Below are positions 1-64,000 of a stretch of 64,000 bases of DNA, piece after piece; positions within the stretch are counted from its first letter, which is position 1; each line of letters starts with the position of its first letter. This DNA is from Bacteroidales bacterium (GTDB lineage: Bacteria; Bacteroidota; Bacteroidia; Bacteroidales; F082). A program made the position numbers and the translations under genes. Location: the NCBI GenBank assembly GCA_963676635.1, contig OY781105.1, forward strand, positions 4,173,138-4,237,137, in the 5' to 3' direction. Under the pieces are notes generated by a model. That model did no database searches. It saw nothing but the letters and a program-made list of their open reading frames with translations, and had not been told where the DNA came from.

Positions 1-33
1 TGCTTTGCTATTTCCTGTCTGTATCTTTATTTA

Positions 34-702
34 CTACCTTAGTAATTTTGATATTATATCATCCGTGATTTCTTCAACCTGTTTTCTGCGGTATTGCATA
101 ATCCATCTGGGGTGGGGCAGGGGTATTATCTCTTTAAAAAGATGTGTTTCGTTGTTTAGGTATTTTAAGTATTCATAGTTTTTTCCTTGTCCTAAGCAGT
201 AAACTTTTGATGAAACTATCCCTAAACCAATTTGCTTTATAAGGTTTGAAATTATTACGGGTTTTAGCTTGCGCAGAAGTATTGCGTTATCGTAGTAATT
301 TAGATTTTTATTGTTTTTTACGAAGCCCAGCGGACTTACTGATCCAATGTAGAAGTGTTTATAAAATTCTTGTGGTGTGCCAATTTTTGTGATCAGGTAA
401 TAGATGAATTCTGAAGATAACTCGCGCTTTTTATGAAAGCTGTTGCTGATACCGCAGTGCTTCTCAAGGTTTACCGGATCTGTAAATGGTATTCCTGTTA
501 TGCCTGCCCCAAATCTGCCGGGATTTATCCCAAGGATCATACGGCGGGGATTTTTATCGTTGTAATACTGATTGTAGAACTTTTCGCAAATTTCCATTAC
601 TTCTGTGTCTTTGTATGGATTTAGAATTGTTATATCATCGGGTATCTTTGCTTCATATGACAACTCCTGATAAAAACTGATGATTCTTTTTGAAAAAGGC
701 AT
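34..702 (-). CDS. Uracil-DNA glycosylase superfamily protein (DUF4918/SMUG-like)
   Basis: 222-aa ORF with GINPGRFGAGITGIPFTDP and a C-terminal LPHPRW motif, resembling the two active-site motifs of UDG-fold families. Recognised from memory of the family, not searched. Confidence 0.55.
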   Translation of the reverse strand: MPFSKRIISFYQELSYEAKIPDDITILNPYKDTEVMEICEKFYNQYYNDKNPRRMILGINPGRFGAGITGIPFTDPVNLEKHCGISNSFHKKRELSSEFIYYLITKIGTPQEFYKHFYIGSVSPLGFVKNNKNLNYYDNAILLRKLKPVIISNLIKQIGLGIVSSKVYCLGQGKNYEYLKYLNNETHLFKEIIPLPHPRWIMQYRRKQVEEITDDIISKLLR

Positions 703-782
703 AAAGTAATTTATTGTTAATGTTAAATATTCGTGAAAATTTCTTATTTTCGAAGGTTCAAATATAACTATTTAAACTTTTA

Positions 783-3700
783 ATGCACTGCAATACATAT
801 TTATTTAGATGGATACTGACTGTTCTGTTTTCTGCGGTTATTGGATATTCCGGATACTCAGAAAAGCAGTATACTCTGGATAAGAGGATACTTCTTGAAG
901 AAGGCCTTAGTCAGAACAGGGTTACTTGTATTGTGGAGGATGATCAGGGCTTTATGTGGTTTGGTACTGCCGATGGCCTTAATCGTTATGATGGTTATAA
1001 CTTTAAAATTTTCAGAAATATTGTTGGCGATTCTACTTCTCTTCCCAATAACAGTATTCAGGATATTATAAAAGATTATGATGGTAATCTTTGGATTGCT
1101 ACTAATAATGGTGTGTCGTGTTTTAATCCCTATAACGAGACTTTTATATCCAGTATTGAGCTGGATTCTTCGCTGGATGCAATGGGAGCTAATGTTATTT
1201 TTAGAGTTGTTGTGGATACCAATAATAATATCTGGTGCGGAACTTCTGGTGCTGGTGTCTTTACTATTAATAGAAATACATTTGAACGTAAATATGTTGA
1301 GCTTAAATGTAAGCAGGTTAATTTTAAGGTTATTAATGCTCTGATGGTTGATAATAAGAATCACTTATGGGTGTCAGTTCTTGGCTCTGAGATTTTGTTA
1401 ACATATGATATTGAACAAAATACTATTAATCATCATTGTGTTACTATTAATGGCAAGCATGGAAACCTGAGGTTAAATGATATTTACCAGAGTGTAACGG
1501 GCAGAATATGGGTTGGTCTTATGGATTATACATACATGAATGGGGCGCTTCTGTTTTATGATCCGGCTAAGGATAGTCTTGTGAACGTTAAGGATTATAT
1601 CGATAGTGATTTCGTTAATGAGTATAAGGATACCTTTAGCATTATTTCGAGCCTTACCGGTGATAGTGATGGAACTATTTATGCGGCTAGCTTAATGGGT
1701 GGTGTGATAAGTATCAGTGATAACTTTAAGACGGAAGTTAGCTATATAAATGGCCCAGGTCAGGATATAGGTAATTTGTCTGTTTATTATAGTTCTAATG
1801 ATATTTTATGGGTTGGTACAAATGGTAAAGGTGTGCAGCTATCTGTACCCAGAACGGCCGACTTTAAACTGTTAAATTATGATGTAAATCCTGATTTTAT
1901 AATTGAGAGTATGAGGTCGATTACTGAAGGTGATGATTTATACTGGTTCGGAGGATACCATGGTGTGGTAAGTGCTTCTAAAGATTTTAGTGATTTGTCG
2001 TATTCTTTTGAATCAAATGTTTATAATATTACTGATTGTTTAACAAATCCTGATTATCTGTGGCTTGGAATTGAAGGTGGTGGTTTGATGAAGTTTAATA
2101 AAAGAACCAGAAAATCTGAGCATATGACTTTTGAAGCTGTATATGAAGACAGGTATCTTGTGAATTATACTTATAAAGTGTTCCCTGTTTCTGATTCGAT
2201 GATTTTGTTGGGAACAGAAGGTGGATTGTCGGGGTTTAACCCAAAATCAAATGAACTTTTTTATTTTGACCAACCTATCGAAGATCAGGAGAATCCATGG
2301 AAAATGGCAGTGCGTACCATTTGCTACGATAATGATAGTAATATTCTGGTGGGGTTTAACCAGGGTAAGATAGGTGTTGTGCATGTCAGCGATACTACAG
2401 TTCATGAATTTGAGGTTATTAAACAATCAGGATTCTCAAAAAATAGTGATCCTGTTAATTGTATTTACAACGATTCAGTTTTCTATTGGATTGCTACAAG
2501 TAATGGACTGTATTGCGTTAATATTGAGTTGAATAGCACAAAAAGATATAGCGAGAAAAACGGATTGCCCAATAGTCATATATATGCTATTCTGCCTGAT
2601 AATGTTAATAGGTTATGGATGAGTACCAACAATGGTATTACTTGTTTTGATCCGGAAACAGATAGGTTTCAGAATTTTGATGTAAGTGATGGACTTCAAA
2701 GCAATGAATTCAATACCGGGGCTTATTATAGAGCAAATGATGGAACTCTGTTTTTTGGGGGTATTAATGGTGTGAATTATTTTAAACCCGCTTCTATTAA
2801 ATATAATACTATACCTGCTACTGTTGTGCTTACTGGATTGAAACTAGGTAATGAAGATGTTATTCCGGATAGGGTATTAATTGAAGATAGAAAGTTGGTT
2901 GTTTATCCCGAAAATAATGTTTTTACTATTGAATTTGCTGGACTGAGCTATATAAACAGTTTTAAAAATAAATATAAATACCGTATTAAGCAGATTAGTG
3001 AGGAGTGGATTGATCTGGGTAATTCTCATAAGTTGTCTTTTAATAATATGGCTCATGGCGATTATACTCTTGAAATTATCGCTGCTAATAATCATGATGT
3101 ATGGACTGTAGTACCTTATGTGCTGAATATTGAAGTTATACCCCGTTTTTATGAAACAGGTTACTTTTATGCTTCTTTGATACTTATTATTATTGTTATA
3201 GCTGTGCTATTGAATAAATACAGAGTGGTAAGAATTGAGAAACAGCGTGAAATACTGCAAATAAAAGTAGAGGAGCAAACAAAAAGTCTCTCTCATACAA
3301 ATGGTATTCTTAAAAATGAGATTGACGAACATAAGAAAACAACCAGCGATCTTGAAGCATCCAATGAAACAAAGGATAAATTTATTTCTATTATTGCTCA
3401 TGATATACTTAATCCTGTTGGCGTAATACAGGGTTTCTCGGAGTTGATTGCTGATAACCATGAAGATATGTCGCTGGAGGAAATTATTGAATATAATCAT
3501 AATATAAATATTACTGTACGTAGTCTTAATGCATTGATTTATAATTTACTTCAATGGTCAAAGCTTGAAAGTAAGAAAATTAAGCCCAAGCCTGAAATAA
3601 TAATGTTAAAATCTCAAATTAGTTCTGGTTTGCAATTGTTGACGGGATTATTGAGTGAGAAAAACATAAATCTTGTTGTTAATGTTGACAATTCTGTGGA

Positions 3701-4082
3701 GGCTTTCGCTGATAGTAATATGTTTTATACAATCATGCGGAACCTTGTCTCCAATGCAATAAAGTTTACTCCTACTAAAGGTACTATTGTCGTTTCCGCA
3801 GTTACATCAGATAACAAAGCCATTATAACTGTTGAAGATAATGGCGTGGGTATACCACCTGACAAGATTGGCTCTATCTTTAATAATAACGGACAGTATT
3901 CAACTAAAGGTACTAATAATGAGTCAGGAACAGGATTAGGTCTGACTTTAGTGCATGAATTTGTGCTTATGAATAAAGGGACAATTAAGGTGGAAAGTGA
4001 AGTCAATAGCGGAACTCTGTTTACCATAGAGCTTCCCGCTTCTAATATAAGTTATGAGTCTGAATCTGGAAAAAATACTTGA
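783..4082 (+). CDS. Sensor histidine kinase with periplasmic two-component-regulator propeller/Y_Y_Y-type region; no receiver domain
   Basis: 1099-aa ORF. N-terminal repeats of the type LPNNSIQDIIKDYDGNLWIATNNGVSCFNP, one TM segment (YFYASLILIIIVIAVLL), a coiled coil, an H-box (FISIIAHDILNPV) and HATPase N/G boxes (NAIKFT, DNGVGI, GTGLGLTLV). Confidence 0.85.
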   Translation: MHCNTYLFRWILTVLFSAVIGYSGYSEKQYTLDKRILLEEGLSQNRVTCIVEDDQGFMWFGTADGLNRYDGYNFKIFRNIVGDSTSLPNNSIQDIIKDYDGNLWIATNNGVSCFNPYNETFISSIELDSSLDAMGANVIFRVVVDTNNNIWCGTSGAGVFTINRNTFERKYVELKCKQVNFKVINALMVDNKNHLWVSVLGSEILLTYDIEQNTINHHCVTINGKHGNLRLNDIYQSVTGRIWVGLMDYTYMNGALLFYDPAKDSLVNVKDYIDSDFVNEYKDTFSIISSLTGDSDGTIYAASLMGGVISISDNFKTEVSYINGPGQDIGNLSVYYSSNDILWVGTNGKGVQLSVPRTADFKLLNYDVNPDFIIESMRSITEGDDLYWFGGYHGVVSASKDFSDLSYSFESNVYNITDCLTNPDYLWLGIEGGGLMKFNKRTRKSEHMTFEAVYEDRYLVNYTYKVFPVSDSMILLGTEGGLSGFNPKSNELFYFDQPIEDQENPWKMAVRTICYDNDSNILVGFNQGKIGVVHVSDTTVHEFEVIKQSGFSKNSDPVNCIYNDSVFYWIATSNGLYCVNIELNSTKRYSEKNGLPNSHIYAILPDNVNRLWMSTNNGITCFDPETDRFQNFDVSDGLQSNEFNTGAYYRANDGTLFFGGINGVNYFKPASIKYNTIPATVVLTGLKLGNEDVIPDRVLIEDRKLVVYPENNVFTIEFAGLSYINSFKNKYKYRIKQISEEWIDLGNSHKLSFNNMAHGDYTLEIIAANNHDVWTVVPYVLNIEVIPRFYETGYFYASLILIIIVIAVLLNKYRVVRIEKQREILQIKVEEQTKSLSHTNGILKNEIDEHKKTTSDLEASNETKDKFISIIAHDILNPVGVIQGFSELIADNHEDMSLEEIIEYNHNINITVRSLNALIYNLLQWSKLESKKIKPKPEIIMLKSQISSGLQLLTGLLSEKNINLVVNVDNSVEAFADSNMFYTIMRNLVSNAIKFTPTKGTIVVSAVTSDNKAIITVEDNGVGIPPDKIGSIFNNNGQYSTKGTNNESGTGLGLTLVHEFVLMNKGTIKVESEVNSGTLFTIELPASNISYESESGKNT

Positions 4083-5025
4083 TGAGCTGATAATTAAAAA
4101 GAATCCTGATACTAAGATTGTTGACAGTCCTGGTGATTCTCAGTGGGGTCAGCTCATTATACCAAAAAATGATCATCAAAAGCAATCTGAAAAGGACACG
4201 CTAAGAATATTATTAATTGCCAGCTACAAAACCGGAGGGATATTATTAAAAACACTTCTCAAAATTCAGCAGTTGTTTCCTGGTAAAACAGAAGTCGTTG
4301 GCTTTGTTACTGATGATCCGGTAAGTGATAAGGCAAAAATATCAGTTAAACGACGGATATGGAGGAAGTATAATGATGTTCAAAGGTTAAAACTCGAAGA
4401 TGATATTATTGATATTGCAGTCAAGGCTGGAATACCAAGCTTTACAGGTGATATTAAGACCGACTTTGGCCATAATCTGGTAGAAAAGCTAAAGCCTGAC
4501 GCCATTTTGGTATGTGTGTTTGGACAGATTATTGATAGTCCCGTTATTAATGACCCACCCTTAGGGATATATAATTTCCACCCTGCTGATCTGGCAAATC
4601 ATCATGGTGCTGGTCCACAGCCATATCAGGATCTGGTTAATAGAAATGCTTCAGTTTCGAAGTTTACGATTCATAAGCTTACCGAACAGCTTGATGCCGG
4701 TGATGTTATAGGCCAGTCACCAGAAATATGTGTCACAACAAAAAAAGGGAAGCTTCCGGAAAATCTTTTGTTAATTGAAGATAGATTGTTTATTGTTATT
4801 GATTATATGGCTTCTGTTCTTGTATATAAACTATATGAACAGAAGTTGAAAAAATTAATGGGACCAATTGATGAAATTGATTTCTGTAGTTATTTTAGTG
4901 ACAATATGAGAAATAAACTTTTATTGCCAATTACAAAAACAACTACAGATACTTTTATCCGTGAATTAACGGATGATTCAATAATGCTGATAAAAAAACT
5001 TTGGGAAAATGAAAATTCTGTTTAA
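4054..5025 (+). CDS. Formyltransferase-fold protein (divergent)
   Basis: 323-aa ORF overlapping the kinase stop by 29 bp. The segment DAILVCVFGQII...IYNFHPADL...FTIHKLTEQLDAGDVIG resembles the Formyl_trans_N core (His and Asp present, canonical HPSLLP absent). The start codon is uncertain. Confidence 0.45.
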   Translation: MSLNLEKILDELIIKKNPDTKIVDSPGDSQWGQLIIPKNDHQKQSEKDTLRILLIASYKTGGILLKTLLKIQQLFPGKTEVVGFVTDDPVSDKAKISVKRRIWRKYNDVQRLKLEDDIIDIAVKAGIPSFTGDIKTDFGHNLVEKLKPDAILVCVFGQIIDSPVINDPPLGIYNFHPADLANHHGAGPQPYQDLVNRNASVSKFTIHKLTEQLDAGDVIGQSPEICVTTKKGKLPENLLLIEDRLFIVIDYMASVLVYKLYEQKLKKLMGPIDEIDFCSYFSDNMRNKLLLPITKTTTDTFIRELTDDSIMLIKKLWENENSV

Positions 5026-5899
5026 TAAGAAATTTATCGGATTCCATCACAGGAAGTATTATGAGGAGGCTTCTTACCGGCTGCAGGCTTTCGCTGATAA
5101 ATATGAAGATTCATGGGCTGATGGTGCGGAGTATTTATCGTTGATTCACCCCGAAGAATATCATAATAATTTTAAAGCAGCATGCGAGAAGGGTGACAGA
5201 ATAGCTGAAGTAAACCTCTCTCCTGAAAGTTATGAAGCTGCTCTGCTTGCTGTAGGTCTTACTGTTAAAGCAAGTCAGACTGGCGATTTTGCTGCAGTAC
5301 GCCCCCCTGGCCACCATGCTATGCGCAACGAAGCTGCCGGATTTTGTTTCTTTAATAATGTTGCTATCGCCGCTCAGAAGCTGGCTAATGAAGGTAAAAA
5401 AGTATTTATTCTTGATATCGATGGCCATCATGGCGATGGCACTCAGTCTATATTTTATGACAATCCTGATGTTTTCTTCTGCTCAATACATCAGCAATGG
5501 GCATACCCCGGTACGGGATTCCCTACCGAGACAGGTATTGGGGTAGGAGTGGGGAAAACACTGAATATACCAATCCTGGCTGGTGGTAAAGATATTGATT
5601 TGTATAGCGCCCTTAATAAGGCTATCGCTGCAGCTAAGGATTTTGGTGCCGATGTACTGGCTGTAAGTGCCGGTTTCGACGGCTATGAGTCGGATAACCT
5701 GCTTGAGCTGAATTTTACTATCAAAGGTTATTATGAGTGCGGATTAAGACTGCGACGTGCATTCCCCAATATGTTCGCTGTTCTGGAAGGTGGATACCAT
5801 GACGATGTGCTGGATTGTGTGGAAGCTTTTGTGGAAGGAGTAAATGTTGGCGCCAGACCACGGAAGAATTTGTATGATAGCGATATGTCGATAGGGTGA
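5009..5899 (+). CDS. Histone deacetylase / acetylpolyamine amidohydrolase family protein
   Basis: 296-aa ORF with RPPGHHA, DIDGHHGDGTQ and EGGYH, the zinc-binding and catalytic motifs of the arginase/deacetylase fold. It overlaps the upstream gene by 17 bp. Confidence 0.8.
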   Translation: MKILFNKKFIGFHHRKYYEEASYRLQAFADKYEDSWADGAEYLSLIHPEEYHNNFKAACEKGDRIAEVNLSPESYEAALLAVGLTVKASQTGDFAAVRPPGHHAMRNEAAGFCFFNNVAIAAQKLANEGKKVFILDIDGHHGDGTQSIFYDNPDVFFCSIHQQWAYPGTGFPTETGIGVGVGKTLNIPILAGGKDIDLYSALNKAIAAAKDFGADVLAVSAGFDGYESDNLLELNFTIKGYYECGLRLRRAFPNMFAVLEGGYHDDVLDCVEAFVEGVNVGARPRKNLYDSDMSIG

Positions 5900-6116
5900 G
5901 TGAATGCGACTTTTGCGAATACCATCCTGCTAAACCTGAGGTGGATATGACGGGCAAGTGCAACTTGGAGACTGTGTTAGGGACTTGAGGGAACAAGCCT
6001 CTGAAGCAGATACAATGTTTATGAATAGCAACTTGGAGAATATACTAAAATCCTGTATTGTTATCCCTGAAAATTATTAAAACCACAAACCAAAGTTAAT
6101 AAATTACCAATGATTT

Positions 6117-6235
6117 TTATTATATTTGAAACCTGTTAATTATTGAAACTAAAAAACTGAACTTGCTGAAATACTTTAATATATAACTTAAGTATTACCT
6201 GAAGTAGTTAAAAAGCTATTTCCATGTTTTGGTAT
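6117..6235. repeat. Left copy of a ~120-bp inverted repeat pair (partner at 60968-61090)
   Basis: The segment tttgaaacctgttaattattgaaactaaaaaactgaacttgctgaaatact...gttttggtat matches the reverse complement of 60968-61090, with near-identity over the first ~45 nt and a looser match after. Confidence 0.6.
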
Positions 6236-6395
6236 GCAACAGAATAACAAGACTCTATCAATCGCCCAGCCCCCGGTAATGAACCCATATTGAATTATAC
6301 ATGTCTAACTAAAGGCTTTATACCTCATTATTGCTGATGATTTGACTGGCTTTTTGAGTTAAATAATAGCAGTCCGACCAATACTCTCGGTATTT

Positions 6396-6493
6396 TGCAA
6401 CGAATAAAGCATTCAATTAATGCAAATAATGCAACGAATATTGTCAAATGCAGCGAATAATGTATATATTTGTTGCAAAAAATACAACGAATG
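6396..6493 (+). promoter_or_regulatory. Five direct copies of a TGCAACGAATA-like box upstream of and over the Fic gene start
   Basis: tgcaacgaata (6396), tgcaaataa (6421), tgcaacgaata (6430), tgcagcgaata (6449), tacaacgaatg (6483). Confidence 0.4.
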
Positions 6494-7594
6494 AGTTATT
6501 ATATACATCAAAGAGATAATTGGCCGGATTTCACTTGGAAAAATGATGAAATAGTTATTCCATTAAGTGAAGTAAGAAATATGCAAGGACGATTAATTGG
6601 GAGAATGGAATCTTTGGGTTTTGATTTAAAAGACGAAGCTTTATTGGAAACTCTAACCTTAGATGTCTTAAAATCATCAGAAATAGAAGGAGAATTATTA
6701 AATCCAGCACAAGTACGAACGTCAATTGCTCAGAAATTAGGTATGGATTTCGCTGGCTTCGTTATGTCTGACCGAAATATTGATGGAATGGTAGATATGA
6801 TGATTGATGCCACAAAAAATTGTTTCAAACCATTGACTACTGAGCGACTTTTTGATTGGCACGCTGCATTGTTTCCAACGGGAAGAAGTAGTATGTTTAA
6901 AATAATTGTTGCAGATTGGAGAAAAGATATTACAGGAACAATGCAAGTTGTGTCAGGAGCAGCAGGGCGGGAAAAAGTACATTATCAAGCTCCTGATGCT
7001 AATTTGATAGATAGCGAAATGAAGCGTTTTTTAGAATGGTTTAATAGTGATAATAAAGTTGATTTGGTGGTAAAAGCTGCAATTGCTCATTTATGGTTCT
7101 TGTCAATTCATCCTTTTCAAGATGGTAACGGACGAATAACAAGGGCTTTAACAGATATGCTATTGGCTCGGTCAGATAAAAGTACACAACGTTTCTATAG
7201 TATGTCTGCTCAAATTCAGGTAGAAAGAAATCAATATTATAATATTTTAGAAAAAACACAAAAAGGAGATCTCGAGATAACTGAATGGATTAAATGGTTT
7301 TTAAACTGTTTGATTAATGCTTTGAAGTCAACTGATATTACTTTGTTGAGAATATTATTTAAAGCTGATTTTTGGAATAAAAATTCAAAAACGGTTATTA
7401 ATGAAAGACAAAACAAAGTTCTTAACAGATTATTAGATGGGTTTGATGGGAAATTAACATCAATGAAATGGGCAAAGATTGCAAAATGCTCAAAAGATAC
7501 TGCAATTAGAGATATTAATGATTTGATAAATAAAGGAGTGCTTCAAAAAGAAACAGCTGGAGGACGAAGCACAAGTTACAGTTTGAAGAAATAG
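6491..7594 (+). CDS. Fic family protein (AMPylase-type Fic/DOC fold with C-terminal winged-helix-like region)
   Basis: Fic motif HPFQDGNGRITRA and an N-terminal YIHQRDNWPDFTW region typical of DUF4172-Fic proteins. The ORF track starts at a TTG (6470); the first ATG is at 6491. Confidence 0.85.
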   Translation: MSYYIHQRDNWPDFTWKNDEIVIPLSEVRNMQGRLIGRMESLGFDLKDEALLETLTLDVLKSSEIEGELLNPAQVRTSIAQKLGMDFAGFVMSDRNIDGMVDMMIDATKNCFKPLTTERLFDWHAALFPTGRSSMFKIIVADWRKDITGTMQVVSGAAGREKVHYQAPDANLIDSEMKRFLEWFNSDNKVDLVVKAAIAHLWFLSIHPFQDGNGRITRALTDMLLARSDKSTQRFYSMSAQIQVERNQYYNILEKTQKGDLEITEWIKWFLNCLINALKSTDITLLRILFKADFWNKNSKTVINERQNKVLNRLLDGFDGKLTSMKWAKIAKCSKDTAIRDINDLINKGVLQKETAGGRSTSYSLKK

Positions 7595-7951
7595 AAAACG
7601 CAAGAAGGTAATACACAGGACTAGTTTCTGCTGTTATAGCCAAAAAAAAAGATAAGCAATTAAGTTGGTTGAGCAAAAAGGAAGATAAAGTCAGGAACAA
7701 AAGCTAGTGCCATATTGAACATTTTTGAATAGAGCCAAGTTTTGACTTTATTACATCTGACTTTATCAAAATTTTTAATCGTAACACAATGGCTCTGCGG
7801 AAAAATGTTCTTTGTTATTTGTAAAATTACCCACAACTTATTGCACAACATGATTGACATGACATTAAAGATAATGCAGGAAGCCTGCCCAAAGGGGTAT
7901 TCTACATGGCAACAACCGGAAGAAAAAATCAGGTTATAGAATTTTGATCAG

Positions 7952-7973
7952 ATACCAATAATTGGTATATTTG
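7952..7973 (+). promoter_or_regulatory. Perfect 8-1-8 palindrome overlapping a Bacteroidota -7 box upstream of parD
   Basis: ATACCAAT-A-ATTGGTAT at 7952-7968. TATATTTG (TAnnTTTG consensus) at 7966-7973 lies 18 nt before the parD ATG. Confidence 0.5.
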
Positions 7974-7990
7974 TAAAAAATATTTTTCTT

Positions 7991-8239
7991 ATGGCAAAGA
8001 ATACATCAATATTGTTAGGTAACTATTTTGAAAATTTCATTAATCAGAAAATTAAATCGGGACAATATTCATCAGCAAGTGAGGTGGTTAGAGCTGCACT
8101 TAGGATGTTTGAATATGAAGAAACAAAAAAAGACCAATTAATCAAAGAATTAAAAAAAGGAGAAAAATCTGGATTTGTTAAAGACTTTGATAGAACCTCT
8201 TTTTTAAAAAATATGCACGACAAACATCTGACTGAATAA
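7991..8239 (+). CDS. parD: Type II antitoxin, ParD/CopG (RHH) family
   Basis: 82 aa. The N-terminus MAKNTSILLGNYFENFINQKIKSGQYSSASEVVRAALRMFE is the typical ParD signature. Its stop overlaps the toxin start (ATGA). Confidence 0.85.
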   Translation: MAKNTSILLGNYFENFINQKIKSGQYSSASEVVRAALRMFEYEETKKDQLIKELKKGEKSGFVKDFDRTSFLKNMHDKHLTE

Positions 8240-8538
8240 TGAAATATATAATCAGTCACCAAGCAAATCAGGACTTAGAAAACATCTGGCTTTATACATT
8301 TGAAAACTGGTCTGTTGAACAAGCTGATAGATATTTCGAATTAATAATGGATGAAATTGAATATATCTCAATAAATCCAGATTCCGGAATAGATTTTAGT
8401 TCAATTCGAAAAGGATATTATAGATCAAGAATAAAATCTCACTTCATTTTCTATAGAATAAATAAGAAAAATAAAGTTGTGGAAATTATCAGAATATTAT
8501 ATCAAAGAATGGATTTTGAGAATAGACTGAAAGAATGA
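8239..8538 (+). CDS. parE: Type II toxin, ParE/RelE family
   Basis: 99 aa, translationally coupled to parD, with ParE-like length and pattern (ANQDLENIW...YRI...VEIIRILYQRMD). Confidence 0.8.
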   Translation: MKYIISHQANQDLENIWLYTFENWSVEQADRYFELIMDEIEYISINPDSGIDFSSIRKGYYRSRIKSHFIFYRINKKNKVVEIIRILYQRMDFENRLKE

Positions 8539-8552
8539 CGGCAGTTGCCAAT

Positions 8553-8603
8553 GTAGTATCCCTAAAAAATAAGACAGTATAATCTTAGACTGTGGGATAC
8601 TAC
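8553..8603. repeat. Palindromic element (10-bp stem gtagtatccc/gggatactac, 31-nt loop) between convergent genes
   Basis: Inverted arms at 8553-8562 and 8594-8603. A related half-element lies at 60690-60729 (aatcttagactgtcttattttttggggatactac). No flanking T-run, so it is not called a terminator. Confidence 0.6.
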
Positions 8604-8606
8604 CCA

Positions 8607-8996
8607 TCACTCCTCAACATCATGTACAACAACTGTAAGCTCAAAAACTTTTAATGGTTTTTTACCATAATCATACTTGTTGCCATATTCCATTACCAGT
8701 TTTGATGTTCCTGCAGCAATAGGTTTAAATCTGAAAAAGTACATCCCTGCCGATCCTATCCCATCATCGCCAAGCACATAATTTGGTTTTCCTGATTTTA
8801 CAATAACAGAATCATTATAAGCAATCTTCCTCCATGTATTTCCGGAGGATGCATTACTGGGTAATTCAATTTTAAGGACTTGCCCCATTACCATGTCAAT
8901 GGTTTTTCCATTATCATCATATGTAACTTTAATCTCCTTACATCCTGATAAAGTAATTAACAAGATTGCTGAAATAATAATCGCTGTTCTTTTCAT
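8607..8996 (-). CDS. Chagasin-family (I42) peptidase inhibitor lipoprotein
   Basis: Lipoprotein signal MKRTAIIISAILLITLSGC. SNASSGNTW resembles the NPTTGYxW loop, and GIGSAGMYFFRFKPIAAGTSKLVMEY resembles GxGGxxxFxFxA...Y. Start moved to the internal Met (the ORF track extends to 9038). Confidence 0.6.
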   Translation of the reverse strand: MKRTAIIISAILLITLSGCKEIKVTYDDNGKTIDMVMGQVLKIELPSNASSGNTWRKIAYNDSVIVKSGKPNYVLGDDGIGSAGMYFFRFKPIAAGTSKLVMEYGNKYDYGKKPLKVFELTVVVHDVEE

Positions 8997-9086
8997 ACTC
9001 CTTTTGATTAAAAAAAATCCCGGAATGCAATGTGTCATCCGGGATTTTTAATTTTATTGTCTTTGACTTTCCAGCCAGACTATTTT

Positions 9087-12000
9087 TTAGTTACGGATAA
9101 CAAGTTTTGATACCCCTGAATATTTTTCAGAGTTTATCATAACAGTATAAATACCATTAGCAAAACTACCACCGTTTATATTAATATTCAACTTATTGTT
9201 GATTGCACTGTGACTGCCTTTGTAAACAACACTTCCATCGACTGACATAATTGTAACAACAGCTGTATTTCCTTCGAAATCATCAGCGTTGATAGTAAAT
9301 GTGCCGTTAGCCGGATTAGGAATTATTGAGAAATCAATATTACCTGCGTTGTTTTCATTTATGCTGCTACAGTCAATTATTTCCAGTGTAACCATGTCTG
9401 TACTTTCTGCTGAACAATTTTCAACAGGGTAAGCAGTAAGAGTAAGGTTTACAGTTCCGTTGTTGTAGTCTTCTGTTCCCGGATAGTAATCTGATGTTAA
9501 TGAAGAGTTATCTGAGAACGTACCATCACCATCTGTAGTCCATAATACTGTGCTGTTGTATTGAGCTGTACCTTGCAGAGTGTAATTACCATCTTTACAT
9601 GCTGAATCGTCATCACCGGCGTTTGCAGTTGCGTTTGGTTGTACTGTAAGCATCATATCATCAGAAGCCATTTCACAACCTTCATTAAAGTAGGCAGTGA
9701 ATGTAAGTGTAGCTTCACCTGCGGCAAAGTCATTTGCTCCTGGTGTATAGGTTGTAGACAGAGCTGTTGCATTAGCAAAAGTACCATCACCTGATGTGGT
9801 CCATTCCACAGAAGCCTGATTTTGAACAGTACCTGTAACTTCAACATCGGTATTCTCACATGTAACGGCATCAGCACCAGCGTTTACATCAGGCATCTCA
9901 TAAATTGAAAGAACCATATCATCTGTAATCTCTGATGTGTTAGGTGCTATTCCTGTTGCTGTAAGCGACAGAGTAACCTCACCTGTTGAAATATCATTTG
10001 CTCCGGGTGTATAAACCGGATTAAGAATCTCTGTGTCATCAAATGTTCCATCACCTGATGTAGACCAGTTGATAGTGCTGTAATTTTCAGCATAACCATC
10101 GAGCTGATATGTGTTGTCACCGCATACCTGACCATCATCACCTGCATTTGCAACAGGAACATCACCTATATATACATACATATCATCAGTATCGTCGTTG
10201 TCACATGGTGTAATGGAAGTAGCTACCAGAGTGATTTTTACCTGACCATCTTCAATGTCGCCAGGGCCTGGTGTGTACACTGCGTTTAGAAGCGATGGGT
10301 CATCAAAGCTGCCATCACCACGTGTGCTCCATACAGTTGATTCATAATTTTCAGCAGCACCGTTAAGTTGTGCAGACTCTGTTTCATCTATAGTTACGTC
10401 TTCACCAGCATCAGCAATCGGATTTTTCTCGATTGTAACTGCCAGTCCGTCTACTACTGAGTCAGTAAGTGGTGCGATAGCGTACGCTGTAAGTGTTAAG
10501 TCAACGCTTCCGGTTTCAATATCATTGGTTCCTGGTGTATATAATGCCAGTAGGGTATTAGGGTCATCGAATGAACCATCACCTTCTGTTCTCCAGAGTA
10601 CTGAACTTGAATTTGCTGAAATACCTTCGAGTTGTACGTCAGTATCTTCACAGCCAGACATGTCTTCACCTGCTGAAACAGATGGTAATGATTGTGTATT
10701 TGTAACTCCTGATATAATTATGGAGAAGGCTTGTGTACCGTCGGTGATCTCACCATCGTGATCAACAATAACTCTGTATTCACCTGCTTCAGCGTTTTCA
10801 ATCCATACAACTTCTGTATTGTCAACATAGTTTTTGCTGTTATTGGTAGCAGCTGCTGCCGGAACGTCTCTGTCAAGTTTCCATGGGTAATATGTTGTTC
10901 CGTCTTTTGTAATTCTTAAATCAAGGTCGTTAACAAGCATAATGTCTGCAGGGTCAAGTTGGGGCGTAGTCGGTGTGCCCGGAAGGTCTGTCCATGAAAT
11001 TGTTACTTTCAGGTCTTCTGTTCCGTCTGATGTAAGTATCATTTCATATGATCCTCCATCAGCGAGAATAAGCTCATCAATTACGTTCATATCCTGATCT
11101 TCTACTATTTTGAGTGCAGCTTTTTTGGTGTTCATAAGACCCCATCCAAATTTGTAATCAGGCCCATCATAGTTACCTGCTTCATCTGCAGTATGAATAA
11201 CAAGTCCTTTAAGAGTAGCTGCTTTCATGTACTCACCTGATCCTACAAGGTCTTCCCACTGCTGTTGCAGAAGTGCTAATGACCCTGTTACTGATGGTGC
11301 TGACATTGATGTGCCGTCACTCGATATATATGATGTGTTAGAGCCATCACTGGTTGAATACAGACCAACACCGTTGGCAACTATATCCGGTTTAACACGA
11401 CCGTCATCAGCTGGTCCCCATGAGCTGAAAGAACTCATTACAACACCACCCGGACTTGTCCAGCCGTTGGTGAGATCATTTACTGCACCTACCGCAAGAA
11501 CATTTTTTGAAATACCACCACCTGCAATACAGTCGTAAGGCCCATCCTGTGGATATGAACCATTTGTGGGACCTTCACCTCTGTCATTACCTGCAGATTT
11601 AACAATCAGGTAATATGGTGCATTATGTGCTATAAGATCCCAGCTATATGACTCACTGCTGTAGAATCCGAACAGGTAGTCTTCCTGAGTACTTATAGAA
11701 GCGTTTCCATACCATTCCCAGCCTGTATTTGTCCATGTCCATCCTCTTGAAAATCCATATGAATGGTTTGACATCAATGCTCCGTTTGCAGCTTCTGATG
11801 CCATCTCTGAATTGTCACTGTTCCAGTCAAAAGCACGTAGGTTTGCATTGTATGCCATACCTTTGGCAGCTGGTTGTACTCCTGCTGCCATAATTGTTCC
11901 TGCAACGTGTGTTGAATGATAATGTGTTGAGGTAGGATTGTCAACCTGTGTTACTCTTCCACCATATTCCTGATGTGTGAGCAATACTCCTCCACCATCC

Positions 12001-12359
12001 CATTCTCTTGGTGTTATGCCTGAACCATCTAAATCCAGACCAGCACCTCCACCCGGATATACTTTATCTGTAGATATTGTCTTTGCTGCATTACGGTTGT
12101 CAGTTTTGTAGTACATAGGAATACCATCTTCTGTAACGTACTGCAATTCAAAGAATGTACCTTTATCATTTTCAAATGTTACTGGTAAATCATTCTGCTT
12201 GGCAAATTCTAATGCTTTCGCTTTTTTTAACTGGTAATCTTTTGACATGCTTTTACTTAATTCTAAAAGCGCCTGTTTATTGGTTTCTGATTGACCAAAT
12301 GCCATTGCACTAAAGAAAATAAATGCAGTAAATGTCAGTAAATAAAATATTTGTTTCAT
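9087..12359 (-). CDS. S8 (subtilisin-family) serine peptidase with five ~87-aa repeats and a T9SS type A C-terminal sorting domain
   Basis: Signal peptide, HSTHVAGTI (catalytic His) and GTSMSAPSVTG (catalytic Ser). Five AxAGxD...C...LxG...W.T.GDG.F.D...YTPG..D...G.V.L.L.A repeats. C-terminus IIPNPANGTFTI...GIYTVMI...KLVIRN. Confidence 0.9.
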   Translation of the reverse strand: MKQIFYLLTFTAFIFFSAMAFGQSETNKQALLELSKSMSKDYQLKKAKALEFAKQNDLPVTFENDKGTFFELQYVTEDGIPMYYKTDNRNAAKTISTDKVYPGGGAGLDLDGSGITPREWDGGGVLLTHQEYGGRVTQVDNPTSTHYHSTHVAGTIMAAGVQPAAKGMAYNANLRAFDWNSDNSEMASEAANGALMSNHSYGFSRGWTWTNTGWEWYGNASISTQEDYLFGFYSSESYSWDLIAHNAPYYLIVKSAGNDRGEGPTNGSYPQDGPYDCIAGGGISKNVLAVGAVNDLTNGWTSPGGVVMSSFSSWGPADDGRVKPDIVANGVGLYSTSDGSNTSYISSDGTSMSAPSVTGSLALLQQQWEDLVGSGEYMKAATLKGLVIHTADEAGNYDGPDYKFGWGLMNTKKAALKIVEDQDMNVIDELILADGGSYEMILTSDGTEDLKVTISWTDLPGTPTTPQLDPADIMLVNDLDLRITKDGTTYYPWKLDRDVPAAAATNNSKNYVDNTEVVWIENAEAGEYRVIVDHDGEITDGTQAFSIIISGVTNTQSLPSVSAGEDMSGCEDTDVQLEGISANSSSVLWRTEGDGSFDDPNTLLALYTPGTNDIETGSVDLTLTAYAIAPLTDSVVDGLAVTIEKNPIADAGEDVTIDETESAQLNGAAENYESTVWSTRGDGSFDDPSLLNAVYTPGPGDIEDGQVKITLVATSITPCDNDDTDDMYVYIGDVPVANAGDDGQVCGDNTYQLDGYAENYSTINWSTSGDGTFDDTEILNPVYTPGANDISTGEVTLSLTATGIAPNTSEITDDMVLSIYEMPDVNAGADAVTCENTDVEVTGTVQNQASVEWTTSGDGTFANATALSTTYTPGANDFAAGEATLTFTAYFNEGCEMASDDMMLTVQPNATANAGDDDSACKDGNYTLQGTAQYNSTVLWTTDGDGTFSDNSSLTSDYYPGTEDYNNGTVNLTLTAYPVENCSAESTDMVTLEIIDCSSINENNAGNIDFSIIPNPANGTFTINADDFEGNTAVVTIMSVDGSVVYKGSHSAINNKLNININGGSFANGIYTVMINSEKYSGVSKLVIRN
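9385..10690 (-). repeat. Coding array of five ~87-aa repeats (same repeat type as in giant adhesin 1)
   Basis: It runs from LPSVSAGEDMSGCED... to ...MVTLEIIDC. Unit starts are PSVSAGED, PIADAGED, PVANAGDD, PDVNAGAD and ATANAGDD. Confidence 0.7.
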
Positions 12360-12480
12360 CTCTCTATATTATTGTTCATATGTATTTCTCAAATATCATG
12401 CTAATTTTAATAATCTGACAAAGATTAAACTTTTTTAACAATACCTTGTGACTTTTTATCTATTATTTACAATTATTATA

Positions 12481-12704
12481 TTTCAGGAATAAACAAATTC
12501 GAAATTATAATTCCCAAATAGAAAATAAAATCCAAAATCCAAACAACAAACAAATCTCAATTATCAAAATCCAAATAACCAAAACCCCATACTCCGGGAT
12601 TGTCACCTGGTTTCCCATGTCACCTTGTCCCCTTGCCTCCTTGTAACCTTGTCACTCCTAGTCCCTTGTCACTTCTAGTCCCTTGTCTCTCGTCCCTTCA
12701 AACC
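12481..12704. repeat. Modular short-word repeat block downstream of PorP/SprF copy 1
   Basis: A CA-rich tail (aaatccaaaatccaaacaacaaacaaatc...) followed by degenerate CCTTGTCAC-type words. Paralogous blocks lie at 25675-25954 and at 26258-26348 plus 27835-27954. Confidence 0.7.
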
Positions 12705-13808
12705 CTAAAACGGTGAGCACTCAATCGGGCTATATCCGCTCTTCGATCTTGGTGCCATAAAATTACCACGATCGGATTTCCTGATAAGTCCTATATCATC
12801 AAATTCAAAAATAAGACTGATCTCATGTGATGGTCCTGTGAAGTTATACACTGCGTTGATATTGAACTCATAGGAGTACATAACTTTCATTCTGTACTCT
12901 TCGTTGAATGGGATATTTAATCCTGCCATTACGTTGAAGTTCGATAGCTCATCGTATTCCAACGCGCTGTTCCTGTACCACATGCCAAAATAAACCTGGC
13001 GCATGTAAAAGTTCACTCCCAGGTTGTATTGCATCATACCAACCTGGTGTTCTACCATTACACCCGGATTAATCTTAAACCCCTGGCGTTTTGAATAGTA
13101 ACCGTAGTCTTCTCTTATGGTGATGATAAAATCTACATTATATACATATTTTCTTGGCAGTTTGGCGTCCACATCAAAGAAGCTTTGGTTTGGCTGTGTG
13201 ATATGGTGTACTGCTGCCCCAATGGTACCTTCGATATCATTACCCTTAAACTGGAATACACCACCAAAGGCAAAGTCAGGAAACACTACCTTGTTTCTTG
13301 CAGCTCCGGCAAACTGTGTGGGGTAGATATTTCCCCACCTGGGATCCAGCTGATCACTCAAAACAAGATCATCCCAGTTTAGCTGCTGTGACATTACTGA
13401 TGCCAATGCCCCTAACTGGAATATGCTCTGTCGACTAATGGGTATCCTTACGGAAGGCATAAAGCCAATTACGCTGGTTCGTAAAGCACCCATTCCCGAC
13501 TGGCTCTGGTTGGCGATAATACCAATACCACCAGCTCCTGGTAAAGATCTCTCTGCCACATCAGCACTAAAGCAGTAACTGCTGTAGTCACCAGCCAGTC
13601 CGGTCCACTGCCTCCGGTAATTAAGCCTGGCTTTTAATCCTTGCGTGAGACCAACATATCCCGGATTGAAATACGTGGGGTTATTATAAAACTGTGAATA
13701 ATCCAAATCCTGCGATGTTGCCGGTATCGCAGTTATCATTGCCATTACAATTAACAGCACCGTTATTGGCTTTCTCCTTATTTTCATTGTGATATGTATA
13801 TTAATCAT
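12705..13808 (-). CDS. PorP/SprF-family T9SS membrane protein (copy 1)
   Basis: 367 aa. The segment QDLDYSQFYNNPTYFNPGYVGL...ARLNYRRQW is the PorP/SprF N-terminal signature. It lies immediately downstream of a type B CTD cargo gene. The real start may be the internal MKIRRK. Confidence 0.85.
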   Translation of the reverse strand: MINIHITMKIRRKPITVLLIVMAMITAIPATSQDLDYSQFYNNPTYFNPGYVGLTQGLKARLNYRRQWTGLAGDYSSYCFSADVAERSLPGAGGIGIIANQSQSGMGALRTSVIGFMPSVRIPISRQSIFQLGALASVMSQQLNWDDLVLSDQLDPRWGNIYPTQFAGAARNKVVFPDFAFGGVFQFKGNDIEGTIGAAVHHITQPNQSFFDVDAKLPRKYVYNVDFIITIREDYGYYSKRQGFKINPGVMVEHQVGMMQYNLGVNFYMRQVYFGMWYRNSALEYDELSNFNVMAGLNIPFNEEYRMKVMYSYEFNINAVYNFTGPSHEISLIFEFDDIGLIRKSDRGNFMAPRSKSGYSPIECSPF

Positions 13809-13824
13809 TGTTTTTTATCTTTTC

Positions 13825-16800
13825 TTACCTAACCAACATAATAGTCCCGCTAGTCCCGGTATTACCATCACCATTGTCAGTACCTCTCCAGTGACTACCA
13901 TCTTCGAATACTGCCTCTATTCTCCAGATATAGCTACCTGTTGGTAATGGCTCTCCTTCGTAGGTGCCATCCCAACCTTCGGAAGGTACTCCGTCGATTA
14001 GCTCTGTGGTTTCAAACACAAGGTTGCCCCATGCGCTGTAAACTTCCAGCTTGTAGCTACTGAGATTAATTCCCACTGGCTTGAATGTCTGCAAGTCTGT
14101 AATCGGTGATGAAGGTACAAATGTATTTGGTACAAACAGGTTGGTGAACAACAGATCATAAACCTGGTATGTAGTATCAGGACAACCTTGCTGGTTCCAG
14201 CTTACAAGCATTACTGTATAATTACCATCTTCTTCGTATTGGAAGATAGGGTTGATATCGTTGGATGTCCATATACCCTGGTTGTAATCGAAGTCCCATT
14301 CGTAGTCAACCGGATTATTAGTACTTAAGTTATCAAAGTAAACCTGTCCCTGGCGATTAGTGTCGATCATCACAAATTCAGAGATTGGTTTAGGCATTAT
14401 CTCAACAGTTGTGGTAGCTGTATCCATACACAGATGTTCATCGGTGATAATCATCTCTACTGTGTACATCCCTGCACTGTCGTAAATATACTGTGGTGCC
14501 TGGATAATGGCTGTGTCTGCCGGTGCTTTGAGTGTGTCGCCAAAGTTCCAGAACCAGCCAGCTATTACAGCACTGTCGGCTATGGATGTTTCTTCAAACT
14601 GTGTATAGTAGCTCATACATGTGTTCTGGTATGTGAACTGTGCTTCTGGCAGCTTGTAGATGGTTATGGTGTCTTTTGTTGAATCGGCGCACATAAACCT
14701 GTTTTGTACAAACAGACTAACAGGATAGTCCTCAAATGTCGGATATACATACTTTGGATCCTGAACATTGGATGTGTCTGCCTCTGTTGTTGGATCACCA
14801 AAGTTCCATAGCCTGTATGTGGTAGGTTCATCAAAGATAGTGCTGTTATCGCTAAAGTATGTTGTGTCTCTCTGGCAGTTGTTATCAAGACCAATCATTG
14901 GCAATGGGGTAGGATGTACCTCGAACTCTACCATGGTTGTTGTGGTGTAGCTGTTGGTGTCAATACCTGCTGTAATGGTCAGACTTAATTCATATGTGCC
15001 TGCGTCAGCATAGGTATGCCATACAGTGTCTGTGAACACATCGTATGTTTCTGTAGTGCCATCACCGAAGTCCCACAGCCATGTACCTATCATACCGTTA
15101 TTGCTGGCAAGGAATGATGTGTCAACAAAGAACAATTCATTTCTTGCACAAACAGGTTCATCAGGTATTTTGAACCCTGCTGTTATACATGGTGCCACAT
15201 ATACTTCCTGAACAACTGTGTCGATACACCCATTGTAGTTGGTTACAATAAGCTGCACAAGGTAGGTTGAGTCATTTGGTCCGTATAGGTGTGTAGGATT
15301 CCAAATACTATCCGTATTGTTAGTGGAAGTAGTATCGCCAAAGTCCCAGTACCAGCTTTCAATAAACTCACCACCACTGTATGTCACTCCTTCAAAGTAA
15401 GTAGGTATCTCACAGCCACCGATGGTATTGGTAAAGCTTGCCACAGGCAGTGAATCGATTGTTATCTCTGAGGTGTATACTGCCTGGCAGTCGTTGGTGT
15501 CTGTTGCTATTAATTCAACAACATAGATACCCGGTGCAGGGAATATATGACTGATAGTATCATGGTATGTAAGTTCAGTCTGGCTGCCATCATGGAAGTT
15601 CCACAGGTAGCTGGCTACTGAATCATTTTCCGGACCATAGAATGCCTGGAACTCTGTAGGCTGTCCTAAGCATACATCTGTTGCTTCGAAGGATGTCTCT
15701 ATTGCTCCGAATACACATACTTCCATTGTATCGGTGGCACTACAGCCGTTGTTGTTAAAGGCTGTAAGTGTTACCTGGTAGCAGGTGTCTGTTATCTCAT
15801 AGATATAACTTGGATCTACTTCGTCGGAGTAGTAACCATCATCCAGATGCCATTCGTAGCCGGTAATCGGACTATTATCACTTCCCATTACACTTTCGTT
15901 AAAGAAGTTCACTTGTCCCGGTGGGTCACATGCCTGTGCGAAGTTAAAGGCTGGCACTGGTACGTCGAATACCTGTACCGGCAATGTTATTGAGTCACTA
16001 CAGCCTGAGTTATCCCAGACTACCAGGGTTACGTAATAAGTATCATTGGTAGTGTATGTGTGAACAGGATCAGGGTCGGTTGATGTGTTACCATCGCCAA
16101 AGTCCCAGCTCCAGTTGTTGATATATCCAATGTTGGTAAAGCTAAGATCAGTGAATGATGTGCTGTCGCCCAAACATGCATTATCATAGCTGAACAATGC
16201 CTCAGGTGCGTAGTTAACATGTACTTCCTGGGAAGTTGAGTTCTCACAGCCACTTACATCTGTTACTGTAAGCGTAACGGTGTATGTCCCTGCCTGCTGA
16301 TATCCATAGCCTGGGTTTTGTTCGATGGATGTACCTCCGTCGCCAAACTGCCAGTACCATGTGGCTATCTCTGAGTTGGAGATACCTGTGAACTGTGCAA
16401 GACTACCAAGGCAAATGGTGTCACTTTCAATGGTGAAGTCCACATCCGGTAGTGGGGTAATGACTATCTCATGCTCTACTGTATCTGTACAGCCCATAGT
16501 ATTATGTATTATCAGTGTGACAGTAAATGTGCTGTCGGTGCTGAACACATGTGTTGGATTTGGCAGGTTGGACGTATTATTGGTACCTGAAGCAGGATCA
16601 CCAAAATACCATTCCCATTCACCTATATCCGGACCACCATTAGTTGAGCTGATATCTGTAAACTGTACAGGTTCGTTTAAGCATCCTGCCTCCCAGTTGA
16701 AATCAGCTATAGGTGATGATACTATCACTACCTGTTTTGTGACATTATTCTCACAACCTTCTGCGTCTGTTACTGTAAGCACTACATCAAAGGTGCCTTC

Positions 16801-19800
16801 ATTGGTATACATATGTTCAACATTAGGATTGTCGGGAGCGTTGATGGTTATTTCATTACCATCGCCGAAGTCCCATACCCATGTCTCGATAAGACCATTT
16901 GGTGAACTGCTTAGATTAGAGAAATAAACTGTATCATTAAGACATGATGGTCCTGTATGCGCAAAGTTAGCCGTAGGCAATGGATTAATATCCACGCTGT
17001 GTGTAACTGATGCAAAACATCCGTCGGTTGTCTCTATGCTAAGTATCACATCGAATGTACCTGCTACCTCGTATGTATGTGTTGGGTTTTGCAGGTTGGA
17101 TGTACCTCCGTCGCCAAAGCTCCATGACCATGTGGCTACTTCGCCAACATTGGTAACAGACTCATCAACGGTAAACTGTGTCTCTTCTGTTAAGCAGTTG
17201 GCTTCCCATGTAAAGTCTACTTCAGGCTCCTCAGACACCGTTACGGTATGAGATACAGTATCCTCGCAGCCGTTGATATTTGCTACCATAAGCAGTACTG
17301 TATAGTCGCCCGGTGCTGAGAACAAGTGTACAGGGTTTTGCAATGTTGAAGTATTAGAAGCTCCTGATCCGGGATCACCAAAGTCCCACAGCCATGTTAC
17401 TATCTCACCACCGCCGTTAATAGTACTCTCGTCGGTAAAGCTAACCGGACCACTGGCGCAGCCTGAGTTATAATCAAAGAGAGCTATTGGTCCCGGCTCT
17501 GTAGTTACCGTATGTGTTGAACTATTGGAGCAGCTATCGGAATTGGTTACAGTAAGCGTTACTGTATAGGTGCTGGTGCCTGAATATATATGTGTTACAT
17601 CAGGATCACCACCGAAATAGACAGTAGTATCAGATCCATCGCCAAACTCCCAGAACCATTCTGTTATATATCCTGTTTGTGTTGTACTATGATCGAAGAA
17701 TTCAACAGGGTTGTTCGCGCACACCTGCGTGCCTATATTAAATAAGGAGTTAGGCAGTGGGTTAACAGTAAGTTGTTTTATCACTGTATTTGTTGCTCCC
17801 ATTGTATCCACTATGCTACAGCTTACATTATAGGTACCAGAAGCAGCATAGGTGTGGATAGGTTCCATATCATCGCTGGTGCTACCATCACCGAAATCCC
17901 AGTCCCAGGAGGTTACTGCTCCAATATCTGTTGGAGGATCAAGGATAGTAAACTGTATTTGTTCACCCAAACAAGCATAGCTCCATTCGTAATCGAGATC
18001 AGGTATGTTTACAACCGTTACAAGGTGAGTAACTGTATTCTCACAGCCTTCAATATCTGTAACAGTCAGCTCAACGTTGAAGGTGCCTACAGTTGGGAAT
18101 ACATGAGCAGGATTCTGGTCTGTTGATGTAGTACCATCATGGAAATCCCAGTTCCAGTCGGTAATAGTATTACCAGAATTGCCATAGAAGTTGGTTGTAT
18201 TGCCAAGCATAGTAGGCTCAGGATCCCATGTGAAGAACACTGATGGTAATCCTGGTGTGTATATTGTCTGGTATGTTGTATCAGAGCAACTGTACCCTGA
18301 GCTGTCGGCTGTCACCACAAACATCACATCGTAAGTGCTAATGCCTGTTGTATAGCTATGAACAGGGTTTTGTAAATCTGATGTGAATCCATCGCCGAAG
18401 TCCCAGAAGAACTCAGTGGCAAAGTATCCTGTTGGTATATCACTGTCATCGAAGAATGCTACGGCAGTACAGCTTTGGTTTGCATAGCTGAAGTCTGCTG
18501 TTGGTCCGGGTAGTACCATAATAACATCAGACGCTGTTGAAGAACAGCCTGTGGAATCAGTTACTGTTAAGGTTACAGTGTATGTGTTGCCAGAAGGATA
18601 GTAGTGAACAGGGTTTTGTAAATACGATATACCACCATCGCCAAACTCCCAGTACCACTCATCCACATTGGCAGAGCCAGTGGCATTGAAGTACACAGGA
18701 CCTCCTTTACATATTACGCTATCGCTCATGGTAAAGCTGACTGCAGGAGCAGGTTTGACAATAAGCACTTCTGTAGCGCTGTTAGTACACTGGTTGGTAT
18801 CTATAATATTAAGAGTAACATTGAAAGTATCTGCGGTTGCATATAAATGCGAAGTAACAGAGTCATTACTAAAGTTACCATCGCCGAAGTCCCAGTGCCA
18901 TGTTTCGATTGGGAATCCTGAATGCCCGGAGAAGTAAGTAGTATCTCCGAAGCAAGTAGGGCTTGGATCGATATACTGGAATATATCAGGCAGTGAAGGT
19001 ACTGTTACCGGCAGTGTGATAGAGTCGGTACAGATAAATCCAAGACTATCTGCTGATACTATTAGGTTAACCATAAATACTTCACCACCGGGAAGGTTAT
19101 TGGAAGGATACCTGTGTGATGGGTTTTGCAGTGTATCAGTAGTACCATCGCCAAAGTCCCAGTACCATTCAACAAGATTATATCCCGGTGAGCAAGTACT
19201 CAGATCAGTGAACTGGATGCTGTCGCATATGGCAGGAGTGTAGGTAAAGTCGGCCACAGGCGGTTGTGCAATAATAACCTCTTGTATTGTTGTGAAGCTA
19301 CAACCGTTTATATCAACAACGGTTAAAGCCACATCCATTATTCCCCATGTTGTAAATACGTGAGAAACATTCTGTCCCGAGCCTGTTGATCCGTCATCAA
19401 AGTCCCATTCCCAGCTAATTATTGTTGAGTTTGATAAGCCATTGAATGATATTTCTGTATCAACACATGCATTTGCCATATTCATTGTAAAATCTGCATC
19501 AGGATTATCGAATACAAGTACCTGATGAGTGGCGGAATCAGAGCATCCGTTAATATCTGTGTAATGGTAGATAACATTAAATATACCTGATGTGTCATAT
19601 TGATGAACAGGGTCCATGTCATTTGATGTATATCCATCACCAAATTCCCAGAACCAGTCAGTAAGAGAGGCAGAGCCTGTGGCACTAAAGCTTATACTTT
19701 CACCATAGCAAGTTGAATCGCCTGAACTAACAAAAAAGTCCTGATCAATTTTCGGCCGCACTGTAAGATTTGTAACTATTACGCTATCGCAGCCGTACTG

Positions 19801-22800
19801 GGCTGTGTAAAGAGTATCATAGAATGTACCTGAATTATATCTCCAGGCCCCCTGTGCGAATATGCTATCATAATGACATATGGTAATATCATGAGGCATC
19901 TCATATGTTGGTCTTATAGTAAGTATCATTTCATCAATAGAGTCACAGGCTATTATATTTGAAGCCACCATTGTAAGTGTAACAGGTCCTACTTCAGAAG
20001 GTCCTGGTACATAAATAGGATGTTCTACATTAGGGTTGACAAAATATCCTGTGCCGTTTGTGGTCCAGTACAGTGTAATATAATTAGTAGCAAATGATGA
20101 GTCTGTGGAATTGTGGAAATCATAGGGAACGCCCTGACATGTGTTTTCATCTGAGCCTGCCTGTGCATAAGCTCCGGGGATAACAACAAGATCAAACCAC
20201 GATGTGTCATTCTCACAAGGAGCAATGCCATAGCCAACCAACATCATTGTTATAGTATCATTAACTGATGCTCCTTCCGATGGGTCAGGGAAGTAAGTAG
20301 GAGCTAAAAGTGTTGGGTCATCGAAATACCCAAGTCCGTCAGTATACCAGTATAAATAACTGAAGTCATCAGCAGTAGGTGGGTCTGTGCTTTCTGAGAA
20401 ATCATAATATACATCCTGACACGTTATGCCATTTGATCCTGCATATACTTCACAAGCTGCATTAATTATTAGCTGGTGTGTCATTTGTTCAGAACATACA
20501 TCAAGTGTAATATCAACAGTATCTGGTATTGTGTATGTATGATTAACGTCAATACCTGTAGATGTAGCACCATCACCAAATTGCCAGTCCCAAGGAGTGA
20601 ATGTAACCCTGTCGCCTGTTCCTGTAAAGGATACATTAAAATCCTGGCATGATGGGCTTTGGTAGATGTCAAAGTCAATATTTACATTCATGGCATAGCG
20701 TGTTACAGCTGTTGTGTCTATACAGCCGTTGCCGTTGGTGTAAATAGATAATATTGTCATATCACCCTGCTGTGTATATGTATGGGTTGGTGTTTGACCT
20801 GTGCCTGTCTGTCCATCGCCAAACTGCCATTGCCAGTCGACAATATCGCTGGTTATATTTGTTGCATCAAAGGTAACCAACTCTCCCACGCATGATGTAT
20901 CATTAGGAGATACTGTAAAGGATGATTCCGGCAAGGTGTTTATTGTCACCATATGGCGTGTGGTATCTGTACAGGTGTTCATTGTAACCTCATAAACACC
21001 GGGGGCTGAATAGATATGCTGAGTATTTTTACCGATGGCGGTTTGACCATCACCGAAGTCCCATTCCCAGTCAGTGTGAGTGATATCATCACCGATACCA
21101 TTGAATACTGCAGTATCACCGAAGCACATCACAAACGAAGGCATGGTGAAATCCGTATTAACGGAATCAATAAAGATTGAATCTGACAACGTGGTCGAAC
21201 AACCAAATTGATTTGTTATTGACAAATTAATGTAAAATGTTTCTTCACCAGTAACATAGGTGTGGTTAACGTTTTCTCCGGATCCTGTAAACCCATCACC
21301 AAAATCCCAATTCCAGTTTGTGATAACCGTTGAACTTGATCCTGTAAATACCACATCCTGATTTACACATGAAGTGTCAATAGGGGAGTAGATGAATGAT
21401 CCGTCAGGTACTGAGTCAATTGTTAAGTACATTATTGATGTGTCATTGCTACAAGGACCAATCCCATATGCTATCATTGAAAGAGGAATAATTCCAAGTT
21501 CATTAGGACCGTTATAATAAACAGGTCTTAATAACTTAGGATCGCTAAAATATCCGGTACCGCCAAACCACAGAACAGAGTCAGCTGAAGTTGTATCAGG
21601 AAGTATAGTTGAGGTATTGAAGTCAAATGGATTATCCAGACAAATTGTATGGTTTGAACCAGCATTTGAAACTGCCTGAGGAATTACTTCAGCAATATCA
21701 GTAGCTGTTTTTGAGCATACAGTAAGAGAAACATTATAATCACCTGGTGTATCATAAACATGGATTGTGTCGCGACCTGTTCCTGTGTTTCCATCACCGA
21801 AATCCCAAAGCCATTCAGTATAATTAACTACATCACCATTTCCAATAAGGGAAACAGTATCTTCAAAACAAACAGGATTATCAGCAAAATTAAAACCAAT
21901 AACAGGGTCAGTTACAGTAATACTGCTATAAGTAGTGTCAGTACAGCCATTATTATCAATGGTATACAGCATTACATTATTAATGTTTGGAGATGTGTAT
22001 GTATAATTCACATTTTGTCCGGAGGCAGTACTGCCATCACCTAAGTTCCATCCCCATGTTACAATATTCAAGCCGCTGTTATCTGTACCAAGAAAATTCG
22101 TAACAGAGTTAATACAAACTGTATCATTAGGCTGGAAGGCAATTTGTGGTTCAGGTAAGGCTATTAAAGTTATTGTAATTGTACTGTCGTGAGAGTCTGT
22201 ACAAGGCAATAAAGGATCTGCGGTTAAAGTAAGGACAACAGAGCCGTTAATTTTGTCATTATTTCCGGGAGTATATATAGCACTCATTGAAGCCGGATCA
22301 TCAAAGTTACCGTCTCCGGAAGTTGACCAGACACCGTTGATGCTGTTTGTCAGAGATCCTGACATTGTTGCTGTTGTGTTAAGGCATATTGTTTGATTGG
22401 TTCCCGGATTTGCAATTGGAAGTGGGTCAAAGCTGAGGATTAGAGTGTCGCTATCAGGGTCAGTACAAGGGAATGTTGCAAAAGCAGTAAGCACAATTTC
22501 CACAGAACCGTTACTTAGGTCAGCAGTACCAGGTGTGTATGTTGATGTTAGTGCAGATTGATCATCGAAACTACCATCACCAACAGTGGTCCACTGTACT
22601 GATGAAGCATATGTGCTTGTTCCTGTAAAAGTTACTGATTGGTTCACACATATGGTAGTATCATTACCTGCAAAAGAAACTGGTAGTGGATCAAATGATA
22701 GAACCATCGTATCGTTAACAGGATCAGTACATGGAGGAATTGGATCAGCTGTAAGTACCAGTTCAACAAATCCGGCAGCCTGATCGTTAGTTCCCGGTGA

Positions 22801-25449
22801 ATATGTTGCTGATAGCGATGTTGGATCGCTAAAGGTACCATTGCCAAGGGTTTGCCATGTGCTTCCTCCACTGTTGGAGATCGTTCCATAAAGGATAATA
22901 TCATTATTAATGCATATAGTAGAGTCAACGCCAGCATCAGAAACGGGAAGGTCATTGACTGTTACAACTAAAGTGTCATGGTCATTATCAACACAAGGTG
23001 TAATTGCTTCAGCAGTGAAAACAAGTTGAAATGTTCCAGTGATAAGATCATTTGTTCCAGGAGTATATGTTGTTGAAGGGTCAGATGCATCATCAAAAAC
23101 TCCATCACCTAAAGTAGTCCATATACTGGAATTGCTGTTGGCAGTTATACCTGAAAGTGAAACTGTTTGGTTTATACATATGGTTTCATCAGGACCGGCA
23201 TCAGCTTCTGGTAATGGATCAACACTTAATACCAGGGCGTCATTATCTGATAATGTACATGGCGTAAATGCGTTAGCTGTAAGCGTAAGTGTTACAGTTC
23301 CATTTGTGATGTCTGTTGGTCCCGGAGTGTATGTCGCATTTGTCAAAGAGGCATCATCAAAGCTACCATCACCAGATGAAGTCCATGTACATGTGTTACT
23401 GTTGGTTATTATCCCATCAAGCGTAATTGTTTGATTCTCGCACACAGCGGTATCATTTCCTGCGATAGCTTCGGGCAGCGGATGGAATGTAAGCAGCATG
23501 GTATCCGTAACTGGGTCAGCACAGGGGGCAACAGCAGTAGCTGATAGTACCAGTTGTACTTCCATTGCTGCTATATCTCCACTACCTGGTGTATAAACAG
23601 GAGTAAGTATGTTACCTGAACTAAAGGAGCCATCACCAAGCGTGTTCCACTCTATTGATGATGCAAAAAGAGAATCTCCGGAAAGAGTTATAGTTTGATT
23701 TATACAAATAGTGTCATCAGGACCGGCATCGGCAATTGGTAAGTTCTGAATGCCTATGTAAAGCTGCGATGTATCACCAAAACCACAGGAAGCATTTTCA
23801 CCATATACTGAGATAAATCCTGTTGTGGCAAGAGGTCCCAAATCTATTGTGATGAAATTATCTGTAGGGTCTGCCTGATTGATAGTGACATCAGTTCCTG
23901 TAAAGAACCAATGATATATTTCTGTGTTTGGGTCTGTAGCTACAGAGATAGGTATGTTTTGTGTACCTGCACAGTAATTTTGTGTGGGTTGGTCAAATAC
24001 AAGAGAGTCGGGACCCCGTTCTTCCAGGATGACAACAGGTAATGTAGATTCAGAGGCAGTGTACCACCATGTGTTTACAGTTTTGTAATCACCCCAGTTG
24101 GGATTCCATGAATGACAACCTGACCATGGTGAAGCTACTGCAGTACATCCATTTAGTTCTGTACTACCGCTGACATTTGAGTCATCCCAAAATACAAGAG
24201 GTGTTGACCCAGCTGGTGAAACAAGTTCAATTACCCAACCATTCTGATTACCTTCAACATCGTAAAGAGGTAGATTTGTTAACCCGTTTATATAGCTTAC
24301 GGTAAACTCTATGTTTGTGTTGTTAGGTACAGGATTGCCAGCGCCATCCAGTCCATCCCATAGTACTACATTTACGCCGCCTTCAACTACTTTTGGGACT
24401 GTCCGTGTTACGTATGGAGCGTCGAAATCCATTTCAATTTCAACATTTCCGGGTTTGTCAACGGTAACGTTAAATTCTATGGATCCATTATGGCAGTATT
24501 TTGTTGCTGTGACTGTATCGGTGATAGATCCTAATACTGTTGCCGGAGGGTATAAAACTGGGTCCGGTTCATTTAGGAAAATTCTGTACTGCGGACCATA
24601 AGCCTGATAGTTAACAGACTTTCTGTCAACCTCGAAGTTTCCTGTGTTTTCAACACCATACTGATTACAGTATAAAAACCAATATCCGCCTTGCATGGTG
24701 TTTAATTCCAATGATGTTATAATACTATCTGTTGAATAGATGAAGTATTTTGCGGAGCATCTGTTCACTCCTTGATAACTATCAAATTGCCATGCATATG
24801 AGTATAAACGGCCTGGTTGAACAGTGCTTGTGCTGACATTATAAACAGTAAGGTCAAATAGTTCAATTCCAAAGGTGTTTAAACTTACTCCTCCCGGAAA
24901 TCCGTCATTGAACAGTTGAAACTCTATATAGTATGTCCCTACACTCGGAGGAGTCCACTCGATTGCTTCGTATCCCCCTGAACCGTAAACTTGTTCCGGA
25001 CCAACACGTGCATTACTGATGTCATTGATGAAACCCGGACCACTCTGTGGTGCTGTGGTTTCTGCGTACACAATAGTGCCATCGCTGCTTTTAATTCTAT
25101 ACCTTACATGAGTGCTCCAACCACCGGGAGCGTCCATACCAAAGTATACTACTTCATTTGTGGAATTAATGTCGAAATATAAGCGCTCTAAACTATCGCA
25201 TTCATATACGGCAAACTGTATTCTGTCGCCACTACCACCAGGACCGTTGCAATGTGTAAGGAAGTTATTGCATAATAAAAATCCGGTTTGATGGTTGTTA
25301 ATCCACAACTCTTTTGACCCTTCTCCAAAGGATAGACTTGTGCTTAACAAGAATAATATAAGTGTGAATCCTTTTATTATTCTTTTAACAGATAAACTCT
25401 TATGATCAAAATAGTTGTATGTATTTAAGAAGGTAGAGATACTGCCCAT
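13825..25449 (-). CDS. Giant PKD-repeat cell-surface protein (3874 aa) with gliding-motility / T9SS type B C-terminal domain
   Basis: Dozens of W-x-(W/F)-x-FGDG...H.Y PKD-type units. C-terminus VPNTFVPSS...YKLEVYSAWGNLVFE...GWDGTYEGEPLPTGSYIWRIEA...GTIMLVR matches the type B sorting domain pattern. N-terminal hydrophobic signal-like segment. Confidence 0.9.
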   Translation of the reverse strand: MGSISTFLNTYNYFDHKSLSVKRIIKGFTLILFLLSTSLSFGEGSKELWINNHQTGFLLCNNFLTHCNGPGGSGDRIQFAVYECDSLERLYFDINSTNEVVYFGMDAPGGWSTHVRYRIKSSDGTIVYAETTAPQSGPGFINDISNARVGPEQVYGSGGYEAIEWTPPSVGTYYIEFQLFNDGFPGGVSLNTFGIELFDLTVYNVSTSTVQPGRLYSYAWQFDSYQGVNRCSAKYFIYSTDSIITSLELNTMQGGYWFLYCNQYGVENTGNFEVDRKSVNYQAYGPQYRIFLNEPDPVLYPPATVLGSITDTVTATKYCHNGSIEFNVTVDKPGNVEIEMDFDAPYVTRTVPKVVEGGVNVVLWDGLDGAGNPVPNNTNIEFTVSYINGLTNLPLYDVEGNQNGWVIELVSPAGSTPLVFWDDSNVSGSTELNGCTAVASPWSGCHSWNPNWGDYKTVNTWWYTASESTLPVVILEERGPDSLVFDQPTQNYCAGTQNIPISVATDPNTEIYHWFFTGTDVTINQADPTDNFITIDLGPLATTGFISVYGENASCGFGDTSQLYIGIQNLPIADAGPDDTICINQTITLSGDSLFASSIEWNTLGDGSFSSGNILTPVYTPGSGDIAAMEVQLVLSATAVAPCADPVTDTMLLTFHPLPEAIAGNDTAVCENQTITLDGIITNSNTCTWTSSGDGSFDDASLTNATYTPGPTDITNGTVTLTLTANAFTPCTLSDNDALVLSVDPLPEADAGPDETICINQTVSLSGITANSNSSIWTTLGDGVFDDASDPSTTYTPGTNDLITGTFQLVFTAEAITPCVDNDHDTLVVTVNDLPVSDAGVDSTICINNDIILYGTISNSGGSTWQTLGNGTFSDPTSLSATYSPGTNDQAAGFVELVLTADPIPPCTDPVNDTMVLSFDPLPVSFAGNDTTICVNQSVTFTGTSTYASSVQWTTVGDGSFDDQSALTSTYTPGTADLSNGSVEIVLTAFATFPCTDPDSDTLILSFDPLPIANPGTNQTICLNTTATMSGSLTNSINGVWSTSGDGNFDDPASMSAIYTPGNNDKINGSVVLTLTADPLLPCTDSHDSTITITLIALPEPQIAFQPNDTVCINSVTNFLGTDNSGLNIVTWGWNLGDGSTASGQNVNYTYTSPNINNVMLYTIDNNGCTDTTYSSITVTDPVIGFNFADNPVCFEDTVSLIGNGDVVNYTEWLWDFGDGNTGTGRDTIHVYDTPGDYNVSLTVCSKTATDIAEVIPQAVSNAGSNHTICLDNPFDFNTSTILPDTTSADSVLWFGGTGYFSDPKLLRPVYYNGPNELGIIPLSMIAYGIGPCSNDTSIMYLTIDSVPDGSFIYSPIDTSCVNQDVVFTGSSSTVITNWNWDFGDGFTGSGENVNHTYVTGEETFYINLSITNQFGCSTTLSDSIFIDSVNTDFTMPSFVMCFGDTAVFNGIGDDITHTDWEWDFGDGQTAIGKNTQHIYSAPGVYEVTMNTCTDTTRHMVTINTLPESSFTVSPNDTSCVGELVTFDATNITSDIVDWQWQFGDGQTGTGQTPTHTYTQQGDMTILSIYTNGNGCIDTTAVTRYAMNVNIDFDIYQSPSCQDFNVSFTGTGDRVTFTPWDWQFGDGATSTGIDVNHTYTIPDTVDITLDVCSEQMTHQLIINAACEVYAGSNGITCQDVYYDFSESTDPPTADDFSYLYWYTDGLGYFDDPTLLAPTYFPDPSEGASVNDTITMMLVGYGIAPCENDTSWFDLVVIPGAYAQAGSDENTCQGVPYDFHNSTDSSFATNYITLYWTTNGTGYFVNPNVEHPIYVPGPSEVGPVTLTMVASNIIACDSIDEMILTIRPTYEMPHDITICHYDSIFAQGAWRYNSGTFYDTLYTAQYGCDSVIVTNLTVRPKIDQDFFVSSGDSTCYGESISFSATGSASLTDWFWEFGDGYTSNDMDPVHQYDTSGIFNVIYHYTDINGCSDSATHQVLVFDNPDADFTMNMANACVDTEISFNGLSNSTIISWEWDFDDGSTGSGQNVSHVFTTWGIMDVALTVVDINGCSFTTIQEVIIAQPPVADFTYTPAICDSIQFTDLSTCSPGYNLVEWYWDFGDGTTDTLQNPSHRYPSNNLPGGEVFMVNLIVSADSLGFICTDSITLPVTVPSLPDIFQYIDPSPTCFGDTTYFSGHSGFPIETWHWDFGDGNFSNDSVTSHLYATADTFNVTLNIIDTNQCTNSATEVLIVKPAPAVSFTMSDSVICKGGPVYFNATGSANVDEWYWEFGDGGISYLQNPVHYYPSGNTYTVTLTVTDSTGCSSTASDVIMVLPGPTADFSYANQSCTAVAFFDDSDIPTGYFATEFFWDFGDGFTSDLQNPVHSYTTGISTYDVMFVVTADSSGYSCSDTTYQTIYTPGLPSVFFTWDPEPTMLGNTTNFYGNSGNTITDWNWDFHDGTTSTDQNPAHVFPTVGTFNVELTVTDIEGCENTVTHLVTVVNIPDLDYEWSYACLGEQIQFTILDPPTDIGAVTSWDWDFGDGSTSDDMEPIHTYAASGTYNVSCSIVDTMGATNTVIKQLTVNPLPNSLFNIGTQVCANNPVEFFDHSTTQTGYITEWFWEFGDGSDTTVYFGGDPDVTHIYSGTSTYTVTLTVTNSDSCSNSSTHTVTTEPGPIALFDYNSGCASGPVSFTDESTINGGGEIVTWLWDFGDPGSGASNTSTLQNPVHLFSAPGDYTVLLMVANINGCEDTVSHTVTVSEEPEVDFTWEANCLTEETQFTVDESVTNVGEVATWSWSFGDGGTSNLQNPTHTYEVAGTFDVILSIETTDGCFASVTHSVDINPLPTANFAHTGPSCLNDTVYFSNLSSSPNGLIETWVWDFGDGNEITINAPDNPNVEHMYTNEGTFDVVLTVTDAEGCENNVTKQVVIVSSPIADFNWEAGCLNEPVQFTDISSTNGGPDIGEWEWYFGDPASGTNNTSNLPNPTHVFSTDSTFTVTLIIHNTMGCTDTVEHEIVITPLPDVDFTIESDTICLGSLAQFTGISNSEIATWYWQFGDGGTSIEQNPGYGYQQAGTYTVTLTVTDVSGCENSTSQEVHVNYAPEALFSYDNACLGDSTSFTDLSFTNIGYINNWSWDFGDGNTSTDPDPVHTYTTNDTYYVTLVVWDNSGCSDSITLPVQVFDVPVPAFNFAQACDPPGQVNFFNESVMGSDNSPITGYEWHLDDGYYSDEVDPSYIYEITDTCYQVTLTAFNNNGCSATDTMEVCVFGAIETSFEATDVCLGQPTEFQAFYGPENDSVASYLWNFHDGSQTELTYHDTISHIFPAPGIYVVELIATDTNDCQAVYTSEITIDSLPVASFTNTIGGCEIPTYFEGVTYSGGEFIESWYWDFGDTTSTNNTDSIWNPTHLYGPNDSTYLVQLIVTNYNGCIDTVVQEVYVAPCITAGFKIPDEPVCARNELFFVDTSFLASNNGMIGTWLWDFGDGTTETYDVFTDTVWHTYADAGTYELSLTITAGIDTNSYTTTTMVEFEVHPTPLPMIGLDNNCQRDTTYFSDNSTIFDEPTTYRLWNFGDPTTEADTSNVQDPKYVYPTFEDYPVSLFVQNRFMCADSTKDTITIYKLPEAQFTYQNTCMSYYTQFEETSIADSAVIAGWFWNFGDTLKAPADTAIIQAPQYIYDSAGMYTVEMIITDEHLCMDTATTTVEIMPKPISEFVMIDTNRQGQVYFDNLSTNNPVDYEWDFDYNQGIWTSNDINPIFQYEEDGNYTVMLVSWNQQGCPDTTYQVYDLLFTNLFVPNTFVPSSPITDLQTFKPVGINLSSYKLEVYSAWGNLVFETTELIDGVPSEGWDGTYEGEPLPTGSYIWRIEAVFEDGSHWRGTDNGDGNTGTSGTIMLVR
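22190..23745 (-). repeat. Paralog-1-specific insertion of six ~86-aa AxAGxD...GDGxFxD...YTPG repeats
   Basis: Units start LPIADAGPDD, LPEAIAGNDT, LPEADAGPDE, LPVSDAGVDS, LPVSFAGNDT and LPIANPGTNQ. The block is absent from the colinear position of paralog 2 (37,4xx) and accounts for the 515-aa length difference. Confidence 0.75.
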
Positions 25450-25514
25450 ATAAATTGGTTTTAGTTTGATTACATTTTACTAGATAAAGTTGCATAGTGT
25501 AGACTCTTAAAATG

Positions 25515-25567
25515 AAAAAAAGTTGCGTAATGACATAGTAAATTACTAAACATACGCAACTTTTTTT
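25515..25567. terminator. Bidirectional rho-independent terminator-like hairpin
   Basis: aaaaaaagttgcgta (25515-25529) pairs with tacgcaacttttttt (25553-25567). The A-run and T-run flanks fit either strand. It lies between the PorP2 downstream repeats and the giant gene 1 promoter region. Confidence 0.6.
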
Positions 25568-25674
25568 GAATATTTTCCACAACTTTTCTTGTTTCTACAA
25601 AAATAGAAAAGTATTTCAATTAATTAATTATTATTCCTTATTATTTTCTTTTGGTTTCTATTTTATTTTAAATT

Positions 25675-25954
25675 TCAGGATTTAAACAAATTCCAAATTT
25701 TAAATAAATCCCATAATTCAAATAACCAAAACCCCACTTTCCGGAATTATTATCTGGTTTCCTCTTGTCACCTTTTATTTTGGTGAATAGTGAACGGTGA
25801 GCAGAGGGTTTTTCTCATTTTGTTCCCCAGTCTTTTTTCATTATTCATTATTCATTATTCATTTCCCCCTTGTCACTTTGTCCCTTTGTAACCTTGTCAC
25901 TTCTCGTCCCTTGTCTCTCGTCCCTGCCTGACCGCCTCAGGAGGTTCCCTTTAT
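25675..25954. repeat. Modular short-word repeat block (GGTGAATAGTGAA, TTCATTA x n, CCTTGTCAC-type words, ccgcc-tcag-gagg palindrome)
   Basis: Module order matches block E (63250-63452) and, in reverse orientation, block D (61101-61313). Confidence 0.7.
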
Positions 25955-26320
25955 AATTCCAATAATCAAGCACCAAATAGCAAACAAATACCAATAATCA
26001 AAGTTCAAATGTTCAAAATCACCAGCATAGCCCTAAGCCCTTCGCTCTCCGCTTAAATTCCAATAATCAAGCATCAAATAACAAACAAATACCAATAATC
26101 AAAGTTCAAATGTTCAAAATCACCAGCATAGCCCTAAGCCCTTCGCTCTCCGCTTAAATTCCAATAATCAAGCACCAAATAGCAAACAAATCTCAATAAC
26201 CAAAGTTCAAATGTTCAAAATCACCAGCATAGCCCTAAGCCCTTCTCTCTCCGCTTAAATTCCAATAATCAAGCACCAAATAACAAACAAATACCAATAA
26301 TCAAAGTTCAAATGTTCAAA
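25955..26320. repeat. 101-bp tandem repeat, about 3.6 copies
   Basis: The aattccaataatcaagc... unit starts at 25955, 26056, 26157 and 26258 (exact 101-bp period) with 2-4 substitutions per unit. A single degenerate unit is present at the paralogous site, 12520-12600. Confidence 0.9.
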
Positions 26321-26510
26321 ACCCAACACTCTTGGATTGTCATCTGATTGACCCGTCCTGAATTTAGTTGACAAATTTATTATTAATTTATTAAATAAAA
26401 CATAACTCTTAATTTTAGAATTGTCACAAAAAAGTTATTCTGAAGCATTTTTGACCTCAAGTCAAAAAAATGATTCGGAAATAACTTTTTCCAATGAACC
26501 ATGTACTGTT

Positions 26511-27410
26511 TTAAACATGACATTGTTGCTCCTTGTTTTTGTAGTAATTCTTCCAAAGCCGTTTAAGGCTTCGATTCTCAACATGTGCCTGATTTGGAGT
26601 TAATAACTCTATGCTACTATGTGGTCTTTCACTATTATAAATCTTTATGATTCGTTTGATTTGAATAATCGCATCATTTAGAGATTTTAGTTTAATTTCA
26701 TATATCCACTCTGTTTTTAGTATTCCGTTAACTCTTTCTGCTACTGCATTTTCTAATGGATCACCATTTTCTGTCATACTTATATTTACATTAGCCTTAT
26801 TTAGGATTTCAACATATTTACTACTACAATACTGCACTCCTCTATCTGAATGATGGATAAGGTTCTTAACTCCTGCAGGTAACTGACTCAAAGCCATACA
26901 TAAAGCTACAACTGCATTGTCAGAACCCAGATTATCTGATAAATTCCATCCTATTATCTTCCTGGAGAAGGCATCTGTTATCAAAAACAGATATACAAAG
27001 CCTTCAGATGTTTCTACGTAGGTTATGTCGCTAACCCATAATTGATGTGGACCATTAGGTATAAATTCCTTTATCAAATTTGGATACTTTCTTAGCCAAT
27101 GACTTGACATTGTCGTGATTGCTTTGTGCCGCTTTCTTCTGACAAGTAAGTTGTTATCCCTTAAAAAATCAAAAAACTTATCCCTACCCATATGAAGATC
27201 ATCTGGTATTTTACCTTGTAACTTGAAATGTAGTTTTCTACCTCCAAGCATAGGCATTAATTTCCTTTCCTTGGCAATCATCTGAATTAAAATCTCAGAC
27301 TCAAATGCAGATCTTGTGCTGATTTTTCTCTTTTTATAGTAGGTCTGTCTTCGTTTACCAAACAGTTCACACAAAGTATCAATACTTTGACCTTCTTTCT
27401 TTGTGTGCAT
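26511..27410 (-). CDS. IS3-family transposase OrfB (DDE integrase core)
   Basis: 299 aa with WVSDITY..., HHSDRGVQYCS and the ...NAVAERVNGILKTEW pattern of rve-domain transposases. Confidence 0.9.
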   Translation of the reverse strand: MHTKKEGQSIDTLCELFGKRRQTYYKKRKISTRSAFESEILIQMIAKERKLMPMLGGRKLHFKLQGKIPDDLHMGRDKFFDFLRDNNLLVRRKRHKAITTMSSHWLRKYPNLIKEFIPNGPHQLWVSDITYVETSEGFVYLFLITDAFSRKIIGWNLSDNLGSDNAVVALCMALSQLPAGVKNLIHHSDRGVQYCSSKYVEILNKANVNISMTENGDPLENAVAERVNGILKTEWIYEIKLKSLNDAIIQIKRIIKIYNSERPHSSIELLTPNQAHVENRSLKRLWKNYYKNKEQQCHV

Positions 27411-27415
27411 ACTCT

Positions 27416-27784
27416 CTACTGTTTGGTGCCAGACTTTTTTCTGATCGAAATTTTAAACTTATCCTCAGCAATATCTATCATCGTATTCAAGGCTTCTGTC
27501 CGTAATCGCTCATAGGAAAGCTTTGATTCTAACTTCTTTATCGTTGATTCTAATTCCAACTCTTGTTTACTTTTACCATTTTCTTTTGACATTAGTATTT
27601 GTTTATGGATTTCTCTATCATCCGGTTTTGAAATGCCAAATTTACGAATCCATTTGTTAAGTGTTCCGCCTGAACCAAAACCATACTTTTGCGATAGCTC
27701 CTTTCTTGTCTGATCTGTTTCCAAATACTCTTTAACGATCTTCAATTTTAATTCGTCCGAAAATTGGTTTACTTTTCTTTTCAT
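27416..27784 (-). CDS. IS3-family transposase OrfA (HTH)
   Basis: 122 aa with an HTH and leucine-zipper-like region. It ends just after the slippery site. Confidence 0.85.
   Translation of the reverse strand: MKRKVNQFSDELKLKIVKEYLETDQTRKELSQKYGFGSGGTLNKWIRKFGISKPDDREIHKQILMSKENGKSKQELELESTIKKLESKLSYERLRTEALNTMIDIAEDKFKISIRKKSGTKQ
27434..27440 (-). promoter_or_regulatory. Programmed -1 ribosomal frameshift heptamer A_AAA_AAG (OrfA to OrfAB)
   Basis: The minus strand reads ATC AGA AAA AAG TCT. The -1 frame is open from here into OrfB (..KVWHQTVESMHTKKEGQ..). Confidence 0.7.
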
Positions 27785-27850
27785 AGTCCTGAAATTTGTT
27801 TACTTTTTGTGTCAACCTATTTCAGGACGAGTCAGATTTCTCCTTGTAAC

Positions 27851-27922
27851 CTTGTCACCTTGTCACCTTGTCACCTTGTCACCTTGTCACCTTGTCACCT
27901 TGTCACCTTGTCACCTTGTCAC
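27851..27922. repeat. Perfect octanucleotide microsatellite (CTTGTCAC) x 9
   Basis: 72 bp counted directly. The paralogous site at 12621-12660 has only degenerate words. Confidence 0.95.
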
Positions 27923-27954
27923 TCCTAGTCCCTTGTCTCTCGTCCCTTCAAACC

Positions 27955-29058
27955 CTAAAACGGTGAGCACTCAATCGGGCTATATCCGCTCTTCGACCTT
28001 GGTGCCATAAAGTTACCTCTGTCGGATTTCCTGATAAGTCCTATATCATCAAATTCAAAAATAAGACTGATCTCATGTGATGGCCCTGTGAAGTTATAAA
28101 CTGCGTTGATATTGAACTCATAGGAGTACATAACTTTCATACGGTACTCTTCGTTGAATGGGATATTTAATCCTGCCATTACATTGAAATTCGATAGCTC
28201 ATCGTATTCCAACGCGCTGTTTCTGTACCACATGCCAAAATAAACCTGGCGCATGTAAAAGTTCACTCCCAGGTTGTATTGCATCATACCAACCTGGTGT
28301 TCTACCATTACACCCGGATTAATCTTAAACCCCTGGCGTTTTGAATAGTAACCGTAGTCTTCTCTTATGGTGATGATAAAATCCACATTATATACATATT
28401 TTCTTGGCAGTTTGGCGTCCACATCAAAGAAGCTTTGGTTTGGCTGTGTGATATGGTGTACTGCTGCCCCAATGGTACCTTCGATATCATTACCCTTAAA
28501 CTGGAATACACCACCAAAGGCAAAGTCAGGAAACACTACCTTGTTCCTTGCAGCTCCGGCAAACTGTGTGGGGTAGATATTTCCCCACCTGGGATCCAGT
28601 TGGTCTCCTAAAACAAGATCATCCCAGTTGAGCTGCTGTGACATTACTGATGCCAATGCCCCTAACTGGAATATGCTCTGTCGACTAATGGGTATCCTTA
28701 CGGAAGGCATAAAGCCAATTACGCTGGTTCGTAACGCCCCCATTCCCGACTGGCTCTGGTTGGCGATAATACCAATACCACCAGCTCCTGGTAAAGATCT
28801 CTCTGCAACATCAGCACTAAAGCAGTAACTGCTGTAATCACCAGCCAGTCCGGTCCACTGCCTCCGGTAATTAAGCCTGGCTTTTAATCCTTGCGTGAGA
28901 CCAACATATCCCGGATTGAAATATGTGGGGTTGTTATAAAACTGTGAATAATCCAAATCCTGCGATGTTGCCGGTATCGCAGTTATCATTGCCATTACAA
29001 TTAACAGCACCGTTATTGGCTTTCTCCTTATTTTCATTGTGATATGTATATTAATCAT
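27955..29058 (-). CDS. PorP/SprF-family T9SS membrane protein (copy 2)
   Basis: 367 aa, differing from copy 1 by one residue (S to G). Confidence 0.85.
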   Translation of the reverse strand: MINIHITMKIRRKPITVLLIVMAMITAIPATSQDLDYSQFYNNPTYFNPGYVGLTQGLKARLNYRRQWTGLAGDYSSYCFSADVAERSLPGAGGIGIIANQSQSGMGALRTSVIGFMPSVRIPISRQSIFQLGALASVMSQQLNWDDLVLGDQLDPRWGNIYPTQFAGAARNKVVFPDFAFGGVFQFKGNDIEGTIGAAVHHITQPNQSFFDVDAKLPRKYVYNVDFIITIREDYGYYSKRQGFKINPGVMVEHQVGMMQYNLGVNFYMRQVYFGMWYRNSALEYDELSNFNVMAGLNIPFNEEYRMKVMYSYEFNINAVYNFTGPSHEISLIFEFDDIGLIRKSDRGNFMAPRSKSGYSPIECSPF

Positions 29059-29074
29059 TGTTTTTTATCTTTTC

Positions 29075-32000
29075 TTACCTAACCAACATAATAGTCCCGC
29101 TAGTCCCGGTATTACCATCACCATTGTCAGTACCTCTCCAGTGACTACCATCTTCGAATACTGCCTCGATTCTCCAGATATAGCTACCCGTTGGCAGTGG
29201 CTCTCCTTCGTAGGTGCCATCCCATCCTTCGGAAGGTACTCCGTCGATAAGCTCTGTTGTCTCGAATACAAGGTTGCCCCATGCGCTGTAAACTTCCAGC
29301 TTGTAGCTACTGAGATTAATACCCACTGGCTTGAATGTCTGCAAGTCGGTAATCGGTGATGAAGGTACAAATGTATTTGGTACAAACAGGTTGGTGAACA
29401 ACAGATCATAAACCTGGTATGTAGTATCCGGACAACCTTGCTGGTTCCAGCTTACAAGCATTACTGTATAATTACCATCTTCTTCGTATTGGAAGATAGG
29501 GTTGATATCGTTGGATGTCCATATACCCTGGTTGTAATCGAAGTCCCATTCGTAGTCAACCGGATTATTAGTACTTAAGTTATCAAAGTAAACCTGTCCC
29601 TGGCGATTAGTGTCGATCATCACAAATTCAGAGATTGGTTTAGGCATTATCTCAACAGTTGTGGTAGCTGTATCCATACACAGATGTTCATCGGTGATAA
29701 TCATCTCTACTGTGTACATCCCTGCACTGTCGTAAATATACTGTGGTGCCTGGATAATGGCTGTGTCTGCCGGTGCTTTGAGTGTGTCGCCAAAGTTCCA
29801 GAACCAGCCAGCTATTACAGCACTGTCGGCTATGGATGTTTCTTCAAACTGTGTATAGTAGCTCATACATGTGTTCTGGTATGTGAACTGTGCTTCTGGC
29901 AGCTTGTAGATGGTTATGGTGTCTTTTGTTGAATCGGCGCACATAAACCTGTTTTGTACAAACAGACTAACAGGATAGTCCTCAAATGTCGGATATACAT
30001 ACTTTGGTGCCTGGATAATGGCTGTGTCTGCCTCTGTTGTTGGATCACCAAAGTTCCATAGCCTGTATGTGGTAGGTTCATCAAAGATAGTGCTGTTATC
30101 GCTGAAGTATGTTGTATCTCTCTGGCAGTTGTTTTCAAGACCAATCATTGGCAATGGAGTAGGATGTACTTCGAACTCTACCATGGTTGTTGTTGTGTAG
30201 CTGTTGGTGTCAATACCGGCTGTAATGGTCAGACTTAGTTCATATGTGCCTGCGTCAGCATAGGTATGCCATACAGTGTCTGTGAACACATCGTATGTTT
30301 CTGTGGTGCCATCACCGAAGTCCCACAGCCATGTACCTATCATACCGTTATTGCTTGCAAGGAATGATGTGTCAACAAAGAACAACTCATTTCTTGCACA
30401 AACAGGTTCATCAGGTACTTTGAACCCTGCTGTTATACATGGAGCTACATATACTTCCTGAACAACTGTGTCAATACACCCATTGTAGTTGGTTACAATA
30501 AGCTGCACAAGGTAGGTTGAATCATTTGGTCCGTATAAGTGGTTAGGGTTCCAAACAGAATCGTAATTACTGGTTGAAGTAGTATCACCAAAGTCCCAGT
30601 ACCAGCTTTCAATAAACTCACCACCGCTGTATGTCACACCTTCGAAGTAAGTAGGTATCTCACAGCCACCGATGGTATTGGTAAAGCTTGCCACAGGCAG
30701 TGAATCGATTGTTATCTCTGAGGTGTATACTGCCTGGCAGTCGTTGGTGTCTGTTGCTATTAATTCAACAACATAGATACCTGGTGCAGGGAATATATGA
30801 CTAATTGTATCATGGTAAGTAAGCTCAGTCTGGCTGCCATCATGGAAGTTCCACAGGTAGTTGGCCACTGAATCATTTTCCGGACCATAGAAAGCCTGGA
30901 ACTCTGTAGGCTGTCCTAAGCATACATCTGTTGCTTCGAAGGATGTCTCTATTGCTCCGAATACACATACTTCCATTGTATCGGTGGCACTACAGCCGTT
31001 GTTGTTAAAGGCTGTAAGTGTTACCTGGTAGCAGGTGTCTGTTATCTCATAGATATAACTTGGATCTACTTCGTCAGAGTAGTAACCATCGTCCAGATGC
31101 CATTCGTAGCCGGTAATCGGACTATTATCACTTCCCATTACACTTTCATTAAAGAAGTTCACTTGTCCCGGTGGGTCACATGCCTGTGCGAAGTTAAAGG
31201 CTGGTACTGGTACGTCGAATACCTGTACCGGCAATGTTATTGAGTCACTACAGCCTGAGTTATCCCAGACAATAAGTGTTACGTAATAAGTATCATTTGT
31301 TGTATAAGTATGTACAGGATCGGTTTCATCGGATGTGTTACCATCGCCGAAGTCCCAGCTCCAGTTGTTGATATATCCATTATTGGTATAGCTAAAATCA
31401 GTGAATGATGTGCTGTCGCCCAAACATGCATTATCATAGCTGAATAGCGCTTCTGGTGCGTAGTTAACATGTACCTCCTGAGAGGTTGAGTTCTCACAGC
31501 CACTTACATCTGTTACTGTAAGCGTAACGGTGTATGTCCCTGCCTGCTGATATCCATAGCCTGGGTTTTGTTCGATGGATGTACCTCCGTCGCCAAACTG
31601 CCAATACCATGTGGCTATCTCTGAGTTTGAGATACCTGTGAACTGTGCTAAACTACCCAGACAAATAGTATCACTTTCAATGGTAAAGTCCACATCCGGT
31701 AGTGGGGTAATGACTATCTCATGCTCTACTGTATCTGTACAGCCCATAGTATTATGTATTATCAGTGTGACAGTAAATGTGCTGTCGGTGCTGAATACAT
31801 GTGTTGGATTTGGCAGGTTGGATGTATTGTTGGTACCCGATGCCGGATCACCAAAATACCATTCCCACTGGCCTATATCCGGACCACCATTGGTTGAACT
31901 GATATCTGTAAACTGTACGGGCTCGTTTAAGCATCCGGCATTCCAGTTGAAATCAGCTATAGGTGACGATACTATCACTACCTGTTTTGTGACATCATTC

Positions 32001-35000
32001 TCACAACCTTCTGCGTCTGTTACTGTAAGCACTACATCAAAGGTGCCTTCATTGGTATACATATGTTCAACATTAGGATTGTCGGGAGCGTTGATGGTTA
32101 TTTCATTACCATCGCCGAAGTCCCATACCCATGTCTCGATAAGACCATTTGGTGAACTGCTTAGATTAGAGAAATAAACTGTATCGTTAAGACATGATGG
32201 TCCTGTATGTGCGAAGTTAGCCGTAGGCAATGGATTAATATCCACGCTGTGGGTAACTGATGCAAAACAGCCGTCGGTTGTTTCAATGCTAAGTATCACA
32301 TCGAATGTGCCTGCTACCTCGTAAGTATGTGTTGGGTTTTGCAGGTTGGATGTACCTCCGTCGCCAAAGCTCCATGACCATGTGGCTACTTCGCCAACAT
32401 TGGTAACAGACTCATCAACGGTAAACTGTGTCTCTTCTGTTAAGCAGTTGGCTTCCCATGTAAAGTCTACTTCAGGCTCTTCAGACACGGTTACCGTATG
32501 TGATACAGTATCCTCGCAGCCGTTGATATTTGCTACCATAAGCAGTACTGTATAGTCGCCCGGTGCTGAGAACAGGTGTACAGGGTTTTGCAATGTTGAA
32601 GTATTAGAAGCTCCTGATCCGGGATCACCAAAGTCCCACAGCCATGTTACTATCTCACCACCGCCGTTAACAGTACTCTCGTCGGTAAAGCTAACCGGAC
32701 CACTGGCGCAGCCTGAGTTATAATCAAAGAGAGCTATTGGTCCCGGTTCTGTGGTTACCGTGTGCATTGAACTGTTGGAACAGCTGTCGGAATTGGTTAC
32801 AGTAAGTGTTACTGTATAGGTGCTGGCATTGGAGTAAACATGCGTTACATCAGGATCACCACCGAAATAGACAGTAGTATCAGATCCATCGCCAAACTCC
32901 CAGAACCATTCTGTTATATATCCTGTTTGTGTTGTACTATGATCGAAGAACTCAACAGGGTTGTTTGCGCACACCTGCGTGCCTATATTAAATAAGGAGT
33001 TAGGCAGTGGGTTAACAGTAAGTTGTTTTATCACTGTATTTGTTGCTCCCATTGTATCCACTATGCTACAGCTTACATTATAGGTACCAGAAGCAGCATA
33101 GGTGTGGATAGGTTCCATATCATCGCTGGTGCTACCATCACCGAAATCCCAGTCCCAGGAGGTTACTGCTCCAATATCTGTTGGAGGATCAAGGATAGTA
33201 AACTGTATTTGTTCACCCAAACAAGCATAGCTCCATTCGTAATCGAGATCAGGTATGTTTACAACCGTTACAAGGTGAGTAACTGTATTCTCACAGCCTT
33301 CAATATCTGTAACAGTCAGCTCTACATTGAATGTTCCTACTGTTGGGAATACGTGAGCAGGATTTTGATCTGTTGATGTAGTACCATCATGGAAATCCCA
33401 GTTCCAGTCGGTAATAGTATTACCAGAATTGCCATAGAAGTTGGTTGTATTGCCAAGCATAGTAGGCTCAGGATCCCATGTGAAGAACACTGATGGTAAT
33501 CCTGGTGTGTATATTGTCTGGTATGTTGTATCAGAGCAACTGTACCCTGAGCTGTCGGCTGTCACCACAAACATCACATCGTAAGTGCTAATGCCTGTTG
33601 TATAGCTATGAACAGGGTTTTGTAAATCTGATGTGAATCCATCGCCGAAGTCCCAGAAGAACTCAGTAGCAAAGTATCCTGTTGGTATATCACTGTCATC
33701 GAAGAATGCTACGGCAGTACAGCTTTGGTTTGCATAGCTGAAGTCTGCTGTTGGTCCGGGTAGCACCATAATAACATCAGACGCTGTTGAAGAACAGCCT
33801 GTGGAGTCAGTTACTGTTAAGGTTACAGTGTATGTGTTTCCGGAAGGATAATAATGTATCGGGTTTTGCTGATAGGATATTCCACCATCGCCAAACTCCC
33901 AGTACCACTCATCCACATTGGCAGAGCCAGTGGCAGTGAAGTACACAGGACCTCCTTTGCATATTACGCTATCGCTCATAGTAAAGTTTACAGCAGGAGC
34001 TGGCTTAACAATAAGCACTTCTGTAGCGCTGTTAGTACACTGGTTGGTATCTATAATATTAAGAGTAACATTGAAAGTATCTGCGGTTGCATATAAATGC
34101 GAAGTAACAGAGTCATTACTAAAGTTACCATCGCCGAAGTCCCAGTGCCATGTTTCGATTGGGAATCCTGAATGCCCGGAGAAGTAAGTAGTATCTCCGA
34201 AGCATGTAGGGCTTGGATCGATATACTGGAATATATCAGGCAGTGAAGGTACTGTTACCGGCAGTGTGATAGAGTCGGTACAGATAAATCCAAGACTATC
34301 TGCTGATACTATTAGGTTAACCATAAATACTTCACCACCGGGAAGGTTATTGGAAGGATACCTGTGTGATGGGTTTTGCAGTGTATCAGTAGTACCATCG
34401 CCAAAGTCCCATGACCATTCAACAAGATTATATCCCGGTGAGCAAGTACTCAGATCAGTAAACTGGATGCTGTCGCATATGGCAGGAGTGTAAGTAAAGT
34501 CGGCCACAGGCGGCTCTGCTATTACTATCAGCTCTGTGTACGTATTTGTACAGCCATGATCGTCGGTAACAGTAAGAGTGGCGTACATATTACCCCATGT
34601 TGTGTATGTATGGGCAACAGTTTGTCCGGAACCTGTGTCACCATCGCCGAAGTCCCATTCCCATGAGAGAATGTTGGAGTTGGAGGCTCCAACAAAGCTT
34701 ACCTCTGTGTTAACGCAGGCGTTGGCCATACTTAGAGAATATGTTACATCGGGACCCTCAAAGACTCTTATCTGGTGTGTGGCAGAGTCAGAGCATCCGT
34801 TAATATCTGTATAATGATATATAATATTGAAGAAACCTGATGTGTCATATTGATGAACAGGGTTCATATCTGTGGATGTATACCCGTCACCAAATTCCCA
34901 CAGCCAGTTGTTTAGCGTTGCTGTACCTGTTGATGTGAATTCAATGCTTTCTCCATAGCACAATGAGTCGCTGGTATTTATGGTAAAGTCACGATCTATC

Positions 35001-38000
35001 TTAGGACGAACTGTCAGGTTGGTTACTATCACACTATCGCAGCCATACTGGGCTGTGTAGAGAGTATCATAAAAAGTACCTGAATTATATCTCCATGCAC
35101 CCTGTGCAAATACGCTATCATAATGACATATGGTAATATCATGAGGCATCTCATAAGTAGGGCGTATGGTAAGCACCATCTCATCGATACTATCACAATT
35201 GATAACATTGGAAGCTATCATGGTAAGAGTAACAGGACCTATCTCGTTAGTGCCGGGCACATATACTGGTCTTTCAACAGTAGGATCAACGAAATAACCT
35301 GTTCCACTGGTAGACCAGTTAATATTAATATAATTAGTTGCAAACGCAGAGTCTGTAGAGTTATTGAAATCATAAGGATAACCAAAACAGGAGTTCTCAT
35401 CAGAGCCGGCAAAAGCGTATGCCCCGGGTATTACAATAAGGTCAACCCATGAAGTATCGTTATCACAAGGAGGAATACCATAACCTACCATCATCATGGT
35501 AATAGTGTCATTTTGTATAGCACCTTCTGTGGCATCAGGGAAATATGTCGGTGTCAGAAGCGTAGGATCGTCAAAGTATCCCAGCCCGTCTGTGTACCAG
35601 TAAATGGAAGCAAAGTCATCAGCAGTAGGAGGATCTGTGCTTTCAGAATAATCATAATACACATCCTGGCATGTATAACCTGTTGATCCTGCATACACTT
35701 CACATGTTGCGTTTATAATCAGCTGTTGGATCATCTGCTCAGAGCAGACATCAAGAGTGATATCAACAGTATCCGGTGTAGTGTATGTATGATTAACGTC
35801 TATACCCGTAGATGTGGCACCATCACCAAACTGCCAGTCCCATGGAGTGAATGTCACCCTGTCGCCTGTTCCTGTGAAATCCACATTGAAATTCTGGCAA
35901 CTCGGACTCTGGAAGATATTAAAGCCAATATTCACATCCATAGCATAGCGGGTTACTGTTGTTGTGTCGATACAGCCATTGCCGTTGGTGTATATTGATT
36001 GTACTATCATATCACCCTCCTGGGTGTATGTATGAGTAGGTGTTTGCCCTGTGCCTGTATTGCCATCACCAAACTGCCATTGCCAGTCGACAATATCGCC
36101 TGTTATATCTATTGCATCGAAGGTCACCAGTTCACCAACACAAGATGTATCATTAGGAGAAACAGTGAATGATGATTCCGGCAAGGTGTTAACAGTTACT
36201 ATATGACGTGTTGTATCCGTACAAATGTTCAGTGTTACCTCATAAACACCGGAGGCTGAATATATATGTTCTGTATTTTTACCAACAGCTGTTTGTCCGT
36301 CACCGAAATCCCATTCCCAGTCGGAGTGGGTTACATTGTCGCCGGTACCATTGAATACAGCGGTATCACCAAGGCACATCACAAATGAAGGCATAGTGAA
36401 GTCGGTATTCACATCATCAACATAAATGGATTCTGTTAATGTAGTTGAACAACCATATTGGTTTGTCATTGTAAGGTCCACGTTATAATCCAAATCACCT
36501 ACAGTGTAATAATGGGTAGTATTTTGACCATTAGCTGTTTGTCCGTCGCCAAAGTCCCATTCCCAATCTGTGATTACACACGAACTTATTCCCTGGAAAT
36601 CCACTAATTCCAAAACACAGCATGTGTCAACCGGAGTGTAAGTAAAGTTGCCGCTGGGAATAGAATCAACGGTCAATATCATTGTAGAGGTATCATTACC
36701 ACATGGAGGCACTCCATAGGCAACAAGTGATAACTCAACATTACCTAATTCATTTACCTGTGTGTTATATATCGGATGTAATAGTTTATCATTATTAAAG
36801 GAGCCAGTACCAGAAGTAAACCAGCGAATACTATCACAATAGCTTGAATCCGGCAATGATGGGGCAAAGGCGAAGTCATAGGGATCGCCCTGACACATTG
36901 TATCGTTATCACCAGCAAAGGCAGAAGCCTGTGGCAATATAACAGCAGTTTCAAAAACCTGTTTTGAACAAACGCTTAAAGAAACGTTGTAGTTACCGGG
37001 GGAGGAGTACAGGTGAGATGTGTCATGGCCTATGGCAGTTTCTCCATCACCAAAATCCCAAATCCAGTCGGTGTACAGCACGTTATCACCAATACCATCA
37101 AAGTTTGTTGTTATTCCCAGGCAAGAAGGGTTAGGAGTAAGGTCAATTCCAATGGTCGGGTCTGTAACCATTATATCATGGTAAGCAGTGTTTGTACATC
37201 CCTCTGTGTTTGTGAGAGTAAGACTAACGCTTTCAACATTGGAAAATGGTGATGAATATTGATATGTGGGATTTTGTTGTGTGGATGAGCCACCATCGGC
37301 AAAATCCCATTCCCAGGATGTTATTGAAGTCCCACTGTTGTCAGATCCGGAAAAGTCAACAAACTCATTAACACAAACGGTATCATTGGGGGAAATGCCA
37401 ATAGCAGGCAGTGGGTTGGCTGTAATTGTAATAGCCAGCTCAGAAGTAACACCGGAACCACAGCTGTCGTTTGTGCCATAAACTTCGAGATTTCCTGCAG
37501 TTGCAAAATCATTGAAATGCAGAAGTACTTGTGGGTCAGCAGGGTCATCATCCTGTATTGTGCAACCTGAGCCTGTATAGCTCCATGTGTATTCTTCAGT
37601 GTTTAAGTCATTATAAACAGAGATTAATACCGATTGTTCACCAGCGCAATAAGATTGAGGAGGCTGAACAAAAACAAGTGAGTCGGGCTCTCTGCTTTCA
37701 TAAATTGTGACTGGTGCAGTACTAAGAGAAGCGGTGTACCACCATGTGTTAAGAGTATAGTTGTTTCCATCCCACCACGAATGACATCCGCTCCATGGAG
37801 AAATTGAACCTGTACAACCCACGTCAGTATTTGAACCACCTCCAATTTGAGAGTCATCCCAAAAAACAGTCGGTGTTCCTCCCGTAGGTGATACAAGTTC
37901 AACCACGAATCCATTGTTGTTACTCTCCACATCGTATAATGGCAGGTTTGTCAGTCCATTAATATAGGTTACAACAAATGTTATCTCTGTTCCATTTGGC

Positions 38001-39154
38001 ACCGCATTTGGAATTGGTACTGTGCCATCATATCCATCCCATACAATATGGTTAACACCTGCTTCAACATTAGTAACAATTGTTCTGGTTACATAAGATC
38101 CTCCGAAATCAAGTTCAATTTCGGCATTACCGGCTTTGTCGACAACGACTTCAAAGTCAATAGTACCATCAATACAGCTTTTATTCCCGATAACATCTCC
38201 GATAATTGAGCCAAGAGTAGTGGCAGGCGGGAATAATGCCGGGTCGGGTTCATTAAGAAATACGTTGTATTCCGGATTGTATTCTTCGGTATTTGATGAC
38301 ATACGGTCTAACATCCAGTTACCAGTATTGGTAACTCCGGTGGAATTACAGAAGGTAACCCATATTCCTCCATCAACCTGATTTTGAGTAAAAGAAGTTA
38401 CAATGCTGTCAGTGGAATATGCATACATTGTAGCTGAGCAGTAAGGTCCTCCTCCTGTTGGTGCAGAGCCAGATTCATAAAGCTGCCATGCCTTGGAGTA
38501 TAACCTACCCGGGTATTCAACATTTGTTGTTTGATGTGCAACAGTTAAGTCGAACAGGTAAAGATTTATACCCGCATATTCGGGTGTGTGAGTATTATTA
38601 TTTAATGAAGAAAACTCAATGTAGTAAGTACCTGCTTGCCCGGGTGCAAATTCCAGAGCCTCATAGCCACCGGTACCATATATCTGTTCTGGACCATTTC
38701 TGGCACTAGTGATGTTGGGAATATATCCTGTTCCATTTTCAGGTGCAGGTGTTTCTGAGTAAACAATTTGACCATTACTGTTTCTGATTTGAAATACCAT
38801 GTAAATATTAGGAGCAGGTCCCCATCCCGGATTATAAGGTTCCCAGTTAAATCCAAAATATGCTACCTCGTCTGCTGAGGCTATCTCAAAGTACAACCTG
38901 TCAGTTTCAGGACAATCGTATGTTGCAAACTCAGTCCTTTCATTGGTCGAATTATCACAATGAGTTAGTTTATCTGTGCATATAAATAAAAAAGTATTGT
39001 TATTATTTATATAAAGTTCTTTTGACCCTTCAGCAAATGTAACCTTAGGTGTGAAAAAATACATGGCTAATGCTGATATTAACAATAGCTTCATTGAAGA
39101 ATATCTTAAAATGGCCAATATTTTGTGTGTGACAGGAGTGTAAAAACGAACCAT
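29075..39154 (-). CDS. Giant PKD-repeat cell-surface protein (3359 aa) with T9SS type B C-terminal domain, paralog 2
   Basis: Colinear with paralog 1. The C-terminal ~1800 aa are near-identical and the N-terminal part is diverged. It has the same type B CTD. Confidence 0.9.
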   Translation of the reverse strand: MVRFYTPVTHKILAILRYSSMKLLLISALAMYFFTPKVTFAEGSKELYINNNNTFLFICTDKLTHCDNSTNERTEFATYDCPETDRLYFEIASADEVAYFGFNWEPYNPGWGPAPNIYMVFQIRNSNGQIVYSETPAPENGTGYIPNITSARNGPEQIYGTGGYEALEFAPGQAGTYYIEFSSLNNNTHTPEYAGINLYLFDLTVAHQTTNVEYPGRLYSKAWQLYESGSAPTGGGPYCSATMYAYSTDSIVTSFTQNQVDGGIWVTFCNSTGVTNTGNWMLDRMSSNTEEYNPEYNVFLNEPDPALFPPATTLGSIIGDVIGNKSCIDGTIDFEVVVDKAGNAEIELDFGGSYVTRTIVTNVEAGVNHIVWDGYDGTVPIPNAVPNGTEITFVVTYINGLTNLPLYDVESNNNGFVVELVSPTGGTPTVFWDDSQIGGGSNTDVGCTGSISPWSGCHSWWDGNNYTLNTWWYTASLSTAPVTIYESREPDSLVFVQPPQSYCAGEQSVLISVYNDLNTEEYTWSYTGSGCTIQDDDPADPQVLLHFNDFATAGNLEVYGTNDSCGSGVTSELAITITANPLPAIGISPNDTVCVNEFVDFSGSDNSGTSITSWEWDFADGGSSTQQNPTYQYSSPFSNVESVSLTLTNTEGCTNTAYHDIMVTDPTIGIDLTPNPSCLGITTNFDGIGDNVLYTDWIWDFGDGETAIGHDTSHLYSSPGNYNVSLSVCSKQVFETAVILPQASAFAGDNDTMCQGDPYDFAFAPSLPDSSYCDSIRWFTSGTGSFNNDKLLHPIYNTQVNELGNVELSLVAYGVPPCGNDTSTMILTVDSIPSGNFTYTPVDTCCVLELVDFQGISSCVITDWEWDFGDGQTANGQNTTHYYTVGDLDYNVDLTMTNQYGCSTTLTESIYVDDVNTDFTMPSFVMCLGDTAVFNGTGDNVTHSDWEWDFGDGQTAVGKNTEHIYSASGVYEVTLNICTDTTRHIVTVNTLPESSFTVSPNDTSCVGELVTFDAIDITGDIVDWQWQFGDGNTGTGQTPTHTYTQEGDMIVQSIYTNGNGCIDTTTVTRYAMDVNIGFNIFQSPSCQNFNVDFTGTGDRVTFTPWDWQFGDGATSTGIDVNHTYTTPDTVDITLDVCSEQMIQQLIINATCEVYAGSTGYTCQDVYYDYSESTDPPTADDFASIYWYTDGLGYFDDPTLLTPTYFPDATEGAIQNDTITMMMVGYGIPPCDNDTSWVDLIVIPGAYAFAGSDENSCFGYPYDFNNSTDSAFATNYININWSTSGTGYFVDPTVERPVYVPGTNEIGPVTLTMIASNVINCDSIDEMVLTIRPTYEMPHDITICHYDSVFAQGAWRYNSGTFYDTLYTAQYGCDSVIVTNLTVRPKIDRDFTINTSDSLCYGESIEFTSTGTATLNNWLWEFGDGYTSTDMNPVHQYDTSGFFNIIYHYTDINGCSDSATHQIRVFEGPDVTYSLSMANACVNTEVSFVGASNSNILSWEWDFGDGDTGSGQTVAHTYTTWGNMYATLTVTDDHGCTNTYTELIVIAEPPVADFTYTPAICDSIQFTDLSTCSPGYNLVEWSWDFGDGTTDTLQNPSHRYPSNNLPGGEVFMVNLIVSADSLGFICTDSITLPVTVPSLPDIFQYIDPSPTCFGDTTYFSGHSGFPIETWHWDFGDGNFSNDSVTSHLYATADTFNVTLNIIDTNQCTNSATEVLIVKPAPAVNFTMSDSVICKGGPVYFTATGSANVDEWYWEFGDGGISYQQNPIHYYPSGNTYTVTLTVTDSTGCSSTASDVIMVLPGPTADFSYANQSCTAVAFFDDSDIPTGYFATEFFWDFGDGFTSDLQNPVHSYTTGISTYDVMFVVTADSSGYSCSDTTYQTIYTPGLPSVFFTWDPEPTMLGNTTNFYGNSGNTITDWNWDFHDGTTSTDQNPAHVFPTVGTFNVELTVTDIEGCENTVTHLVTVVNIPDLDYEWSYACLGEQIQFTILDPPTDIGAVTSWDWDFGDGSTSDDMEPIHTYAASGTYNVSCSIVDTMGATNTVIKQLTVNPLPNSLFNIGTQVCANNPVEFFDHSTTQTGYITEWFWEFGDGSDTTVYFGGDPDVTHVYSNASTYTVTLTVTNSDSCSNSSMHTVTTEPGPIALFDYNSGCASGPVSFTDESTVNGGGEIVTWLWDFGDPGSGASNTSTLQNPVHLFSAPGDYTVLLMVANINGCEDTVSHTVTVSEEPEVDFTWEANCLTEETQFTVDESVTNVGEVATWSWSFGDGGTSNLQNPTHTYEVAGTFDVILSIETTDGCFASVTHSVDINPLPTANFAHTGPSCLNDTVYFSNLSSSPNGLIETWVWDFGDGNEITINAPDNPNVEHMYTNEGTFDVVLTVTDAEGCENDVTKQVVIVSSPIADFNWNAGCLNEPVQFTDISSTNGGPDIGQWEWYFGDPASGTNNTSNLPNPTHVFSTDSTFTVTLIIHNTMGCTDTVEHEIVITPLPDVDFTIESDTICLGSLAQFTGISNSEIATWYWQFGDGGTSIEQNPGYGYQQAGTYTVTLTVTDVSGCENSTSQEVHVNYAPEALFSYDNACLGDSTSFTDFSYTNNGYINNWSWDFGDGNTSDETDPVHTYTTNDTYYVTLIVWDNSGCSDSITLPVQVFDVPVPAFNFAQACDPPGQVNFFNESVMGSDNSPITGYEWHLDDGYYSDEVDPSYIYEITDTCYQVTLTAFNNNGCSATDTMEVCVFGAIETSFEATDVCLGQPTEFQAFYGPENDSVANYLWNFHDGSQTELTYHDTISHIFPAPGIYVVELIATDTNDCQAVYTSEITIDSLPVASFTNTIGGCEIPTYFEGVTYSGGEFIESWYWDFGDTTSTSNYDSVWNPNHLYGPNDSTYLVQLIVTNYNGCIDTVVQEVYVAPCITAGFKVPDEPVCARNELFFVDTSFLASNNGMIGTWLWDFGDGTTETYDVFTDTVWHTYADAGTYELSLTITAGIDTNSYTTTTMVEFEVHPTPLPMIGLENNCQRDTTYFSDNSTIFDEPTTYRLWNFGDPTTEADTAIIQAPKYVYPTFEDYPVSLFVQNRFMCADSTKDTITIYKLPEAQFTYQNTCMSYYTQFEETSIADSAVIAGWFWNFGDTLKAPADTAIIQAPQYIYDSAGMYTVEMIITDEHLCMDTATTTVEIMPKPISEFVMIDTNRQGQVYFDNLSTNNPVDYEWDFDYNQGIWTSNDINPIFQYEEDGNYTVMLVSWNQQGCPDTTYQVYDLLFTNLFVPNTFVPSSPITDLQTFKPVGINLSSYKLEVYSAWGNLVFETTELIDGVPSEGWDGTYEGEPLPTGSYIWRIEAVFEDGSHWRGTDNGDGNTGTSGTIMLVR

Positions 39155-39653
39155 ATAATTATATTTTACTCAATAATATTATTTCTGTATACTTTAATAA
39201 GTACCATACTTATATCTGACTATAAAAAAATAAAACAGTTGCTTTGCTGGTTTCTTTTTTTTAATAAATCCAACAATCTAACACGCTGTTATAGAATTTA
39301 AAGCAGATTGCTGAAATTTTACAAGCAACAAAACAGTGCACACAGATTTACAATATAGCTGATGTTTAGCTGTTTACTTGTTGTTATTCATAAAATGCTT
39401 ATCTTCCTATGTATTTTTTCGTCTTAATATTTACAATCAGTAAAAATAGGAGTTAAATTGTAAGAATAAAAAAAAATATCAGTATTTACTTAATTTGTAA
39501 TAATTCTAAATAAATTTGTGAAATTCAATAAAACGTAATGTAACGGAAGGTTTAGGTTTAATCGTAATTTGCGCGAGCAACTTATTTATGGTTAACATGG
39601 TCTTATGTAATACTTTATTGAGAAAATAATATTTTATAAAAACGCAAAAAAAA

Positions 39654-42600
39654 ATGAGAATACTTTGGAGATTAGCAGTAGCACTGATTTGCTTTTTCCC
39701 TTTGGCGATAATAGCGCAATCATCGCTACCAACTACGGGAGATAATACTACACCGAAATGGGTGAAAATGATAAAAGATATGGACGCTAATTTTTATGAT
39801 ATTAAAAAGGAGGCTGATTCGTATTTTGAAACTCATCCGAAAGGGAAGGGTAGTGGATGGAAACAATATAAGAGATGGGAATATTTTACCGAACAGCGTG
39901 TATATCCTTCAGGTAACAGAATTAACCATTCCCAGTTATGGAATGAGATGGGTAAATTTAAGGATAATGAAAACAATAGAAGAACTATTTCAGCTTCAGA
40001 CTGGACTTGTTTGGGACCTGCAAATTCTACTAATGTTACCGGACACTGGAACCCCGGGCTTGGCCGTATTAATGTTATTGCTGTTGATCCTGATGACAGT
40101 AATATTATTTATGTTGGTACGCCTTCCGGCGGATTGTGGAAGACAACTGACGAAGGTGAAAACTGGAATTGTCTTACTGATGACCTTCCGGTGATGGGTG
40201 TCTCTGCCCTTGCCATTGACCCAGATAATACCAATATTGTTTACGCAGGAACTGGTGATAAGGATGCCGATGATAACTATAGTATAGGGGTACTTAAATC
40301 GATCAACGGTGGTGAAACATGGAATACCACCGGCCTTACATGGACTATCTATGAAAATAATACTATTTCACGACTATTAATTAATCCTGATAATCCTGAT
40401 ATTTTATTCGCTGCCACTACAAATGGTGTATTTAAAACCACTGATGCAGGTGATAACTGGTATCAGGTTCAAACGGGTGATATTGATGATATGGAGTTTA
40501 AACCCGGTGATCCTAACACATTATATGCCATTACTCCCAGATTTTATAAATCGACAAATGGAGGTGAATCGTTTACAGAGATTAATGGTCTCCCCACTTC
40601 CAGTCGGGCACAAATTGCCGTTAGTGATGATAATCCTGATTATGTTTACTATTTTTCATCAGGCTCGGGCATTTACAGGTCTGAGAACAGCGGCGATAGC
40701 TTTGTTTTTCGCTCATCGCAGCCAACACAGGGTAGTCAGGCATGGTATGATCTTGCAATGTGTGTGTCGCCACTGGATGCCGATGAGGTCCATATTGGTG
40801 AGATAAATACATGGAAGTCAGTTAATGGTGGCTCAACATGGTCGAAGACAACCGACTGGACATGGGGTAATCCCATTGGTTATACTCATTGTGATATCCA
40901 TGAGATGGTTTTCTTTGGAGGTACTCTCTATATTGGTAGCGACGGACTTGTTTCCAAATCTACTGATGGTGCTGCTTCGTTTACTGACTTGAGCCAGGGA
41001 CTGGTAATTCGTCAGTTTTACAAAATTGGTACATCTAAAAATGATCCTTATAAGATAATGGGTGGTGCTCAGGATAATGGTACCAGCGTTTACACAACGG
41101 ATTACTGGCATGAATGGCTTGGAGCTGATGGTATGGAGTGTGTGGTGGATTATTCCAATAGCGATATTGTTTATGGTACTTCCCAGAATGGCAACTTTTA
41201 TAAGAGCATAAATGGTGGTAGTAATGGTAATGTTAATATTGCTCAGCCCGGTGGTGGTAACTGGGTGACACCGTTTGTGATTCATCCTGATAATCCACAA
41301 ACTCTTTATGTTGGGTCTTCTGAAGTGAGAAAAACAGAGGATGGCATGCAGAGTTGGACGACTATCTCTAATTTAGGGCTAGGTGACCTCAATTGTGTTG
41401 CTATTTCTGAATCCAATGGTGATTATCTATATGTTTCAAAAGAAGATAATATCTACAGGACTATGAATGGTGGTGATAGCTGGGCAAATATTTCTGAAGG
41501 ACTGCCTGCGCTTTCTATAACATATATTGCTGTTCATCCTGAAAATCCTGAGGTAATAGCCGTAAGCTTTAGCGGATATACTAATGGTGAGAAGGTTTAT
41601 ATTTCATACGATGGTGGTGAAAGCTGGGAGAATTATTCTAAGAATCTACCTAATATACCGGCCAACTGTGTGGCTTTCTATGTGGGAAGCTTAAATCCTC
41701 TGTATGTTGGTATGGATGTAGGTGTTTATTATATCGATAATCTTCTGGATAACTGGTCGGAATATATGACTGGACTACCAAATGTTATTGTTAATGAACT
41801 TGAAATTAACATAGATGCCAAATTGATACGTGCTGCTACGTATGGACGAGGATTGTGGGAGTCGCCTGTATATATGAATGCTCCTTCAGCAGATTTCAGT
41901 GCTTACCAGACTACTATTCCTATTGGATGTGCCAACAGCTTTACAAGTCTGGCTGTTGGTCCTCCGGAGACTTTCGAATGGACTTTTGAAGGTGGAAGCC
42001 CTTCTTCTTCAACTGATGTTAATCCTACCGGAATTGTTTATGATACAGAAGGTAGTTACGATGTTAAGCTTATTGTTACCAATGAGTTGGGGTCGGATAC
42101 TTTGTTAAGAGAGGATTATATTACTGTAAGCAGTACCTTACTGCCTGAGTCTGATTTTATTTCCAGCGACTCTATTGCATGCAGCAATGTTGGTATTGTA
42201 TTTACTGATTTAACCACAAATTGTCCGGAATCATGGAGCTGGAGCTTTGAACCATCTACTGTTGTTTTTGTTGAAGGAACAGATGCATCTTCACAGAATC
42301 CTGTGGTGGAATTTGAATCTGGTGTATATACTGTGACTTTAACGACGTCAAATAGTGTGGGAAGCCAGACTACCGTTAAGGAATCATATATACGTGCCGG
42401 TGGTACTCCACTACCGTTTTCTGAAACATATGAGGTTGAAAGTATGGATGAAATAGGATGGGTTGTTGATAATCCTGATGAGTCTGTTACCTGGGATATC
42501 GCTACTGTAGCTGGTAATTCTCCTGGTGATAAGGCAGCCTGGATGGATTTTATGAATTATCCTAAATTCGGTCAACGTGATAGAATGATTAGTCCTGTTC

Positions 42601-43226
42601 TTGATTTCAGTGGCTTCTCAACACTGGACATGCTATTCGAGCATGCCTATGCACAACGTGGCTCATTGGTTGATTCACTAATTGTGTACATCAGTTCCGA
42701 CTGTGGCGAAAACTGGGAAAGAATATTTGCAGGCGGCCCCGATGGTACAGGTGTTTTTGCAACTGCAGAGCCAACTACGGATTTGTTTGTGCCTCAAACA
42801 AGTGACGACTGGTGTGGCAATGGTTATGGTAGTATCTGTAACATTATCAATCTGGATGAATGGGCTGGTATGCAGAATGTGAAGATTATGTTTGAGTCGT
42901 ACTGTCGTTTTGGTAACAGTCTTTATATTGACAATGTAGAAATTAGTAATCATGTAGGTGTTGGTGAGGATAATCAGGAAATTGATCTGGCTATCGTTCC
43001 AAATCCAAATAATGGTGTGTTCAGTCTTGTTAGCAGCCAGCCGTGTAATAAAGCTGTTATTACAGTAAGGGATATTAATGGTAAGAGTGTTTATACAAAG
43101 AGTATTTCACAGCCTGTTGATGGTTTTTCTGAAACAATTGATATTTCTAATGTTGCTGGTGGATTCTATTTTGTTGAAGTCAGGACAGAGAATTATTCTT
43201 ATGTGAAGAAGGTGGTTGTGAATTAG
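39654..43226 (+). CDS. Asp-box (BNR) beta-propeller protein with PKD domains, a choice-of-anchor-J/MAM-like domain and a T9SS type A sorting domain
   Basis: Signal peptide. At least 10 Asp-boxes (TTDEGENW, SINGGETW, TTDAGDNW, SVNGGSTW, TEDGMQSW, TMNGGDSW, SYDGGESW...). Two PKD-like units. C-terminus IVPNPNNGVFSL...GFYFVEVRT...KVVVN. Confidence 0.85.
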   Translation: MRILWRLAVALICFFPLAIIAQSSLPTTGDNTTPKWVKMIKDMDANFYDIKKEADSYFETHPKGKGSGWKQYKRWEYFTEQRVYPSGNRINHSQLWNEMGKFKDNENNRRTISASDWTCLGPANSTNVTGHWNPGLGRINVIAVDPDDSNIIYVGTPSGGLWKTTDEGENWNCLTDDLPVMGVSALAIDPDNTNIVYAGTGDKDADDNYSIGVLKSINGGETWNTTGLTWTIYENNTISRLLINPDNPDILFAATTNGVFKTTDAGDNWYQVQTGDIDDMEFKPGDPNTLYAITPRFYKSTNGGESFTEINGLPTSSRAQIAVSDDNPDYVYYFSSGSGIYRSENSGDSFVFRSSQPTQGSQAWYDLAMCVSPLDADEVHIGEINTWKSVNGGSTWSKTTDWTWGNPIGYTHCDIHEMVFFGGTLYIGSDGLVSKSTDGAASFTDLSQGLVIRQFYKIGTSKNDPYKIMGGAQDNGTSVYTTDYWHEWLGADGMECVVDYSNSDIVYGTSQNGNFYKSINGGSNGNVNIAQPGGGNWVTPFVIHPDNPQTLYVGSSEVRKTEDGMQSWTTISNLGLGDLNCVAISESNGDYLYVSKEDNIYRTMNGGDSWANISEGLPALSITYIAVHPENPEVIAVSFSGYTNGEKVYISYDGGESWENYSKNLPNIPANCVAFYVGSLNPLYVGMDVGVYYIDNLLDNWSEYMTGLPNVIVNELEINIDAKLIRAATYGRGLWESPVYMNAPSADFSAYQTTIPIGCANSFTSLAVGPPETFEWTFEGGSPSSSTDVNPTGIVYDTEGSYDVKLIVTNELGSDTLLREDYITVSSTLLPESDFISSDSIACSNVGIVFTDLTTNCPESWSWSFEPSTVVFVEGTDASSQNPVVEFESGVYTVTLTTSNSVGSQTTVKESYIRAGGTPLPFSETYEVESMDEIGWVVDNPDESVTWDIATVAGNSPGDKAAWMDFMNYPKFGQRDRMISPVLDFSGFSTLDMLFEHAYAQRGSLVDSLIVYISSDCGENWERIFAGGPDGTGVFATAEPTTDLFVPQTSDDWCGNGYGSICNIINLDEWAGMQNVKIMFESYCRFGNSLYIDNVEISNHVGVGEDNQEIDLAIVPNPNNGVFSLVSSQPCNKAVITVRDINGKSVYTKSISQPVDGFSETIDISNVAGGFYFVEVRTENYSYVKKVVVN

Positions 43227-43434
43227 ATATAGTCTGCTTTTTAAGTCACAACAATTACTAAAAATATGTAGTGTTTGAACCATAATGTTTCTTTCGGTGT
43301 TTCGGGAGAAATATTATGGACAAATACTTTTATAGATAGCGCGAATCTTTTGACTAGTGTTTTACGTATATACGTGCTTTGTATGCATACTCATAATACA
43401 TCAATCTATCTAACAACAGATGAAGTAGCAGATT

Positions 43435-43527
43435 GCAAGGCGGCTTTGAGCAAAACGTTTTAACGTTTTTTTATTTATAGGGAATCAATAAAATCGCCAA
43501 GGCAATTTTTGCTCAAAGCCGCAAGGC
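43435..43527. repeat. 15-bp perfect inverted repeat with a 51-nt spacer
   Basis: CGGCTTTGAGCAAAA (43441-43455) pairs with TTTTGCTCAAAGCCG (43507-43521). Both arms are flanked by gcaagg(c) in direct orientation. Confidence 0.6.
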
Positions 43528-43883
43528 TTTTCATTACAATTGTGTTAGTATGAGGAAACCCTCCTACGCCAAGGCTTCGGCAAGCGAGGCAAAAAATCAA
43601 GGGCTTCTTCTGCTTAAGTATATTTTTATCGTGTTGCGTAAGTTCAATGGAGTGATCTCCTCGTTCCTCGGAGCTTCTCCATTTCTCTAACGCTACACTT
43701 CTAAAAATACACTTAACCAAAAGAGGCCCACCGTTCCCAACTCCGGTAGTTCAGACTATTAATATAGATGCGGCTGGGTGGGTATTGGAGCATTGTGGGA
43801 TTTTTGGGGTATTAACCCTACCGAATCTTCTTTCGGAGAACGATCTTCATGATTAACACGGTACTGCGTGGTGGCCATGTCAA

Positions 43884-43965
43884 AAATGGCGAGCAGAGTT
43901 GAGGGGTTTATCTCACTGCAGCTAATGTACTTTACATTCAATCTTTTTCATTTAATCTACGTTCA
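43884..43965 (-). repeat. Degenerate, inverted copy of the left part of the hairpin element
   Basis: The reverse complement reads gtagattaaatgaaaaagattgaatgtaaagtac...gtgagataaacccctc. Copies 3 and 5 read gtgtagattgattgc.a.agattgaatgtaaggtacgagagctaaaatgagataaaccc. Confidence 0.55.
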
Positions 43966-44102
43966 GCGATGGTTTTTCTTAAATTATTCGCAACGCATAA
44001 CCCACAAAAACAGGCCAGGCTTTCAGCCTTAAGCGGTTTTAATAGTTACTTCTTTCAGAAGGTTACGGGATTTCCTATCTCTACCTGATCCTTGGGAGAT
44101 CT

Positions 44103-44218
44103 CCCACTGAGCGTAGTTTCATCCGCCTTGGCGTAAGACATGTGTACCTACGTTCGCCTATCAAAAAAAAACAATGAGAGCAGTTATTATTCAGAATTAT
44201 ATTTATAGTATTTGTGGA
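44103..44218 (+). repeat. Structured hairpin element, copy 1
   Basis: cccactGAGCGTAGTTtcatccgccttggcgtaagacatgtgtACCTACGTTCgcctatcaaaaaaaaacaatgagagcagttattattcagaat...tatttgtgg. Confidence 0.8.
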
Positions 44219-44500
44219 GGCCTATGCCCTGACTGAACGGTTTTGAATAAAAATCTTACTGAAAACAGAACCGGAACTCCCAATATATTAACTAAAATAA
44301 TCAGGCAATATAATCCGGCGCTGCATAACCTACCTTCTTTCCTTTTATAAATCAATCTAAAAGTATTTAAAACCCATGGATTCGTGTCTGGATTCGTTCA
44401 ACACGGTCTTCAAACCTGGTACTGGGTGCTTTTAGAAGACTTATTTATTAGGCACAGGTTGTTTTTGTTATTTCTATTTATCTTATATTACAAGCTATTA

Positions 44501-46804
44501 TTATCTTATAACAAGTTTCTTAGTTTTCATTAATATTTCATTCTCTGAAATAGTTACGTAGTAAATCCCTGGTAATACTTTTGATCCATTACTAGTTAAA
44601 TCCCATATTGTACGAATAATGCCGGATTCAACTTTGCCAGATAATATCGTAGCAACTCTTTGACCGTTTTGGTTATATATTTCAATATTTAATCTATTCG
44701 AGCCTGAGGTTTTTACTTCAATATCAACTGAAATGGATGCGGGATTTGGAGAAAGCAATAGTACCTCTTCTTCTGTATCTGATACAATTTCAGGAATATC
44801 TACTGTAGGGTTCCACTCATAAGCACCCATATCAATGGTTTCTCCATAAATACGAGGGTTACCGGCAAGGTCTGTTTCAGGTAACTGTATCCAATCTGGT
44901 ATTATTTCAAGTGATCCTGCATCAATACAAGGCGAATTATTAGCCAGGTTATAAGGAAAATCAGGCCCTGCATAAAACAAAGGATCCGTGTCAATATTTG
45001 ACTCTCCATAAAACACATTATTTTGACCATAGAGAAGGTTTATATTATCCTCTCCACCATCAAACAAAGAATTTTCTACATAAAAATTGGACTCACCTGT
45101 ATAATCAGGAGTAAACATATATGCAGATCTATATTGGTTATTAAACACAATAGAGTTATACAATTTATGTGTTGAACCATACGTAATACTAAGTGCTGCG
45201 GCCTGAGAATTATTGGAAGTGTTATCGGCAAATGTACAATTAATAGCATTTGAATTTAAAACACCATATGTACCTAAACCGATTGAGCCTGCTCCATTTC
45301 CTATATCTTTTGTATAATTATCCACAAATAAACAGTTTATTACTACGCACTCATCCAGGTAGGGGTCATTTATCCCACTACTAATCGACAACCCTCCACC
45401 AATATGATACTCATCGTTACCTACTGCATTGTTTCTAATAAATCTGCAATTTGTAACGTATGTTGTATCTTGATAGCCAAGGAAAAAATCTCCATGTGAA
45501 ACAGCTAAAGCTCTACCATAATTATCAATAAAATCACAATTATCAATTCTGAAATTATTTGAACCTACAACTTCACCATTTGCCAATCTTTTTCCAGTAT
45601 TGGAGGTGAATAAAATGTTAGTTAAAGAAGCGTTTATATTTTTCTCTATCATTAGGCTACCCATACCATAGGGTGCATTTTTATCTCCATTACCGTTTGT
45701 AAGAGTGATATTGCTGATATTATAATTGTTAGCAAAATATATGCCTGAAAGATGATATATCTCATCTTCGGCATCAAGAATAGTTCCATCTCTTGATTCA
45801 CCTCTAATAGACACATCCCTCTTTAGGCTTAATGGAAATTTTTCTCCGTTTGTGAAAGAATAGATACCATCGGCAAGTATAATAGTATCCGGGCTAATAC
45901 TATCACTTTTCATCCTTAAAAGTGCACTCCAAATATTTTTAAGCGGGTCATCAGGTGTAAGTCCGCTGTTATTGTTATCCCCATTGTTTGAAACATAAAT
46001 ATTTTCTGTTGTCTGGTCAAGTTTTCCGTTTAGTATTTCCCAAGAAAGTGTATTACCAGGTATTAGTGTATCATAAGCTTTTGAAAAAAGATGATAATAA
46101 TCAGGGGCAATAACCGTAAAAGTATCAACAACAACATGAGTATAAATATATGGAGGCGCTGTAGCATAATAAATATCTGTCCCGATAGCTGCAACGTTGT
46201 TATAAATATTACATAAGTTTATTGTATCGAATAAACAAGTACTCCCAAGCAACCTCATTCCACCGCCACTGCGATATGCTGAATTGTCCCTGATTGTTGT
46301 GTTTGAAATGAAAATATTTGCAGATCTGGCATTTATACCACCACCGCTACCTGAAACAAAATTTTCTTCAATGACACAATTTAAAATATCCAAATCTGCT
46401 TCTTCCACATAAATACCACCACCATTTATTGCACCAGATAGTGATCCTGTTCCATTTCTCAGTACGAATCCGTTAACCACAATTTTTGAAAGACTATTAT
46501 ATATATTAATACATCCTCCCGCTTGATTGCCATCAATAATTGTTTGATGAATATATTCAAGGTTGCCAGTTGTTAAAGTAAGGCTGCCAAGTGCAATATT
46601 TTTTTCAATTATCTCAAGGTTCTCGAAATAAGTACCCGGATACACAAGTACTGTATCGCCATTCTCAGATGCATCGATTGCATGTTGAATTATGGTAAAA
46701 TCACCGGTCCCGTCTTGTTTTACCGTTAGTATGCTTGAAAACCCATCTATAGATAATAGAATTATGAATACCAGAAGTAAATAACAACGTCCTATCTCAT
46801 TCAT
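44501..46804 (-). CDS. Right-handed parallel beta-helix (choice-of-anchor-Q-like) protein with T9SS type A sorting domain
   Basis: 767 aa. N-terminus LTVKQDGTGDFTIIQHAIDASENGDTVLVYPGTYFENL, repeated N..A...GGG beta-helix rungs, and C-terminus LSPNPASISVDIEV...GIYYVTISE...KKLVIR. Confidence 0.75.
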   Translation of the reverse strand: MNEIGRCYLLLVFIILLSIDGFSSILTVKQDGTGDFTIIQHAIDASENGDTVLVYPGTYFENLEIIEKNIALGSLTLTTGNLEYIHQTIIDGNQAGGCINIYNSLSKIVVNGFVLRNGTGSLSGAINGGGIYVEEADLDILNCVIEENFVSGSGGGINARSANIFISNTTIRDNSAYRSGGGMRLLGSTCLFDTINLCNIYNNVAAIGTDIYYATAPPYIYTHVVVDTFTVIAPDYYHLFSKAYDTLIPGNTLSWEILNGKLDQTTENIYVSNNGDNNNSGLTPDDPLKNIWSALLRMKSDSISPDTIILADGIYSFTNGEKFPLSLKRDVSIRGESRDGTILDAEDEIYHLSGIYFANNYNISNITLTNGNGDKNAPYGMGSLMIEKNINASLTNILFTSNTGKRLANGEVVGSNNFRIDNCDFIDNYGRALAVSHGDFFLGYQDTTYVTNCRFIRNNAVGNDEYHIGGGLSISSGINDPYLDECVVINCLFVDNYTKDIGNGAGSIGLGTYGVLNSNAINCTFADNTSNNSQAAALSITYGSTHKLYNSIVFNNQYRSAYMFTPDYTGESNFYVENSLFDGGEDNINLLYGQNNVFYGESNIDTDPLFYAGPDFPYNLANNSPCIDAGSLEIIPDWIQLPETDLAGNPRIYGETIDMGAYEWNPTVDIPEIVSDTEEEVLLLSPNPASISVDIEVKTSGSNRLNIEIYNQNGQRVATILSGKVESGIIRTIWDLTSNGSKVLPGIYYVTISENEILMKTKKLVIR

Positions 46805-46869
46805 TGTATTAGTTTTATAGTAAATCCCCGGAATATGTTAGAATGACACAAACCGGCGACAAAATCAGT

Positions 46870-49800
46870 TTATTGAATTATTAGTTTTTTGTTTACAGTA
46901 TTATTATTTATTGCAAGTTTTACAATATAAACCCCTTTATTAATTTTTTTGCCACACACTGAAAGACCCCAGGTGAAGGATTTTAGGCCTGTAGTTTGTT
47001 GGCAGTTAAACAATGTTGCCAGAAATCTTCCGGTTCCATCGTATACGGTTATATTTACATTTGCATTGTTCTCAACGCTATATTTAATATTAACACTATT
47101 ACCAGCCGGGTTAGGGTAAATACTAAAATCCAATTCACTGTTATAATCGGGTTCAGTATTGCTCTCATTTCTGAATGAAACTTTGTAAATACTACTATTT
47201 TCAGCAGGATGAATGGATCTTGTTTCGTATATTCCCTTATTCCTGTTATAAACATCGTATTTGCGAATTATCTTCTTCTGAGAGGACTTCGCACTTGTCC
47301 ATGTTTGGAATGTAATACAATCACCTGTTAGTCCATCGGTATAGGCTTTTATCCCAACAAGGGTATCATCAGATGAAACTATGCAGGCTCCTACGCAAGA
47401 ATCACCAATAAATGCACCAATCTCATCAATTGTTTCTGTTGTGTCGAGTAATACAACAATTGGGTCATAGTCAGCAGTTTCAGAATACACAAAGTTCTGT
47501 GTAATTTCTTCTTCTATTTCAGCATTTCTTGTGCCATACTGTACCCAGCTAAATGTATAACTTTCAGGGAGCAGGTCGGTATTAATAACTATCATATCAC
47601 CATAGTCGATATTATGTACAAGGTTATCACATATCCACCCCGTATTAGCGGGCACAGGATTCCCGGGATTGCGTGCAGGACCATCATAAAAACAAAACCA
47701 GTCTTCTCCCTGTATGGAGTTTGTATACCAGAGTACTTCACCAAGTGCGTCCAGTACATCCTGTTCTTTATGAATAAAGTAGCCTACCCAGTTTGGCTTT
47801 CGCTCGAATAGTGGGATTTGAGTAGTAGTAGGTATTACATCACCATACATCTTAATGTATTTATTTTGAGACTCTGTTGTTCCAGGATATAGCAAATCTA
47901 ATTTATAGCCCCTTTCACTATAAATGCCACCTATTTCTGATGGCGTTGGCCATTCAGAACCATCAAAATTGCTGAAAAAATATTGATCATATCCTGGGGG
48001 TAAGTTAAGAAGCTTACTATCTTCTTGATAATCTTGAGGAACAATATTACCAGAAAGAACACTATTTATGGAGGGTGATGTTGGTGCACCTTGTTGGTAA
48101 AGCCGTGGTATAGAAATCCAATCATATTCATTATTATTTAACAACAATAATTCTTTAGCTTCAAAATCAACTACACTAACCTTTGAATGAGCTCCGTTGG
48201 GTAAATAAATCTTATTTTGGTATGGATCTATGGTAGGAGTTGTAAGGTTGTAGTTGAAAAACTTAATAAGTTCATCAACATAGTGATCATATTCAACATA
48301 ATAGCTGGTTATTTGAGGTCCATTCCCCACAAATAAATCTATAGTCTCAAATGTGCTGCCTGTAACTGTAGGATCATATACCAGAAGTTTTGATGGCTCA
48401 TCACCCCATTTATCCTGATTAAATTTAGTGTGTACATAAATTTTACCGTTGTATGGATTGTTAAAAAAACTCGCAATTTGACCAGTATAACTACCAATTT
48501 CTGTAATATTAAAACCTGATGGAGATGTTTTATCAATCTGGTAAAATTTTGCAATTCTGTCATGAGTATATTCTCCTGTAGCAGGAGGGGTTTCTGTTTG
48601 ATCAGAAAATGCGAAAACTGAATTTGTATGTTGGTTATATACTATTTCATTAAAATGAATTTGAGAAGTAAAGGCAGCCGATTCTAATGTATTTGTTGCG
48701 CAATCATAATAGGATAAATTATTTGTATAAAAGTCGTTATTTGTAAGTATATACAATGCTCCTTCATAATCTTCAGGGGGCTCTAATAATTCAGGACATA
48801 TAACTTTTCCAGGATCCCTAAGGTTTGCCTCCAGTGTTGTAACCTCACCTGAGTTCGTAATTGATAACAAAAGACCAAATCCAAAAGATGCTGGTATCTC
48901 ACAAACATTTTCTTGAGATATGTATGGGTTTTGTAAAATATAATCATTTTTAACTGTAGCATATACTTTGTGATCATACTGGTTGTAGCAAAATGATGCA
49001 TTGAAATGGCAATCAAGAATGTTTTCAATGTTTGTTAGATCAGCAATTTCAGCTGAAGCATATTGATAATCTGATGCATTAAAAAACATAATACTAGGAT
49101 GGCTATTTGTAGTATTAGTAAATACGCATAGCAAACCATTCGGTGCAACAAACATTTGTTTAGTATAACTTATCCCACTTAATGGTATATCTGTTGGTTC
49201 GAAATTGTTGTCAGAATCTAGTCTGTATATCAAATTTGTGGTATTATCATTTGCTGATATAAGCAAATGATCCTGGAAGGGATTATAAACGATATCACCA
49301 ATTGGAAATTCAACATCAATGGTTGTTTCCAAAGCTCCTTCGCCACCATTTGCCAATGGATCATAAACATAAATTGTGGAGTTTGAATTTGAAATTGTAT
49401 TGTAGAAATAGATTAAATTATTTGTGGGATTATATACTGAATGGTATGCAGGGAAGCCAACTGGTTTGAAATCTGTGTGGTGAATACCGGTTTCATCCTG
49501 ATATGAATTGTATAAACCATTTAATGTATAAGATAAGGCACAGTTATAATCACTCAATACGGCTCCTGTACCAAAAAACGAACCTGGTTTTTCTATTATT
49601 GTTTCAAATTCATATACAGCAGGATCTGGTATTGTGTTATAAGTCACATGTGTCCAATCATTAATACTTCCTAAGTAAAAATCTCCATTGTTGCCCGGAA
49701 CTAGTTTTAAAGGATAATTGTAATAAGGAGAATTCCTATCTTCAGAATAACTATTTGTGTTTAAGTTTAAATCCGTATCGAGGGAAAAACCAGATGAATT

Positions 49801-51009
49801 ATATGTATAAAACGCAAGATTCATATCTTCAACATTCGAATCGTTAAAATATATATCCCCACTTGACTTATGATTAGCAAAGGTTAAAACTAAATGATCC
49901 TCTTGAGGTATAAATAGACCGTCTATTATACGCCTACTTGGAGCAGTAAGAGATTGATGGGTCATCATTGTGCTACCTGCATCAAAAATGTAAAATTTTA
50001 CTGTATATGTAAATGGGTTAGGCTCAGTTCCTGATCCGGGCAGCATATATGGTAGCACTACTATCTTATGCAAACCTGCATTTTTGATAGTAAACATTTT
50101 ACCAATTTTAACTTCTTCGATGTGAGTTGAGTTAATTTCATTTGGGTTGGCCGGATCTGTTGTTAGTTCGTAAAGGTATATATCATCCCCTCTGGCAACG
50201 TAGAAGAGGTCGCTTCCTTCACTCCTGTAAGGCTCAATTTCATTTGCAGTTTTTAAATATCCATCGCCACCATTAGCAATATCAAATCCCCTTTTAAAAT
50301 CTTTGCATTTCAATGTTAAGCTACCATTAATCTCATTTATTTCGTAAATAGCAAAATATGAATCTGTTACAAGGAAGCTCCCCTCCTCATTAGCTATATT
50401 ATCCCTACCACTAAATAATGTGTAAAGCCTATTATTAAGTTCATCGTGCTTTATTATTACTCTACCACTGGATATATTGAAATGATCAATTTCTGCGGGT
50501 CGATCCTTAAGTTTAGTCACTTCGTATGGTGCATCTGTGTTGATACTGATTAGGTTCAAATCGGGTGTTAATGTATAGATAAGAGGGGTAGGGTCATCAC
50601 TTACAACCATCATCTGTCGCGATGGTGAATGGAAACCGTAATTGAAATAGGGAGGTGAATATTTCCCAAAACTCTTAAATGTATTATCTGAATTTGTTGT
50701 AAACTGCTTAGGTTTAAGGTCAATTGTAGTCACATGATACATTTGATTGGTGTAACTGTTTCGTTGGTAAACATATATTTCACTTTGTCCGTGGACAAAT
50801 ATTTTTCCATTTACCTCTACAAAGTCTGCACCAAAACCACCGGTCTCATCAGGCAGGGAAATGTTTTTATCAAATGATGAGTTTTGCGAAAACAATAAAC
50901 TGTGAAGAAAAAACATTATCAATGTTGGTACTACTATTTTTTTGATAGTAAATCTATGTACCAAGGGAATTTTATGGTTTACAAATTTGATACTATGATT
51001 AGTTTTCAT
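46870..51009 (-). CDS. Large secreted protein of unknown function (1379 aa) with T9SS type A sorting domain
   Basis: Signal-like N-terminus and a possible propeller-like repetitive body. C-terminus FSIYPNPAGNSVNIKYS...GVYIVKLAINNNTVNKKLIIQ. Confidence 0.75.
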   Translation of the reverse strand: MKTNHSIKFVNHKIPLVHRFTIKKIVVPTLIMFFLHSLLFSQNSSFDKNISLPDETGGFGADFVEVNGKIFVHGQSEIYVYQRNSYTNQMYHVTTIDLKPKQFTTNSDNTFKSFGKYSPPYFNYGFHSPSRQMMVVSDDPTPLIYTLTPDLNLISINTDAPYEVTKLKDRPAEIDHFNISSGRVIIKHDELNNRLYTLFSGRDNIANEEGSFLVTDSYFAIYEINEINGSLTLKCKDFKRGFDIANGGDGYLKTANEIEPYRSEGSDLFYVARGDDIYLYELTTDPANPNEINSTHIEEVKIGKMFTIKNAGLHKIVVLPYMLPGSGTEPNPFTYTVKFYIFDAGSTMMTHQSLTAPSRRIIDGLFIPQEDHLVLTFANHKSSGDIYFNDSNVEDMNLAFYTYNSSGFSLDTDLNLNTNSYSEDRNSPYYNYPLKLVPGNNGDFYLGSINDWTHVTYNTIPDPAVYEFETIIEKPGSFFGTGAVLSDYNCALSYTLNGLYNSYQDETGIHHTDFKPVGFPAYHSVYNPTNNLIYFYNTISNSNSTIYVYDPLANGGEGALETTIDVEFPIGDIVYNPFQDHLLISANDNTTNLIYRLDSDNNFEPTDIPLSGISYTKQMFVAPNGLLCVFTNTTNSHPSIMFFNASDYQYASAEIADLTNIENILDCHFNASFCYNQYDHKVYATVKNDYILQNPYISQENVCEIPASFGFGLLLSITNSGEVTTLEANLRDPGKVICPELLEPPEDYEGALYILTNNDFYTNNLSYYDCATNTLESAAFTSQIHFNEIVYNQHTNSVFAFSDQTETPPATGEYTHDRIAKFYQIDKTSPSGFNITEIGSYTGQIASFFNNPYNGKIYVHTKFNQDKWGDEPSKLLVYDPTVTGSTFETIDLFVGNGPQITSYYVEYDHYVDELIKFFNYNLTTPTIDPYQNKIYLPNGAHSKVSVVDFEAKELLLLNNNEYDWISIPRLYQQGAPTSPSINSVLSGNIVPQDYQEDSKLLNLPPGYDQYFFSNFDGSEWPTPSEIGGIYSERGYKLDLLYPGTTESQNKYIKMYGDVIPTTTQIPLFERKPNWVGYFIHKEQDVLDALGEVLWYTNSIQGEDWFCFYDGPARNPGNPVPANTGWICDNLVHNIDYGDMIVINTDLLPESYTFSWVQYGTRNAEIEEEITQNFVYSETADYDPIVVLLDTTETIDEIGAFIGDSCVGACIVSSDDTLVGIKAYTDGLTGDCITFQTWTSAKSSQKKIIRKYDVYNRNKGIYETRSIHPAENSSIYKVSFRNESNTEPDYNSELDFSIYPNPAGNSVNIKYSVENNANVNITVYDGTGRFLATLFNCQQTTGLKSFTWGLSVCGKKINKGVYIVKLAINNNTVNKKLIIQ

Positions 51010-51144
51010 GTTGTTAGGGTTTATATTTAATTATTACTGTACGCTAAAAATACGAAATTAATTGTTTGATTTTAAAAACCCTTGATATATCCACATAAAA
51101 CGCCCCCGGATCATGCATTGTGGACATACTCATAAGCTGTTAAC

Positions 51145-51290
51145 GTGACAAGGGGAGAAGGAGAGACGACCCTCCTTCTCAGCCTCAGACTGATTCAGCG
51201 GGCGAAGAGGGACAAAGTTACTAAGTTACCAGGCTATGGAGTTACTTATTGGCAGGGTGTGAAGAGAATAAAGAATGAAAAATAACCGTT
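51145..51290. repeat. Modular short-word repeat block C (reverse orientation)
   Basis: gtgacaagggg, gagggacaaag and gaataaagaatgaaaaataa. A further module, gtcccttcgttcccttaagtc, lies at ~51641-51661 and is shared with block E. Confidence 0.55.
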
Positions 51291-51364
51291 TTCATTTGCT
51301 CATTTACACCTGAGATATAATGGTTAGCGGCACAGCTTTCATTAGTATTTTCATACGTATGAAA

Positions 51365-51538
51365 CTGGATTGTGATAGCTGTCAAATGTGTAATGATTAA
51401 TGGATGAACCACACACTGAGCGTAGTTTCATCCGCCTTGGCGGAAGACATGTGCAACTACGTTCGCCTATCAAAAAAACAATAAGAACAGTTACTAGCAG
51501 AATAATTTTTACAATATTTGGGGGTAGTTGCAAACTAC
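51365..51538 (+). repeat. Structured hairpin element, copy 2
   Basis: Outer stem 51418-51427 / 51455-51464 with one G-T wobble, and inner hairpin tccgccttggcgga at 51431-51444. The tail is gcctatcaaaaaaacaataagaacagttac...acaatatttgggg, followed by a second mini-palindrome, gtagttgcaaactac (51524-51538). Confidence 0.8.
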
Positions 51539-51941
51539 ATATATAGGGGGATTAGGTAGCGATAATAAACCCATCATAAATAGCACGAGTCCCCTAACTC
51601 GTATTTTGCAAAGATGTTAGTATTTATAACTGAATTGGTAGTCCCTTCGTTCCCTTAAGTCTCTCCAGTCCTATTTATAGTCCTTGTTATAGCACGAGTG
51701 GGGGGCTTGAGCAATTGTGGGAAATCTAATTGCGTTTGTTCGCTTTCAATATACTTCCTGACTTCCTCAAACATATATTCTTTCTTACTCATTTTTTTTT
51801 CTGACAAGAGTAAATGTTTTTTTTTGTAGTCGGTTGGATACAGTTATTCGGACGAATACGGACAAACATGTTCAATTAATTTGGTTTTCCAGTATAGAGC
51901 ACATTACACAAACTACTACAAGTTACAATTTTGTGTTTAAT

Positions 51942-53174
51942 CTAGAATCTTGAGTGAATTGTATCTAAACTCGTTTGTATGGTATTTGTTTCAGCTTTAG
52001 GGACACCTGATAATTCAGCATACATTTTCCAATTATCGACAATACGCTCGATCTCATCTATTGTATCTTTCGCTTTATTAACAGATAAAACATCTGCTAA
52101 CTCCAGTAACTCTTTCCTTCCCGGATCAACGTAGTTACCAGCGCAAGCTGTACTATGATATCCTTGAGAAGATGAAGAGAATGTCAAGTCATATGCTGGT
52201 GCAAGAGACCACGTTCCTTCAGAATCCATAAGAAACGCAAAGTTTTTAGAATGATCATCACGGTTATGGGCTAAGACGTTAAAAACAGCTCTGCGAAACA
52301 TTTGATGAGCTGCCTGTGCGTTATTTGTTAGCTTCTTTGCTTGATATATTAGATTACCATAATCAAGGGTGCTATGCTCATAGTCATCGTGAAGTAGCCC
52401 TGCAACTGAGAGCATATGCAACTTGTTATTCCCAACACGATCAAATCGCTTGGTTCCAAAATATTTATTCCCAGTTTCACTTTTAAACACCCTACACTCG
52501 GACATTTCAATCCCTGAATCTAAGGCCATTTTATAAAAGGCTAGTTCAATATTAGCTATGTCTTTCAAATCTACATCTGTTGCAAATTTAATAATCCAAT
52601 GTTCATATCCTTCCGGAAGATTAGTGATGCCACTAATGAGTGAATCAGTTTTCGAATTATATCCGGCATAAATTTTTGGACGAGCTCCACCAGGACTTCC
52701 ACCTCTTCCAAACATCTGATCAATTACGACACTACTCTCTCCTTTAATTATTTTAGAAATATTGTTATTTAGTACATCCAGATTAATTTCTATTGCCTCC
52801 TGCTCTAATTCAACACCCGGTTTGTACTGTAGAGCTCCCATACTATTCTTCCCCGCAAGTGTTAAATGATCCAGGGCATTTAGAGATTCAATAGCAATTC
52901 GGTTGGCACTTAGCTGTTTTCTGATTAGTAAATATCCCCAAGCATCCGGTAAAGAGTCAGCAAACACGCCAAAAAGGCCATTGAATGGGTTTTTATTAGC
53001 CGTTTGTGGGTTATCATCAAACATTAACATATTAGGTGATAGATTTGTCCCTGATTTTAAATAATCATCACTATATTTAAAAAGGATATCCCGACCATCA
53101 AGAATTAACTGGCCAACAAGTTTATCTTCAGAAAAATGTATATACACATTGAGTTTAGTTGTCGCCATAATCAA
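51942..53174 (-). CDS. hipA: Type II toxin HipA-family serine/threonine kinase
   Basis: 410 aa with GGSPGGARPK and the NRDDHSKNFAF catalytic-loop motif. It overlaps the upstream HTH gene by 4 bp. Confidence 0.85.
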   Translation of the reverse strand: MIMATTKLNVYIHFSEDKLVGQLILDGRDILFKYSDDYLKSGTNLSPNMLMFDDNPQTANKNPFNGLFGVFADSLPDAWGYLLIRKQLSANRIAIESLNALDHLTLAGKNSMGALQYKPGVELEQEAIEINLDVLNNNISKIIKGESSVVIDQMFGRGGSPGGARPKIYAGYNSKTDSLISGITNLPEGYEHWIIKFATDVDLKDIANIELAFYKMALDSGIEMSECRVFKSETGNKYFGTKRFDRVGNNKLHMLSVAGLLHDDYEHSTLDYGNLIYQAKKLTNNAQAAHQMFRRAVFNVLAHNRDDHSKNFAFLMDSEGTWSLAPAYDLTFSSSSQGYHSTACAGNYVDPGRKELLELADVLSVNKAKDTIDEIERIVDNWKMYAELSGVPKAETNTIQTSLDTIHSRF

Positions 53175-53446
53175 TAATTAAATAAATCTTTTTTCCGTTT
53201 CAGATCATCAATAAGTAAAATAGATTCGAAATCATTCAAGCGATTAAGAGCTTCGCTTATTTTTAAAAGTGATTCAAGAGAAATAATACCTGTTGATTCA
53301 AATTTACGAACAGTAGCGTAAGCTACTCCAGATCTCTCCGACAATTCCCTCTGAGACATCTTCTTCTGTTTCCTTAAGGCAATGATTTTTTTTGATAAAA
53401 GAATCATTATTTCTTTAGGTGAATTTTGATCTCCGTACATTCCCAT
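53171..53446 (-). CDS. hipB: XRE-family HTH antitoxin (HipB-like)
   Basis: 91 aa with LRKQKKMSQRELSERSGVAYATVRKFE (HTH_XRE), translationally coupled to hipA. Confidence 0.75.
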   Translation of the reverse strand: MGMYGDQNSPKEIMILLSKKIIALRKQKKMSQRELSERSGVAYATVRKFESTGIISLESLLKISEALNRLNDFESILLIDDLKRKKDLFNY

Positions 53447-53496
53447 GTCTGCATTTATTTTTACAACACAAAGATAGAAAATTTACTACCCTAAAT

Positions 53497-53551
53497 GCTA
53501 CTATAGTGGCAAAATATTCTATAATAAATGGAAATATGTTACTATAATAGC
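53497..53551 (-). promoter_or_regulatory. Two GYTACTATARTRGC imperfect palindromes upstream of hipB (candidate operators), plus a TATCTTTG -7 box at 53469-53476
   Basis: gctactatagtggc (53497-53510) and gttactataatagc (53538-53551), 41 bp apart. The minus-strand TATCTTTG lies ~20 nt before the ATG. Confidence 0.35.
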
Positions 53552-53773
53552 AATTTTGAGGAGGTATCCTAATTATTAATAGGAGAATGTCTAAACAAAT
53601 CCAACAGGAAAGACAAAGATGTCTCCTTGATCCAATCTGATACATATTCAAGCCGAAAAGAGGTTGATTTATGATAATTACATTATCACTTCTTCGACAA
53701 TTTTCATACTGTTTTCTAGATAAATTCAACTTTAAAATTCACTACACCTAGTGGGGAGACCTCCTCCATCTGG

Positions 53774-54019
53774 GTGTAGATTGATTGCAATAGATTGAAT
53801 GTAAGGTACGAGAGCTAAAATGAGATAAACCCACTGAGCGTAGTTTCATCCGCCTAGGCGGCGGACAGGTGCAACTGCGCTCGCCTATCAAAAAAACAAT
53901 TAGAACAGTTATTATGCAGAATTGTGTTTACGATATTTGGGGGAATTTCAAATTAGACCCGGAGGGGGGATAGTCATTCAATAAAACAATCAACCCCCTT
54001 AATAAGTGCATTGAAAACT
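53774..54019 (+). repeat. Structured hairpin element, copy 3 (full length)
   Basis: Left arm gtgtagattgattgcaatagattgaatgtaaggtacgagagctaaaatgagataaaccc. Hairpin 53836-53882 with one T-G wobble. Tail ...cattcaataaaacaatcaacccccttaataagtgcattgaaaac. The right end coincides with the hsdM truncation point. Confidence 0.8.
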
Positions 54020-54589
54020 GTGATGTAGCTCAACATGGACTCCTGCTTTTTTTTCCGAACCTGAGGCAAACTGACCAATCAAATATTCATACGTATCTCC
54101 AAGGGTATCGGTGTCAGTGGAAAAATCAGCAATTCCTTCGGCAATTTTTTGAATGATGGTGCAAAGCTTTTTGTTTCGGTCGGTTGGTGTTTTTCCAAGT
54201 TTCTCAGAGTTTAAGTTAATTTCTGAAAACAAACCATGAAAGGAATTATCAAAGGATTCGGTTTCGATGTATTTATAACTCTCCACCAAAGTTTCCAGCA
54301 ATTCGCAGTCCTGGGTACTGGCAAGCTCGGCGATGTTGTTCCACAAGAATTCCGGTTTGATTACATAATGTACCTTTCGGCGCATTTGTTTCTCAAATTC
54401 AACAACATCATCCGGTTAATCTCCACCTAATTCCTTCTTGGCCGATTCCTCATAATTGGCAGATAAACACCTTAAAAAAAGAAACGAAAGCATATAATCA
54501 CGGAAACCATCAGCATTCATTGCCCCACGAAGCTGGTCTGCTATTGCCCAAAGGGTTTTACTTAATTTATGTTGTTCTATTTGTGTCAT
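53999..54589 (-). pseudogene. hsdM: Type I restriction-modification methylase subunit HsdM, N-terminal fragment (frameshifted and 3'-truncated)
   Basis: MTQIEQHKLSKTLWAIADQLRGAMNADGFRDYMLSFLFL... (start 54589), a frameshift near 54390-54420, then ...LGDTYEYLIGQFASGSEKKAG followed by unrelated sequence from ~54040. No AdoMet-binding or catalytic NPPF region, and no hsdS or hsdR. Confidence 0.8.
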
Positions 54590-54611
54590 ACTGTATTCTT
54601 TTTTGTCTGAA

Positions 54612-55031
54612 TCAGGATTTTCCTGATTTAAGGATTTCCTGATTACTTTGTTTGGTGTATTTGGGGTTGTATATTTTTTTAAACTGTAAACTTTTGCCAC
54701 CAAAATTGATTAGCAAGCCAATAGGCTTATCGTAGGCCACAACATAGTTTTTAGCTTGCGTCAGGTGCACATCTTCTAAGTTGATGAGTGCTTTTAGTTC
54801 GACAATTACCAAATCTTCCACCACAAAATCAGCGCGTCTTGTGCCTACTTCAATATCTTCATAGTAAATGGCATGTTCTTGTTCTCTGGCAAAAGAAATA
54901 CCTGCATGCTCCAATTCAATAGCCAAACATCTCTGGTAAATGACTTCCTGAAATCCATTGCCCAGAGTATTATGCACTTTCATTGCACAACCATTTATTT
55001 TGTATGTCAGTTCATCTAAGGTCATAAACAA
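54612..55031 (-). CDS. GxxExxY family protein (PD-(D/E)xK-like), copy 1
   Basis: 139 aa with the family-typical pattern LTYKINGCAMKVHNTLGNGFQEVIYQRCLAIEL...ADFVVEDLVIVELKA. Confidence 0.8.
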   Translation of the reverse strand: MFMTLDELTYKINGCAMKVHNTLGNGFQEVIYQRCLAIELEHAGISFAREQEHAIYYEDIEVGTRRADFVVEDLVIVELKALINLEDVHLTQAKNYVVAYDKPIGLLINFGGKSLQFKKIYNPKYTKQSNQEILKSGKS

Positions 55032-55142
55032 TTATTTTTTTCCATCCTGTTAATATAAAATCTTGTACATCTTACTATCCTGTACACTATTATTTTTTCA
55101 AATCCTGTTCATCCTGTCATCCTGTATTCTTTTTTGTCTGAA

Positions 55143-55562
55143 TCAGGATTTTCCTGATTTAAGGATTTCCTGATTACTTTGTTTGGTGTATTTGGGGTTG
55201 TATATTTTTTTAAACTGTAAACTTTTGCCACCAAAATTGATTAGCAAGCCAATAGGCTTATCGTAGGCCACAACATAGTTTTTAGCTTGCGTCAGGTGCA
55301 CATCTTCTAAGTTGATGAGTGCTTTTAGTTCGACAATTACCAAATCTTCCACCACAAAATCAGCGCGTCTTGTGCCTACTTCAATATCTTCATAGTAAAT
55401 GGCATGTTCTTGTTCTCTGGCAAAAGAAATACCTGCATGCTCCAATTCAATAGCCAAACATCTCTGGTAAATGACTTCCTGAAATCCATTGCCCAGGGTA
55501 TTATGTACTTTCATTGCACAACCATTTATTTTGTATGTCAGTTCATCTAAGGTCATAAACAA
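55143..55562 (-). CDS. GxxExxY family protein, copy 2 (identical protein)
   Basis: The translation is identical to copy 1. Confidence 0.8.
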   Translation of the reverse strand: MFMTLDELTYKINGCAMKVHNTLGNGFQEVIYQRCLAIELEHAGISFAREQEHAIYYEDIEVGTRRADFVVEDLVIVELKALINLEDVHLTQAKNYVVAYDKPIGLLINFGGKSLQFKKIYNPKYTKQSNQEILKSGKS

Positions 55563-55687
55563 TTATTTTTTTCCATCCTGTTAATATAAAATCTTGTACA
55601 TCTTACTATCCTGTACACTATTATTTTTTCAAATCCTGTTCATCTTGTCATCCTGTAAATCCTGATTCAGACAATTTTTTCATTAAC

Positions 55688-55840
55688 CCCCACTGAGCGT
55701 AGTTTCATCCGCCGTGGAGGCGGATACGTGCAACTACGCTCGCCTATCAGAATAGTTATTATGCAGAATTTTATTTACAGTATTTGGATGTAGTTTCATT
55801 CAATAAAACAAGCAAATCCCTTAATAAGTGCATAGAATAC
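55688..55840 (+). repeat. Structured hairpin element, copy 4 (left arm missing, A-run shortened)
   Basis: Perfect outer stem 55695-55704 / 55732-55741 and inner hairpin tccgcc-gtgga-ggcgga at 55708-55724. The tail ...tttcattcaataaaacaagcaaatcccttaataagtgcatagaatac matches copy 3. Confidence 0.8.
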
Positions 55841-55896
55841 GGGGACGCTGGGTTTTGCAAACCGCTCAGATTACTATTTATTGTGCACTGGCTTTT

Positions 55897-56382
55897 TTAC
55901 CAATTCAACTTTCCTTTCTTCCAAAATATGAATGCCATAATATTCATTAACACACATAATCCAATGATTACGAAACCAAGCTGTTTTTGAAATCCGTTTC
56001 TAACAAAGTATGCTTGTTCTTCCTTGTCTATAAATTGTATATACCTATTTAGTCCACTATTTTTAGTGTCTGATGTTTCGTAATAGTATACATCAATTTT
56101 GTCACCAACATTTAAGTCGTCTATCCTTTTATCTGTTGGTTCACTATTTGGTTCATAGATTTCAAAAAGATAAGGATAAGTGTCTACTTTTAAATATCTA
56201 TAATCACCTTTATTTCGAATTGGAAAATTTTGAAATTTCTTTTCTAAATACTCAATTGTTCCGGTTGATTTGTCATATTCTGATTTCTCTTTGGAATTAT
56301 TTACAATCACAAATATTCCAAGTCCAAGTACTATAATTGAAGTAAAAATTACTCCACGAACACTTATTATTATTGGTATCAT
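55897..56382 (-). CDS. Hypothetical membrane protein (two predicted TM helices flanking a soluble domain; DUF3592-like topology)
   Basis: 161 aa with an N-terminal TM (VIFTSIIVLGLGIFVIV) and a C-terminal TM (LGFVIIGLCVLMNIMAFIFW). No catalytic motif was recognised. Confidence 0.5.
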   Translation of the reverse strand: MIPIIISVRGVIFTSIIVLGLGIFVIVNNSKEKSEYDKSTGTIEYLEKKFQNFPIRNKGDYRYLKVDTYPYLFEIYEPNSEPTDKRIDDLNVGDKIDVYYYETSDTKNSGLNRYIQFIDKEEQAYFVRNGFQKQLGFVIIGLCVLMNIMAFIFWKKGKLNW

Positions 56383-56490
56383 ATTTCTCTTTTTCTAGCT
56401 TTTGCACAACGGTTTGGCAATTCGTAGTGCGGGATTTATAGGTGCTTTACTTTTTTTTTACTACAAAATTTATATACTTTGATAATCTCT

Positions 56491-57534
56491 CTATTTATCA
56501 ATATCACCTGCATTACGTAAAGCTATTGTTAGCATTTGTTTTAATTCTTTTGATGTTGGAACTTTTCCTTTGAGTTTCTCTGGTATTCTATGTGTCAATT
56601 TATATTCTGATACTCCAATTGGTTTATTACTGGTTCTCAAAGCGTATTCGACTTCAAGGTTATCTTTTACAGGACACAAGATTATTCCGATTGAGGGATT
56701 GTCATCAACTTGCTTTTCCTGTTCGTCAAGAAGTTCGAGGTAGAAATTCATTTTGCCGGCAAATTCAGGTTCAAATTCAACCGTTTTTAATTCAATGGCA
56801 ATTAAGCATTTCAATATACGGTGATAGAATAACAAATCAATAAAATACTCCTTTTGATTAAGCTTTAATCTATATTGATTTCCAATAAGACTAAATCCGT
56901 AACCGAGTTCTAAAAGCAGGTCTCTTATATTTTCAATAAGTTTATTTTCTAATTCTTTTTCTAAAACAGGTTTTGTAATTCCGAGAGAATCAAGATTGTA
57001 TTCACTCTTTAGGGCTTCGTTAGCTTGTTATGAAAGATGTACAGGAAGAGCTTTATCAAAATTGCTTGTTTTTTCGTTTGTCAACTGATGTTGATAAGCA
57101 ATTGCTTTAATCTGATTAAGTAACACTGCTCTACTCCAGCCTAATTGGTCGGTTGCTTGTAAATAATACTTCCGTTCTTTATTGTCTTTCAGTTGTTGAA
57201 TAATAAGCATATTCTGTCCCCATGGAATTTTCATTGCCCTCTCTAAAAGTTCAGGCTCATTTTTATATTCCAGATAAAACTGTCTCATTCTCCATAAATT
57301 CTGAGGTGAATATCCTTTAGCTCCATCCATTTGTTTATTTATGTCTTTCGACAAAGTGTTAACAATAGATTGTCACCACTTATTCTTATCCTGATTTTCT
57401 ACGATTATTCTGCCAATTTCAAAATTATGTCCTATATGATACTTATTCAAAGACTTGAAAGCTTGGTATCTTGCTGAGTTAATCGTGTCGATTATTTCAC
57501 TAAAAAAATTGTTGTATGCTGATAATTTATTCAT
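56491..57534 (-). pseudogene. DUF1016 / YhcG-like PD-(D/E)xK nuclease gene, disrupted by a stop and frameshifts
   Basis: There are three in-order fragments. They are MNKLSAYNNFFSEIIDTINSARYQAFKSLNKYHIGHNFEIGRIIVENQDKNKW* (57534 downward), the 57354-57028 fragment (..PQNLWRMRQFYLEY..GWSRAVLLNQI..) and the 56835-56491 fragment (..LIAIELKTVEFEPEFAGKMNFYLELLDE..). Confidence 0.75.
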
Positions 57535-57551
57535 GTTCAAATTTATTCAAA

Positions 57552-57609
57552 ATCTCTCACAATTGTGATAGAGATTTAAAATTCAATTCTCTCACAGCTG
57601 CGATAGAAT
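57552..57609. promoter_or_regulatory. Two 24-bp direct repeats, each an internal palindrome (TCACAATTGTGA / TCACAGCTGCGA)
   Basis: atctctcacaattgtgatagagat (57552-57575) and attctctcacagctgcgatagaat (57586-57609). They lie 20-75 bp upstream of the yhcG-like start and adjacent to the IS110 left side. Confidence 0.4.
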
Positions 57610-57649
57610 TGGGATCTAGCCTTTTTAAATAAATGCTAATGGTCACTTG

Positions 57650-57830
57650 TAAGTTGTCGTTGCGGATTTCGGAGCTCGTTCCTGTCCGGCAGTACGGAAC
57701 GATGTTGCGAGAATCCAGTGTACGACACACCACTGACCCCGTAATGCAATTTACAATTTTTTAGCGTTTCGTGCTTTATTTTTTCAGTCAATGCGGTGGG
57801 TAAAGCAGGCTCTTATACAGGTTTTGGTTG
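57650..57830 (+). ncRNA. Candidate IS110 bridge (guide) RNA in the 5' non-coding end
   Basis: A locally GC-rich patch in AT-rich surroundings has nested pairings: gtcgt...acgac, ggatt...aatcc and cgttcc-tgtccggcagta-ggaacg. Further downstream are ggtggg...cccacc and ggatt-aa-aatcc. The position matches where IS110-group elements encode their bridge RNA. Confidence 0.3.
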
Positions 57831-58034
57831 AGTGTTGGCTTGTGCGACCTGTAAATGTGCCTGATTGTGCTTAGGATTAAAATCCCGGATATTTTTCCCA
57901 CCACTCATCATTTGTATTGAAAGAGTCTCCTTTAAACTTAACATATAGGCCGTATGTTTGTAAAATAATAAGCTTCTACACATTTTAGTTAATTTTATAG
58001 TGACAAACAATTAATAACTAAAATATAGAAGCTT

Positions 58035-59111
58035 ATGAATGCCAAAGTTAACAAAATTAGTTTTGCCGGAACAAACATTTATATTGGAATAGATGTTCAT
58101 TTAAAGAGTTGGAAAGTAACAATTATGGTTGATAATATTACTTATAAATCATTTTCAATGGATCCTGATGTTCAGATATTAGTTAAACATCTTGAACAAA
58201 ACTTTCCTGAAGGTAATTATTTCTCAGCATACGAGGCAGGGTTTAGCGGATTCCATTTACATAGGGAACTAATTCTCTGTGGTATAAACAATATAGTAGT
58301 AAACCCAGCAGATATTCCAACAACTGATAAAGAAAACAGACAAAAGGAAGATAAACGAGACAGTAGAAAGATAGCTCGCTCATTACGAAATGGAGAACTC
58401 ATAGGTATCTATATTCCTGATCGTGAAATCGAAGAGTTGCGAGGATTGGTCAGATATAGAAAACGATTAGTTGAGGACATATCCAGACAAAAAATTAGAA
58501 TAAAATCTTTTTTACGTTATCATGGTATTAAGATACCCAACGAGCATAGGTCAGGATCACAGCACTGGTCGGCTAGATTTACAAATTGGTTGAATAACAT
58601 AGAAATGAGTACTGCTTATGGTTCTGAAGTTATTTCATATTCTGTTAAAACTGTAAGTTTTTTACGCAAACAGTTATTGGATGTAAACAAGTTGTTGAAA
58701 GAGGTAGCACAACAAGAACCCTATGCAAATCAGATGTCTCTTCTGCGAAGTATACCAGGAGTAGGTCTTGTAGTTGCATTTACACTTTTAACAGAAATTG
58801 TAGATATAAACAGGTTTAAAAATCTTGATAGATTATGTTCTTTTGTGGGATTAATTCCAACAACAAACTCAAGTGGAGAAAGAGAAAAAACTGGCAACAT
58901 AACATACAGAAGCAACCAATCATTACGAGGAGTTTTGTTTGAAAGCGCATGGATAGCAATTAGGTATGATCCTGTATTGGCAAGTACATACCATAAGTTG
59001 TGTAAGAGAATGAACGGTAACAAAGCCATAGTAAAAATAACAAAGAAACTGCTTAGTAGAATACGATTCGTTTTAAAGAATCAACAAGAATATAAAGTGC
59101 TTATGAATTAA
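58035..59111 (+). CDS. IS110-family transposase (DEDD RuvC-like N-terminal domain plus Transposase_20 C-terminal domain)
   Basis: 358 aa with YIGIDVHLKSW..., ...SAYEAGFSGF..., and LRSIPGVGLVVAFTLLTEI..F.....LCSFVGLIPT..SSGE, typical of the IS110 family. Confidence 0.9.
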   Translation: MNAKVNKISFAGTNIYIGIDVHLKSWKVTIMVDNITYKSFSMDPDVQILVKHLEQNFPEGNYFSAYEAGFSGFHLHRELILCGINNIVVNPADIPTTDKENRQKEDKRDSRKIARSLRNGELIGIYIPDREIEELRGLVRYRKRLVEDISRQKIRIKSFLRYHGIKIPNEHRSGSQHWSARFTNWLNNIEMSTAYGSEVISYSVKTVSFLRKQLLDVNKLLKEVAQQEPYANQMSLLRSIPGVGLVVAFTLLTEIVDINRFKNLDRLCSFVGLIPTTNSSGEREKTGNITYRSNQSLRGVLFESAWIAIRYDPVLASTYHKLCKRMNGNKAIVKITKKLLSRIRFVLKNQQEYKVLMN

Positions 59112-59288
59112 TAAAAATCATCAATAATGACTTATCAGTTAAAAGACAGTTACCCAAACCTTGCGATATCAATTGATATTCGTTTCCTTTAGGCTGCTGC
59201 TTTTATCAATAAATCTCTAAACAAGGCAATGCGGTGCTATTTATCAAGAAAGTATCCGTTTATAGAAGTGTGTTTTTATTGATGTTGG

Positions 59289-60383
59289 TTACTGATAAAA
59301 AAGAAAATTATGTGAAAAAAATGTGTGAAAGTTTGGAATACAACATAGAAGGTCTTGGGCTATTTGATTTACAATTTCATTGGCTTTGAGATTTCTTATC
59401 CATTGTTCTGGAATTTTGTCAATACCGTTAATCAGTCCAAGGATATTGCCAGTTATTGAACCTGTGCTATCACTGTCTCCGCTGTGATTCACTGAAAAAC
59501 GGATTCCATTTTTAAAATCTCTTTCAAAAATCAGACTTGCGTACAATGAAATTGACAAAGCTTCTTCTGCAATCCATCCTTGACCTAATTCTTCAATTGT
59601 TTCGGCACTTATTTTATCGCTTTGTGATTTAGTTTTTTCGAATAAAATAATTGCCGCGTTTACTGCATTTTTAGTTTCTGAATTATTGTCCCAATTTTCG
59701 AGAATTTGGATTGCATTGTCAATTGATTTACGGAGTTCAATGCCAATTGCTAAATCAGAAATTATTGAAGCAAAGAAACCTGCACTTAAATATCCCGTTG
59801 GATGTCCATGCGTAATTGCGGAAAGTTCACAGGCAACTTTAAAAGCATTTTCATTTTCTCCCTCGAACATTAATCCGACCGGAGCAATTCTCATAATAGT
59901 TCCACAACCTTTGCTATCGTTTATTGGATTTTCAATTGTTCCGGCAATGCCACTACTCAAAGCAGAAATACAGGTATTCCCAGGAGCACGTCTGTTATAC
60001 AATACTTTCTCTTTTATAAGCCATCCTTTCTCCACGTCGTATTTTCCATCCTTAATGTTGTCAATGTTTACACCAATATTTTGAGTATGCAACCAACGTA
60101 AATAAGAATGATGGGCAATTGCATTCAGTGCACCTCCAATTCCTTTCAGCATTGCCCGATGATAAGCACGTAGCAGGGCTTCCGCGGTAAATAGTGTCAT
60201 TTGGGTGTCATCTGTAAATTCTCCGGTATTGTTCTCAAATTCTACAAAGTCTAATATTCCATTTTTTCCAAATTTTGCTTTTATTTGAGATAGACTGAGA
60301 AATTCAATTGGTGCGCCTAAAGCATCTCCAACAGCACCACCAATTAAACAACCGATGTAGTGCGAAAAATCTATTTTTTCCAT
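59289..60383 (-). CDS. ADP-ribosylglycohydrolase family protein
   Basis: 364 aa with the binuclear-metal ARH fold motifs GGAVGDALGAPIEF, ...TDDTQMTLF... and ...GDSDSTGSITGNILG. The last ~20 aa look atypical, so the 3' end is possibly remodelled next to the IS110. Confidence 0.8.
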   Translation of the reverse strand: MEKIDFSHYIGCLIGGAVGDALGAPIEFLSLSQIKAKFGKNGILDFVEFENNTGEFTDDTQMTLFTAEALLRAYHRAMLKGIGGALNAIAHHSYLRWLHTQNIGVNIDNIKDGKYDVEKGWLIKEKVLYNRRAPGNTCISALSSGIAGTIENPINDSKGCGTIMRIAPVGLMFEGENENAFKVACELSAITHGHPTGYLSAGFFASIISDLAIGIELRKSIDNAIQILENWDNNSETKNAVNAAIILFEKTKSQSDKISAETIEELGQGWIAEEALSISLYASLIFERDFKNGIRFSVNHSGDSDSTGSITGNILGLINGIDKIPEQWIRNLKANEIVNQIAQDLLCCIPNFHTFFSHNFLFYQ

Positions 60384-60433
60384 GCCTATTGTTTTAATTC
60401 AATTAATTCATCTTTTCGTTCAAGGATTGCGGC

Positions 60434-60616
60434 TTATGTTATTGAAACAATCTCCTCTATTTCAGGCCAGAATTTATTTATTGCATGATAAATTTCGTTA
60501 TCATCTTTTTCATTCATTTCTTCCAAGTCAAACTTCCATTTTCGGTGAAAATGAACTAACCATTTATTACCAGATGGTGTTTTGCTTTTTGGAAGCGAAA
60601 TCAAGCTTTTATTCAA
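60434..60616 (-). CDS. Small hypothetical ORF upstream of the ARH gene (no ATG start; possibly 5'-truncated)
   Basis: 60-aa frame starting at TTG. The frame stays open upstream to a stop at 60692-60694 without any ATG. It lies 50 bp upstream of the ARH start on the same strand. Confidence 0.25.
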   Translation of the reverse strand: MNKSLISLPKSKTPSGNKWLVHFHRKWKFDLEEMNEKDDNEIYHAINKFWPEIEEIVSIT

Positions 60617-60729
60617 TATTTGTTTTACAATATTATCATTCTCTGTCTGACTACCTTCTGCAATTACAGTCTTAAAATTAATAAATTTTGTCTAATCTTA
60701 GACTGTCTTATTTTTTGGGGATACTACAG

Positions 60730-60890
60730 GTGTAGATTGATTGCGAAAGATTGAATGTAAGGTACGAGAGCTAAAATGAGATAAACCCACTGAGCGTAGT
60801 TTGCAACTACGCTCGCCTATCAAAAAAACAATAATAACAGTTACTATGCAGAACTATATTTACAATATCTGGGTATAGTTGCAATCTGCA
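60730..60890 (+). repeat. Structured hairpin element, copy 5 (lacks the inner palindrome)
   Basis: The left arm is nearly identical to copy 3. A perfect 22-nt palindrome, gagcgtagttgcaactacgctc, lies at 60793-60814. The tail is gcctatcaaaaaaacaataataacagttactatgcagaac...tagttgcaatctgca. Confidence 0.8.
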
Positions 60891-60967
60891 CTCACTTCTG
60901 TTTCACTTCATCCACAGCTCCGCCCCCTCAGTCACACGCAACTTGTACAACATCCTGCTACACAACC

Positions 60968-61090
60968 CTATACCAAAACTAAAAAAAGCAATAAATTACC
61001 TCAATTACTACTCAAAATATGTGTAATAGTATCTTAGCAAGTCCAGTTTTTTTAGTTTCAATAATTAACAAGCCTCAAATATATAAAAAA
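60968..61090. repeat. Right copy of the ~120-bp inverted repeat pair (partner at 6117-6235)
   Basis: The reverse complement reads tttgaggcttgttaattattgaaactaaaaaaactggacttgctaagatact...gttttggtat. Confidence 0.6.
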
Positions 61091-61100
61091 AATTTATATG

Positions 61101-61313
61101 AATGGTGAATGGAGGGACAAGGGAACCGCCTGAGGCGGTCAGGCAGGGACAAAGGGACAAGGTGACAAAGAGACAAGGTGACAAAGGGAACCGCCTGAGG
61201 CGGTCAGGCAGTGACAAGGTGAAAAATATGCGCAGCTCACCATCCGCCGGTGGGCGGACACGGCTCACTATTCATCCGACTGAGTCGGACACGGCCACCA
61301 TTCACCACTCACC
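61101..61313. repeat. Modular repeat block D (GTGACAAGG-type words plus four small palindromes)
   Basis: ccgcc-tga-ggcgg twice (61126, 61191), tccgcc-ggtg-ggcgga (61243-61258) and tccgac-tga-gtcgga (61275-61289). It is inverted relative to block E. Confidence 0.75.
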
Positions 61314-61427
61314 ACACAACATGGCAGGGGAGAGGGATGGAGTTTGTGTTGGTGGTGACTTGATTTATATTCGTCAGAGGTGTTAAACCAAAAATGCTGT
61401 ACTTAATACGTCAAAGATGCAATCTGA

Positions 61428-61575
61428 GATGCTATGCATTCGTGACCCCCTTAATAGTAAACAAGATGTGAGTCAAATGCTATGCATTCGCAAGCTCCTA
61501 AAATAATAGACAAGATGTGAGTCAAATGCTGTGCATTCGCGAACTCCTAAATAATAGACAAGATGTGAGTCAATC
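61428..61575 (+). repeat. 48-49-bp tandem repeat, about 3 copies
   Basis: The unit gatgtgagtcaaatgct(a/g)tgcattcgc.a.ctcctaaa(a)taatagacaa starts at 61465, 61514 and 61562, with a diverged leading unit from ~61428. Confidence 0.8.
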
Positions 61576-61589
61576 CAATTTACAGCAAA

Positions 61590-61880
61590 TTTATCTATGC
61601 TTTCAGGCATGATAAATTGATACTCAATGCGTCAGTGATACATTTTGAAATGCTTTTCAGTCACAATTTCAAAAAAATATAAAGTTTGTAATTCAAGTCG
61701 ATTTATAGACATGAAATCTATGCTTTCAGGCATAGATAAGTTGTATACTTAATACGTCAAAGGTACCATCTAAGATGCTGTAATTGTGCACAAATATTAT
61801 TGTGAGTCCAACGCTATGCATAGTCAAATAATCTCTGCTTTCAGGCATAGCTAAACTTTTTTTTCAATACGTCAAAGAAC
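61590..61880 (+). repeat. Degenerate ~120-bp units, each with a ctatgc-tttcag-gcatag hairpin followed by an AATRCGTCA box
   Basis: Hairpins lie at 61595-61611, 61716-61737 (8-bp stem) and 61833-61850. Boxes lie at 61401-61416, 61622-61637, 61746-61763 and 61865-61877. Confidence 0.65.
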
Positions 61881-62370
61881 AATTTTAAATCCTTTGGATT
61901 TGCGAACTTCTCCCGCTACTACAGCCTCCATTCTAATACAAATCCATACAAACAAGACTTAAAGTACGATTTAATCATCCAGGAGCGTTAAGTGTGCTCG
62001 TCTATGCCACAGGACTCATAATCCCTCAGGTAGCAAGGCATAGTAAATAAACAGCGAATTCTCTTTCTTAAGCATCTTGTAATCTCTTTTCTAATGTTCA
62101 ATGGATTAATGACCAATCCCTCAGGATCTTCTGCGGGAGACAAGGGCATAATCAATGCATGCCCACTCTCAGACAAGGAACTTACAGCAGATTTCAAGAT
62201 GTTTGTTAAAGTTTTAGCAACTAATGAGCCGGCAGTAAATATTGTGATTAACAAAAAAAGTACTGGTTGCATAATTGCGTATTGTTCGTTTGTCATAATA
62301 GGTTAATGCTTAGATTATGACGTAAAGATACGTAATTTTTTGATTGATTATACATAATATTAAGGGAATG

Positions 62371-62400
62371 TCTGCTATTGTCTGCTATTGTCTGTTATTG
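62371..62400 (+). repeat. 10-bp tandem repeat (tctgctattg x 3, third copy with 1 substitution)
   Basis: Read directly; the period equals one helical turn. Confidence 0.85.
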
Positions 62401-62723
62401 TCCACCATATTCTAAATTATTCTGATAAAGCAAGTATTAATGTAGGGTTATACCTTTTTGCTCAAATAATACGCTAAACAAGGAGATTTTTGGGAAATAA
62501 TTTGGAAATGCGACTTCCTTTCTGACGATAAAAGAGAAGAAATACCTATTATTGAAATTAATTATGCGAAAACCCGAAAATAAACTGGGCGAGCGGGTTT
62601 TTAGTAATATTAAAAGAATCCACTGAATTACTGTATGCACAATATCAAACACATACGGGCTTTATTCCATTATAAACACACTCAAAAAACGCCATAATTA
62701 CTCTAAAAACCAGCCTAGTTCAA

Positions 62724-63152
62724 ACTACACTAAAACTACACTAAAACTACACTAACTACACTAAATCGGATTGAAGCTGTGATATATGTCACATTCAATG
62801 TTGAGGAAGCGCATTTTTTTTCAAAAAAGTGTTTATAATTACATAATGCAGTAAAAAACACTGAAAATTTGATTGTTATATTATCCTATGAATATGTATA
62901 TCAGATATATACAAGGTGTATTTTATATTTTTATAAACAATATCAGCTAAAAATTCATAAAAATTTAGTGTAGTTTGGTCTAATTTAGTGTAGTTTTAGT
63001 GTAGTTTGAAAAGGCCAAACTACACTGGGTTTGTCGCTGATAAACAAATCATTACAAAGTTTAGTGTAGTTAGTGTAGTTTTTTTTCTAAAAGTATTTTT
63101 GAAAAAAGTAAATATATAAATAACATAGTGCAACCTACACTAACTACACTAA
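62724..63152. repeat. Iteron-like array: 12 copies of (A)CTACACTAA in opposed clusters around a ~200-bp AT-rich spacer
   Basis: Direct copies lie at 62724, 62735, 62746 and 62755. Inverted copies lie at 62965, 62985 and 62996, with a partial direct copy at 63019. Two more inverted copies lie at 63061 and 63070, and two more direct copies at 63135 and 63144. Confidence 0.85.
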
Positions 63153-63249
63153 ACTATTTTTGGATTGTTAAAATAATGATTTATGTTAAAGTTAATGTTC
63201 AAAGTTTAAATTTGGGAATTAAGGAAAACCAGGTATTTTTCATTTTTTT

Positions 63250-63452
63250 GGTGAATAGTGAACTGTGTCCGCCTACCGGCGGATGGTGAGTGGTGAATGG
63301 TGAATAGTGAATAGTGAGCTGTGTCCGCCTACCGGCGGATGGTAAGCAGAGCGCTTTTCTCACTTTGTCCCTTCGTTCCCTTCAGTCCCTAGAGTCTCTT
63401 CAGTCATTTTTCATTATTCATTTTTCATTATTCTTTTCTTACCCCTTGTCCC
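63250..63452. repeat. Modular repeat block E (GGTGAAT words, two tccgcc-tacc-ggcgga palindromes, TTCATTA words, CCTTGTCC)
   Basis: Palindromes at 63268-63283 and 63324-63339. Module order parallels block B (25782-25954) and the reverse complement of block D. Confidence 0.75.
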
Positions 63453-63858
63453 TAATCACAAGCTCATGGAGCAATCATTGGAAGCGCTTTGGTTAGTCGT
63501 TTTATGCTCATCCGTACCCCAATTCATGAGCACGCACGACTTGTCCGATGAGCTTGTATTTTTAGTCGATAAGCTTGTTTTTTGAGAAATTGTATTTTCT
63601 TAAAAAAATATCATCATCATAAAAGGAAATTGTAAAAACAGTACCATTACTTTGGAACTTTTTCGTATATTTACAGCTTAAAATCCAGGAAGATTAACCA
63701 TAAACTCACTAAGTTTTTGTTAAGTCCGGACAAGCTTTTTAGTAGCAGAAAACAGATTCTGATAGCAGCATAACTCTTAGGTATGCTACTTTTTAGTACT
63801 TATGCTAAAGGCAGTCCGATTATTCCGGAAGCTAAAATATTGACTATAATTATTACAA

Positions 63859-64000
63859 ATGAATGAATACAGGTGGTCTGCATTGGCAGACCGGATCATA
63901 AACAGGTTACATAAGCACATTTTTGTGGCATATGCTGTGTTATGTTTTCCGGGGATAGCTTATAAGTGTTTCCTGGTGCAGAGACTATATTCAGCTTCTA
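63859..64000 (+). CDS. Possible 5' end of a CDS running off the window
   Basis: An ATG at 63859 is followed by 47 open codons (MNEYRWSALADRIINRLHKHIFVAYAVLCFPGIAYKCFLVQRLYSAS) to the window edge. No function is assignable. Confidence 0.25.
   Translation, partial: MNEYRWSALADRIINRLHKHIFVAYAVLCFPGIAYKCFLVQRLYSAS

Follow-up and report, generated by a model that had tools for sequence, protein, structure and literature searches.

A putative mosaic palindromic repeat family with a nested hairpin unit in an accessory-gene island of a Bacteroidales genome

Through in silico analysis of 64 kb of Bacteroidales DNA (the window, meaning the whole stretch of 64,000 nucleotides), five related repeat cores have been identified, all on the + strand, with starts at 44102, 51411, 53829, 55688 and 60785. 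They are best explained as copies of a lineage-specific, non-coding, mosaic interspersed repeat of the REP/BIME/BOX/MITE kind, an assignment made from five copies within 17 kb and given a probability of about 0.55. The cores are about 100-145 nt long and share 80-90% pairwise identity. An nhmmer search of the 64 kb with a five-core profile returned exactly five + strand matches, at 44103-44223 (E 6e-37), 51412-51532 (E 3e-39), 53830-53951 (E 5e-41), 55689-55798 (E 5e-33) and 60786-60883 (E 2e-26), and no other credible match in the window. The five + strand copies of one family claimed by the earlier note, made from the sequence alone, were thus recovered (E 2e-26 to 5e-41). Its sixth, degenerate copy proved to be a real piece, but one consisting of a left arm only and lying on the minus strand (43904-43960), so that co-orientation is true of the five cores and not of all six pieces. 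Similarly, the copy it placed at 51365 is genuine, but the core begins at 51411 and the stretch at 51365 is only very weakly left-arm-like.

The element is built from modules in a fixed order: (i) an optional left arm of 63 nt; (ii) palindrome 1; (iii) an A-rich linker of about 60 nt; (iv) an inverted palindrome 2; (v) an optional right tail of about 45 nt. Palindrome 1 is formed by a 10-bp stem, GAGCGTAGTT/AACTACGCTC, and the palindrome core, GAGC-GTAGTT-TGC-AACTAC-GCTC, contains GTAG; with at most one mismatch, GAGCGTAGTT has 11 matches against 1.7 expected. The most complete copy is copy 3 (53773-54023), comprising a left arm (53773-53835), palindrome 1 (53836-53882) with its nested hairpin (53848-53865), the linker, a decayed palindrome 2 (about 53944-53957) and a right tail (53974-54023). 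Copy 1 (44102-44225) is the most decayed, being a core only, with a stem-loop at 44109-44155 and a mutated nested hairpin. Copy 2 (51411-51555) possesses palindrome 1 (51418-51464) with a nested hairpin (51430-51444), followed by the A-rich linker and then by palindrome 2 in intact form, and its similarity to copy 3 reaches as far as 51555. In copy 4 (55688-55845), the 10-bp stem (55695-55741) is perfect and the nested hairpin (55707-55724) is the best of the family; a right tail is present at 55796-55845, a deletion has removed 12 nt from the A-run, and palindrome 2 is mostly deleted. Copy 5 (60729-60894) consists of a left arm (60729-60791), a short palindrome 1 (60792-60814), the linker and an inverted copy of the palindrome (60876-60894).

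The arms and the second palindrome agree with the first reading of the sequence. A left arm of about 60 nt in two copies corresponds to copies 3 and 5 (53773-53846 versus 60729-60802, 97% identity), the right tail to copies 3 and 4 (53974-54023 versus 55796-55845, 86%), and the second mini-palindrome of copy 2 to GTAGTTGCAAACTAC at 51524-51538, 60 nt past the stem. This sequence is the reverse complement of the short palindrome 1 of copy 5, GAGCGTAGTT-TGC-AACTACGCTC, which spans 23 nt. Palindrome 2 is intact in copy 2, recognisable in copy 5 and decayed or missing in the others. Together with palindrome 1 it forms an inverted repeat of 19 nt (84% complementary) in copy 5 and of 15 nt in copy 2. 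Pairing of the left arm with the right tail is seen only in the minimum-free-energy fold of copy 3.

A 24-nt REP-like hairpin unit (ATCCGCC..GGCGGA) entered the palindrome loop in the ancestor of four of the five copies (copies 1-4; mutated in copy 1), and both palindrome 1 of copy 5 and palindrome 2 of copy 2 are without it. Since the four copies hold the insertion at an identical position, the family spread after the nesting event. The unit also stands alone four times, in two copies on the + strand at 61242-61289, reading (c)ATCCGCC-N-GGCGGAcac, and in two of opposite orientation on the minus strand at 63268-63340; the nested and stand-alone forms have the flanks cat.../...aca in common. 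The pattern ATCCGMC-N2-6-GKCGGA is matched eight times in the window, where 0.01 matches are expected.

Judged by its copies, the family is real, old and decaying, with 80-90% identity, indels specific to single copies and lost modules. A mosaic history is suggested by the left arm, which is far closer between copies 3 and 5 than the linker (72/74 identical positions over the left arm and palindrome start, only 48/59 over the linker; Fisher P = 0.003) and which is also found alone and inverted. This lone arm at 43904-43960 (-), about 140 nt from copy 1, was detected with a left-arm profile (nhmmer E 3.5e-8) and is 80.7% identical over 57 nt to copies 3 and 5; the CTCAACTCTGCTCGCC that follows it may have been left over from the right half of the palindrome. 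Module subsets thus differ between copies and palindromic units occur in both orientations, as in mosaic repeats of the BIME/BOX type. The 14-nt block CACTGAGCGTAGTT and TCGCCTATC are unchanged in every copy, whereas 34% of the remaining columns vary; the probabilities, about 0.003 for the first block and 0.02 for the second, uncorrected for the many possible windows, hint at a sequence-specific constraint rather than pure decay.

All copies are confined to non-coding DNA, between co-directional or convergent genes, at 44-61 kb of the window. Pseudogenes and gene fragments are numerous in the surroundings, which also include an IS110 element and a phage-origin remnant, and the host region is a decaying accessory-gene island. 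The modules separated by the cores are a T9SS pair, hipBA, two GxxExxY genes with an hsdM fragment, and a Tri1-like ADP-ribosylhydrolase with other genes. The right tail of copy 3 adjoins the broken 3' end of the internal hsdM fragment (model positions 84-200 of 515). Local duplication was also observed in the window, in the form of a 15.25-kb repeat, a 531-bp tandem duplication and 101-nt tandem repeats.

No match to the element was obtained when genome, metagenome and viral collections were scanned for its pattern or when plasmids and phages were searched by BLAST. It was not found in about 200 kb of other loci, of which about 130 kb came from relatives with the same T9SS gene pair. Relatives keeping this flanking pair at 75-80% nucleotide identity lack the element, and no element accompanies the hipBA modules of other genomes.

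Among the closest known systems are the BIMEs of enterobacteria and the BOX element (boxA-boxB-boxC) of Streptococcus pneumoniae. Like these, the element is short, non-coding and intergenic and consists of re-assorting modules, with palindromic units in both orientations, conserved linkers between them, partly complementary outer modules and some modules missing. In contrast to BIMEs and BOX, with which it has no sequence similarity, it belongs to a T9SS-bearing member of Bacteroidota and its central palindrome holds a second, nested palindromic unit. The hallmark of REP/MITE families is dispersal over the whole genome, for REPs at high copy number in intergenic regions; the 64 kb covered here contain five copies, all at 44-61 kb. 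REPs and GTAG-REPs are imperfect palindromes of 20-40 nt with a GTAG (or CGTC) tetranucleotide at one end. The element resembles GTAG-REPs in the GTAG within its palindrome, the small unit inside a larger palindrome, the self-complementary inverted repeats and the position between co-directional or convergent genes. It differs in its length, 100-250 nt for the whole conserved unit (the short palindrome of copy 5 being 23 nt), and in the absence of a RAYT/TIRYT gene from the window; in addition, its GTAG lies inside the perfect 10-bp stem and is therefore present on both strands, not as a tag at one end. One GGGGWSAS match, GGGGAGAC, is located left of copy 3 and could be due to chance.

MITEs are recognised by inverted repeats of 15-30 bp that mark their true termini, by target-site duplications and by ends akin to those of a resident IS. 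No target-site duplication was seen in the flanks of the five copies, and the ends are unrelated to the IS3-like element of the window (terminal repeat TGACCCGTCCTGAATTTAGTTGACA) or to its IS110 element, the region of which gave no Pal-like repeat on self-comparison. No sharply defined termini were found in the copies, some of which stay similar beyond both candidate inverted repeats; the mutual similarity of copies 2, 3 and 4 runs past the inverted repeat. The IS200/IS605-derived PATEs have subterminal hairpins at both ends on one strand, insert 3' of a fixed tetra- or pentanucleotide and have an orientation tied to replication. Hairpin pairs with identical stems are present in copies 2 and 5, and the left flanks (TCT, CAC, AAA, AAC) give no evident conserved target. 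Among the candidates offered by the earlier note, a REP or MITE-like element fits best, being modular, with a nested unit that also stands alone, strictly non-coding and absent in relatives.

GTAG-tagged REPs and TIR families are linked to RAYT/TIRYT tyrosine (HUH/Y1) transposases, and REPs inside larger palindromes occur in Anabaena variabilis, Thermomicrobium roseum and Halothiobacillus neapolitanus (Di Nocera et al. 2013, PMC3733652). The family would multiply as DNA, either mobilised in trans by an enzyme encoded elsewhere, for which the obvious candidate would be a HUH/Y1 transposase that recognises hairpins, of the RAYT or IS200/IS605 type, or by duplication and gene conversion between copies. 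No mobilising transposase is present in the window, its annotated ORFs including no Y1/HUH transposase or RAYT. Copies would persist where insertions are tolerated, i.e. in the non-coding DNA of the decaying accessory island, and any influence on neighbouring genes, for instance through a hairpin formed in read-through transcripts or by offering a substrate to rearrangement, would be secondary. If this reading is true, the family extends a well-known class by a further lineage-specific mosaic palindromic repeat. It would then be useful as a marker of a decaying accessory island, as a caution in annotation, since its open frames are not genes, and as a small example of one palindromic unit nested in another in Bacteroidota, a group in which few repeats of this kind have been catalogued.

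The co-orientation of the cores and their mild clustering would also fit an array-type system. The copies could be integron-like or rAID-like sites, at which a site-specific recombinase encoded beyond the window acts on the palindrome, perhaps as folded single-stranded DNA, and stacks unrelated accessory or defence modules in one direction. This is considered unlikely. The five cores are co-oriented with minus-strand genes and divide unrelated modules, their clustering relative to non-coding DNA is mild (P about 0.04-0.07), the left half-site is invariant and the DNA upstream of the T9SS pair is variable in relatives, where a tRNA-adjacent integrase or a reverse-transcriptase (RVT_1) gene is found. 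However, among the ORFs of at least 40 aa in 55.8-64 kb none encodes a tyrosine or serine recombinase, nor does any of the larger annotated ORFs in the rest of the window. The hipBA module, compared with two other genomes, extends from 53506 to 51938; its limits are 265 and 380 nt from the nearest elements, so that the repeat does not mark the module boundaries. Gene fragments and an IS element are found in the supposed cassettes, which measure 2-7 kb. The T9SS pair shows vertical conservation among relatives, and one piece of the family is inverted.

An integron attC site forms a hairpin over its whole length, with extrahelical bases, and is accompanied by an adjacent intI tyrosine recombinase, the limits of the cassettes coinciding with the site. 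In an rAID-1 cluster, a conserved recombinase of the XerD family precedes an array of orphan immunity genes. Such clusters of Bacteroidales contain repetitive intergenic sequences (bioRxiv 10.1101/471110). The family is similar to both in having co-oriented hairpin repeats between unrelated accessory or defence-type genes pointing one way. Unlike them, it has no recombinase in the window, its modules are of large size, with conserved chromosomal genes among them, and the hairpin accounts for a minor share of the repeat, the palindromic portion being only 47 of 100-250 nt. The palindrome is also without the R and L boxes of attC (R''/R' being RYYYAAC/GTTRRRY), GTTTCAT, GTTTGCA and GTTGCAC all failing GTTRRRY. 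In contrast to rAID-1, there is one possible immunity-type gene, the Tri1-like ADP-ribosylhydrolase (70.6 bits against a 490-bit cut-off), and the remaining genes encode T9SS cargo and hipBA or are fragments, although such an array could extend past 64 kb. Still less likely is an undescribed integron-like gene-capture system of T9SS-bearing Bacteroidota, in which an out-of-window recombinase would read the GTAG palindrome, perhaps in folded single-stranded form, and stack defence, toxin-antitoxin and secreted-protein modules in the same direction. Were the copies confined to recombinase-associated arrays genome-wide, such a new system would matter more than another repeat family. The PeSL cassettes of T4-type phages, which Arbiol et al. 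are said to have described in 2010, reportedly combine a repeated promoter and stem-loop, co-oriented with transcription, with shuffled gene modules. The present repeats likewise flank modules, and the phage-origin remnant is 2 kb away, but the element holds no promoter of host consensus.

It is improbable that the palindromes serve as protein-binding sites, either operators of a dimeric protein or sites of a nucleoid or architectural role comparable to the IHF-binding RIP/BIME elements, with two GTAGTT-N3-AACTAC about 100 bp apart acting cooperatively. The perfect 6-3-6 palindrome occurs twice in the family, the block CACTGAGCGTAGTT, made up of its left half and the flank, is invariant, a TATCAA-A-run lies beside the stem, and the half-site GTAGTT is the core of a 12-copy iteron cluster, TAGTGTAGTTT, at 62.7-63.15 kb, which matches a phage origin-like region. 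Against this, the iteron flank GTGTAGTT is unlike the element flank GCGTAGTT, palindrome 2 is intact in one of five copies and recognisable in one other, and there is no candidate regulator gene alongside. Moreover, the 24-nt insertion separates the half-sites in four copies, by which dimer binding would be abolished.

Equally doubtful is the view that the copies were left behind passively by local segmental duplication and rearrangement, one intergenic stretch having been copied with neighbouring DNA and being immobile itself. The abundant local duplication, the confinement of every copy to 17 kb and the lack of target duplications would be in keeping with it. However, the flanks are unrelated beyond the modules, which re-assort, with the left arm alone and inverted. 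The divergence of 10-20% together with the common nested insertion implies several old copying events, each limited to about 100-250 bp.

The least likely reading is a structured RNA, i.e. a small + strand RNA gene antisense to genes, or a 5' or 3' UTR element of minus-strand mRNAs. Four copies form a stable hairpin (z -2.3 to -5.7; -5.6 in copy 4), and copy 1 lies between the stop of the T9SS operon and a terminator-like hairpin at 44029-44012 (-), and is thus probably transcribed as a 3' UTR. The stem substitutions described earlier, G-T and T-G changes and one mismatch in copy 1, agree with the alignment: G.T at columns 10/52 (copies 1 and 2), T.G at columns 13/49 (copy 3) and a true mismatch at columns 16/46 (copy 1). 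The two changes are wobble-compatible on the + strand, which had been taken as the folded species, a claim that is not supported. A transition in a Watson-Crick pair leaves G.T on one of the strands and A.C on the opposite one, and each strand is as likely as the other to receive the G.T, so that two of two wobbles on the + strand have P of about 0.25. Only three stem positions are variable, one by a transversion mismatched on both strands; the C-to-T change common to copies 1 and 2, the closest pair, is probably a single event. No compensatory, both-sided change is present in any stem pair of the five copies, and the inner helix has uncompensated mismatches in copies 1 and 2, with 79% of cells paired. 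With DNA parameters, the strands of copies 2-5 differ by at most about 0.5 kcal/mol, and the hairpin of copy 1 shows no gain in stability over shuffled sequence, whichever strand is folded (z +0.5/-0.1); RNAalifold gave -15.75 (+) versus -14.39 (-) kcal/mol. The strand-specific pairing signal is no better than chance, and the wobbles favour the strand antisense to every neighbouring gene.

The suggestion of a small structured RNA gene found no support in searches of other kinds either. Rfam 15 yielded nothing at the gathering threshold and no credible match at E up to 10, the best relaxed-threshold matches (15-25 bits, E at least 1.3) being unrelated. RNAalifold found no consensus structure beyond the single hairpin on either strand, and the full copy 3 element folds only marginally better than shuffles (z -1.8/-2.7). 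That the element is no terminator was upheld: none of the five copies was called as a terminator-like site, the stem being followed by GCCTATCAAAAAAA on the + strand and by AGTGGG on the minus strand, without the U-run of an intrinsic terminator. No promoter common to the copies, of the Bacteroidota type (TAnnTTTG) or the sigma-70 type, was found on either strand. Real promoters near the element match TAnnTTTG.

Through repeat analysis of the window, a family of five members was identified at 44102, 51411, 53829, 55688 and 60761 (referred to, in this order, as copies c1 to c5), and the decamer GAGCGTAGTT was found to occur 11 times with at most one mismatch, against 1.7 occurrences expected. 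When a profile of the five cores was searched with every filter off, it matched those five alone, all on the + strand, with E-values from 2e-26 to 5e-41; the remaining matches at E <1 are reverse-strand echoes of the palindromes and nothing more. Identity between pairs of cores amounts to 80-90%. Both approaches thereby bear out the family of five co-oriented copies described in the earlier note. The additional “degenerate” copy proposed there (43904-43960) is indeed related in sequence, but it consists of the left arm alone and lies on the opposite strand.

The element has a modular anatomy and is a mosaic of the following parts; (i) an optional left arm of 63 nt; (ii) a central palindrome (palindrome 1) with a stem of 10 + 10 nt, GAGCGTAGTT / AACTACGCTC; (iii) the invariant TCGCCTATC directly behind the stem, followed by an A7 run and then some 50 nt of conserved linker; (iv) a second palindrome (palindrome 2); (v) an optional right tail. 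In c5 the loop of palindrome 1 consists of TGC alone, and it is 24 nt longer in c1-c4, where the extra sequence folds on itself as a small hairpin. In c4 a 12-nt deletion falls at the A7 run. The palindrome 2 of c2, GTAGTTGCAAACTAC, is the exact reverse complement of GTAGTTTGCAACTAC in c5, and the two palindrome sites of c5 form a 19-nt inverted repeat with 84% complementarity; elsewhere palindrome 2 is decayed (c3), largely deleted (c4) or absent (c1). The second mini-palindrome attributed to c2 is present at 51524-51538. The arms common to pairs of copies were also recovered: c3 and c5 share 74 nt at 97% identity (the left arm plus 11 nt at the start of the core), and c3 and c4 share a right tail of about 50 nt at 86%. 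Identity between c3 and c5 is unequal along the element, with 72/74 positions over the left arm and palindrome start and 48/59 over the linker (P = 0.003), and the modules therefore have separate histories.

The small hairpin within the loop, (c)ATCCGCC-N2-6-GGCGGA(cac), itself constitutes a repeat family, with 8 pattern matches in the window against 0.01 expected. Four of its copies stand alone, at 61242, 61274, 63268 and 63324, in both orientations. A different palindromic unit is thus nested as an insertion in the large palindrome, an arrangement known for the REPs of several bacteria (PMC3733652). The stand-alone G+C-rich hairpins of both orientations in the regions 61120-61300 and 63250-63350 lie within longer local repeats, and another small G+C-rich hairpin, aaCCGCCTGAGGCGGtcagg, occurs twice in these regions.

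The construction of the element from modules, the unit nested in it, its inverted repeats, its position in non-coding DNA, the way in which the copies have decayed and their restriction to one lineage all fit an interspersed, mosaic repeat of the REP/BIME/BOX/MITE type. It is a real feature of an ordinary kind, within a known class. Its anatomy and mosaicism are shown directly by the sequence; its mobility is inferred, and a hairpin-recognising enzyme of the HUH/Y1 type may have acted as the mobiliser.

Searches beyond the window returned no further members of the family. Scans of the genome contig collection with exact or degenerate patterns gave only one chance match, in a Polyangiaceae coding region; pattern scans found none in metagenome contigs and chance matches only in viral contigs, and BLAST found none in plasmids and phages. 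Relatives with the pair of T9SS cargo genes (L005-L014) lack the element. Where the pair is conserved at 75-80% nucleotide identity, the element is absent from both sides of it and homology does not extend past the gene ends; more distant relatives are likewise without the element. No empty site can be defined by this comparison, since the intergenic DNA of the relatives is not alignable at 75-80% identity. In one relative the orthologous pair has a tRNA gene about 700 nt upstream (L005 2446-2570 versus L006 3128), and the neighbour of this tRNA gene differs by assembly, being a tyrosine integrase island in one and a TPR gene in another. In L009 and L010 a reverse-transcriptase gene (RVT_1 domain) is located upstream of the pair. 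The upstream flank is therefore variable across the lineage.

The host is a T9SS-bearing Bacteroidota, and the window belongs to a contig of 4.26 Mb. Between 44 and 61 kb the minus strand carries nearly all genes, and the repeats are placed between gene groups. In addition to the two T9SS cargo genes and a gene for a 161-aa protein, this island contains a hipBA toxin-antitoxin module (51938-53506) and an internal fragment of the type I restriction gene hsdM (53999-54385; model positions 84-200 of 515), the broken 3' end of which lies about 20 nt from the right tail of c3. These are accompanied by a GxxExxY (PDDEXK_3) gene in a perfect tandem duplication of 531 bp (54584-55414), with ACAGGAT-type short repeats upstream, and by a yhcG/DUF1016-like candidate pseudogene (56491-57540), recognised by peptide reading as three ORF fragments in three frames and without an NCBIfam match. 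An IS110-family element follows at ~57560-59290, with the transposase gene on the + strand (58035-59111); the 480-nt non-coding stretch upstream of this gene could be the source of a putative bridge RNA. The Tri1/DraG-like ADP-ribosylglycohydrolase gene (59289-60383), preceded by a 60-aa ORF, has weak NCBIfam similarity, well under the cut-off, and may represent an orphan gene of the immunity or antitoxin type.

The DNA from 60.9 to 64 kb is non-coding and rich in repeats. At 62690-63160 it carries a cluster of 12 iteron-like repeats, TTTAGTGTAGTTT / AAACTACACTAAA, in two opposed arrays on either side of an AT-rich spacer. Locus L015 and an IMG/VR phage contig (L016, 6559-6848) show this motif in the same layout; in L016 the iterons have a packaging-side gene block on one side and a Prim-Pol gene on the other. 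No Prim-Pol ORF is left at this site in the window. The cluster is probably what remains of the replication origin or early operator region of a phage or satellite.

An array-type recombination system, in which the repeats would border gene cassettes, is a possible, yet minority, reading: co-orientation of five copies has P ~1/16, and the clustering of copies relative to non-coding DNA is marginal (P ~0.04-0.07). The hipBA module appears to be horizontally mobile, with 81-83% nucleotide identity to copies in unrelated contexts (L017, L018), HipA homologues at 77-84% protein identity in several Bacteroidota genera, and sharp limits (53506 to 51938), one of them some 60 nt upstream of hipB, the other at the hipA stop. 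Distances of 265 and 380 nt separate these limits from the nearest repeats, which counts against the repeats as cassette borders, and no element is present near hipBA in L017 and L018. As for known recombination sites, the palindrome is at odds with attC boxes and the larger part of the repeat is not palindromic; tRNA-type att sites were rejected for a window in which neither tRNA nor tmRNA genes were found. An origin from insertion sequences was likewise discarded: the element is unrelated to the IS3-like terminal repeats, no repeat resembling the palindromes emerged when the IS110 region was compared with itself, and IS110 is inserted outside the copies, in the interval from the ADP-ribosylhydrolase gene to the yhcG pseudogene.

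An invertible promoter segment was rejected on account of a spacer of 66-85 bp, which is too short, and of the single state shared by all copies. No sigma-70 promoter common to the copies was found, and the Bacteroidota -7 box TAnnTTTG is in no copy on either strand; such boxes do sit directly upstream of the nearby T9SS and hipB genes. The sequence that comes closest, TTTTTTTG (minus strand), is without the conserved A, and a deletion has removed this sequence from c4. A + strand reading frame is open across c3-c5, with frame-preserving indels of 24 and 12 nt, but a coding role was rejected: the frame is shifted in c2 and interrupted by a stop in c1, the copies have no start codon in common, and substitutions are mostly non-synonymous. 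A concatenated six-peptide query found no spurious ORFs over the element.

The earlier note had suggested the + strand as the folded species, on the grounds of wobble-preserving substitutions. These are present as claimed: in the five-sequence alignment 9/12 pairs of the outer helix (the 10-bp stem and two loop-proximal pairs) are invariant, and two carry one-sided changes, G-C to G-U in c1 and c2 and U-A to U-G in c3. One pair is broken in c1, and no two-sided, compensatory change was observed. Since c1 and c2 are mutually the closest copies in the stem region (91%), the independent transitions number two, and at even odds of a + strand wobble for each, P is ~0.25. In the inner helix 79% of cells are paired, and the mismatches in c1 and c2 are uncompensated. 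In folds with DNA parameters the strands differ by at most ~0.5 kcal/mol in c2-c5, and the fold of c1 is no better than that of shuffled sequence, whichever strand is taken; RNAalifold energies are -15.75 (+) versus -14.39 (-) kcal/mol. The strand argument does not survive. The asymmetry lies in sequence conservation, with CACTGAGCGTAGTT and TCGCCTATC invariant and one third of the other columns varying.

A small structured RNA gene is the least supported reading, as Rfam gave no match, either at the gathering score or with E relaxed to 10, and RNAalifold found no conserved structure outside the hairpin. The likeness to group II intron domain V (GAGC...GTTC) fails on length and shape. No terminator is common to the copies, in agreement with the earlier note.

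Elsewhere in the window, a segmental duplication of about 15.25 kb (12664-25449 and 27914-39154) was observed, with identity between the duplicates ranging from 70% to 100% along their length. Each duplicate contains a PorP/SprF gene and encodes a giant protein (3359-3874 aa), with internal repeats that translate to a WDFGDG-like motif and may be PKD domains, for which such a motif is typical. Between them lie 101-nt tandem repeats (25955-26321) and an IS3-like element with terminal inverted repeats at 26349-26373 and 27810-27834. Octamer repeats, CCTTGTCA / GGTGACAAGG, occur tandem and scattered at 12615-12673, 25860-25918, 27834-27940 and 61110-61230, in the junk region at 61 kb and in non-coding DNA beside the PorP/SprF genes.

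Follow-up and report, generated by a model that had tools for sequence, protein, structure and literature searches.

A gene-poor segment of a Bacteroidales chromosome as a candidate copy of a composite repeat element with an origin-like iteron module

Introduction

What is a stretch of about 3 kb, crowded with repeats and almost free of credible genes, doing in the chromosome of a Bacteroidales/Marinilabiliales-like bacterium? It lies at the right-hand end of the window, by which we mean the whole 64,000-nucleotide stretch that was analysed. The original prediction described a 1.9-kb repeat core between two inverted blocks, D and E. It proposed the replication or partition region of a plasmid-like element, an invertible or transposable non-autonomous element, or a cluster of non-coding RNA genes. 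Our preferred answer, to which we assign a probability of roughly 0.45, is that the DNA from 60684 to beyond 64000 is a copy of a composite repeat element carrying an origin-like, protein-binding module derived from a mobile element.

Very little is known about the origins and other cis-acting sites that Bacteroidota phages and integrated elements use. The module is built on a 9-bp box found unchanged in three settings, which provides a testable handle on the protein recognising it and shows how origin-like modules may turn into dispersed chromosomal repeats. For annotation, what looks like a gene desert would become a repeat family specific to one species and containing two real small genes. 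Repeats of this kind can break assemblies, and here a candidate defence gene is inactivated.

Results

The segment begins inside a candidate defence gene

The left edge of the anomalous segment locates at approximately 60684, where homology to 95%-identical relatives ends inside a gene assigned to PDDEXK_4 / PDC-S26 by running Pfam and PADLOC on the intact gene of a relative. In blastn searches and alignments, the relatives (L076-78 at 95% identity, L074-75 at 85%) share only the blocks 57634-57933 and 59365-60681 with this region, and the sharp end of the L074-L078 alignment at 60681 falls within the PDDEXK_4 gene, which is intact in the relatives. The left flank (60374-60688, minus strand) is a truncated pseudogene of this PDDEXK_4 / PADLOC PDC-S26 candidate defence gene, as defined by blastn, tblastn and the alignment to L074-L078. 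It retains residues 295-401 of 401 and carries two in-frame stops. The first 294 codons are replaced by the segment, and the missing 5' part is absent from the entire 64-kb window by tblastn. The original prediction was to be refuted by a decayed pseudogene tract or by intact genes in related strains; we see such a gene at the left edge only, and find no support for pseudogene decay.

On the right side, a 73-aa ORF starting at 63859 (ORF73) runs off the window, and the segment therefore extends past 64000. With its start near 60684 and ORF73 crossing the window end, the segment is larger than the interval 60890-63858 first drawn. The left break at 60684 has no partner within the window, and because the right end of the element lies outside it, insertion, deletion and rearrangement are indistinguishable.

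The surroundings resemble a defence island or mobile-element hotspot, with IS110, HipA and hsdM fragments. Low coding density, which had been taken to single out this spot, is shared by the stretch at 51-58 kb, likewise a tract of gene fragments. Immediately inside the breakpoint, self-blast and alignments resolve 60690-61089 into a patchwork of short dispersed repeats: 60690-60728 recurs at 8552-8590; 60729-60890 at 53773-53941, 51452-51539, 44148-44214 and 55729-55801; and 60970-61089 at 6114-6235.

Blocks D and E belong to a dispersed, modular repeat filler

The repeats listed in the original prediction (blocks D and E, a 48-bp array, ~120-bp units, a 10-bp repeat and the boxes) are all present. 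Block D (61101-61313, minus strand), delimited by repeat search and three-way alignment, is inverted relative to E and consists of GGTGAAT-type heptamers, GC hairpins (CCGCCTGAGGCGG twice and CCGCCGGTGGGCGG) and CCTTGTC-type octamers. Block E (63250-63452, plus strand), delimited by repeat search, self-blast and alignment, shares homology with D in reverse complement and with a third composite copy at 25775-25952; it contains heptamers, two GTCCGCCTACCGGCGGATGG hairpins and octamer/heptamer tracts. Three arms of D and E match in inverted orientation: 65 nt (83% identity), 39 nt (92%) and 19 nt (100%). The two blocks are thus inverted homologues as predicted, but they are not unique boundaries of the 1.9-kb core: the third copy brackets nothing, and partial arrays of the same modules lie at 12.6, 27.8 and 51.1 kb. 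Aligning the three composite copies revealed modules gained or lost between them. An ORF read across block D has a paralogue, P0140, with the same right-hand junction of D in the same orientation.

Four degenerate units of ~120 bp, each with a motif TACTTAATACGTCAAAG and a hairpin TATGCTTTCAGGCATA, occupy 61400-61880 on the plus strand (repeat search and folding). Their spacings are 123, 115 and 125 bp, with TATGCTTTCAGGCATA hairpins at 61596, 61719 and 61834, and the 48-bp tandem array (61429-61573; 3.0 copies, 87%) expands unit 1. The 10-bp tandem repeat TGTCTGCTAT (62369-62402, plus strand, 3.4 copies) lies 73-106 bp upstream of the start codon of a 102-aa ORF, ORF102. Sigma-70-like hexamers on the minus strand overlap this repeat in a number not above that of shuffled sequence; counts in the sigma-70 and terminator scans equal those of shuffled sequence, and such a scan is uninformative for Bacteroidota anyway.

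Two small orphan genes exist in nine variants each

ORF102 (61988-62296, minus strand) had been called weak. Protein searches instead revealed an exact match to a recorded protein of one 4.26-Mb genome and eight paralogues that keep the frame at 66-100% identity, and the 9 distinct variants all lie on a single 4,261,035-bp record. This small orphan protein has an N-terminal hydrophobic helix and a conserved Cys-rich C-terminus; its AlphaFold model is poor (pLDDT 57.7), and no fold search was based on it. ORF73 (63859-64000, plus strand) is the 5' part of a 73-aa orphan protein whose end is predicted from its length at ~64080. It likewise has 9 distinct variants, all on the same record. The two ORFs are divergent, and the iteron module lies between them.

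Neither protein has a homologue outside the source genome among 5.8 billion proteins, or a match in Pfam, PHROGs, NCBIfam or PADLOC. A profile search with ORF102 against 1.84 billion representatives returned a spurious YVTN-propeller as the sole match, and the conserved 3' part of ORF102 has no exact DNA match in viral contigs. A further ORF of 71 aa (62437-62652, minus strand) matches nothing in Pfam or NCBIfam, and Pfam recognises none of the 48 open segments (35 aa or longer) in the six frames.

Since ORF102 and ORF73 each occur in nine distinct variants in one genome, the element is multi-copy. We infer from these variants that the segment is one copy of a repeat element of at least 3 kb, with at least nine copies (a lower bound from protein variants, not a DNA-copy count) and confined to one species. 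The repeated unit probably extends beyond block E, because the number of ORF73 variants equals that of ORF102. D and E were therefore ruled out as termini of the unit, as ORF73, its presumed part, lies outside E. D and E are the inverted repeats that we see, and the right end of the element is beyond the window. In this respect the proposal of a transposable or invertible non-autonomous element holds for the copy number and for the clean breakpoint in a gene intact in relatives, and fails for D and E as ends. The copy number also fits a MITE, but a MITE is small (<~1 kb) and non-coding, whereas the segment spans at least 3 kb with two frame-conserved small ORFs.

Opposed box sets flank an easily melted spacer

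The 9-bp box CTACACTAA is found in 11 exact copies within 62725-63152 (~430 bp) versus 1 in the remaining 63.5 kb. Twelve boxes had been counted; the twelfth is a degenerate one at 63018. Iteron set 1 (62722-62765, plus strand) comprises four AAACTACACTAAA boxes at 62725-62764 with spacings of 11, 11 and 9 bp, and iteron set 2 (62964-63007, minus strand) comprises three boxes at 62965-63004 in the opposite orientation. Between them locates an AT-rich spacer (62766-62963, GC 24%) with a CRP-type palindrome TGTGAtatatgTCACA at 62778-62793. In a nearest-neighbour stability scan, 62867-62966 is the second least stable 100-bp interval of the 64 kb. Together, the two sets form a ~295-bp palindrome (62716-63010) with arms of 48 nt at 85% identity.

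A second, smaller iteron unit (63012-63166) contains the degenerate box and two abutting box pairs, one on the minus strand (63061, 63070) and one on the plus strand (63135, 63144), separated by a 53-bp spacer of 17% GC. We notice Bacteroidetes-type -7 motifs, TAnnTTTG, after the box pairs at 63094 and 63155, and one more at 63207. Within the module, the boxes are phased at 11 bp, one helical turn, with A-tracts between them and the sets opposed.

Within the window, the module has no neighbouring gene for a primase, helicase, Rep, Par or recombinase, as judged by Pfam on ORFs and six-frame segments, and VapE and Prim-Pol tblastn queries gave no match there. Searching the literature for the box sequence turned up only primers. 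A chromosomal oriC was considered and rejected: the segment has a single DnaA box with one mismatch (60908), the count over the whole window is that expected by chance, and the cumulative GC-skew profile, a check suggested at the outset, has no turning point at the segment.

The same box recurs near primase-helicase genes and in palindromic elements

Outside this chromosome, AAACTACACTAAA arrays are present in the phage contigs L002, L043 and L071, 204 bp upstream of a Prim-Pol gene. In L071 a P4-family primase C-terminal helicase comes next after this gene; in L002 the array has a ParB-like gene on its other side, at a distance of two genes. Further arrays, in integrated elements that include those of rumen Bacteroidales, are found 102-862 bp upstream of BT4734_N-VapE or VapE genes (L054/L051, L023, L069, L024 and L027), in every case 5' of the gene. 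Among 92 ORFs counted next to box loci, the only recurrent families with more than three members were DUF5906 (6), VapE (5) and BT4734_N (4), and Prim-Pol matched 2. A replication gene adjoins only ~10% of the box loci; most are MITE-like palindromes or stand among housekeeping genes. A VapE profile scan of viral contigs gave just two distant matches. The Prim-Pol and BT4734_N-VapE proteins beside the box share no mutual BLAST similarity, and because the adjoining primase-helicases are so diverse, the box binder may be some other protein.

Rumen Bacteroidales carry palindromic elements of ~315 bp (L005-L041) with the identical box, three copies per arm at 11-bp pitch, converging on an AT-rich core of 150-200 bp; two MAGs have seven box-array loci each. 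The overall size of these elements matches the palindromic unit of the window. Their linkers, on the other hand, are TC/AC versus AA in the window, they have ~60 bp of extra terminal inverted repeat outside the boxes, and their cores are unrelated and bear their own hairpins. Beyond the boxes they have no similarity to the window. L046 and L044 have three boxes 32 bp upstream of a polysaccharide deacetylase gene within a sugar-gene cluster. The box is thus identical in a 31%-GC phage, in ~50%-GC rumen Prevotellaceae elements and in this 36%-GC anaerobe. Contigs L001, L003, L004, L007, L018, L026, L031, L035 and L038 were set aside as one-directional simple tandem repeats of unrelated taxa; the set-aside contigs come from giant viruses, archaea, Gluconobacter, Paenibacillus and similar sources.

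Discussion

On the basis of the anatomy, the breakpoint, the multi-copy status, the box recurrence and the association of the box with primase-helicase genes, we propose that the element has three layers. The first would be a REP/BIME-like filler of GC hairpins and 7-8-bp tandem tracts, including D and E, scattered in many intergenic regions. The second would be the pair of divergent orphan genes, ORF102 and ORF73, and the third the iteron module, with opposed CTACACTAA sets around a very AT-rich, easily melted spacer. We speculate that a box-binding protein encoded outside the window loads cooperatively on one helix face of both arms. The bound protein would bend the DNA and open or occupy the AT-rich spacer. 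The origins of phage satellites and P4-type replicons are described as operating in this manner. The module may thus be an origin-type or initiator-operator-type site from a mobile element, here separated from its initiator, and it may be present in every genomic copy. The origin or operator reading is drawn from the position of the exact box, a short distance 5' of primase-helicase genes in a phage and several integrated elements of Bacteroidota. Against an origin-type site stand the few box loci with replication genes beside them and the diversity of the candidate binders; a chromosome with at least nine functional origins would also be odd.

It is possible, though we think it unlikely, that the element is instead a promoter-bearing, MITE-like regulatory repeat similar to BrickBuilt, in which the arrays serve as phased A-tract, curved-DNA or operator sites and have no replication role. 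Transcription outward into ORF73, ORF102 and the neighbours would then be driven or regulated by the arrays. The element is indeed species-restricted, multi-copy, intergenic and minisatellite-bearing like BrickBuilt (PMC4596501). Each of the two abutting box pairs is immediately followed by a TAnnTTTG motif facing ORF73, boxes precede the deacetylase gene in L046 and L044, and the majority of box loci are ~315-bp MITE-like palindromes among unrelated genes. However, a regulatory repeat leaves unexplained both the enrichment of primase-helicase genes beside the arrays and the opposed sets around an AT spacer. No correctly spaced -33/-7 pair was found, and the element, with its two ORFs, is far larger than a MITE.

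Invertible promoters are common in Bacteroidales, and a phase-variable segment, in which site-specific recombination between D and E flips the 1.9-kb core, deserves consideration. A flip would move the rightward promoters off ORF73 and re-orient ORF102, and a global invertase would act on all of the at least nine loci. The inverted homology of D and E, with its perfect 19-nt and 92% 39-nt matches, agrees with such a switch, as do the putative promoters at the right edge of the core, which face E and ORF73, and the resemblance of the multi-copy family to multi-locus invertons. We nevertheless regard inversion as improbable. Bracketing inverted repeats are present, but no serine or tyrosine invertase lies nearby within the window, where the recombinases are IS110 (DEDD) and IS3 (rve) transposases only; a distant global invertase is conceivable. 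Moreover, the sequence shared by D and E is a generic module that brackets nothing at 25.8 kb and elsewhere, the single paralogue with a visible junction (P0140) keeps the same orientation, and a 1.9-kb core is large for an inverton.

We hold a chromosomal orphan origin to be similarly doubtful. Here the CTACACTAA palindromes would be an undescribed, Bacteroidota-wide iteron family, common to phages, primase-helicase integrated elements and MITE-like derivatives, and the element would have the binding sites without an initiator. It could be fired in trans by box-using phages or integrated elements, leading to in-situ amplification in the manner of a satellite. Alternatively, it could act as an iteron decoy that titrates incoming phages or elements and so confers incompatibility or defence. 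The location in a defence island would fit the decoy.

Somewhat less probable still is the idea that a single integrated plasmid, ICE or prophage left its replication or partition region here as a remnant, with its genes beyond the window end. The module layout is origin-like or parC-like, and the segment is foreign compared with close relatives and sits in a defence and mobile-element hotspot. Yet one genome holds nine variants each of both flanking small ORFs, blastn against 72,556 plasmids and 50,697 phages found nothing, and the orphan ORF73 is neither Rep nor Par. Of the plasmid-like element originally predicted, what survives is the PICI/SaPI-like layout (PMC6092414) and the box near primase-helicase genes elsewhere; the multi-copy status and the lack of a rep, par or primase gene in the window speak against it.

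Clustered non-coding RNA genes, or decayed pseudogenes, are very improbable. The long non-coding stretch and its hairpin-bearing units speak for them. Against them, Rfam gave nothing at gathering thresholds and, at E<=1, only a spurious plant miRNA model (E 0.24); ARAGORN found no tRNA or tmRNA, and therefore no tRNA-type attachment site; the repeated units and the 48-bp array at 61.4-61.9 kb fold ordinarily (z-scores +1.4 to -1.6); the six-frame segments lack Pfam matches; and ORF102 has no homologue beyond its source genome.

Comparison with known systems

Returning to the composite element with an origin-like module, its parts can be compared with different systems. REP/BIME of Escherichia coli and BOX of Streptococcus pneumoniae are mosaic intergenic repeats. 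The filler parts, though neither the iteron module nor the ORFs, share their modularity: D, E, the 25.8-kb copy and a 170-bp family join GC-rich hairpins to short units in variable number, are intergenic, stand in either orientation and gain or lose modules, and D and E are dispersed in this manner (12.6, 25.8, 27.8 and 51.1 kb). The sequences are unrelated, however, and the modules here include 7-8-bp microsatellite tracts.

BrickBuilt, a MITE/minisatellite of Porphyromonas gingivalis, is species-restricted, with 19 copies that are always intergenic and have promoter activity (PMC4596501). It consists of a few hundred bp to ~1 kb of one tandem 23-nt repeat with leader and tail, has small terminal inverted repeats and contains no ORFs (PMC4596501). 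Our element belongs to the same phylum and is likewise species-restricted, multi-copy and built of tandem repeats. In contrast, it spans at least 3 kb and combines several repeat families, unrelated to one another, with two small conserved ORFs; it lacks defined termini and has no sequence similarity to BrickBuilt.

In parC of plasmid R1, a type II partition site, two repeat clusters of ~11-bp periodicity flank a promoter-containing core and are bound cooperatively on one face. The module resembles parC in its two clusters, their ~11-bp periodicity and their position on either side of a core. Unlike in R1, no parM/parR or parA/parB operon adjoins, and the box sets are opposed rather than direct; the only ParB-like gene seen is that of the phage contig, two genes from the array.

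The closest layout is that of PICI, SaPI and P4 origins. The origin boxes of P4 are short, at 8-9 bp, and stand in either orientation, and ori and crr are bound by the alpha primase-helicase. PICI/SaPI-type origins have two iteron sets flanking an AT-rich melting site (PMC6092414), and the window likewise has two short-iteron sets around an AT-rich, easily melted spacer. The likeness rests on sequence layout: no initiator or pri-rep gene lies beside this copy up to 64000, the element is multi-copy in the chromosome, and the same box accompanies unrelated initiator proteins. A PICI origin follows pri-rep, whereas the related box arrays lie upstream of the primase-helicase gene. As in P4-type replicons, the box at other loci adjoins genes for Prim-Pol, P4-family primase C-terminal or VapE helicases.

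A multi-copy element with two small ORFs

The minus-strand frame at 61988-62296 (ORF102) had been regarded as a weak ORF in the original prediction. Instead, it exactly matches a protein on a 4,261,035-bp NCBI/ENA record, and its frame is kept in paralogues. The same record carries eight more distinct variants of ORF102, 94-104 aa long and 66-100% identical. Outside that record, no homologue was found among 5.8 billion proteins, and profile searching against 1.84 billion representatives produced a spurious match only. Because the frame stays intact across ~34% amino-acid divergence and the variants form a mosaic pattern, we read ORF102 as a real gene. Its small product would carry a hydrophobic helix at the N-terminus and four cysteines in a conserved C-terminal part. 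The AlphaFold model of this protein was too poor in quality for use.

A second small ORF, ORF73, starts at 63859 on the plus strand and runs off the window. It has nine distinct variants, each of 73 aa, and all of them locate on the record that holds the ORF102 variants. Based on the equal variant numbers and on the adjacency of the two ORFs in the window, we infer that ORF102 always occurs together with ORF73. A frame crossing block D (61102-61386) has a paralogue at no less than 90% identity, in which D and the core are joined as here but one GC hairpin is missing. The ORF variants and the D paralogue show that the stretch from at least 61.1 to ~64.08 kb is one copy of a repeat family confined to the species, with at least nine members, a size that rests on counting distinct protein variants, not DNA copies.

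Left edge and genomic context

The window comes from the chromosome of a Bacteroidota organism and encodes PorP/SprF as well as T9SS cargo with Por_Secre_tail or CHU_C domains. For its ADP-ribosylglycohydrolase, the closest named relatives are from Bacteroidales and Marinilabiliales, and the protein P0092 is a 61%-identical homologue of this enzyme. We also notice a large tandem duplication at 12705-39154, comprising a pair of PorP/SprF genes and a pair of giant ORFs (3874 and 3359 aa), the larger of which, the only one subjected to a domain scan, is a PKD-repeat T9SS cargo protein. Between the duplicates is an IS3 element (26511-27784), flanked by a 101-bp tandem repeat (25955-26321, 3.6 copies) and by (CCTTGTCA)x10 at 27842-27922.

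The tract at 51-61 kb consists of accessory and broken genes, including HipA with its HTH partner, two hsdM N-terminal fragments, a split YhcG/DUF1016 and the ADP-ribosylglycohydrolase. Broken genes resembling a defence island (HipA/HTH, hsdM, YhcG/DUF1016 and a truncated PDDEXK_4) span 51942-57354 and 60374-60688. A tandem pair of PDDEXK_3 genes (GxxExxY-type, 139 aa; 54612-55031 and 55143-55562), with identical amino-acid sequences, adjoins the hsdM fragments.

The left flank was compared with metagenomic contigs of close relatives, L076-78 (95% identical) and L074-75 (85% identical), which align to the window solely at 57634-57933 and 59365-60681. The gap therefore identifies an IS110-family element (~57934-59364, transposase at 58035-59111) as an insertion in the 3' end of the glycohydrolase gene; the relatives are contiguous across the insertion point, and the final ~5% of the gene is unlike its homologues. 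Homology to the relatives then ends abruptly at ~60683-60688, within a PDDEXK_4 gene of 401 codons, which they carry intact. An intact protein from these relatives matches the PADLOC candidate defence family PDC-S26 (E 3.6e-115). The remnant in the window covers residues 295-401 (60374-60688, minus strand) with two in-frame stops, and the missing 5' part was not found anywhere in the 64 kb. Since the homology breaks off at this point, the anomalous DNA starts ~200 bp to the left of position 60890, where its start had originally been placed. Relative to these close relatives, the anomalous segment is foreign or rearranged.

Repeat architecture of the segment

Blocks D (61101-61313) and E (63250-63452) proved by repeat finder and alignment to be inverted homologues, as predicted, with arms of 65 nt (83% identity), 39 nt (92%) and 19 nt (100%). 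Between them, TRF recovered the expected 48-bp tandem array (61429-61573, 3.0 copies) and 10-bp tandem repeat (62369-62402, 3.4 copies), and the ~120-bp hairpin-bearing units were confirmed at spacings of 123, 115 and 125 bp. Each of these units carries the motif ATACGTCAAAG and the hairpin TATGCTTTCAGGCATA, neither of which occurs elsewhere in the window. The cluster of 9-bp boxes, CTACACTAA, is real, but 11 exact copies instead of the 12 counted previously lie in 62725-63152, versus one in the other 63.5 kb of the window.

Heptamers of the GGTGAAT type, GC hairpins and octamers of the CCTTGTC type make up both D and E in a mosaic. The same composite structure is found a third time at 25775-25952, and octamer arrays or hairpins of the same kind are also found at 12.6, 27.8 and 51.1 kb. 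We considered D and E as the limits of the repeated unit and rejected this, because ORF73, by inference a member of the unit, sits beyond E.

Left of D lies a 400-bp patchwork of short repeats recurring in other intergenic regions. The repeats at 60690-60728 and 60970-61089 have second copies at 8552-8590 and 6114-6235, respectively. A dispersed intergenic repeat of ~170 bp occupies 60729-60890, with further copies at 53773-53941, 51452-51539, 44148-44214 and 55729-55801. It is built around the stem GAGCGTAGTT...AACTACGCTC, and all but one of the five copies have an extra GC hairpin inserted in the loop. On the minus strand, the copy at 60740-60889 folds with z = -2.5, and Rfam gave no match for this repeat. 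The intergenic DNA of the host genome is evidently filled with REP/BIME- or BOX-like modules.

An iteron module with opposed boxes

The extended form of the box is AAACTACACTAAA. Iteron set 1 comprises four boxes at spacings of 11, 11 and 9 bp, and the three boxes of set 2 point the opposite way. The two sets make up a ~295-bp palindrome whose centre is a 198-bp spacer (24% GC), which holds the second least stable 100-bp stretch of the 64 kb. In a second, smaller unit next to it, a 53-bp spacer (17% GC) separates one pair of abutting boxes from another pair in the opposite orientation. The 11-bp pitch with A-tracts between the boxes predicts that the DNA is intrinsically curved and that binding is cooperative along one face of the helix. 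We notice a perfect palindrome of CRP/FNR type, TGTGAtatatgTCACA (62778-62793), in the AT-rich spacer that separates the two sets; it occurs once in 64 kb versus 0.09 expected by chance.

The same box in a phage, primase-helicase loci and palindromes

Relatives of the box were found by exact-pattern scans of public collections. In the phage contigs L002, L043 and L071 (31-33% GC), opposed box arrays surround an AT-rich core 204 bp upstream of a Prim-Pol gene. This gene is followed in L071 by a P4-family primase C-terminal helicase, and the opposite side in L002 is occupied by genes for a ParB-like protein, terminase and portal. In rumen Bacteroidales contigs, BT4734_N-VapE or VapE primase-helicase genes are preceded at 102-862 bp by box arrays, often with additional internal tandem repeats; the array is 5' of the gene in every case, and four distinct gene lineages are represented.

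MITE-like palindromes of ~315 bp (L005-L041, from rumen Bacteroidales/Prevotellaceae MAGs) lie among unrelated genes. They have the ends GCACCC...GGGTGC and three boxes per arm at an 11-bp pitch, and two rumen MAGs yielded seven box-array loci each, mostly complete palindromes of this kind. Some copies (L009, L028) have nested insertions, and the cores occur in both orientations. Among 92 ORFs flanking box arrays, the recurrent families with more than three members were DUF5906 (6), VapE-like (5) and BT4734_N (4), and Prim-Pol had two matches. Similarity between the window and all other box loci is limited to the boxes themselves.

Several loci are more elaborate. In the marine metagenome contig L045 (2615-2799), 11 same-strand boxes alternate with a second motif, CTACAGTTTAA. 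In L047, L063 and L064, from the rumen, the box arrays are accompanied by two more families of internal iterons, one of them a 22-bp unit, GTGCAAGTATGCTGTTTCCTTG, with ~7 copies in L047 and L064. Such an organization suggests complex regions that resemble origins and contain several repeat types. In L046 (Ga0315274_10000374), a polysaccharide deacetylase gene in a glycosyltransferase cluster has three boxes 32 bp upstream of it.

Possible function and comparison with known systems

The ori and crr of P4 contain 8-bp boxes that are bound by the alpha primase-helicase. Because of this box use, a PICI-like layout and the 11-bp pitch with A-tracts, we tentatively read the module, with a probability of roughly 0.45, as a mobile-element-derived site of the origin or initiator-operator type, which would lie without its initiator inside a composite repeat. 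Against this reading, tblastn with VapE/Prim-Pol and six-frame Pfam searches found no rep gene in the window, a replication gene adjoins only ~1/10 of the box loci, and nine functional origins per chromosome would be odd. The adjacent initiators are also mutually unrelated, and the binder may therefore be another, more conserved protein.

Directly after each of the two abutting box pairs stands a TAnnTTTG -7 motif pointing towards ORF73, which favors a promoter-bearing regulatory repeat resembling BrickBuilt (PMC4596501), an explanation that we consider rather doubtful overall. That D and E bracket an invertible switch is improbable, as the window contains no invertase gene. Slightly less probable again is the edge of a single integrated replicon, against which the nine ORF variants in one genome speak. 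The remaining readings are unsupported: a cluster of ncRNA genes (no Rfam family and no tRNA in the region, ordinary folding energies in the repeated units), a decayed-pseudogene tract (no Pfam domain in any of the 48 open segments, 35 aa or longer, from six-frame translation) and a chromosomal oriC (no signal in the DnaA-box count or the GC-skew profile).

The part most worth pursuing is the Bacteroidota-wide box family and its association with primase-helicase genes. PICI origins have two short-iteron sets around an AT-rich melting site and adjoin pri-rep genes (PMC6092414). The putative origin- or operator-type module in the window similarly has two opposed short-iteron sets flanking an AT-rich spacer, but differs from satellite and P4-type origins in having no adjacent initiator gene. 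The whole element resembles BrickBuilt in being a species-specific repeat, although it is larger, composite and ORF-bearing, and its filler parts resemble REP/BIME or BOX mosaics.

What the first reader, a model, noticed from the sequence alone, without database searches (positions are those of the whole stretch)
62724..63152. Twelve CTACACTAA boxes in opposed clusters with ~11-bp phasing (iteron or centromere-like architecture)
Four direct boxes are spaced 11, 11 and 9 bp (62724-62764). A ~200-bp very AT-rich spacer follows. Then come three inverted boxes (62965, 62985, 62996), a partial direct box (63019), two inverted boxes (63061, 63070) and two direct boxes (63135, 63144). Helical-turn phasing and opposed clusters around an AT-rich core resemble plasmid iterons and parC-type centromeres. 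In R1 parC, two sets of 11-bp repeats flank a promoter. They also resemble multi-site operators of RHH or wHTH proteins. No rep or par gene is visible within the window.
Basis: partly seen in the sequence, partly recalled or inferred. Interest (0 to 1): 0.65.

Follow-up and report, generated by a model that had tools for sequence, protein, structure and literature searches.

The report
Orphan iteron-type replication origin module
The twelve boxes are real and match the repeated binding sites (iterons) that flank an AT-rich centre in replication origins of Bacteroidota phages and integrated elements, but this copy has no initiator gene in the 64 kb read, so it is probably a stranded origin in a repeat-rich stretch of chromosome.

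Summary
Observation confirmed. Eleven exact CTACACTAA boxes and one partial box lie in 62725-63152. Shuffles predict 0.9 boxes in the whole window. The full box is AACTACACTAA. A 196-bp spacer of 76% AT separates opposed arrays.

The iteron reading holds. The parC centromere reading does not. The same box, in the same layout, recurs across Bacteroidota. In six independent lineages it sits within about 600 bp of a primase-helicase gene (VapE/D5 type, SF3 class). Two of these helicases are sequence relatives of the staphylococcal SaPI Rep proteins. SaPI origins are 6-12 short iterons in opposite orientations around an AT-rich centre, bound by the Rep C-terminal winged helix.

Seven rumen loci share the window's layout, including an exact 65-bp step from the inner inverted array to an outer inverted pair. 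One carries the Rep gene about 130 bp downstream. The others lack it.

The window has no Rep relative and no DnaA box near the boxes. The unit (62617-63170) has different flanks in a related sample. Box arrays are multi-copy in the source genome.

Best reading: a Rep-less copy of a SaPI-like origin module (confidence 0.6). No binding or replication was tested. DNA beyond 64000 is unseen.

The parts
62617..63170 (.). Discrete 554-bp unit that carries all the boxes
   Evidence: In run X2, contigs match the window from 62617 to 63170 and continue into unrelated sequence on both sides. X2's 429-bp contig 62726-63154 differs from the window at 2 positions. The whole unit is 72.6% AT.
62723..62765 (+). 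Left inner iteron array: four direct AACTACACTAA boxes, spacing 11, 11, 9
   Evidence: (families D1/D3). It aligns with the 4-5 direct boxes at 11-bp spacing of rumen loci L103, L108, L115, L120 and L125.
62767..62962 (.). AT-rich centre (76% AT), the candidate DNA-unwinding region
   Evidence: top 1.2% of 196-bp windows for AT content. The 40-bp duplex stability is about 2 to 2.7 sd less stable than the window mean at 62850-62960. There is no tandem repeat inside it. This differs from the rumen units, which carry 22-bp tandem repeats there.
62963..63007 (-). Right inner iteron array: three inverted boxes (TTAGTGTAGTT), spacing 20, 11
   Evidence: In inverted repeat I1, arms 62719-62766 and 62963-63010 are 48 nt long and 85% complementary.
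63016..63026 (+). Partial direct box CAAACTACACT, which forms a short palindrome with the last inverted box
   Evidence: D1. Inverted repeat I16 gives 15-nt arms (62967-62981 and 63012-63026). The sequence read directly is AGTGTAGTTTG-aaaaggc-CAAACTACACT.
63060..63081 (-). Outer inverted pair, spacing 9, starting exactly 65 bp after the last inner inverted box
   Evidence: The same 65-bp step is present in L103, L105, L108, L115, L120, L121 and L125.
63082..63132 (+). Short, very AT-rich spacer with a Bacteroidota -7-like promoter motif TATTTTTG at 63094-63101
   Evidence: The stretch 63079-63134 is 84% AT and includes one of the least stable 40-mers of the window. The motif was read directly; the TAnnTTTG consensus is from my own knowledge. 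The spacer resembles the right end of the rumen unit joined to its left end (5 of 500 shuffles reach the score).
63133..63153 (+). Direct pair, spacing 9, opposed to the outer inverted pair
   Evidence: inverted repeat I2: arms 63047-63081 and 63132-63166. It resembles the direct pair at the left end of the rumen unit.

Best explanation
The locus is a copy of a replication-origin module used by Bacteroidota phages and integrated elements, and this copy has no initiator gene in the 64 kb read.

The AACTACACTAA boxes are iterons. Each is an asymmetric site for one DNA-binding domain of a self-loading primase-helicase (VapE/D5 type, SF3 class). That domain is most likely the C-terminal winged helix, as in SaPI Rep.

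Inferred mechanism, by analogy with SaPI. Initiator molecules fill the opposed arrays on one face of the helix. The 11-bp phasing would place them there. Two helicase rings assemble facing each other. The AT-rich centre (62767-62962) melts between them. The outer pair, the second AT-rich stretch and the promoter-like motif correspond to the segment that lies just upstream of the Rep gene in complete elements. There, the same bound protein would also control its own promoter.

In this window no Rep gene follows within 850 bp, so the module can act only in trans. It could fire when a phage or island with a matching initiator is present, or it could simply bind and titrate that initiator. It may also be inert.

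What is shown: the boxes, their layout, the AT-rich centre, the conservation of that layout, and the linkage to helicase genes elsewhere. What is inferred: binding, melting, and any present-day activity of this copy.
For: 1. The cluster is far above chance and has an AT-rich, unstable centre.

2. A search by DNA pattern alone, blind to genes, put the exact box pair within about 600 bp of SF3-type primase-helicase genes in six independent lineages:
- L008/L014/L107/L110, L012 and L125: BT4734_N + VapE + DUF3874 proteins, with the boxes upstream.
- L033 and L081: VapE/DUF5906 helicases, with the boxes just after the stop codon.
- L127 = L067 = L099: Prim-Pol plus a D5_N/DUF5906 helicase.

3. L127 carries the identical box at 11-bp phasing on both sides of an 83% AT core, about 210 bp from the primase start.

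4. A search by protein gave L089/L090, L093 and L094. In each, the VapE helicase stop codon is followed at once by 8-12 boxes with the related cores CTACTACA, ACTACAY and GACTACA. They lie in both orientations in L093 and L094 and are mainly direct in L089. Almost none lie elsewhere in those loci. The C-terminal 170 residues of these helicases and of the Prevotella Reps are homologous.

5. The L093 and L008 helicases hit SaPI1 Rep1 (PDB 7PDS; E = 5e-8 and 9e-8). The L127 helicase hits SaPI5 PriRep5 (7OLA; E = 3e-12). PMC9371898 describes SaPI origins as 6-12 iterons next to rep, half on each side of an AT-rich centre, with at least two per side pointing in opposite directions. They are bound by the Rep C-terminal winged helix.

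6. Seven rumen loci share the window's layout, including the exact 65-bp step. L125 has the Rep gene about 130 bp after the outer pair.
Against: - There is no Rep, primase or helicase relative anywhere in the 64 kb. The 850 bp to the right of the boxes holds only repeats.
- No binding or replication experiment exists for this box in any organism I could find.
- The same box is used next to three different replication-protein architectures: BT4734-VapE-DUF3874, Prim-Pol + D5, and a DnaG-type primase fused to a P-loop domain. Their C-termini show no detectable similarity to one another. The binder could therefore be another shared or host protein.
- In the phages the cluster also lies at the border of the packaging module. 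A small terminase gene is 0.6-1.4 kb away in L093, L094 and L127.
- Rep-less copies outnumber Rep-linked ones in rumen metagenomes. The arrays may therefore have a life of their own.
- In the window the centre lacks the 22-bp tandem repeats of the rumen units.
Confidence: 0.6

Rival explanations
1. The 554-bp unit is a non-autonomous mobile element (MITE-like). The opposed box arrays would be the binding sites of the protein that moves it. This could coexist with an origin ancestry.
For: - The unit has different flanks on both sides in run X2.
- Box arrays are multi-copy in the source genome. Box-containing contigs have depth 270-500, against about 140 for single-copy DNA.
- The rumen unit of about 630 bp has sharp, shared boundaries and different flanks in L103, L108 and L120. 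It has opposed box pairs near both ends.
- Most rumen copies lack Rep and sit among ordinary chromosomal genes.
Against: - No target-site duplication and no clean terminal inverted repeat can be seen at 62617/63170.
- No transposase or integrase was found next to the arrays whose neighbouring genes I annotated.
- L120 keeps the Rep promoter and the first codons. At least that Rep-less copy arose by loss of the gene, not by transposition.
- The gene next to complete copies is always a replication protein.
Confidence: 0.12
2. The boxes are a multi-site operator. A small repressor or activator (RHH or wHTH type) would bind them to control promoters inside the unit, without any role in replication.
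For: - A TAnnTTTG -7-like motif lies at 63094-63101, between opposed pairs.
- In L008, L014 and L125 the same kind of motif lies between the last boxes and the Rep start codon.
- In the common gut phage the 12-14-box cluster lies about 50 bp upstream of the first gene of the next operon.
Against: - No conserved small DNA-binding gene accompanies the arrays across lineages. The only recurrent neighbour is a primase-helicase.
- Nothing that looks like a regulated gene follows in the window.
- A 196-bp AT-rich gap between opposed arrays is typical of origins rather than operators (my own knowledge).
Confidence: 0.1
3. The arrays are a phage packaging signal (cos or pac) recognised by a small terminase. 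The window's copy would allow packaging by a helper phage or would be a relic of one.
For: - In L093, L094 and L127 a small terminase gene lies 0.6-1.4 kb beyond the cluster.
- In the L002-type phage the cluster precedes the head module.
- In L046/L077 the box pair lies about 560 bp after a gpA-type large terminase gene.
Against: - The Prevotella Rep-linked modules (L125, L008, L012) have no packaging genes nearby. L125 is followed by LuxS and a sigma factor.
- In L033, L081, L089, L093 and L094 the cluster starts right at the stop codon of the helicase gene, as in SaPI origins.
- The order rep, origin, packaging genes is the normal layout of such elements (my own knowledge of SaPI gene order; the position of the origin next to rep is from PMC9371898).
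Confidence: 0.07
4. The arrays are a partition centromere of the R1 parC type, bound by a ParR-like adaptor.
For: The repeats have 11-bp phasing and form two clusters around a promoter-like AT-rich stretch.
Against: - The arrays are inverted relative to each other. From my own knowledge, the parC repeats are direct.
- No ParM/ParA or ParR/ParB gene appeared among the neighbouring genes I annotated.
- Recurrent linkage is to helicases.
Confidence: 0.04

Closest known systems
SaPI / PICI replication origins with Rep, a self-loading SF3 helicase (Staphylococcus aureus pathogenicity islands; PMC9371898 and its references, Ubeda 2007 and 2012)
   Same: - Both have 6-12 short iterons, half on each side of an AT-rich centre, with at least two per side pointing in opposite directions.
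- In both, the origin lies directly beside the helicase gene in complete elements.
- The helicases next to related arrays are sequence relatives of SaPI1 Rep1 and SaPI5 PriRep5.
   Different: - The boxes are 9-11 bp rather than 5-6 bp.
- The AT-rich centre is longer (196 bp).
- There is an extra outer tier of box pairs at a fixed 65-bp distance.
- The host phylum is Bacteroidota.
- This copy has no Rep gene in the 64 kb read.
Phage P4 ori and crr, bound by the alpha primase-helicase (my own knowledge)
   Same: One protein combines primase, SF3-type helicase and a C-terminal origin-binding domain. It recognises short repeats present in both orientations. A second, gene-distant repeat cluster (crr) acts in cis.
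   Different: The P4 repeat is an unrelated 8-mer. P4 is proteobacterial. No homology to alpha was tested here.
Classical iteron plasmids (pSC101, F, RK2, P1; review PMC4980987 appeared, but the features listed here are from my own knowledge)
   Same: Both have repeated initiator sites next to an AT-rich unwinding element. Extra iteron clusters away from the origin titrate the initiator and cause incompatibility. That is a possible role for a Rep-less copy.
   Different: Those iterons are 17-22-bp direct repeats with DnaA boxes and an adjacent rep gene of another family. Here the boxes are shorter and opposed, and no DnaA box lies within 61-64 kb.
R1 parC centromere
   Same: Both show 11-bp phasing and two repeat clusters around a promoter.
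   Different: The parC repeats are all direct and lie upstream of parM and parR. Here the arrays are inverted, and no partition gene appeared among the annotated neighbours.

Membership tests
SaPI-type origin (iterons + SF3 self-loading Rep) | Six to twelve short iterons | tested here: met
   There are 11 exact boxes and 1 partial box in 428 bp. The feature is taken from PMC9371898.
SaPI-type origin (iterons + SF3 self-loading Rep) | An AT-rich region near the centre, with iterons on both sides | tested here: met
   A 196-bp spacer of 76% AT lies between 4 boxes on one side and 3 on the other. It is in the top 1.2% of windows for AT content and contains low-stability stretches.
SaPI-type origin (iterons + SF3 self-loading Rep) | At least two iterons on each side pointing in opposite directions | tested here: met
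   The boxes left of the centre are on the + strand and those right of it on the - strand. The inverted-repeat arms are 48 nt long and 85% complementary.
SaPI-type origin (iterons + SF3 self-loading Rep) | The origin lies immediately next to the rep (helicase) gene | tested here: not met
   There is no helicase or primase relative in the 64 kb and no ORF of note in 60.4-64.0 kb. DNA beyond 64000 was not available. The feature is met in related loci L125, L008, L012, L127, L033 and L081.
SaPI-type origin (iterons + SF3 self-loading Rep) | The cognate Rep binds the iterons and supports replication | not testable with these tools
   This needs a gel-shift or footprint assay and a replication assay.
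Classical iteron plasmid origin | Direct 17-22-bp iterons, DnaA box(es) and an adjacent rep gene | tested here: not met
   The boxes are 9-11 bp and lie in both orientations. No DnaA box with one mismatch or fewer lies in 61-64 kb. There is no rep gene.
R1 parC-type centromere | Two sets of direct 11-bp repeats flanking the promoter of adjacent parM and parR genes | tested here: not met
   The arrays are opposed, not direct. No par gene was found among the window genes that I scanned.
MITE-like non-autonomous element | Terminal inverted repeats, target-site duplication, and multiple copies with different flanks | tested here: inconclusive
   Multiple copies and different flanks are seen. No target-site duplication or clean terminal repeat is seen at 62617/63170. 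Empty sites could not be searched.

The most novel reading that the evidence does not exclude
Rep-less copies of the origin module are not debris. They would form a dispersed family that is either maintained or self-propagating in Bacteroidota chromosomes.

One version: they act as decoys. They would soak up the initiator of incoming phages that use the same box, which would be an origin-mimic form of phage interference.

The other version: they are minimal satellites. They would be amplified in situ, and spread, when a helper supplies the primase-helicase.

The resemblance of the window's pair-to-pair junction to the two ends of the rumen unit joined together would then reflect a circular intermediate.
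Probability: 0.12. Interest if true: 0.8.

Novelty: new variant of a known kind. Interest (0 to 1): 0.5.

Why it matters
Replication origins of Bacteroidota phages and integrated elements are almost uncharted. In my searches this box did not appear in the literature as a motif.

A recognisable origin signature would be useful in three ways:
- It would help to annotate origins in gut and rumen phages. About 50 IMG/VR contigs carry one conserved 12-box cluster.
- It would help to delimit integrated elements and to assign the abundant BT4734/VapE/DUF3874 genes a role as initiators.
- It could provide origins for genetic tools in Bacteroidota.

The many Rep-less copies raise a testable question. 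Do stranded origins influence phage replication, or local chromosome copy number, when a matching initiator enters the cell?

Tried and rejected
- blastn of 62300-63300 against plasmid and phage record collections found nothing. The L002 phage region also found nothing among the phage records.
- Rfam gave only two sub-threshold chance hits.
- The sigma-70 promoter and terminator scan was at the chance level.
- A literature search for the box as a string returned only primers and unrelated sequences.
- I tried to read beyond 64000. Exact-protein look-ups of four window proteins found no record. A metagenome scan with a 25-mer from the window's end found nothing. Run contigs are too fragmented in this repeat-rich region.
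- Laying the source runs on the L127 replication genes matched only the boxes.
- A chromosomal oriC was rejected: there are no DnaA boxes.
- An inversion of the spacer was considered as the cause of the A/T differences between the window and X1. It was rejected, because the changed positions do not form a reversed segment (read).
- A profile comparison of the L002 primase with the Prevotella Rep showed no shared domain.
- A viral scan with the L127 helicase returned only the same contig.

Full report
**1. The observation**

CTACACTAA occurs 12 times in the 64-kb window. Eleven of these lie within 428 bp:
- Plus strand: 62725, 62736, 62747, 62756.
- Minus strand: 62965, 62985, 62996.
- Minus strand: 63061, 63070.
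- Plus strand: 63135, 63144.

Dinucleotide-preserving shuffles give a mean of 0.88 and never reach 12. One-mismatch variants are at the chance level across the window. The signal is therefore a cluster of exact boxes, not a frequent word.

A partial box, CAAACTACACTgg (63016-63026), forms a small palindrome with the last inner inverted box. The spacings are 11, 11, 9 | 20, 11 | 9 | 9.

The spacer 62767-62962 is 76% AT, in the top 1.2% of 196-bp windows. It holds some of the least stable duplex of the region. The short stretch 63079-63134 between the last two box pairs is 84% AT.

**2. Surroundings**

The window is a Bacteroidota chromosome segment. Its genes include:
- type IX secretion genes and cargo proteins (PorP/SprF, several Por_Secre_tail proteins, two giant ORFs);
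- a hybrid sensor kinase;
- IS3- and IS110-family transposases;
- HipA;
- a broken hsdM and a broken YhcG gene;
- an ADP-ribosylglycohydrolase.

From 60.4 kb to the end there is no convincing ORF. This stretch is a patchwork of tandem and dispersed repeats. There is no tRNA gene and no Rfam family. No DnaA box lies within 61-64 kb. No relative of any replication protein from the related loci is present in the window.

**3. The source genome**

Three public runs were listed, and two of them (X1, X2) hold the region. X1 carries the same organism. Contigs of 7054, 2028, 1938 and 1378 bp match the window without a single difference, at a depth of about 140.

The 60.7-64 kb stretch is broken into short contigs at 4 to 14 times that depth. 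It is therefore built from sequences repeated in the genome. Box-containing contigs have depths of 270 to 500. Another array variant with 10-bp spacing (CTACACTAAG repeated) exists elsewhere in X1. The AT-rich spacer is close to single copy in X1 (depth 190) but differs from the window at 9 positions.

In X2 a contig covering 62726-63154 differs at only 2 positions. Its neighbouring contigs leave the window sequence at 62617 and at 63170. The boxes therefore sit in a discrete 554-bp unit that occurs with other flanks in a related sample.

**4. The same box elsewhere, found by DNA pattern alone**

I scanned for two boxes 9 to 11 bp apart. This gave 25 loci in species-representative genomes, 60 in viral contigs and 31 in metagenomes.

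(a) *A gut phage family.* About 50 viral contigs and six genome loci belong to one gut Bacteroidales phage family of 20-48 kb. It has an almost invariant cluster of 12-14 ACTACA(C) boxes in about 215 bp, in both orientations. The cluster lies between a module with a 1068-aa DnaG-type primase fused to a P-loop domain and the head module.

(b) *Prevotella and rumen loci.* In L008, L012, L014, L107, L110 and L125 the arrays lie upstream of a roughly 705-725-aa protein with BT4734_N (an archaeo-eukaryotic primase domain), VapE-like and DUF3874 domains. The distances run from about 60 bp (L008) to nearly 600 bp (L014). The nearest boxes in L012 and L014 are degenerate. PMC11724360 and PMC5862659 describe this family as a primase-helicase of mobile elements.

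(c) *Phage L127 (= L067, L099).* The intergenic region reads as follows: five or six TTAGTGTAGTT boxes at 11-bp phasing, a core of 83% AT, then four AACTACACTAA boxes. This is the window's box and phasing. It lies about 210 bp from a Prim-Pol gene, which is followed by a D5_N/DUF5906 helicase gene.

(d) *L033 and L081.* The exact box pair lies just after the stop codon of VapE/DUF5906 helicase genes.

(e) *Outside Bacteroidota.* A Prochlorococcus island has the boxes at the 3' end of an AAA_25 replication protein gene. Four DPANN archaeal loci have them inside a shared P-loop protein gene.

(f) *Other contexts.* The remaining hits are Rep-less arrays among ordinary genes, or short tandem runs that may be chance. 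One pair lies after a large terminase gene.

**5. The reverse search, by protein**

I searched viral contigs with the Prevotella Rep alignment. This returned 13 loci. In L089/L090, L093 and L094 the VapE helicase stop codon is followed at once by 250-400 bp holding 8-12 boxes. Their cores are CTACTACA, ACTACAY and GACTACA. They lie in both orientations in L093 and L094 and are mainly direct in L089. Almost none occur elsewhere in those loci.

These cores are variants of the window's ACTACAC. The last 170 residues of these helicases and of the Prevotella Reps are homologous. Related proteins thus sit beside related boxes.

**6. Link to a characterised system**

The L093 and L008 helicases match SaPI1 Rep1 (PDB 7PDS; E = 5e-8 and 9e-8). 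The L127 helicase matches SaPI5 PriRep5 (7OLA; E = 3e-12). The identity of these PDB entries was checked in PMC9371898.

That paper summarises the SaPI origin as follows:
- There are six to twelve iterons immediately downstream of rep.
- An AT-rich region lies near the centre, with half of the iterons on each side.
- At least two iterons per side point in opposite directions.
- They are recognised by a winged helix in the Rep C-terminal domain.

The window's unit meets the three structural criteria. It fails the fourth, adjacency to rep.

**7. Architecture shared with rumen elements**

Seven rumen loci (L103, L105, L108, L115, L120, L121, L125) show the window's plan where the locus covers it (L105 and L121 hold only the right half):
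1. four or five direct boxes at 11 bp;
2. a centre;
3. three to six inverted boxes at 11 bp;
4. exactly 65 bp to an inverted pair at 8-9 bp.

In L125 the Rep ORF starts about 130 bp after that pair. L120 keeps the promoter and the first codons only. L103, L108 and L115 have unrelated flanks. Rep-less copies are thus common in another lineage too. At least one of them arose by loss of the gene.

There are two differences:
- The rumen centre holds hairpins and six to eight 22-bp tandem repeats. The window's centre is plain AT-rich DNA.
- The window has an extra direct pair after the outer inverted pair. The 54 bp between these two pairs resembles the right end of the rumen unit joined to its left end (5 of 500 shuffles reach the score). 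This is suggestive only.

**8. Interpretation**

The best-supported reading is an origin module of the SaPI/P4 kind, present here without its initiator gene (confidence 0.6).

- *Shown:* the boxes, their order and phasing; the AT-rich centre; the conservation of the layout; the repeated linkage of the same and related boxes to SF3 primase-helicase genes; and the homology of those helicases to SaPI Rep.
- *Inferred:* that the C-terminal domain of such a helicase binds the boxes; that melting occurs in the centre; and that this copy can respond in trans.

The main weakness is that three different replication-protein architectures accompany the same box, with no detectable shared C-terminal domain. 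I also could not see beyond 64000.

The rivals are a MITE-like mobile unit (0.12), an operator (0.10), a packaging site (0.07) and a parC-like centromere (0.04). The first two can coexist with an origin ancestry.

**9. Novelty and score**

The kind of system is known: iterons around an AT-rich centre, served by a self-loading helicase. Three things appear to be undescribed:
- this Bacteroidota box family;
- its two-tier layout with a fixed 65-bp step;
- the abundance of Rep-less, dispersed copies.

Literature searches found nothing on them. I rate it a new variant of a known kind, with interest 0.5.

Noticed in passing
window 61429-61573 and 61571-61877: A 48-bp tandem repeat occurs in 3 copies. 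Next to it are three copies, 115-123 bp apart, of a unit ending in CTATGCTTTCAGGCAT followed by AATACGTCAAAG. Depth in run X1 suggests several copies in the genome.
   Followed up: partly
window 62369-62402: TGTCTGCTAT is repeated 3.4 times in tandem, about 320 bp left of the first box. It lies outside the 554-bp unit as defined by X2.
   Followed up: no
window 63251-63346, 61119-61225 and 61230-61275: GC-rich hairpin repeats are embedded in GGTGAAT/GGGACAA short repeats. One type is GTGTCCGCCTACCGGCGGATGG and the other GGAACCGCCTGAGGCGGTCAGGCAG. X1 depth reaches about 5700 against 140 for single-copy DNA, so these are a REP-like family of some 40 copies. Spurious ORFs run through them.
   Followed up: partly
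window 53999-55562: An hsdM gene is split into HsdM_N fragments (53999-54385, 54416-54703). Two identical 139-aa PDDEXK_3 ORFs lie beside it (54612-55031, 55143-55562). This ORF family has about 16-fold depth in X1.
   Followed up: partly
window 56491-57354: A YhcG/DUF1016 nuclease gene is broken into an N-terminal piece (57028-57354) and a C-terminal piece (56491-56835). Together with HipA, IS110 and the hsdM debris, this makes 51-60 kb look like a decayed mobile or defence island.
   Followed up: partly
window 12705-39154: There are two giant paralogous ORFs (13825-25449, 3874 aa; 29075-39154, 3359 aa). Each has a 367-aa ORF next to it (12705-13808 is PorP/SprF by Pfam; 27955-29058 has the same length but was not scanned). 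An IS3-family integrase-core ORF (26511-27410) lies between them. This is a large tandem duplication of a type IX secretion cargo locus.
   Followed up: no
window 51444/60786 and 61240/62481 (run X1): X1 contigs at about single-copy depth join 51444 to 60786 (skipping 9.3 kb) and 61240 to 62481. Each has only 29-37 letters on the short side. They are either repeat-mediated assembly joins or real deletion variants of the island.
   Followed up: no
window 62767-62981 versus run X1: The AT-rich centre differs from X1 at 9 positions, 7 of them A/T swaps, while flanking single-copy genes are identical. X2's copy, which has other flanks, differs at only 2. This could reflect exchange between unit copies.
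   Followed up: partly
L015 4365-4751 (Prevotella MAG): A Rep-less array unit lies between a YicC-like gene and a Cas9 gene that starts at 5461. It has opposed boxes, a long internal palindrome and 22-bp tandem repeats. It is homologous to the unit upstream of the Rep gene in L014, which is from the same MAG.
   Followed up: partly
L001, L005, L016, L021 (DPANN archaea) and L009 (Prochlorococcus): The identical 9-mer in tandem occurs inside a shared archaeal P-loop protein gene, where it encodes TTLTTL in L016. It also occurs at the 3' end of an AAA_25 replication protein gene in a Prochlorococcus island with an integrase and a capsid gene. Opposed boxes lie nearby in most of these loci. I cannot tell whether this is convergence or a very wide family.
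   Followed up: partly
L103, L108, L120, L125 (rumen unit ends): The rumen unit of about 630 bp begins with CTGAAAAAAT and ends with GCTGAAAATG. It has a direct box pair about 20 bp inside the left end and an inverted pair about 25 bp inside the right end. The short direct repeat at the two ends could be an insertion or recombination site.
   Followed up: partly
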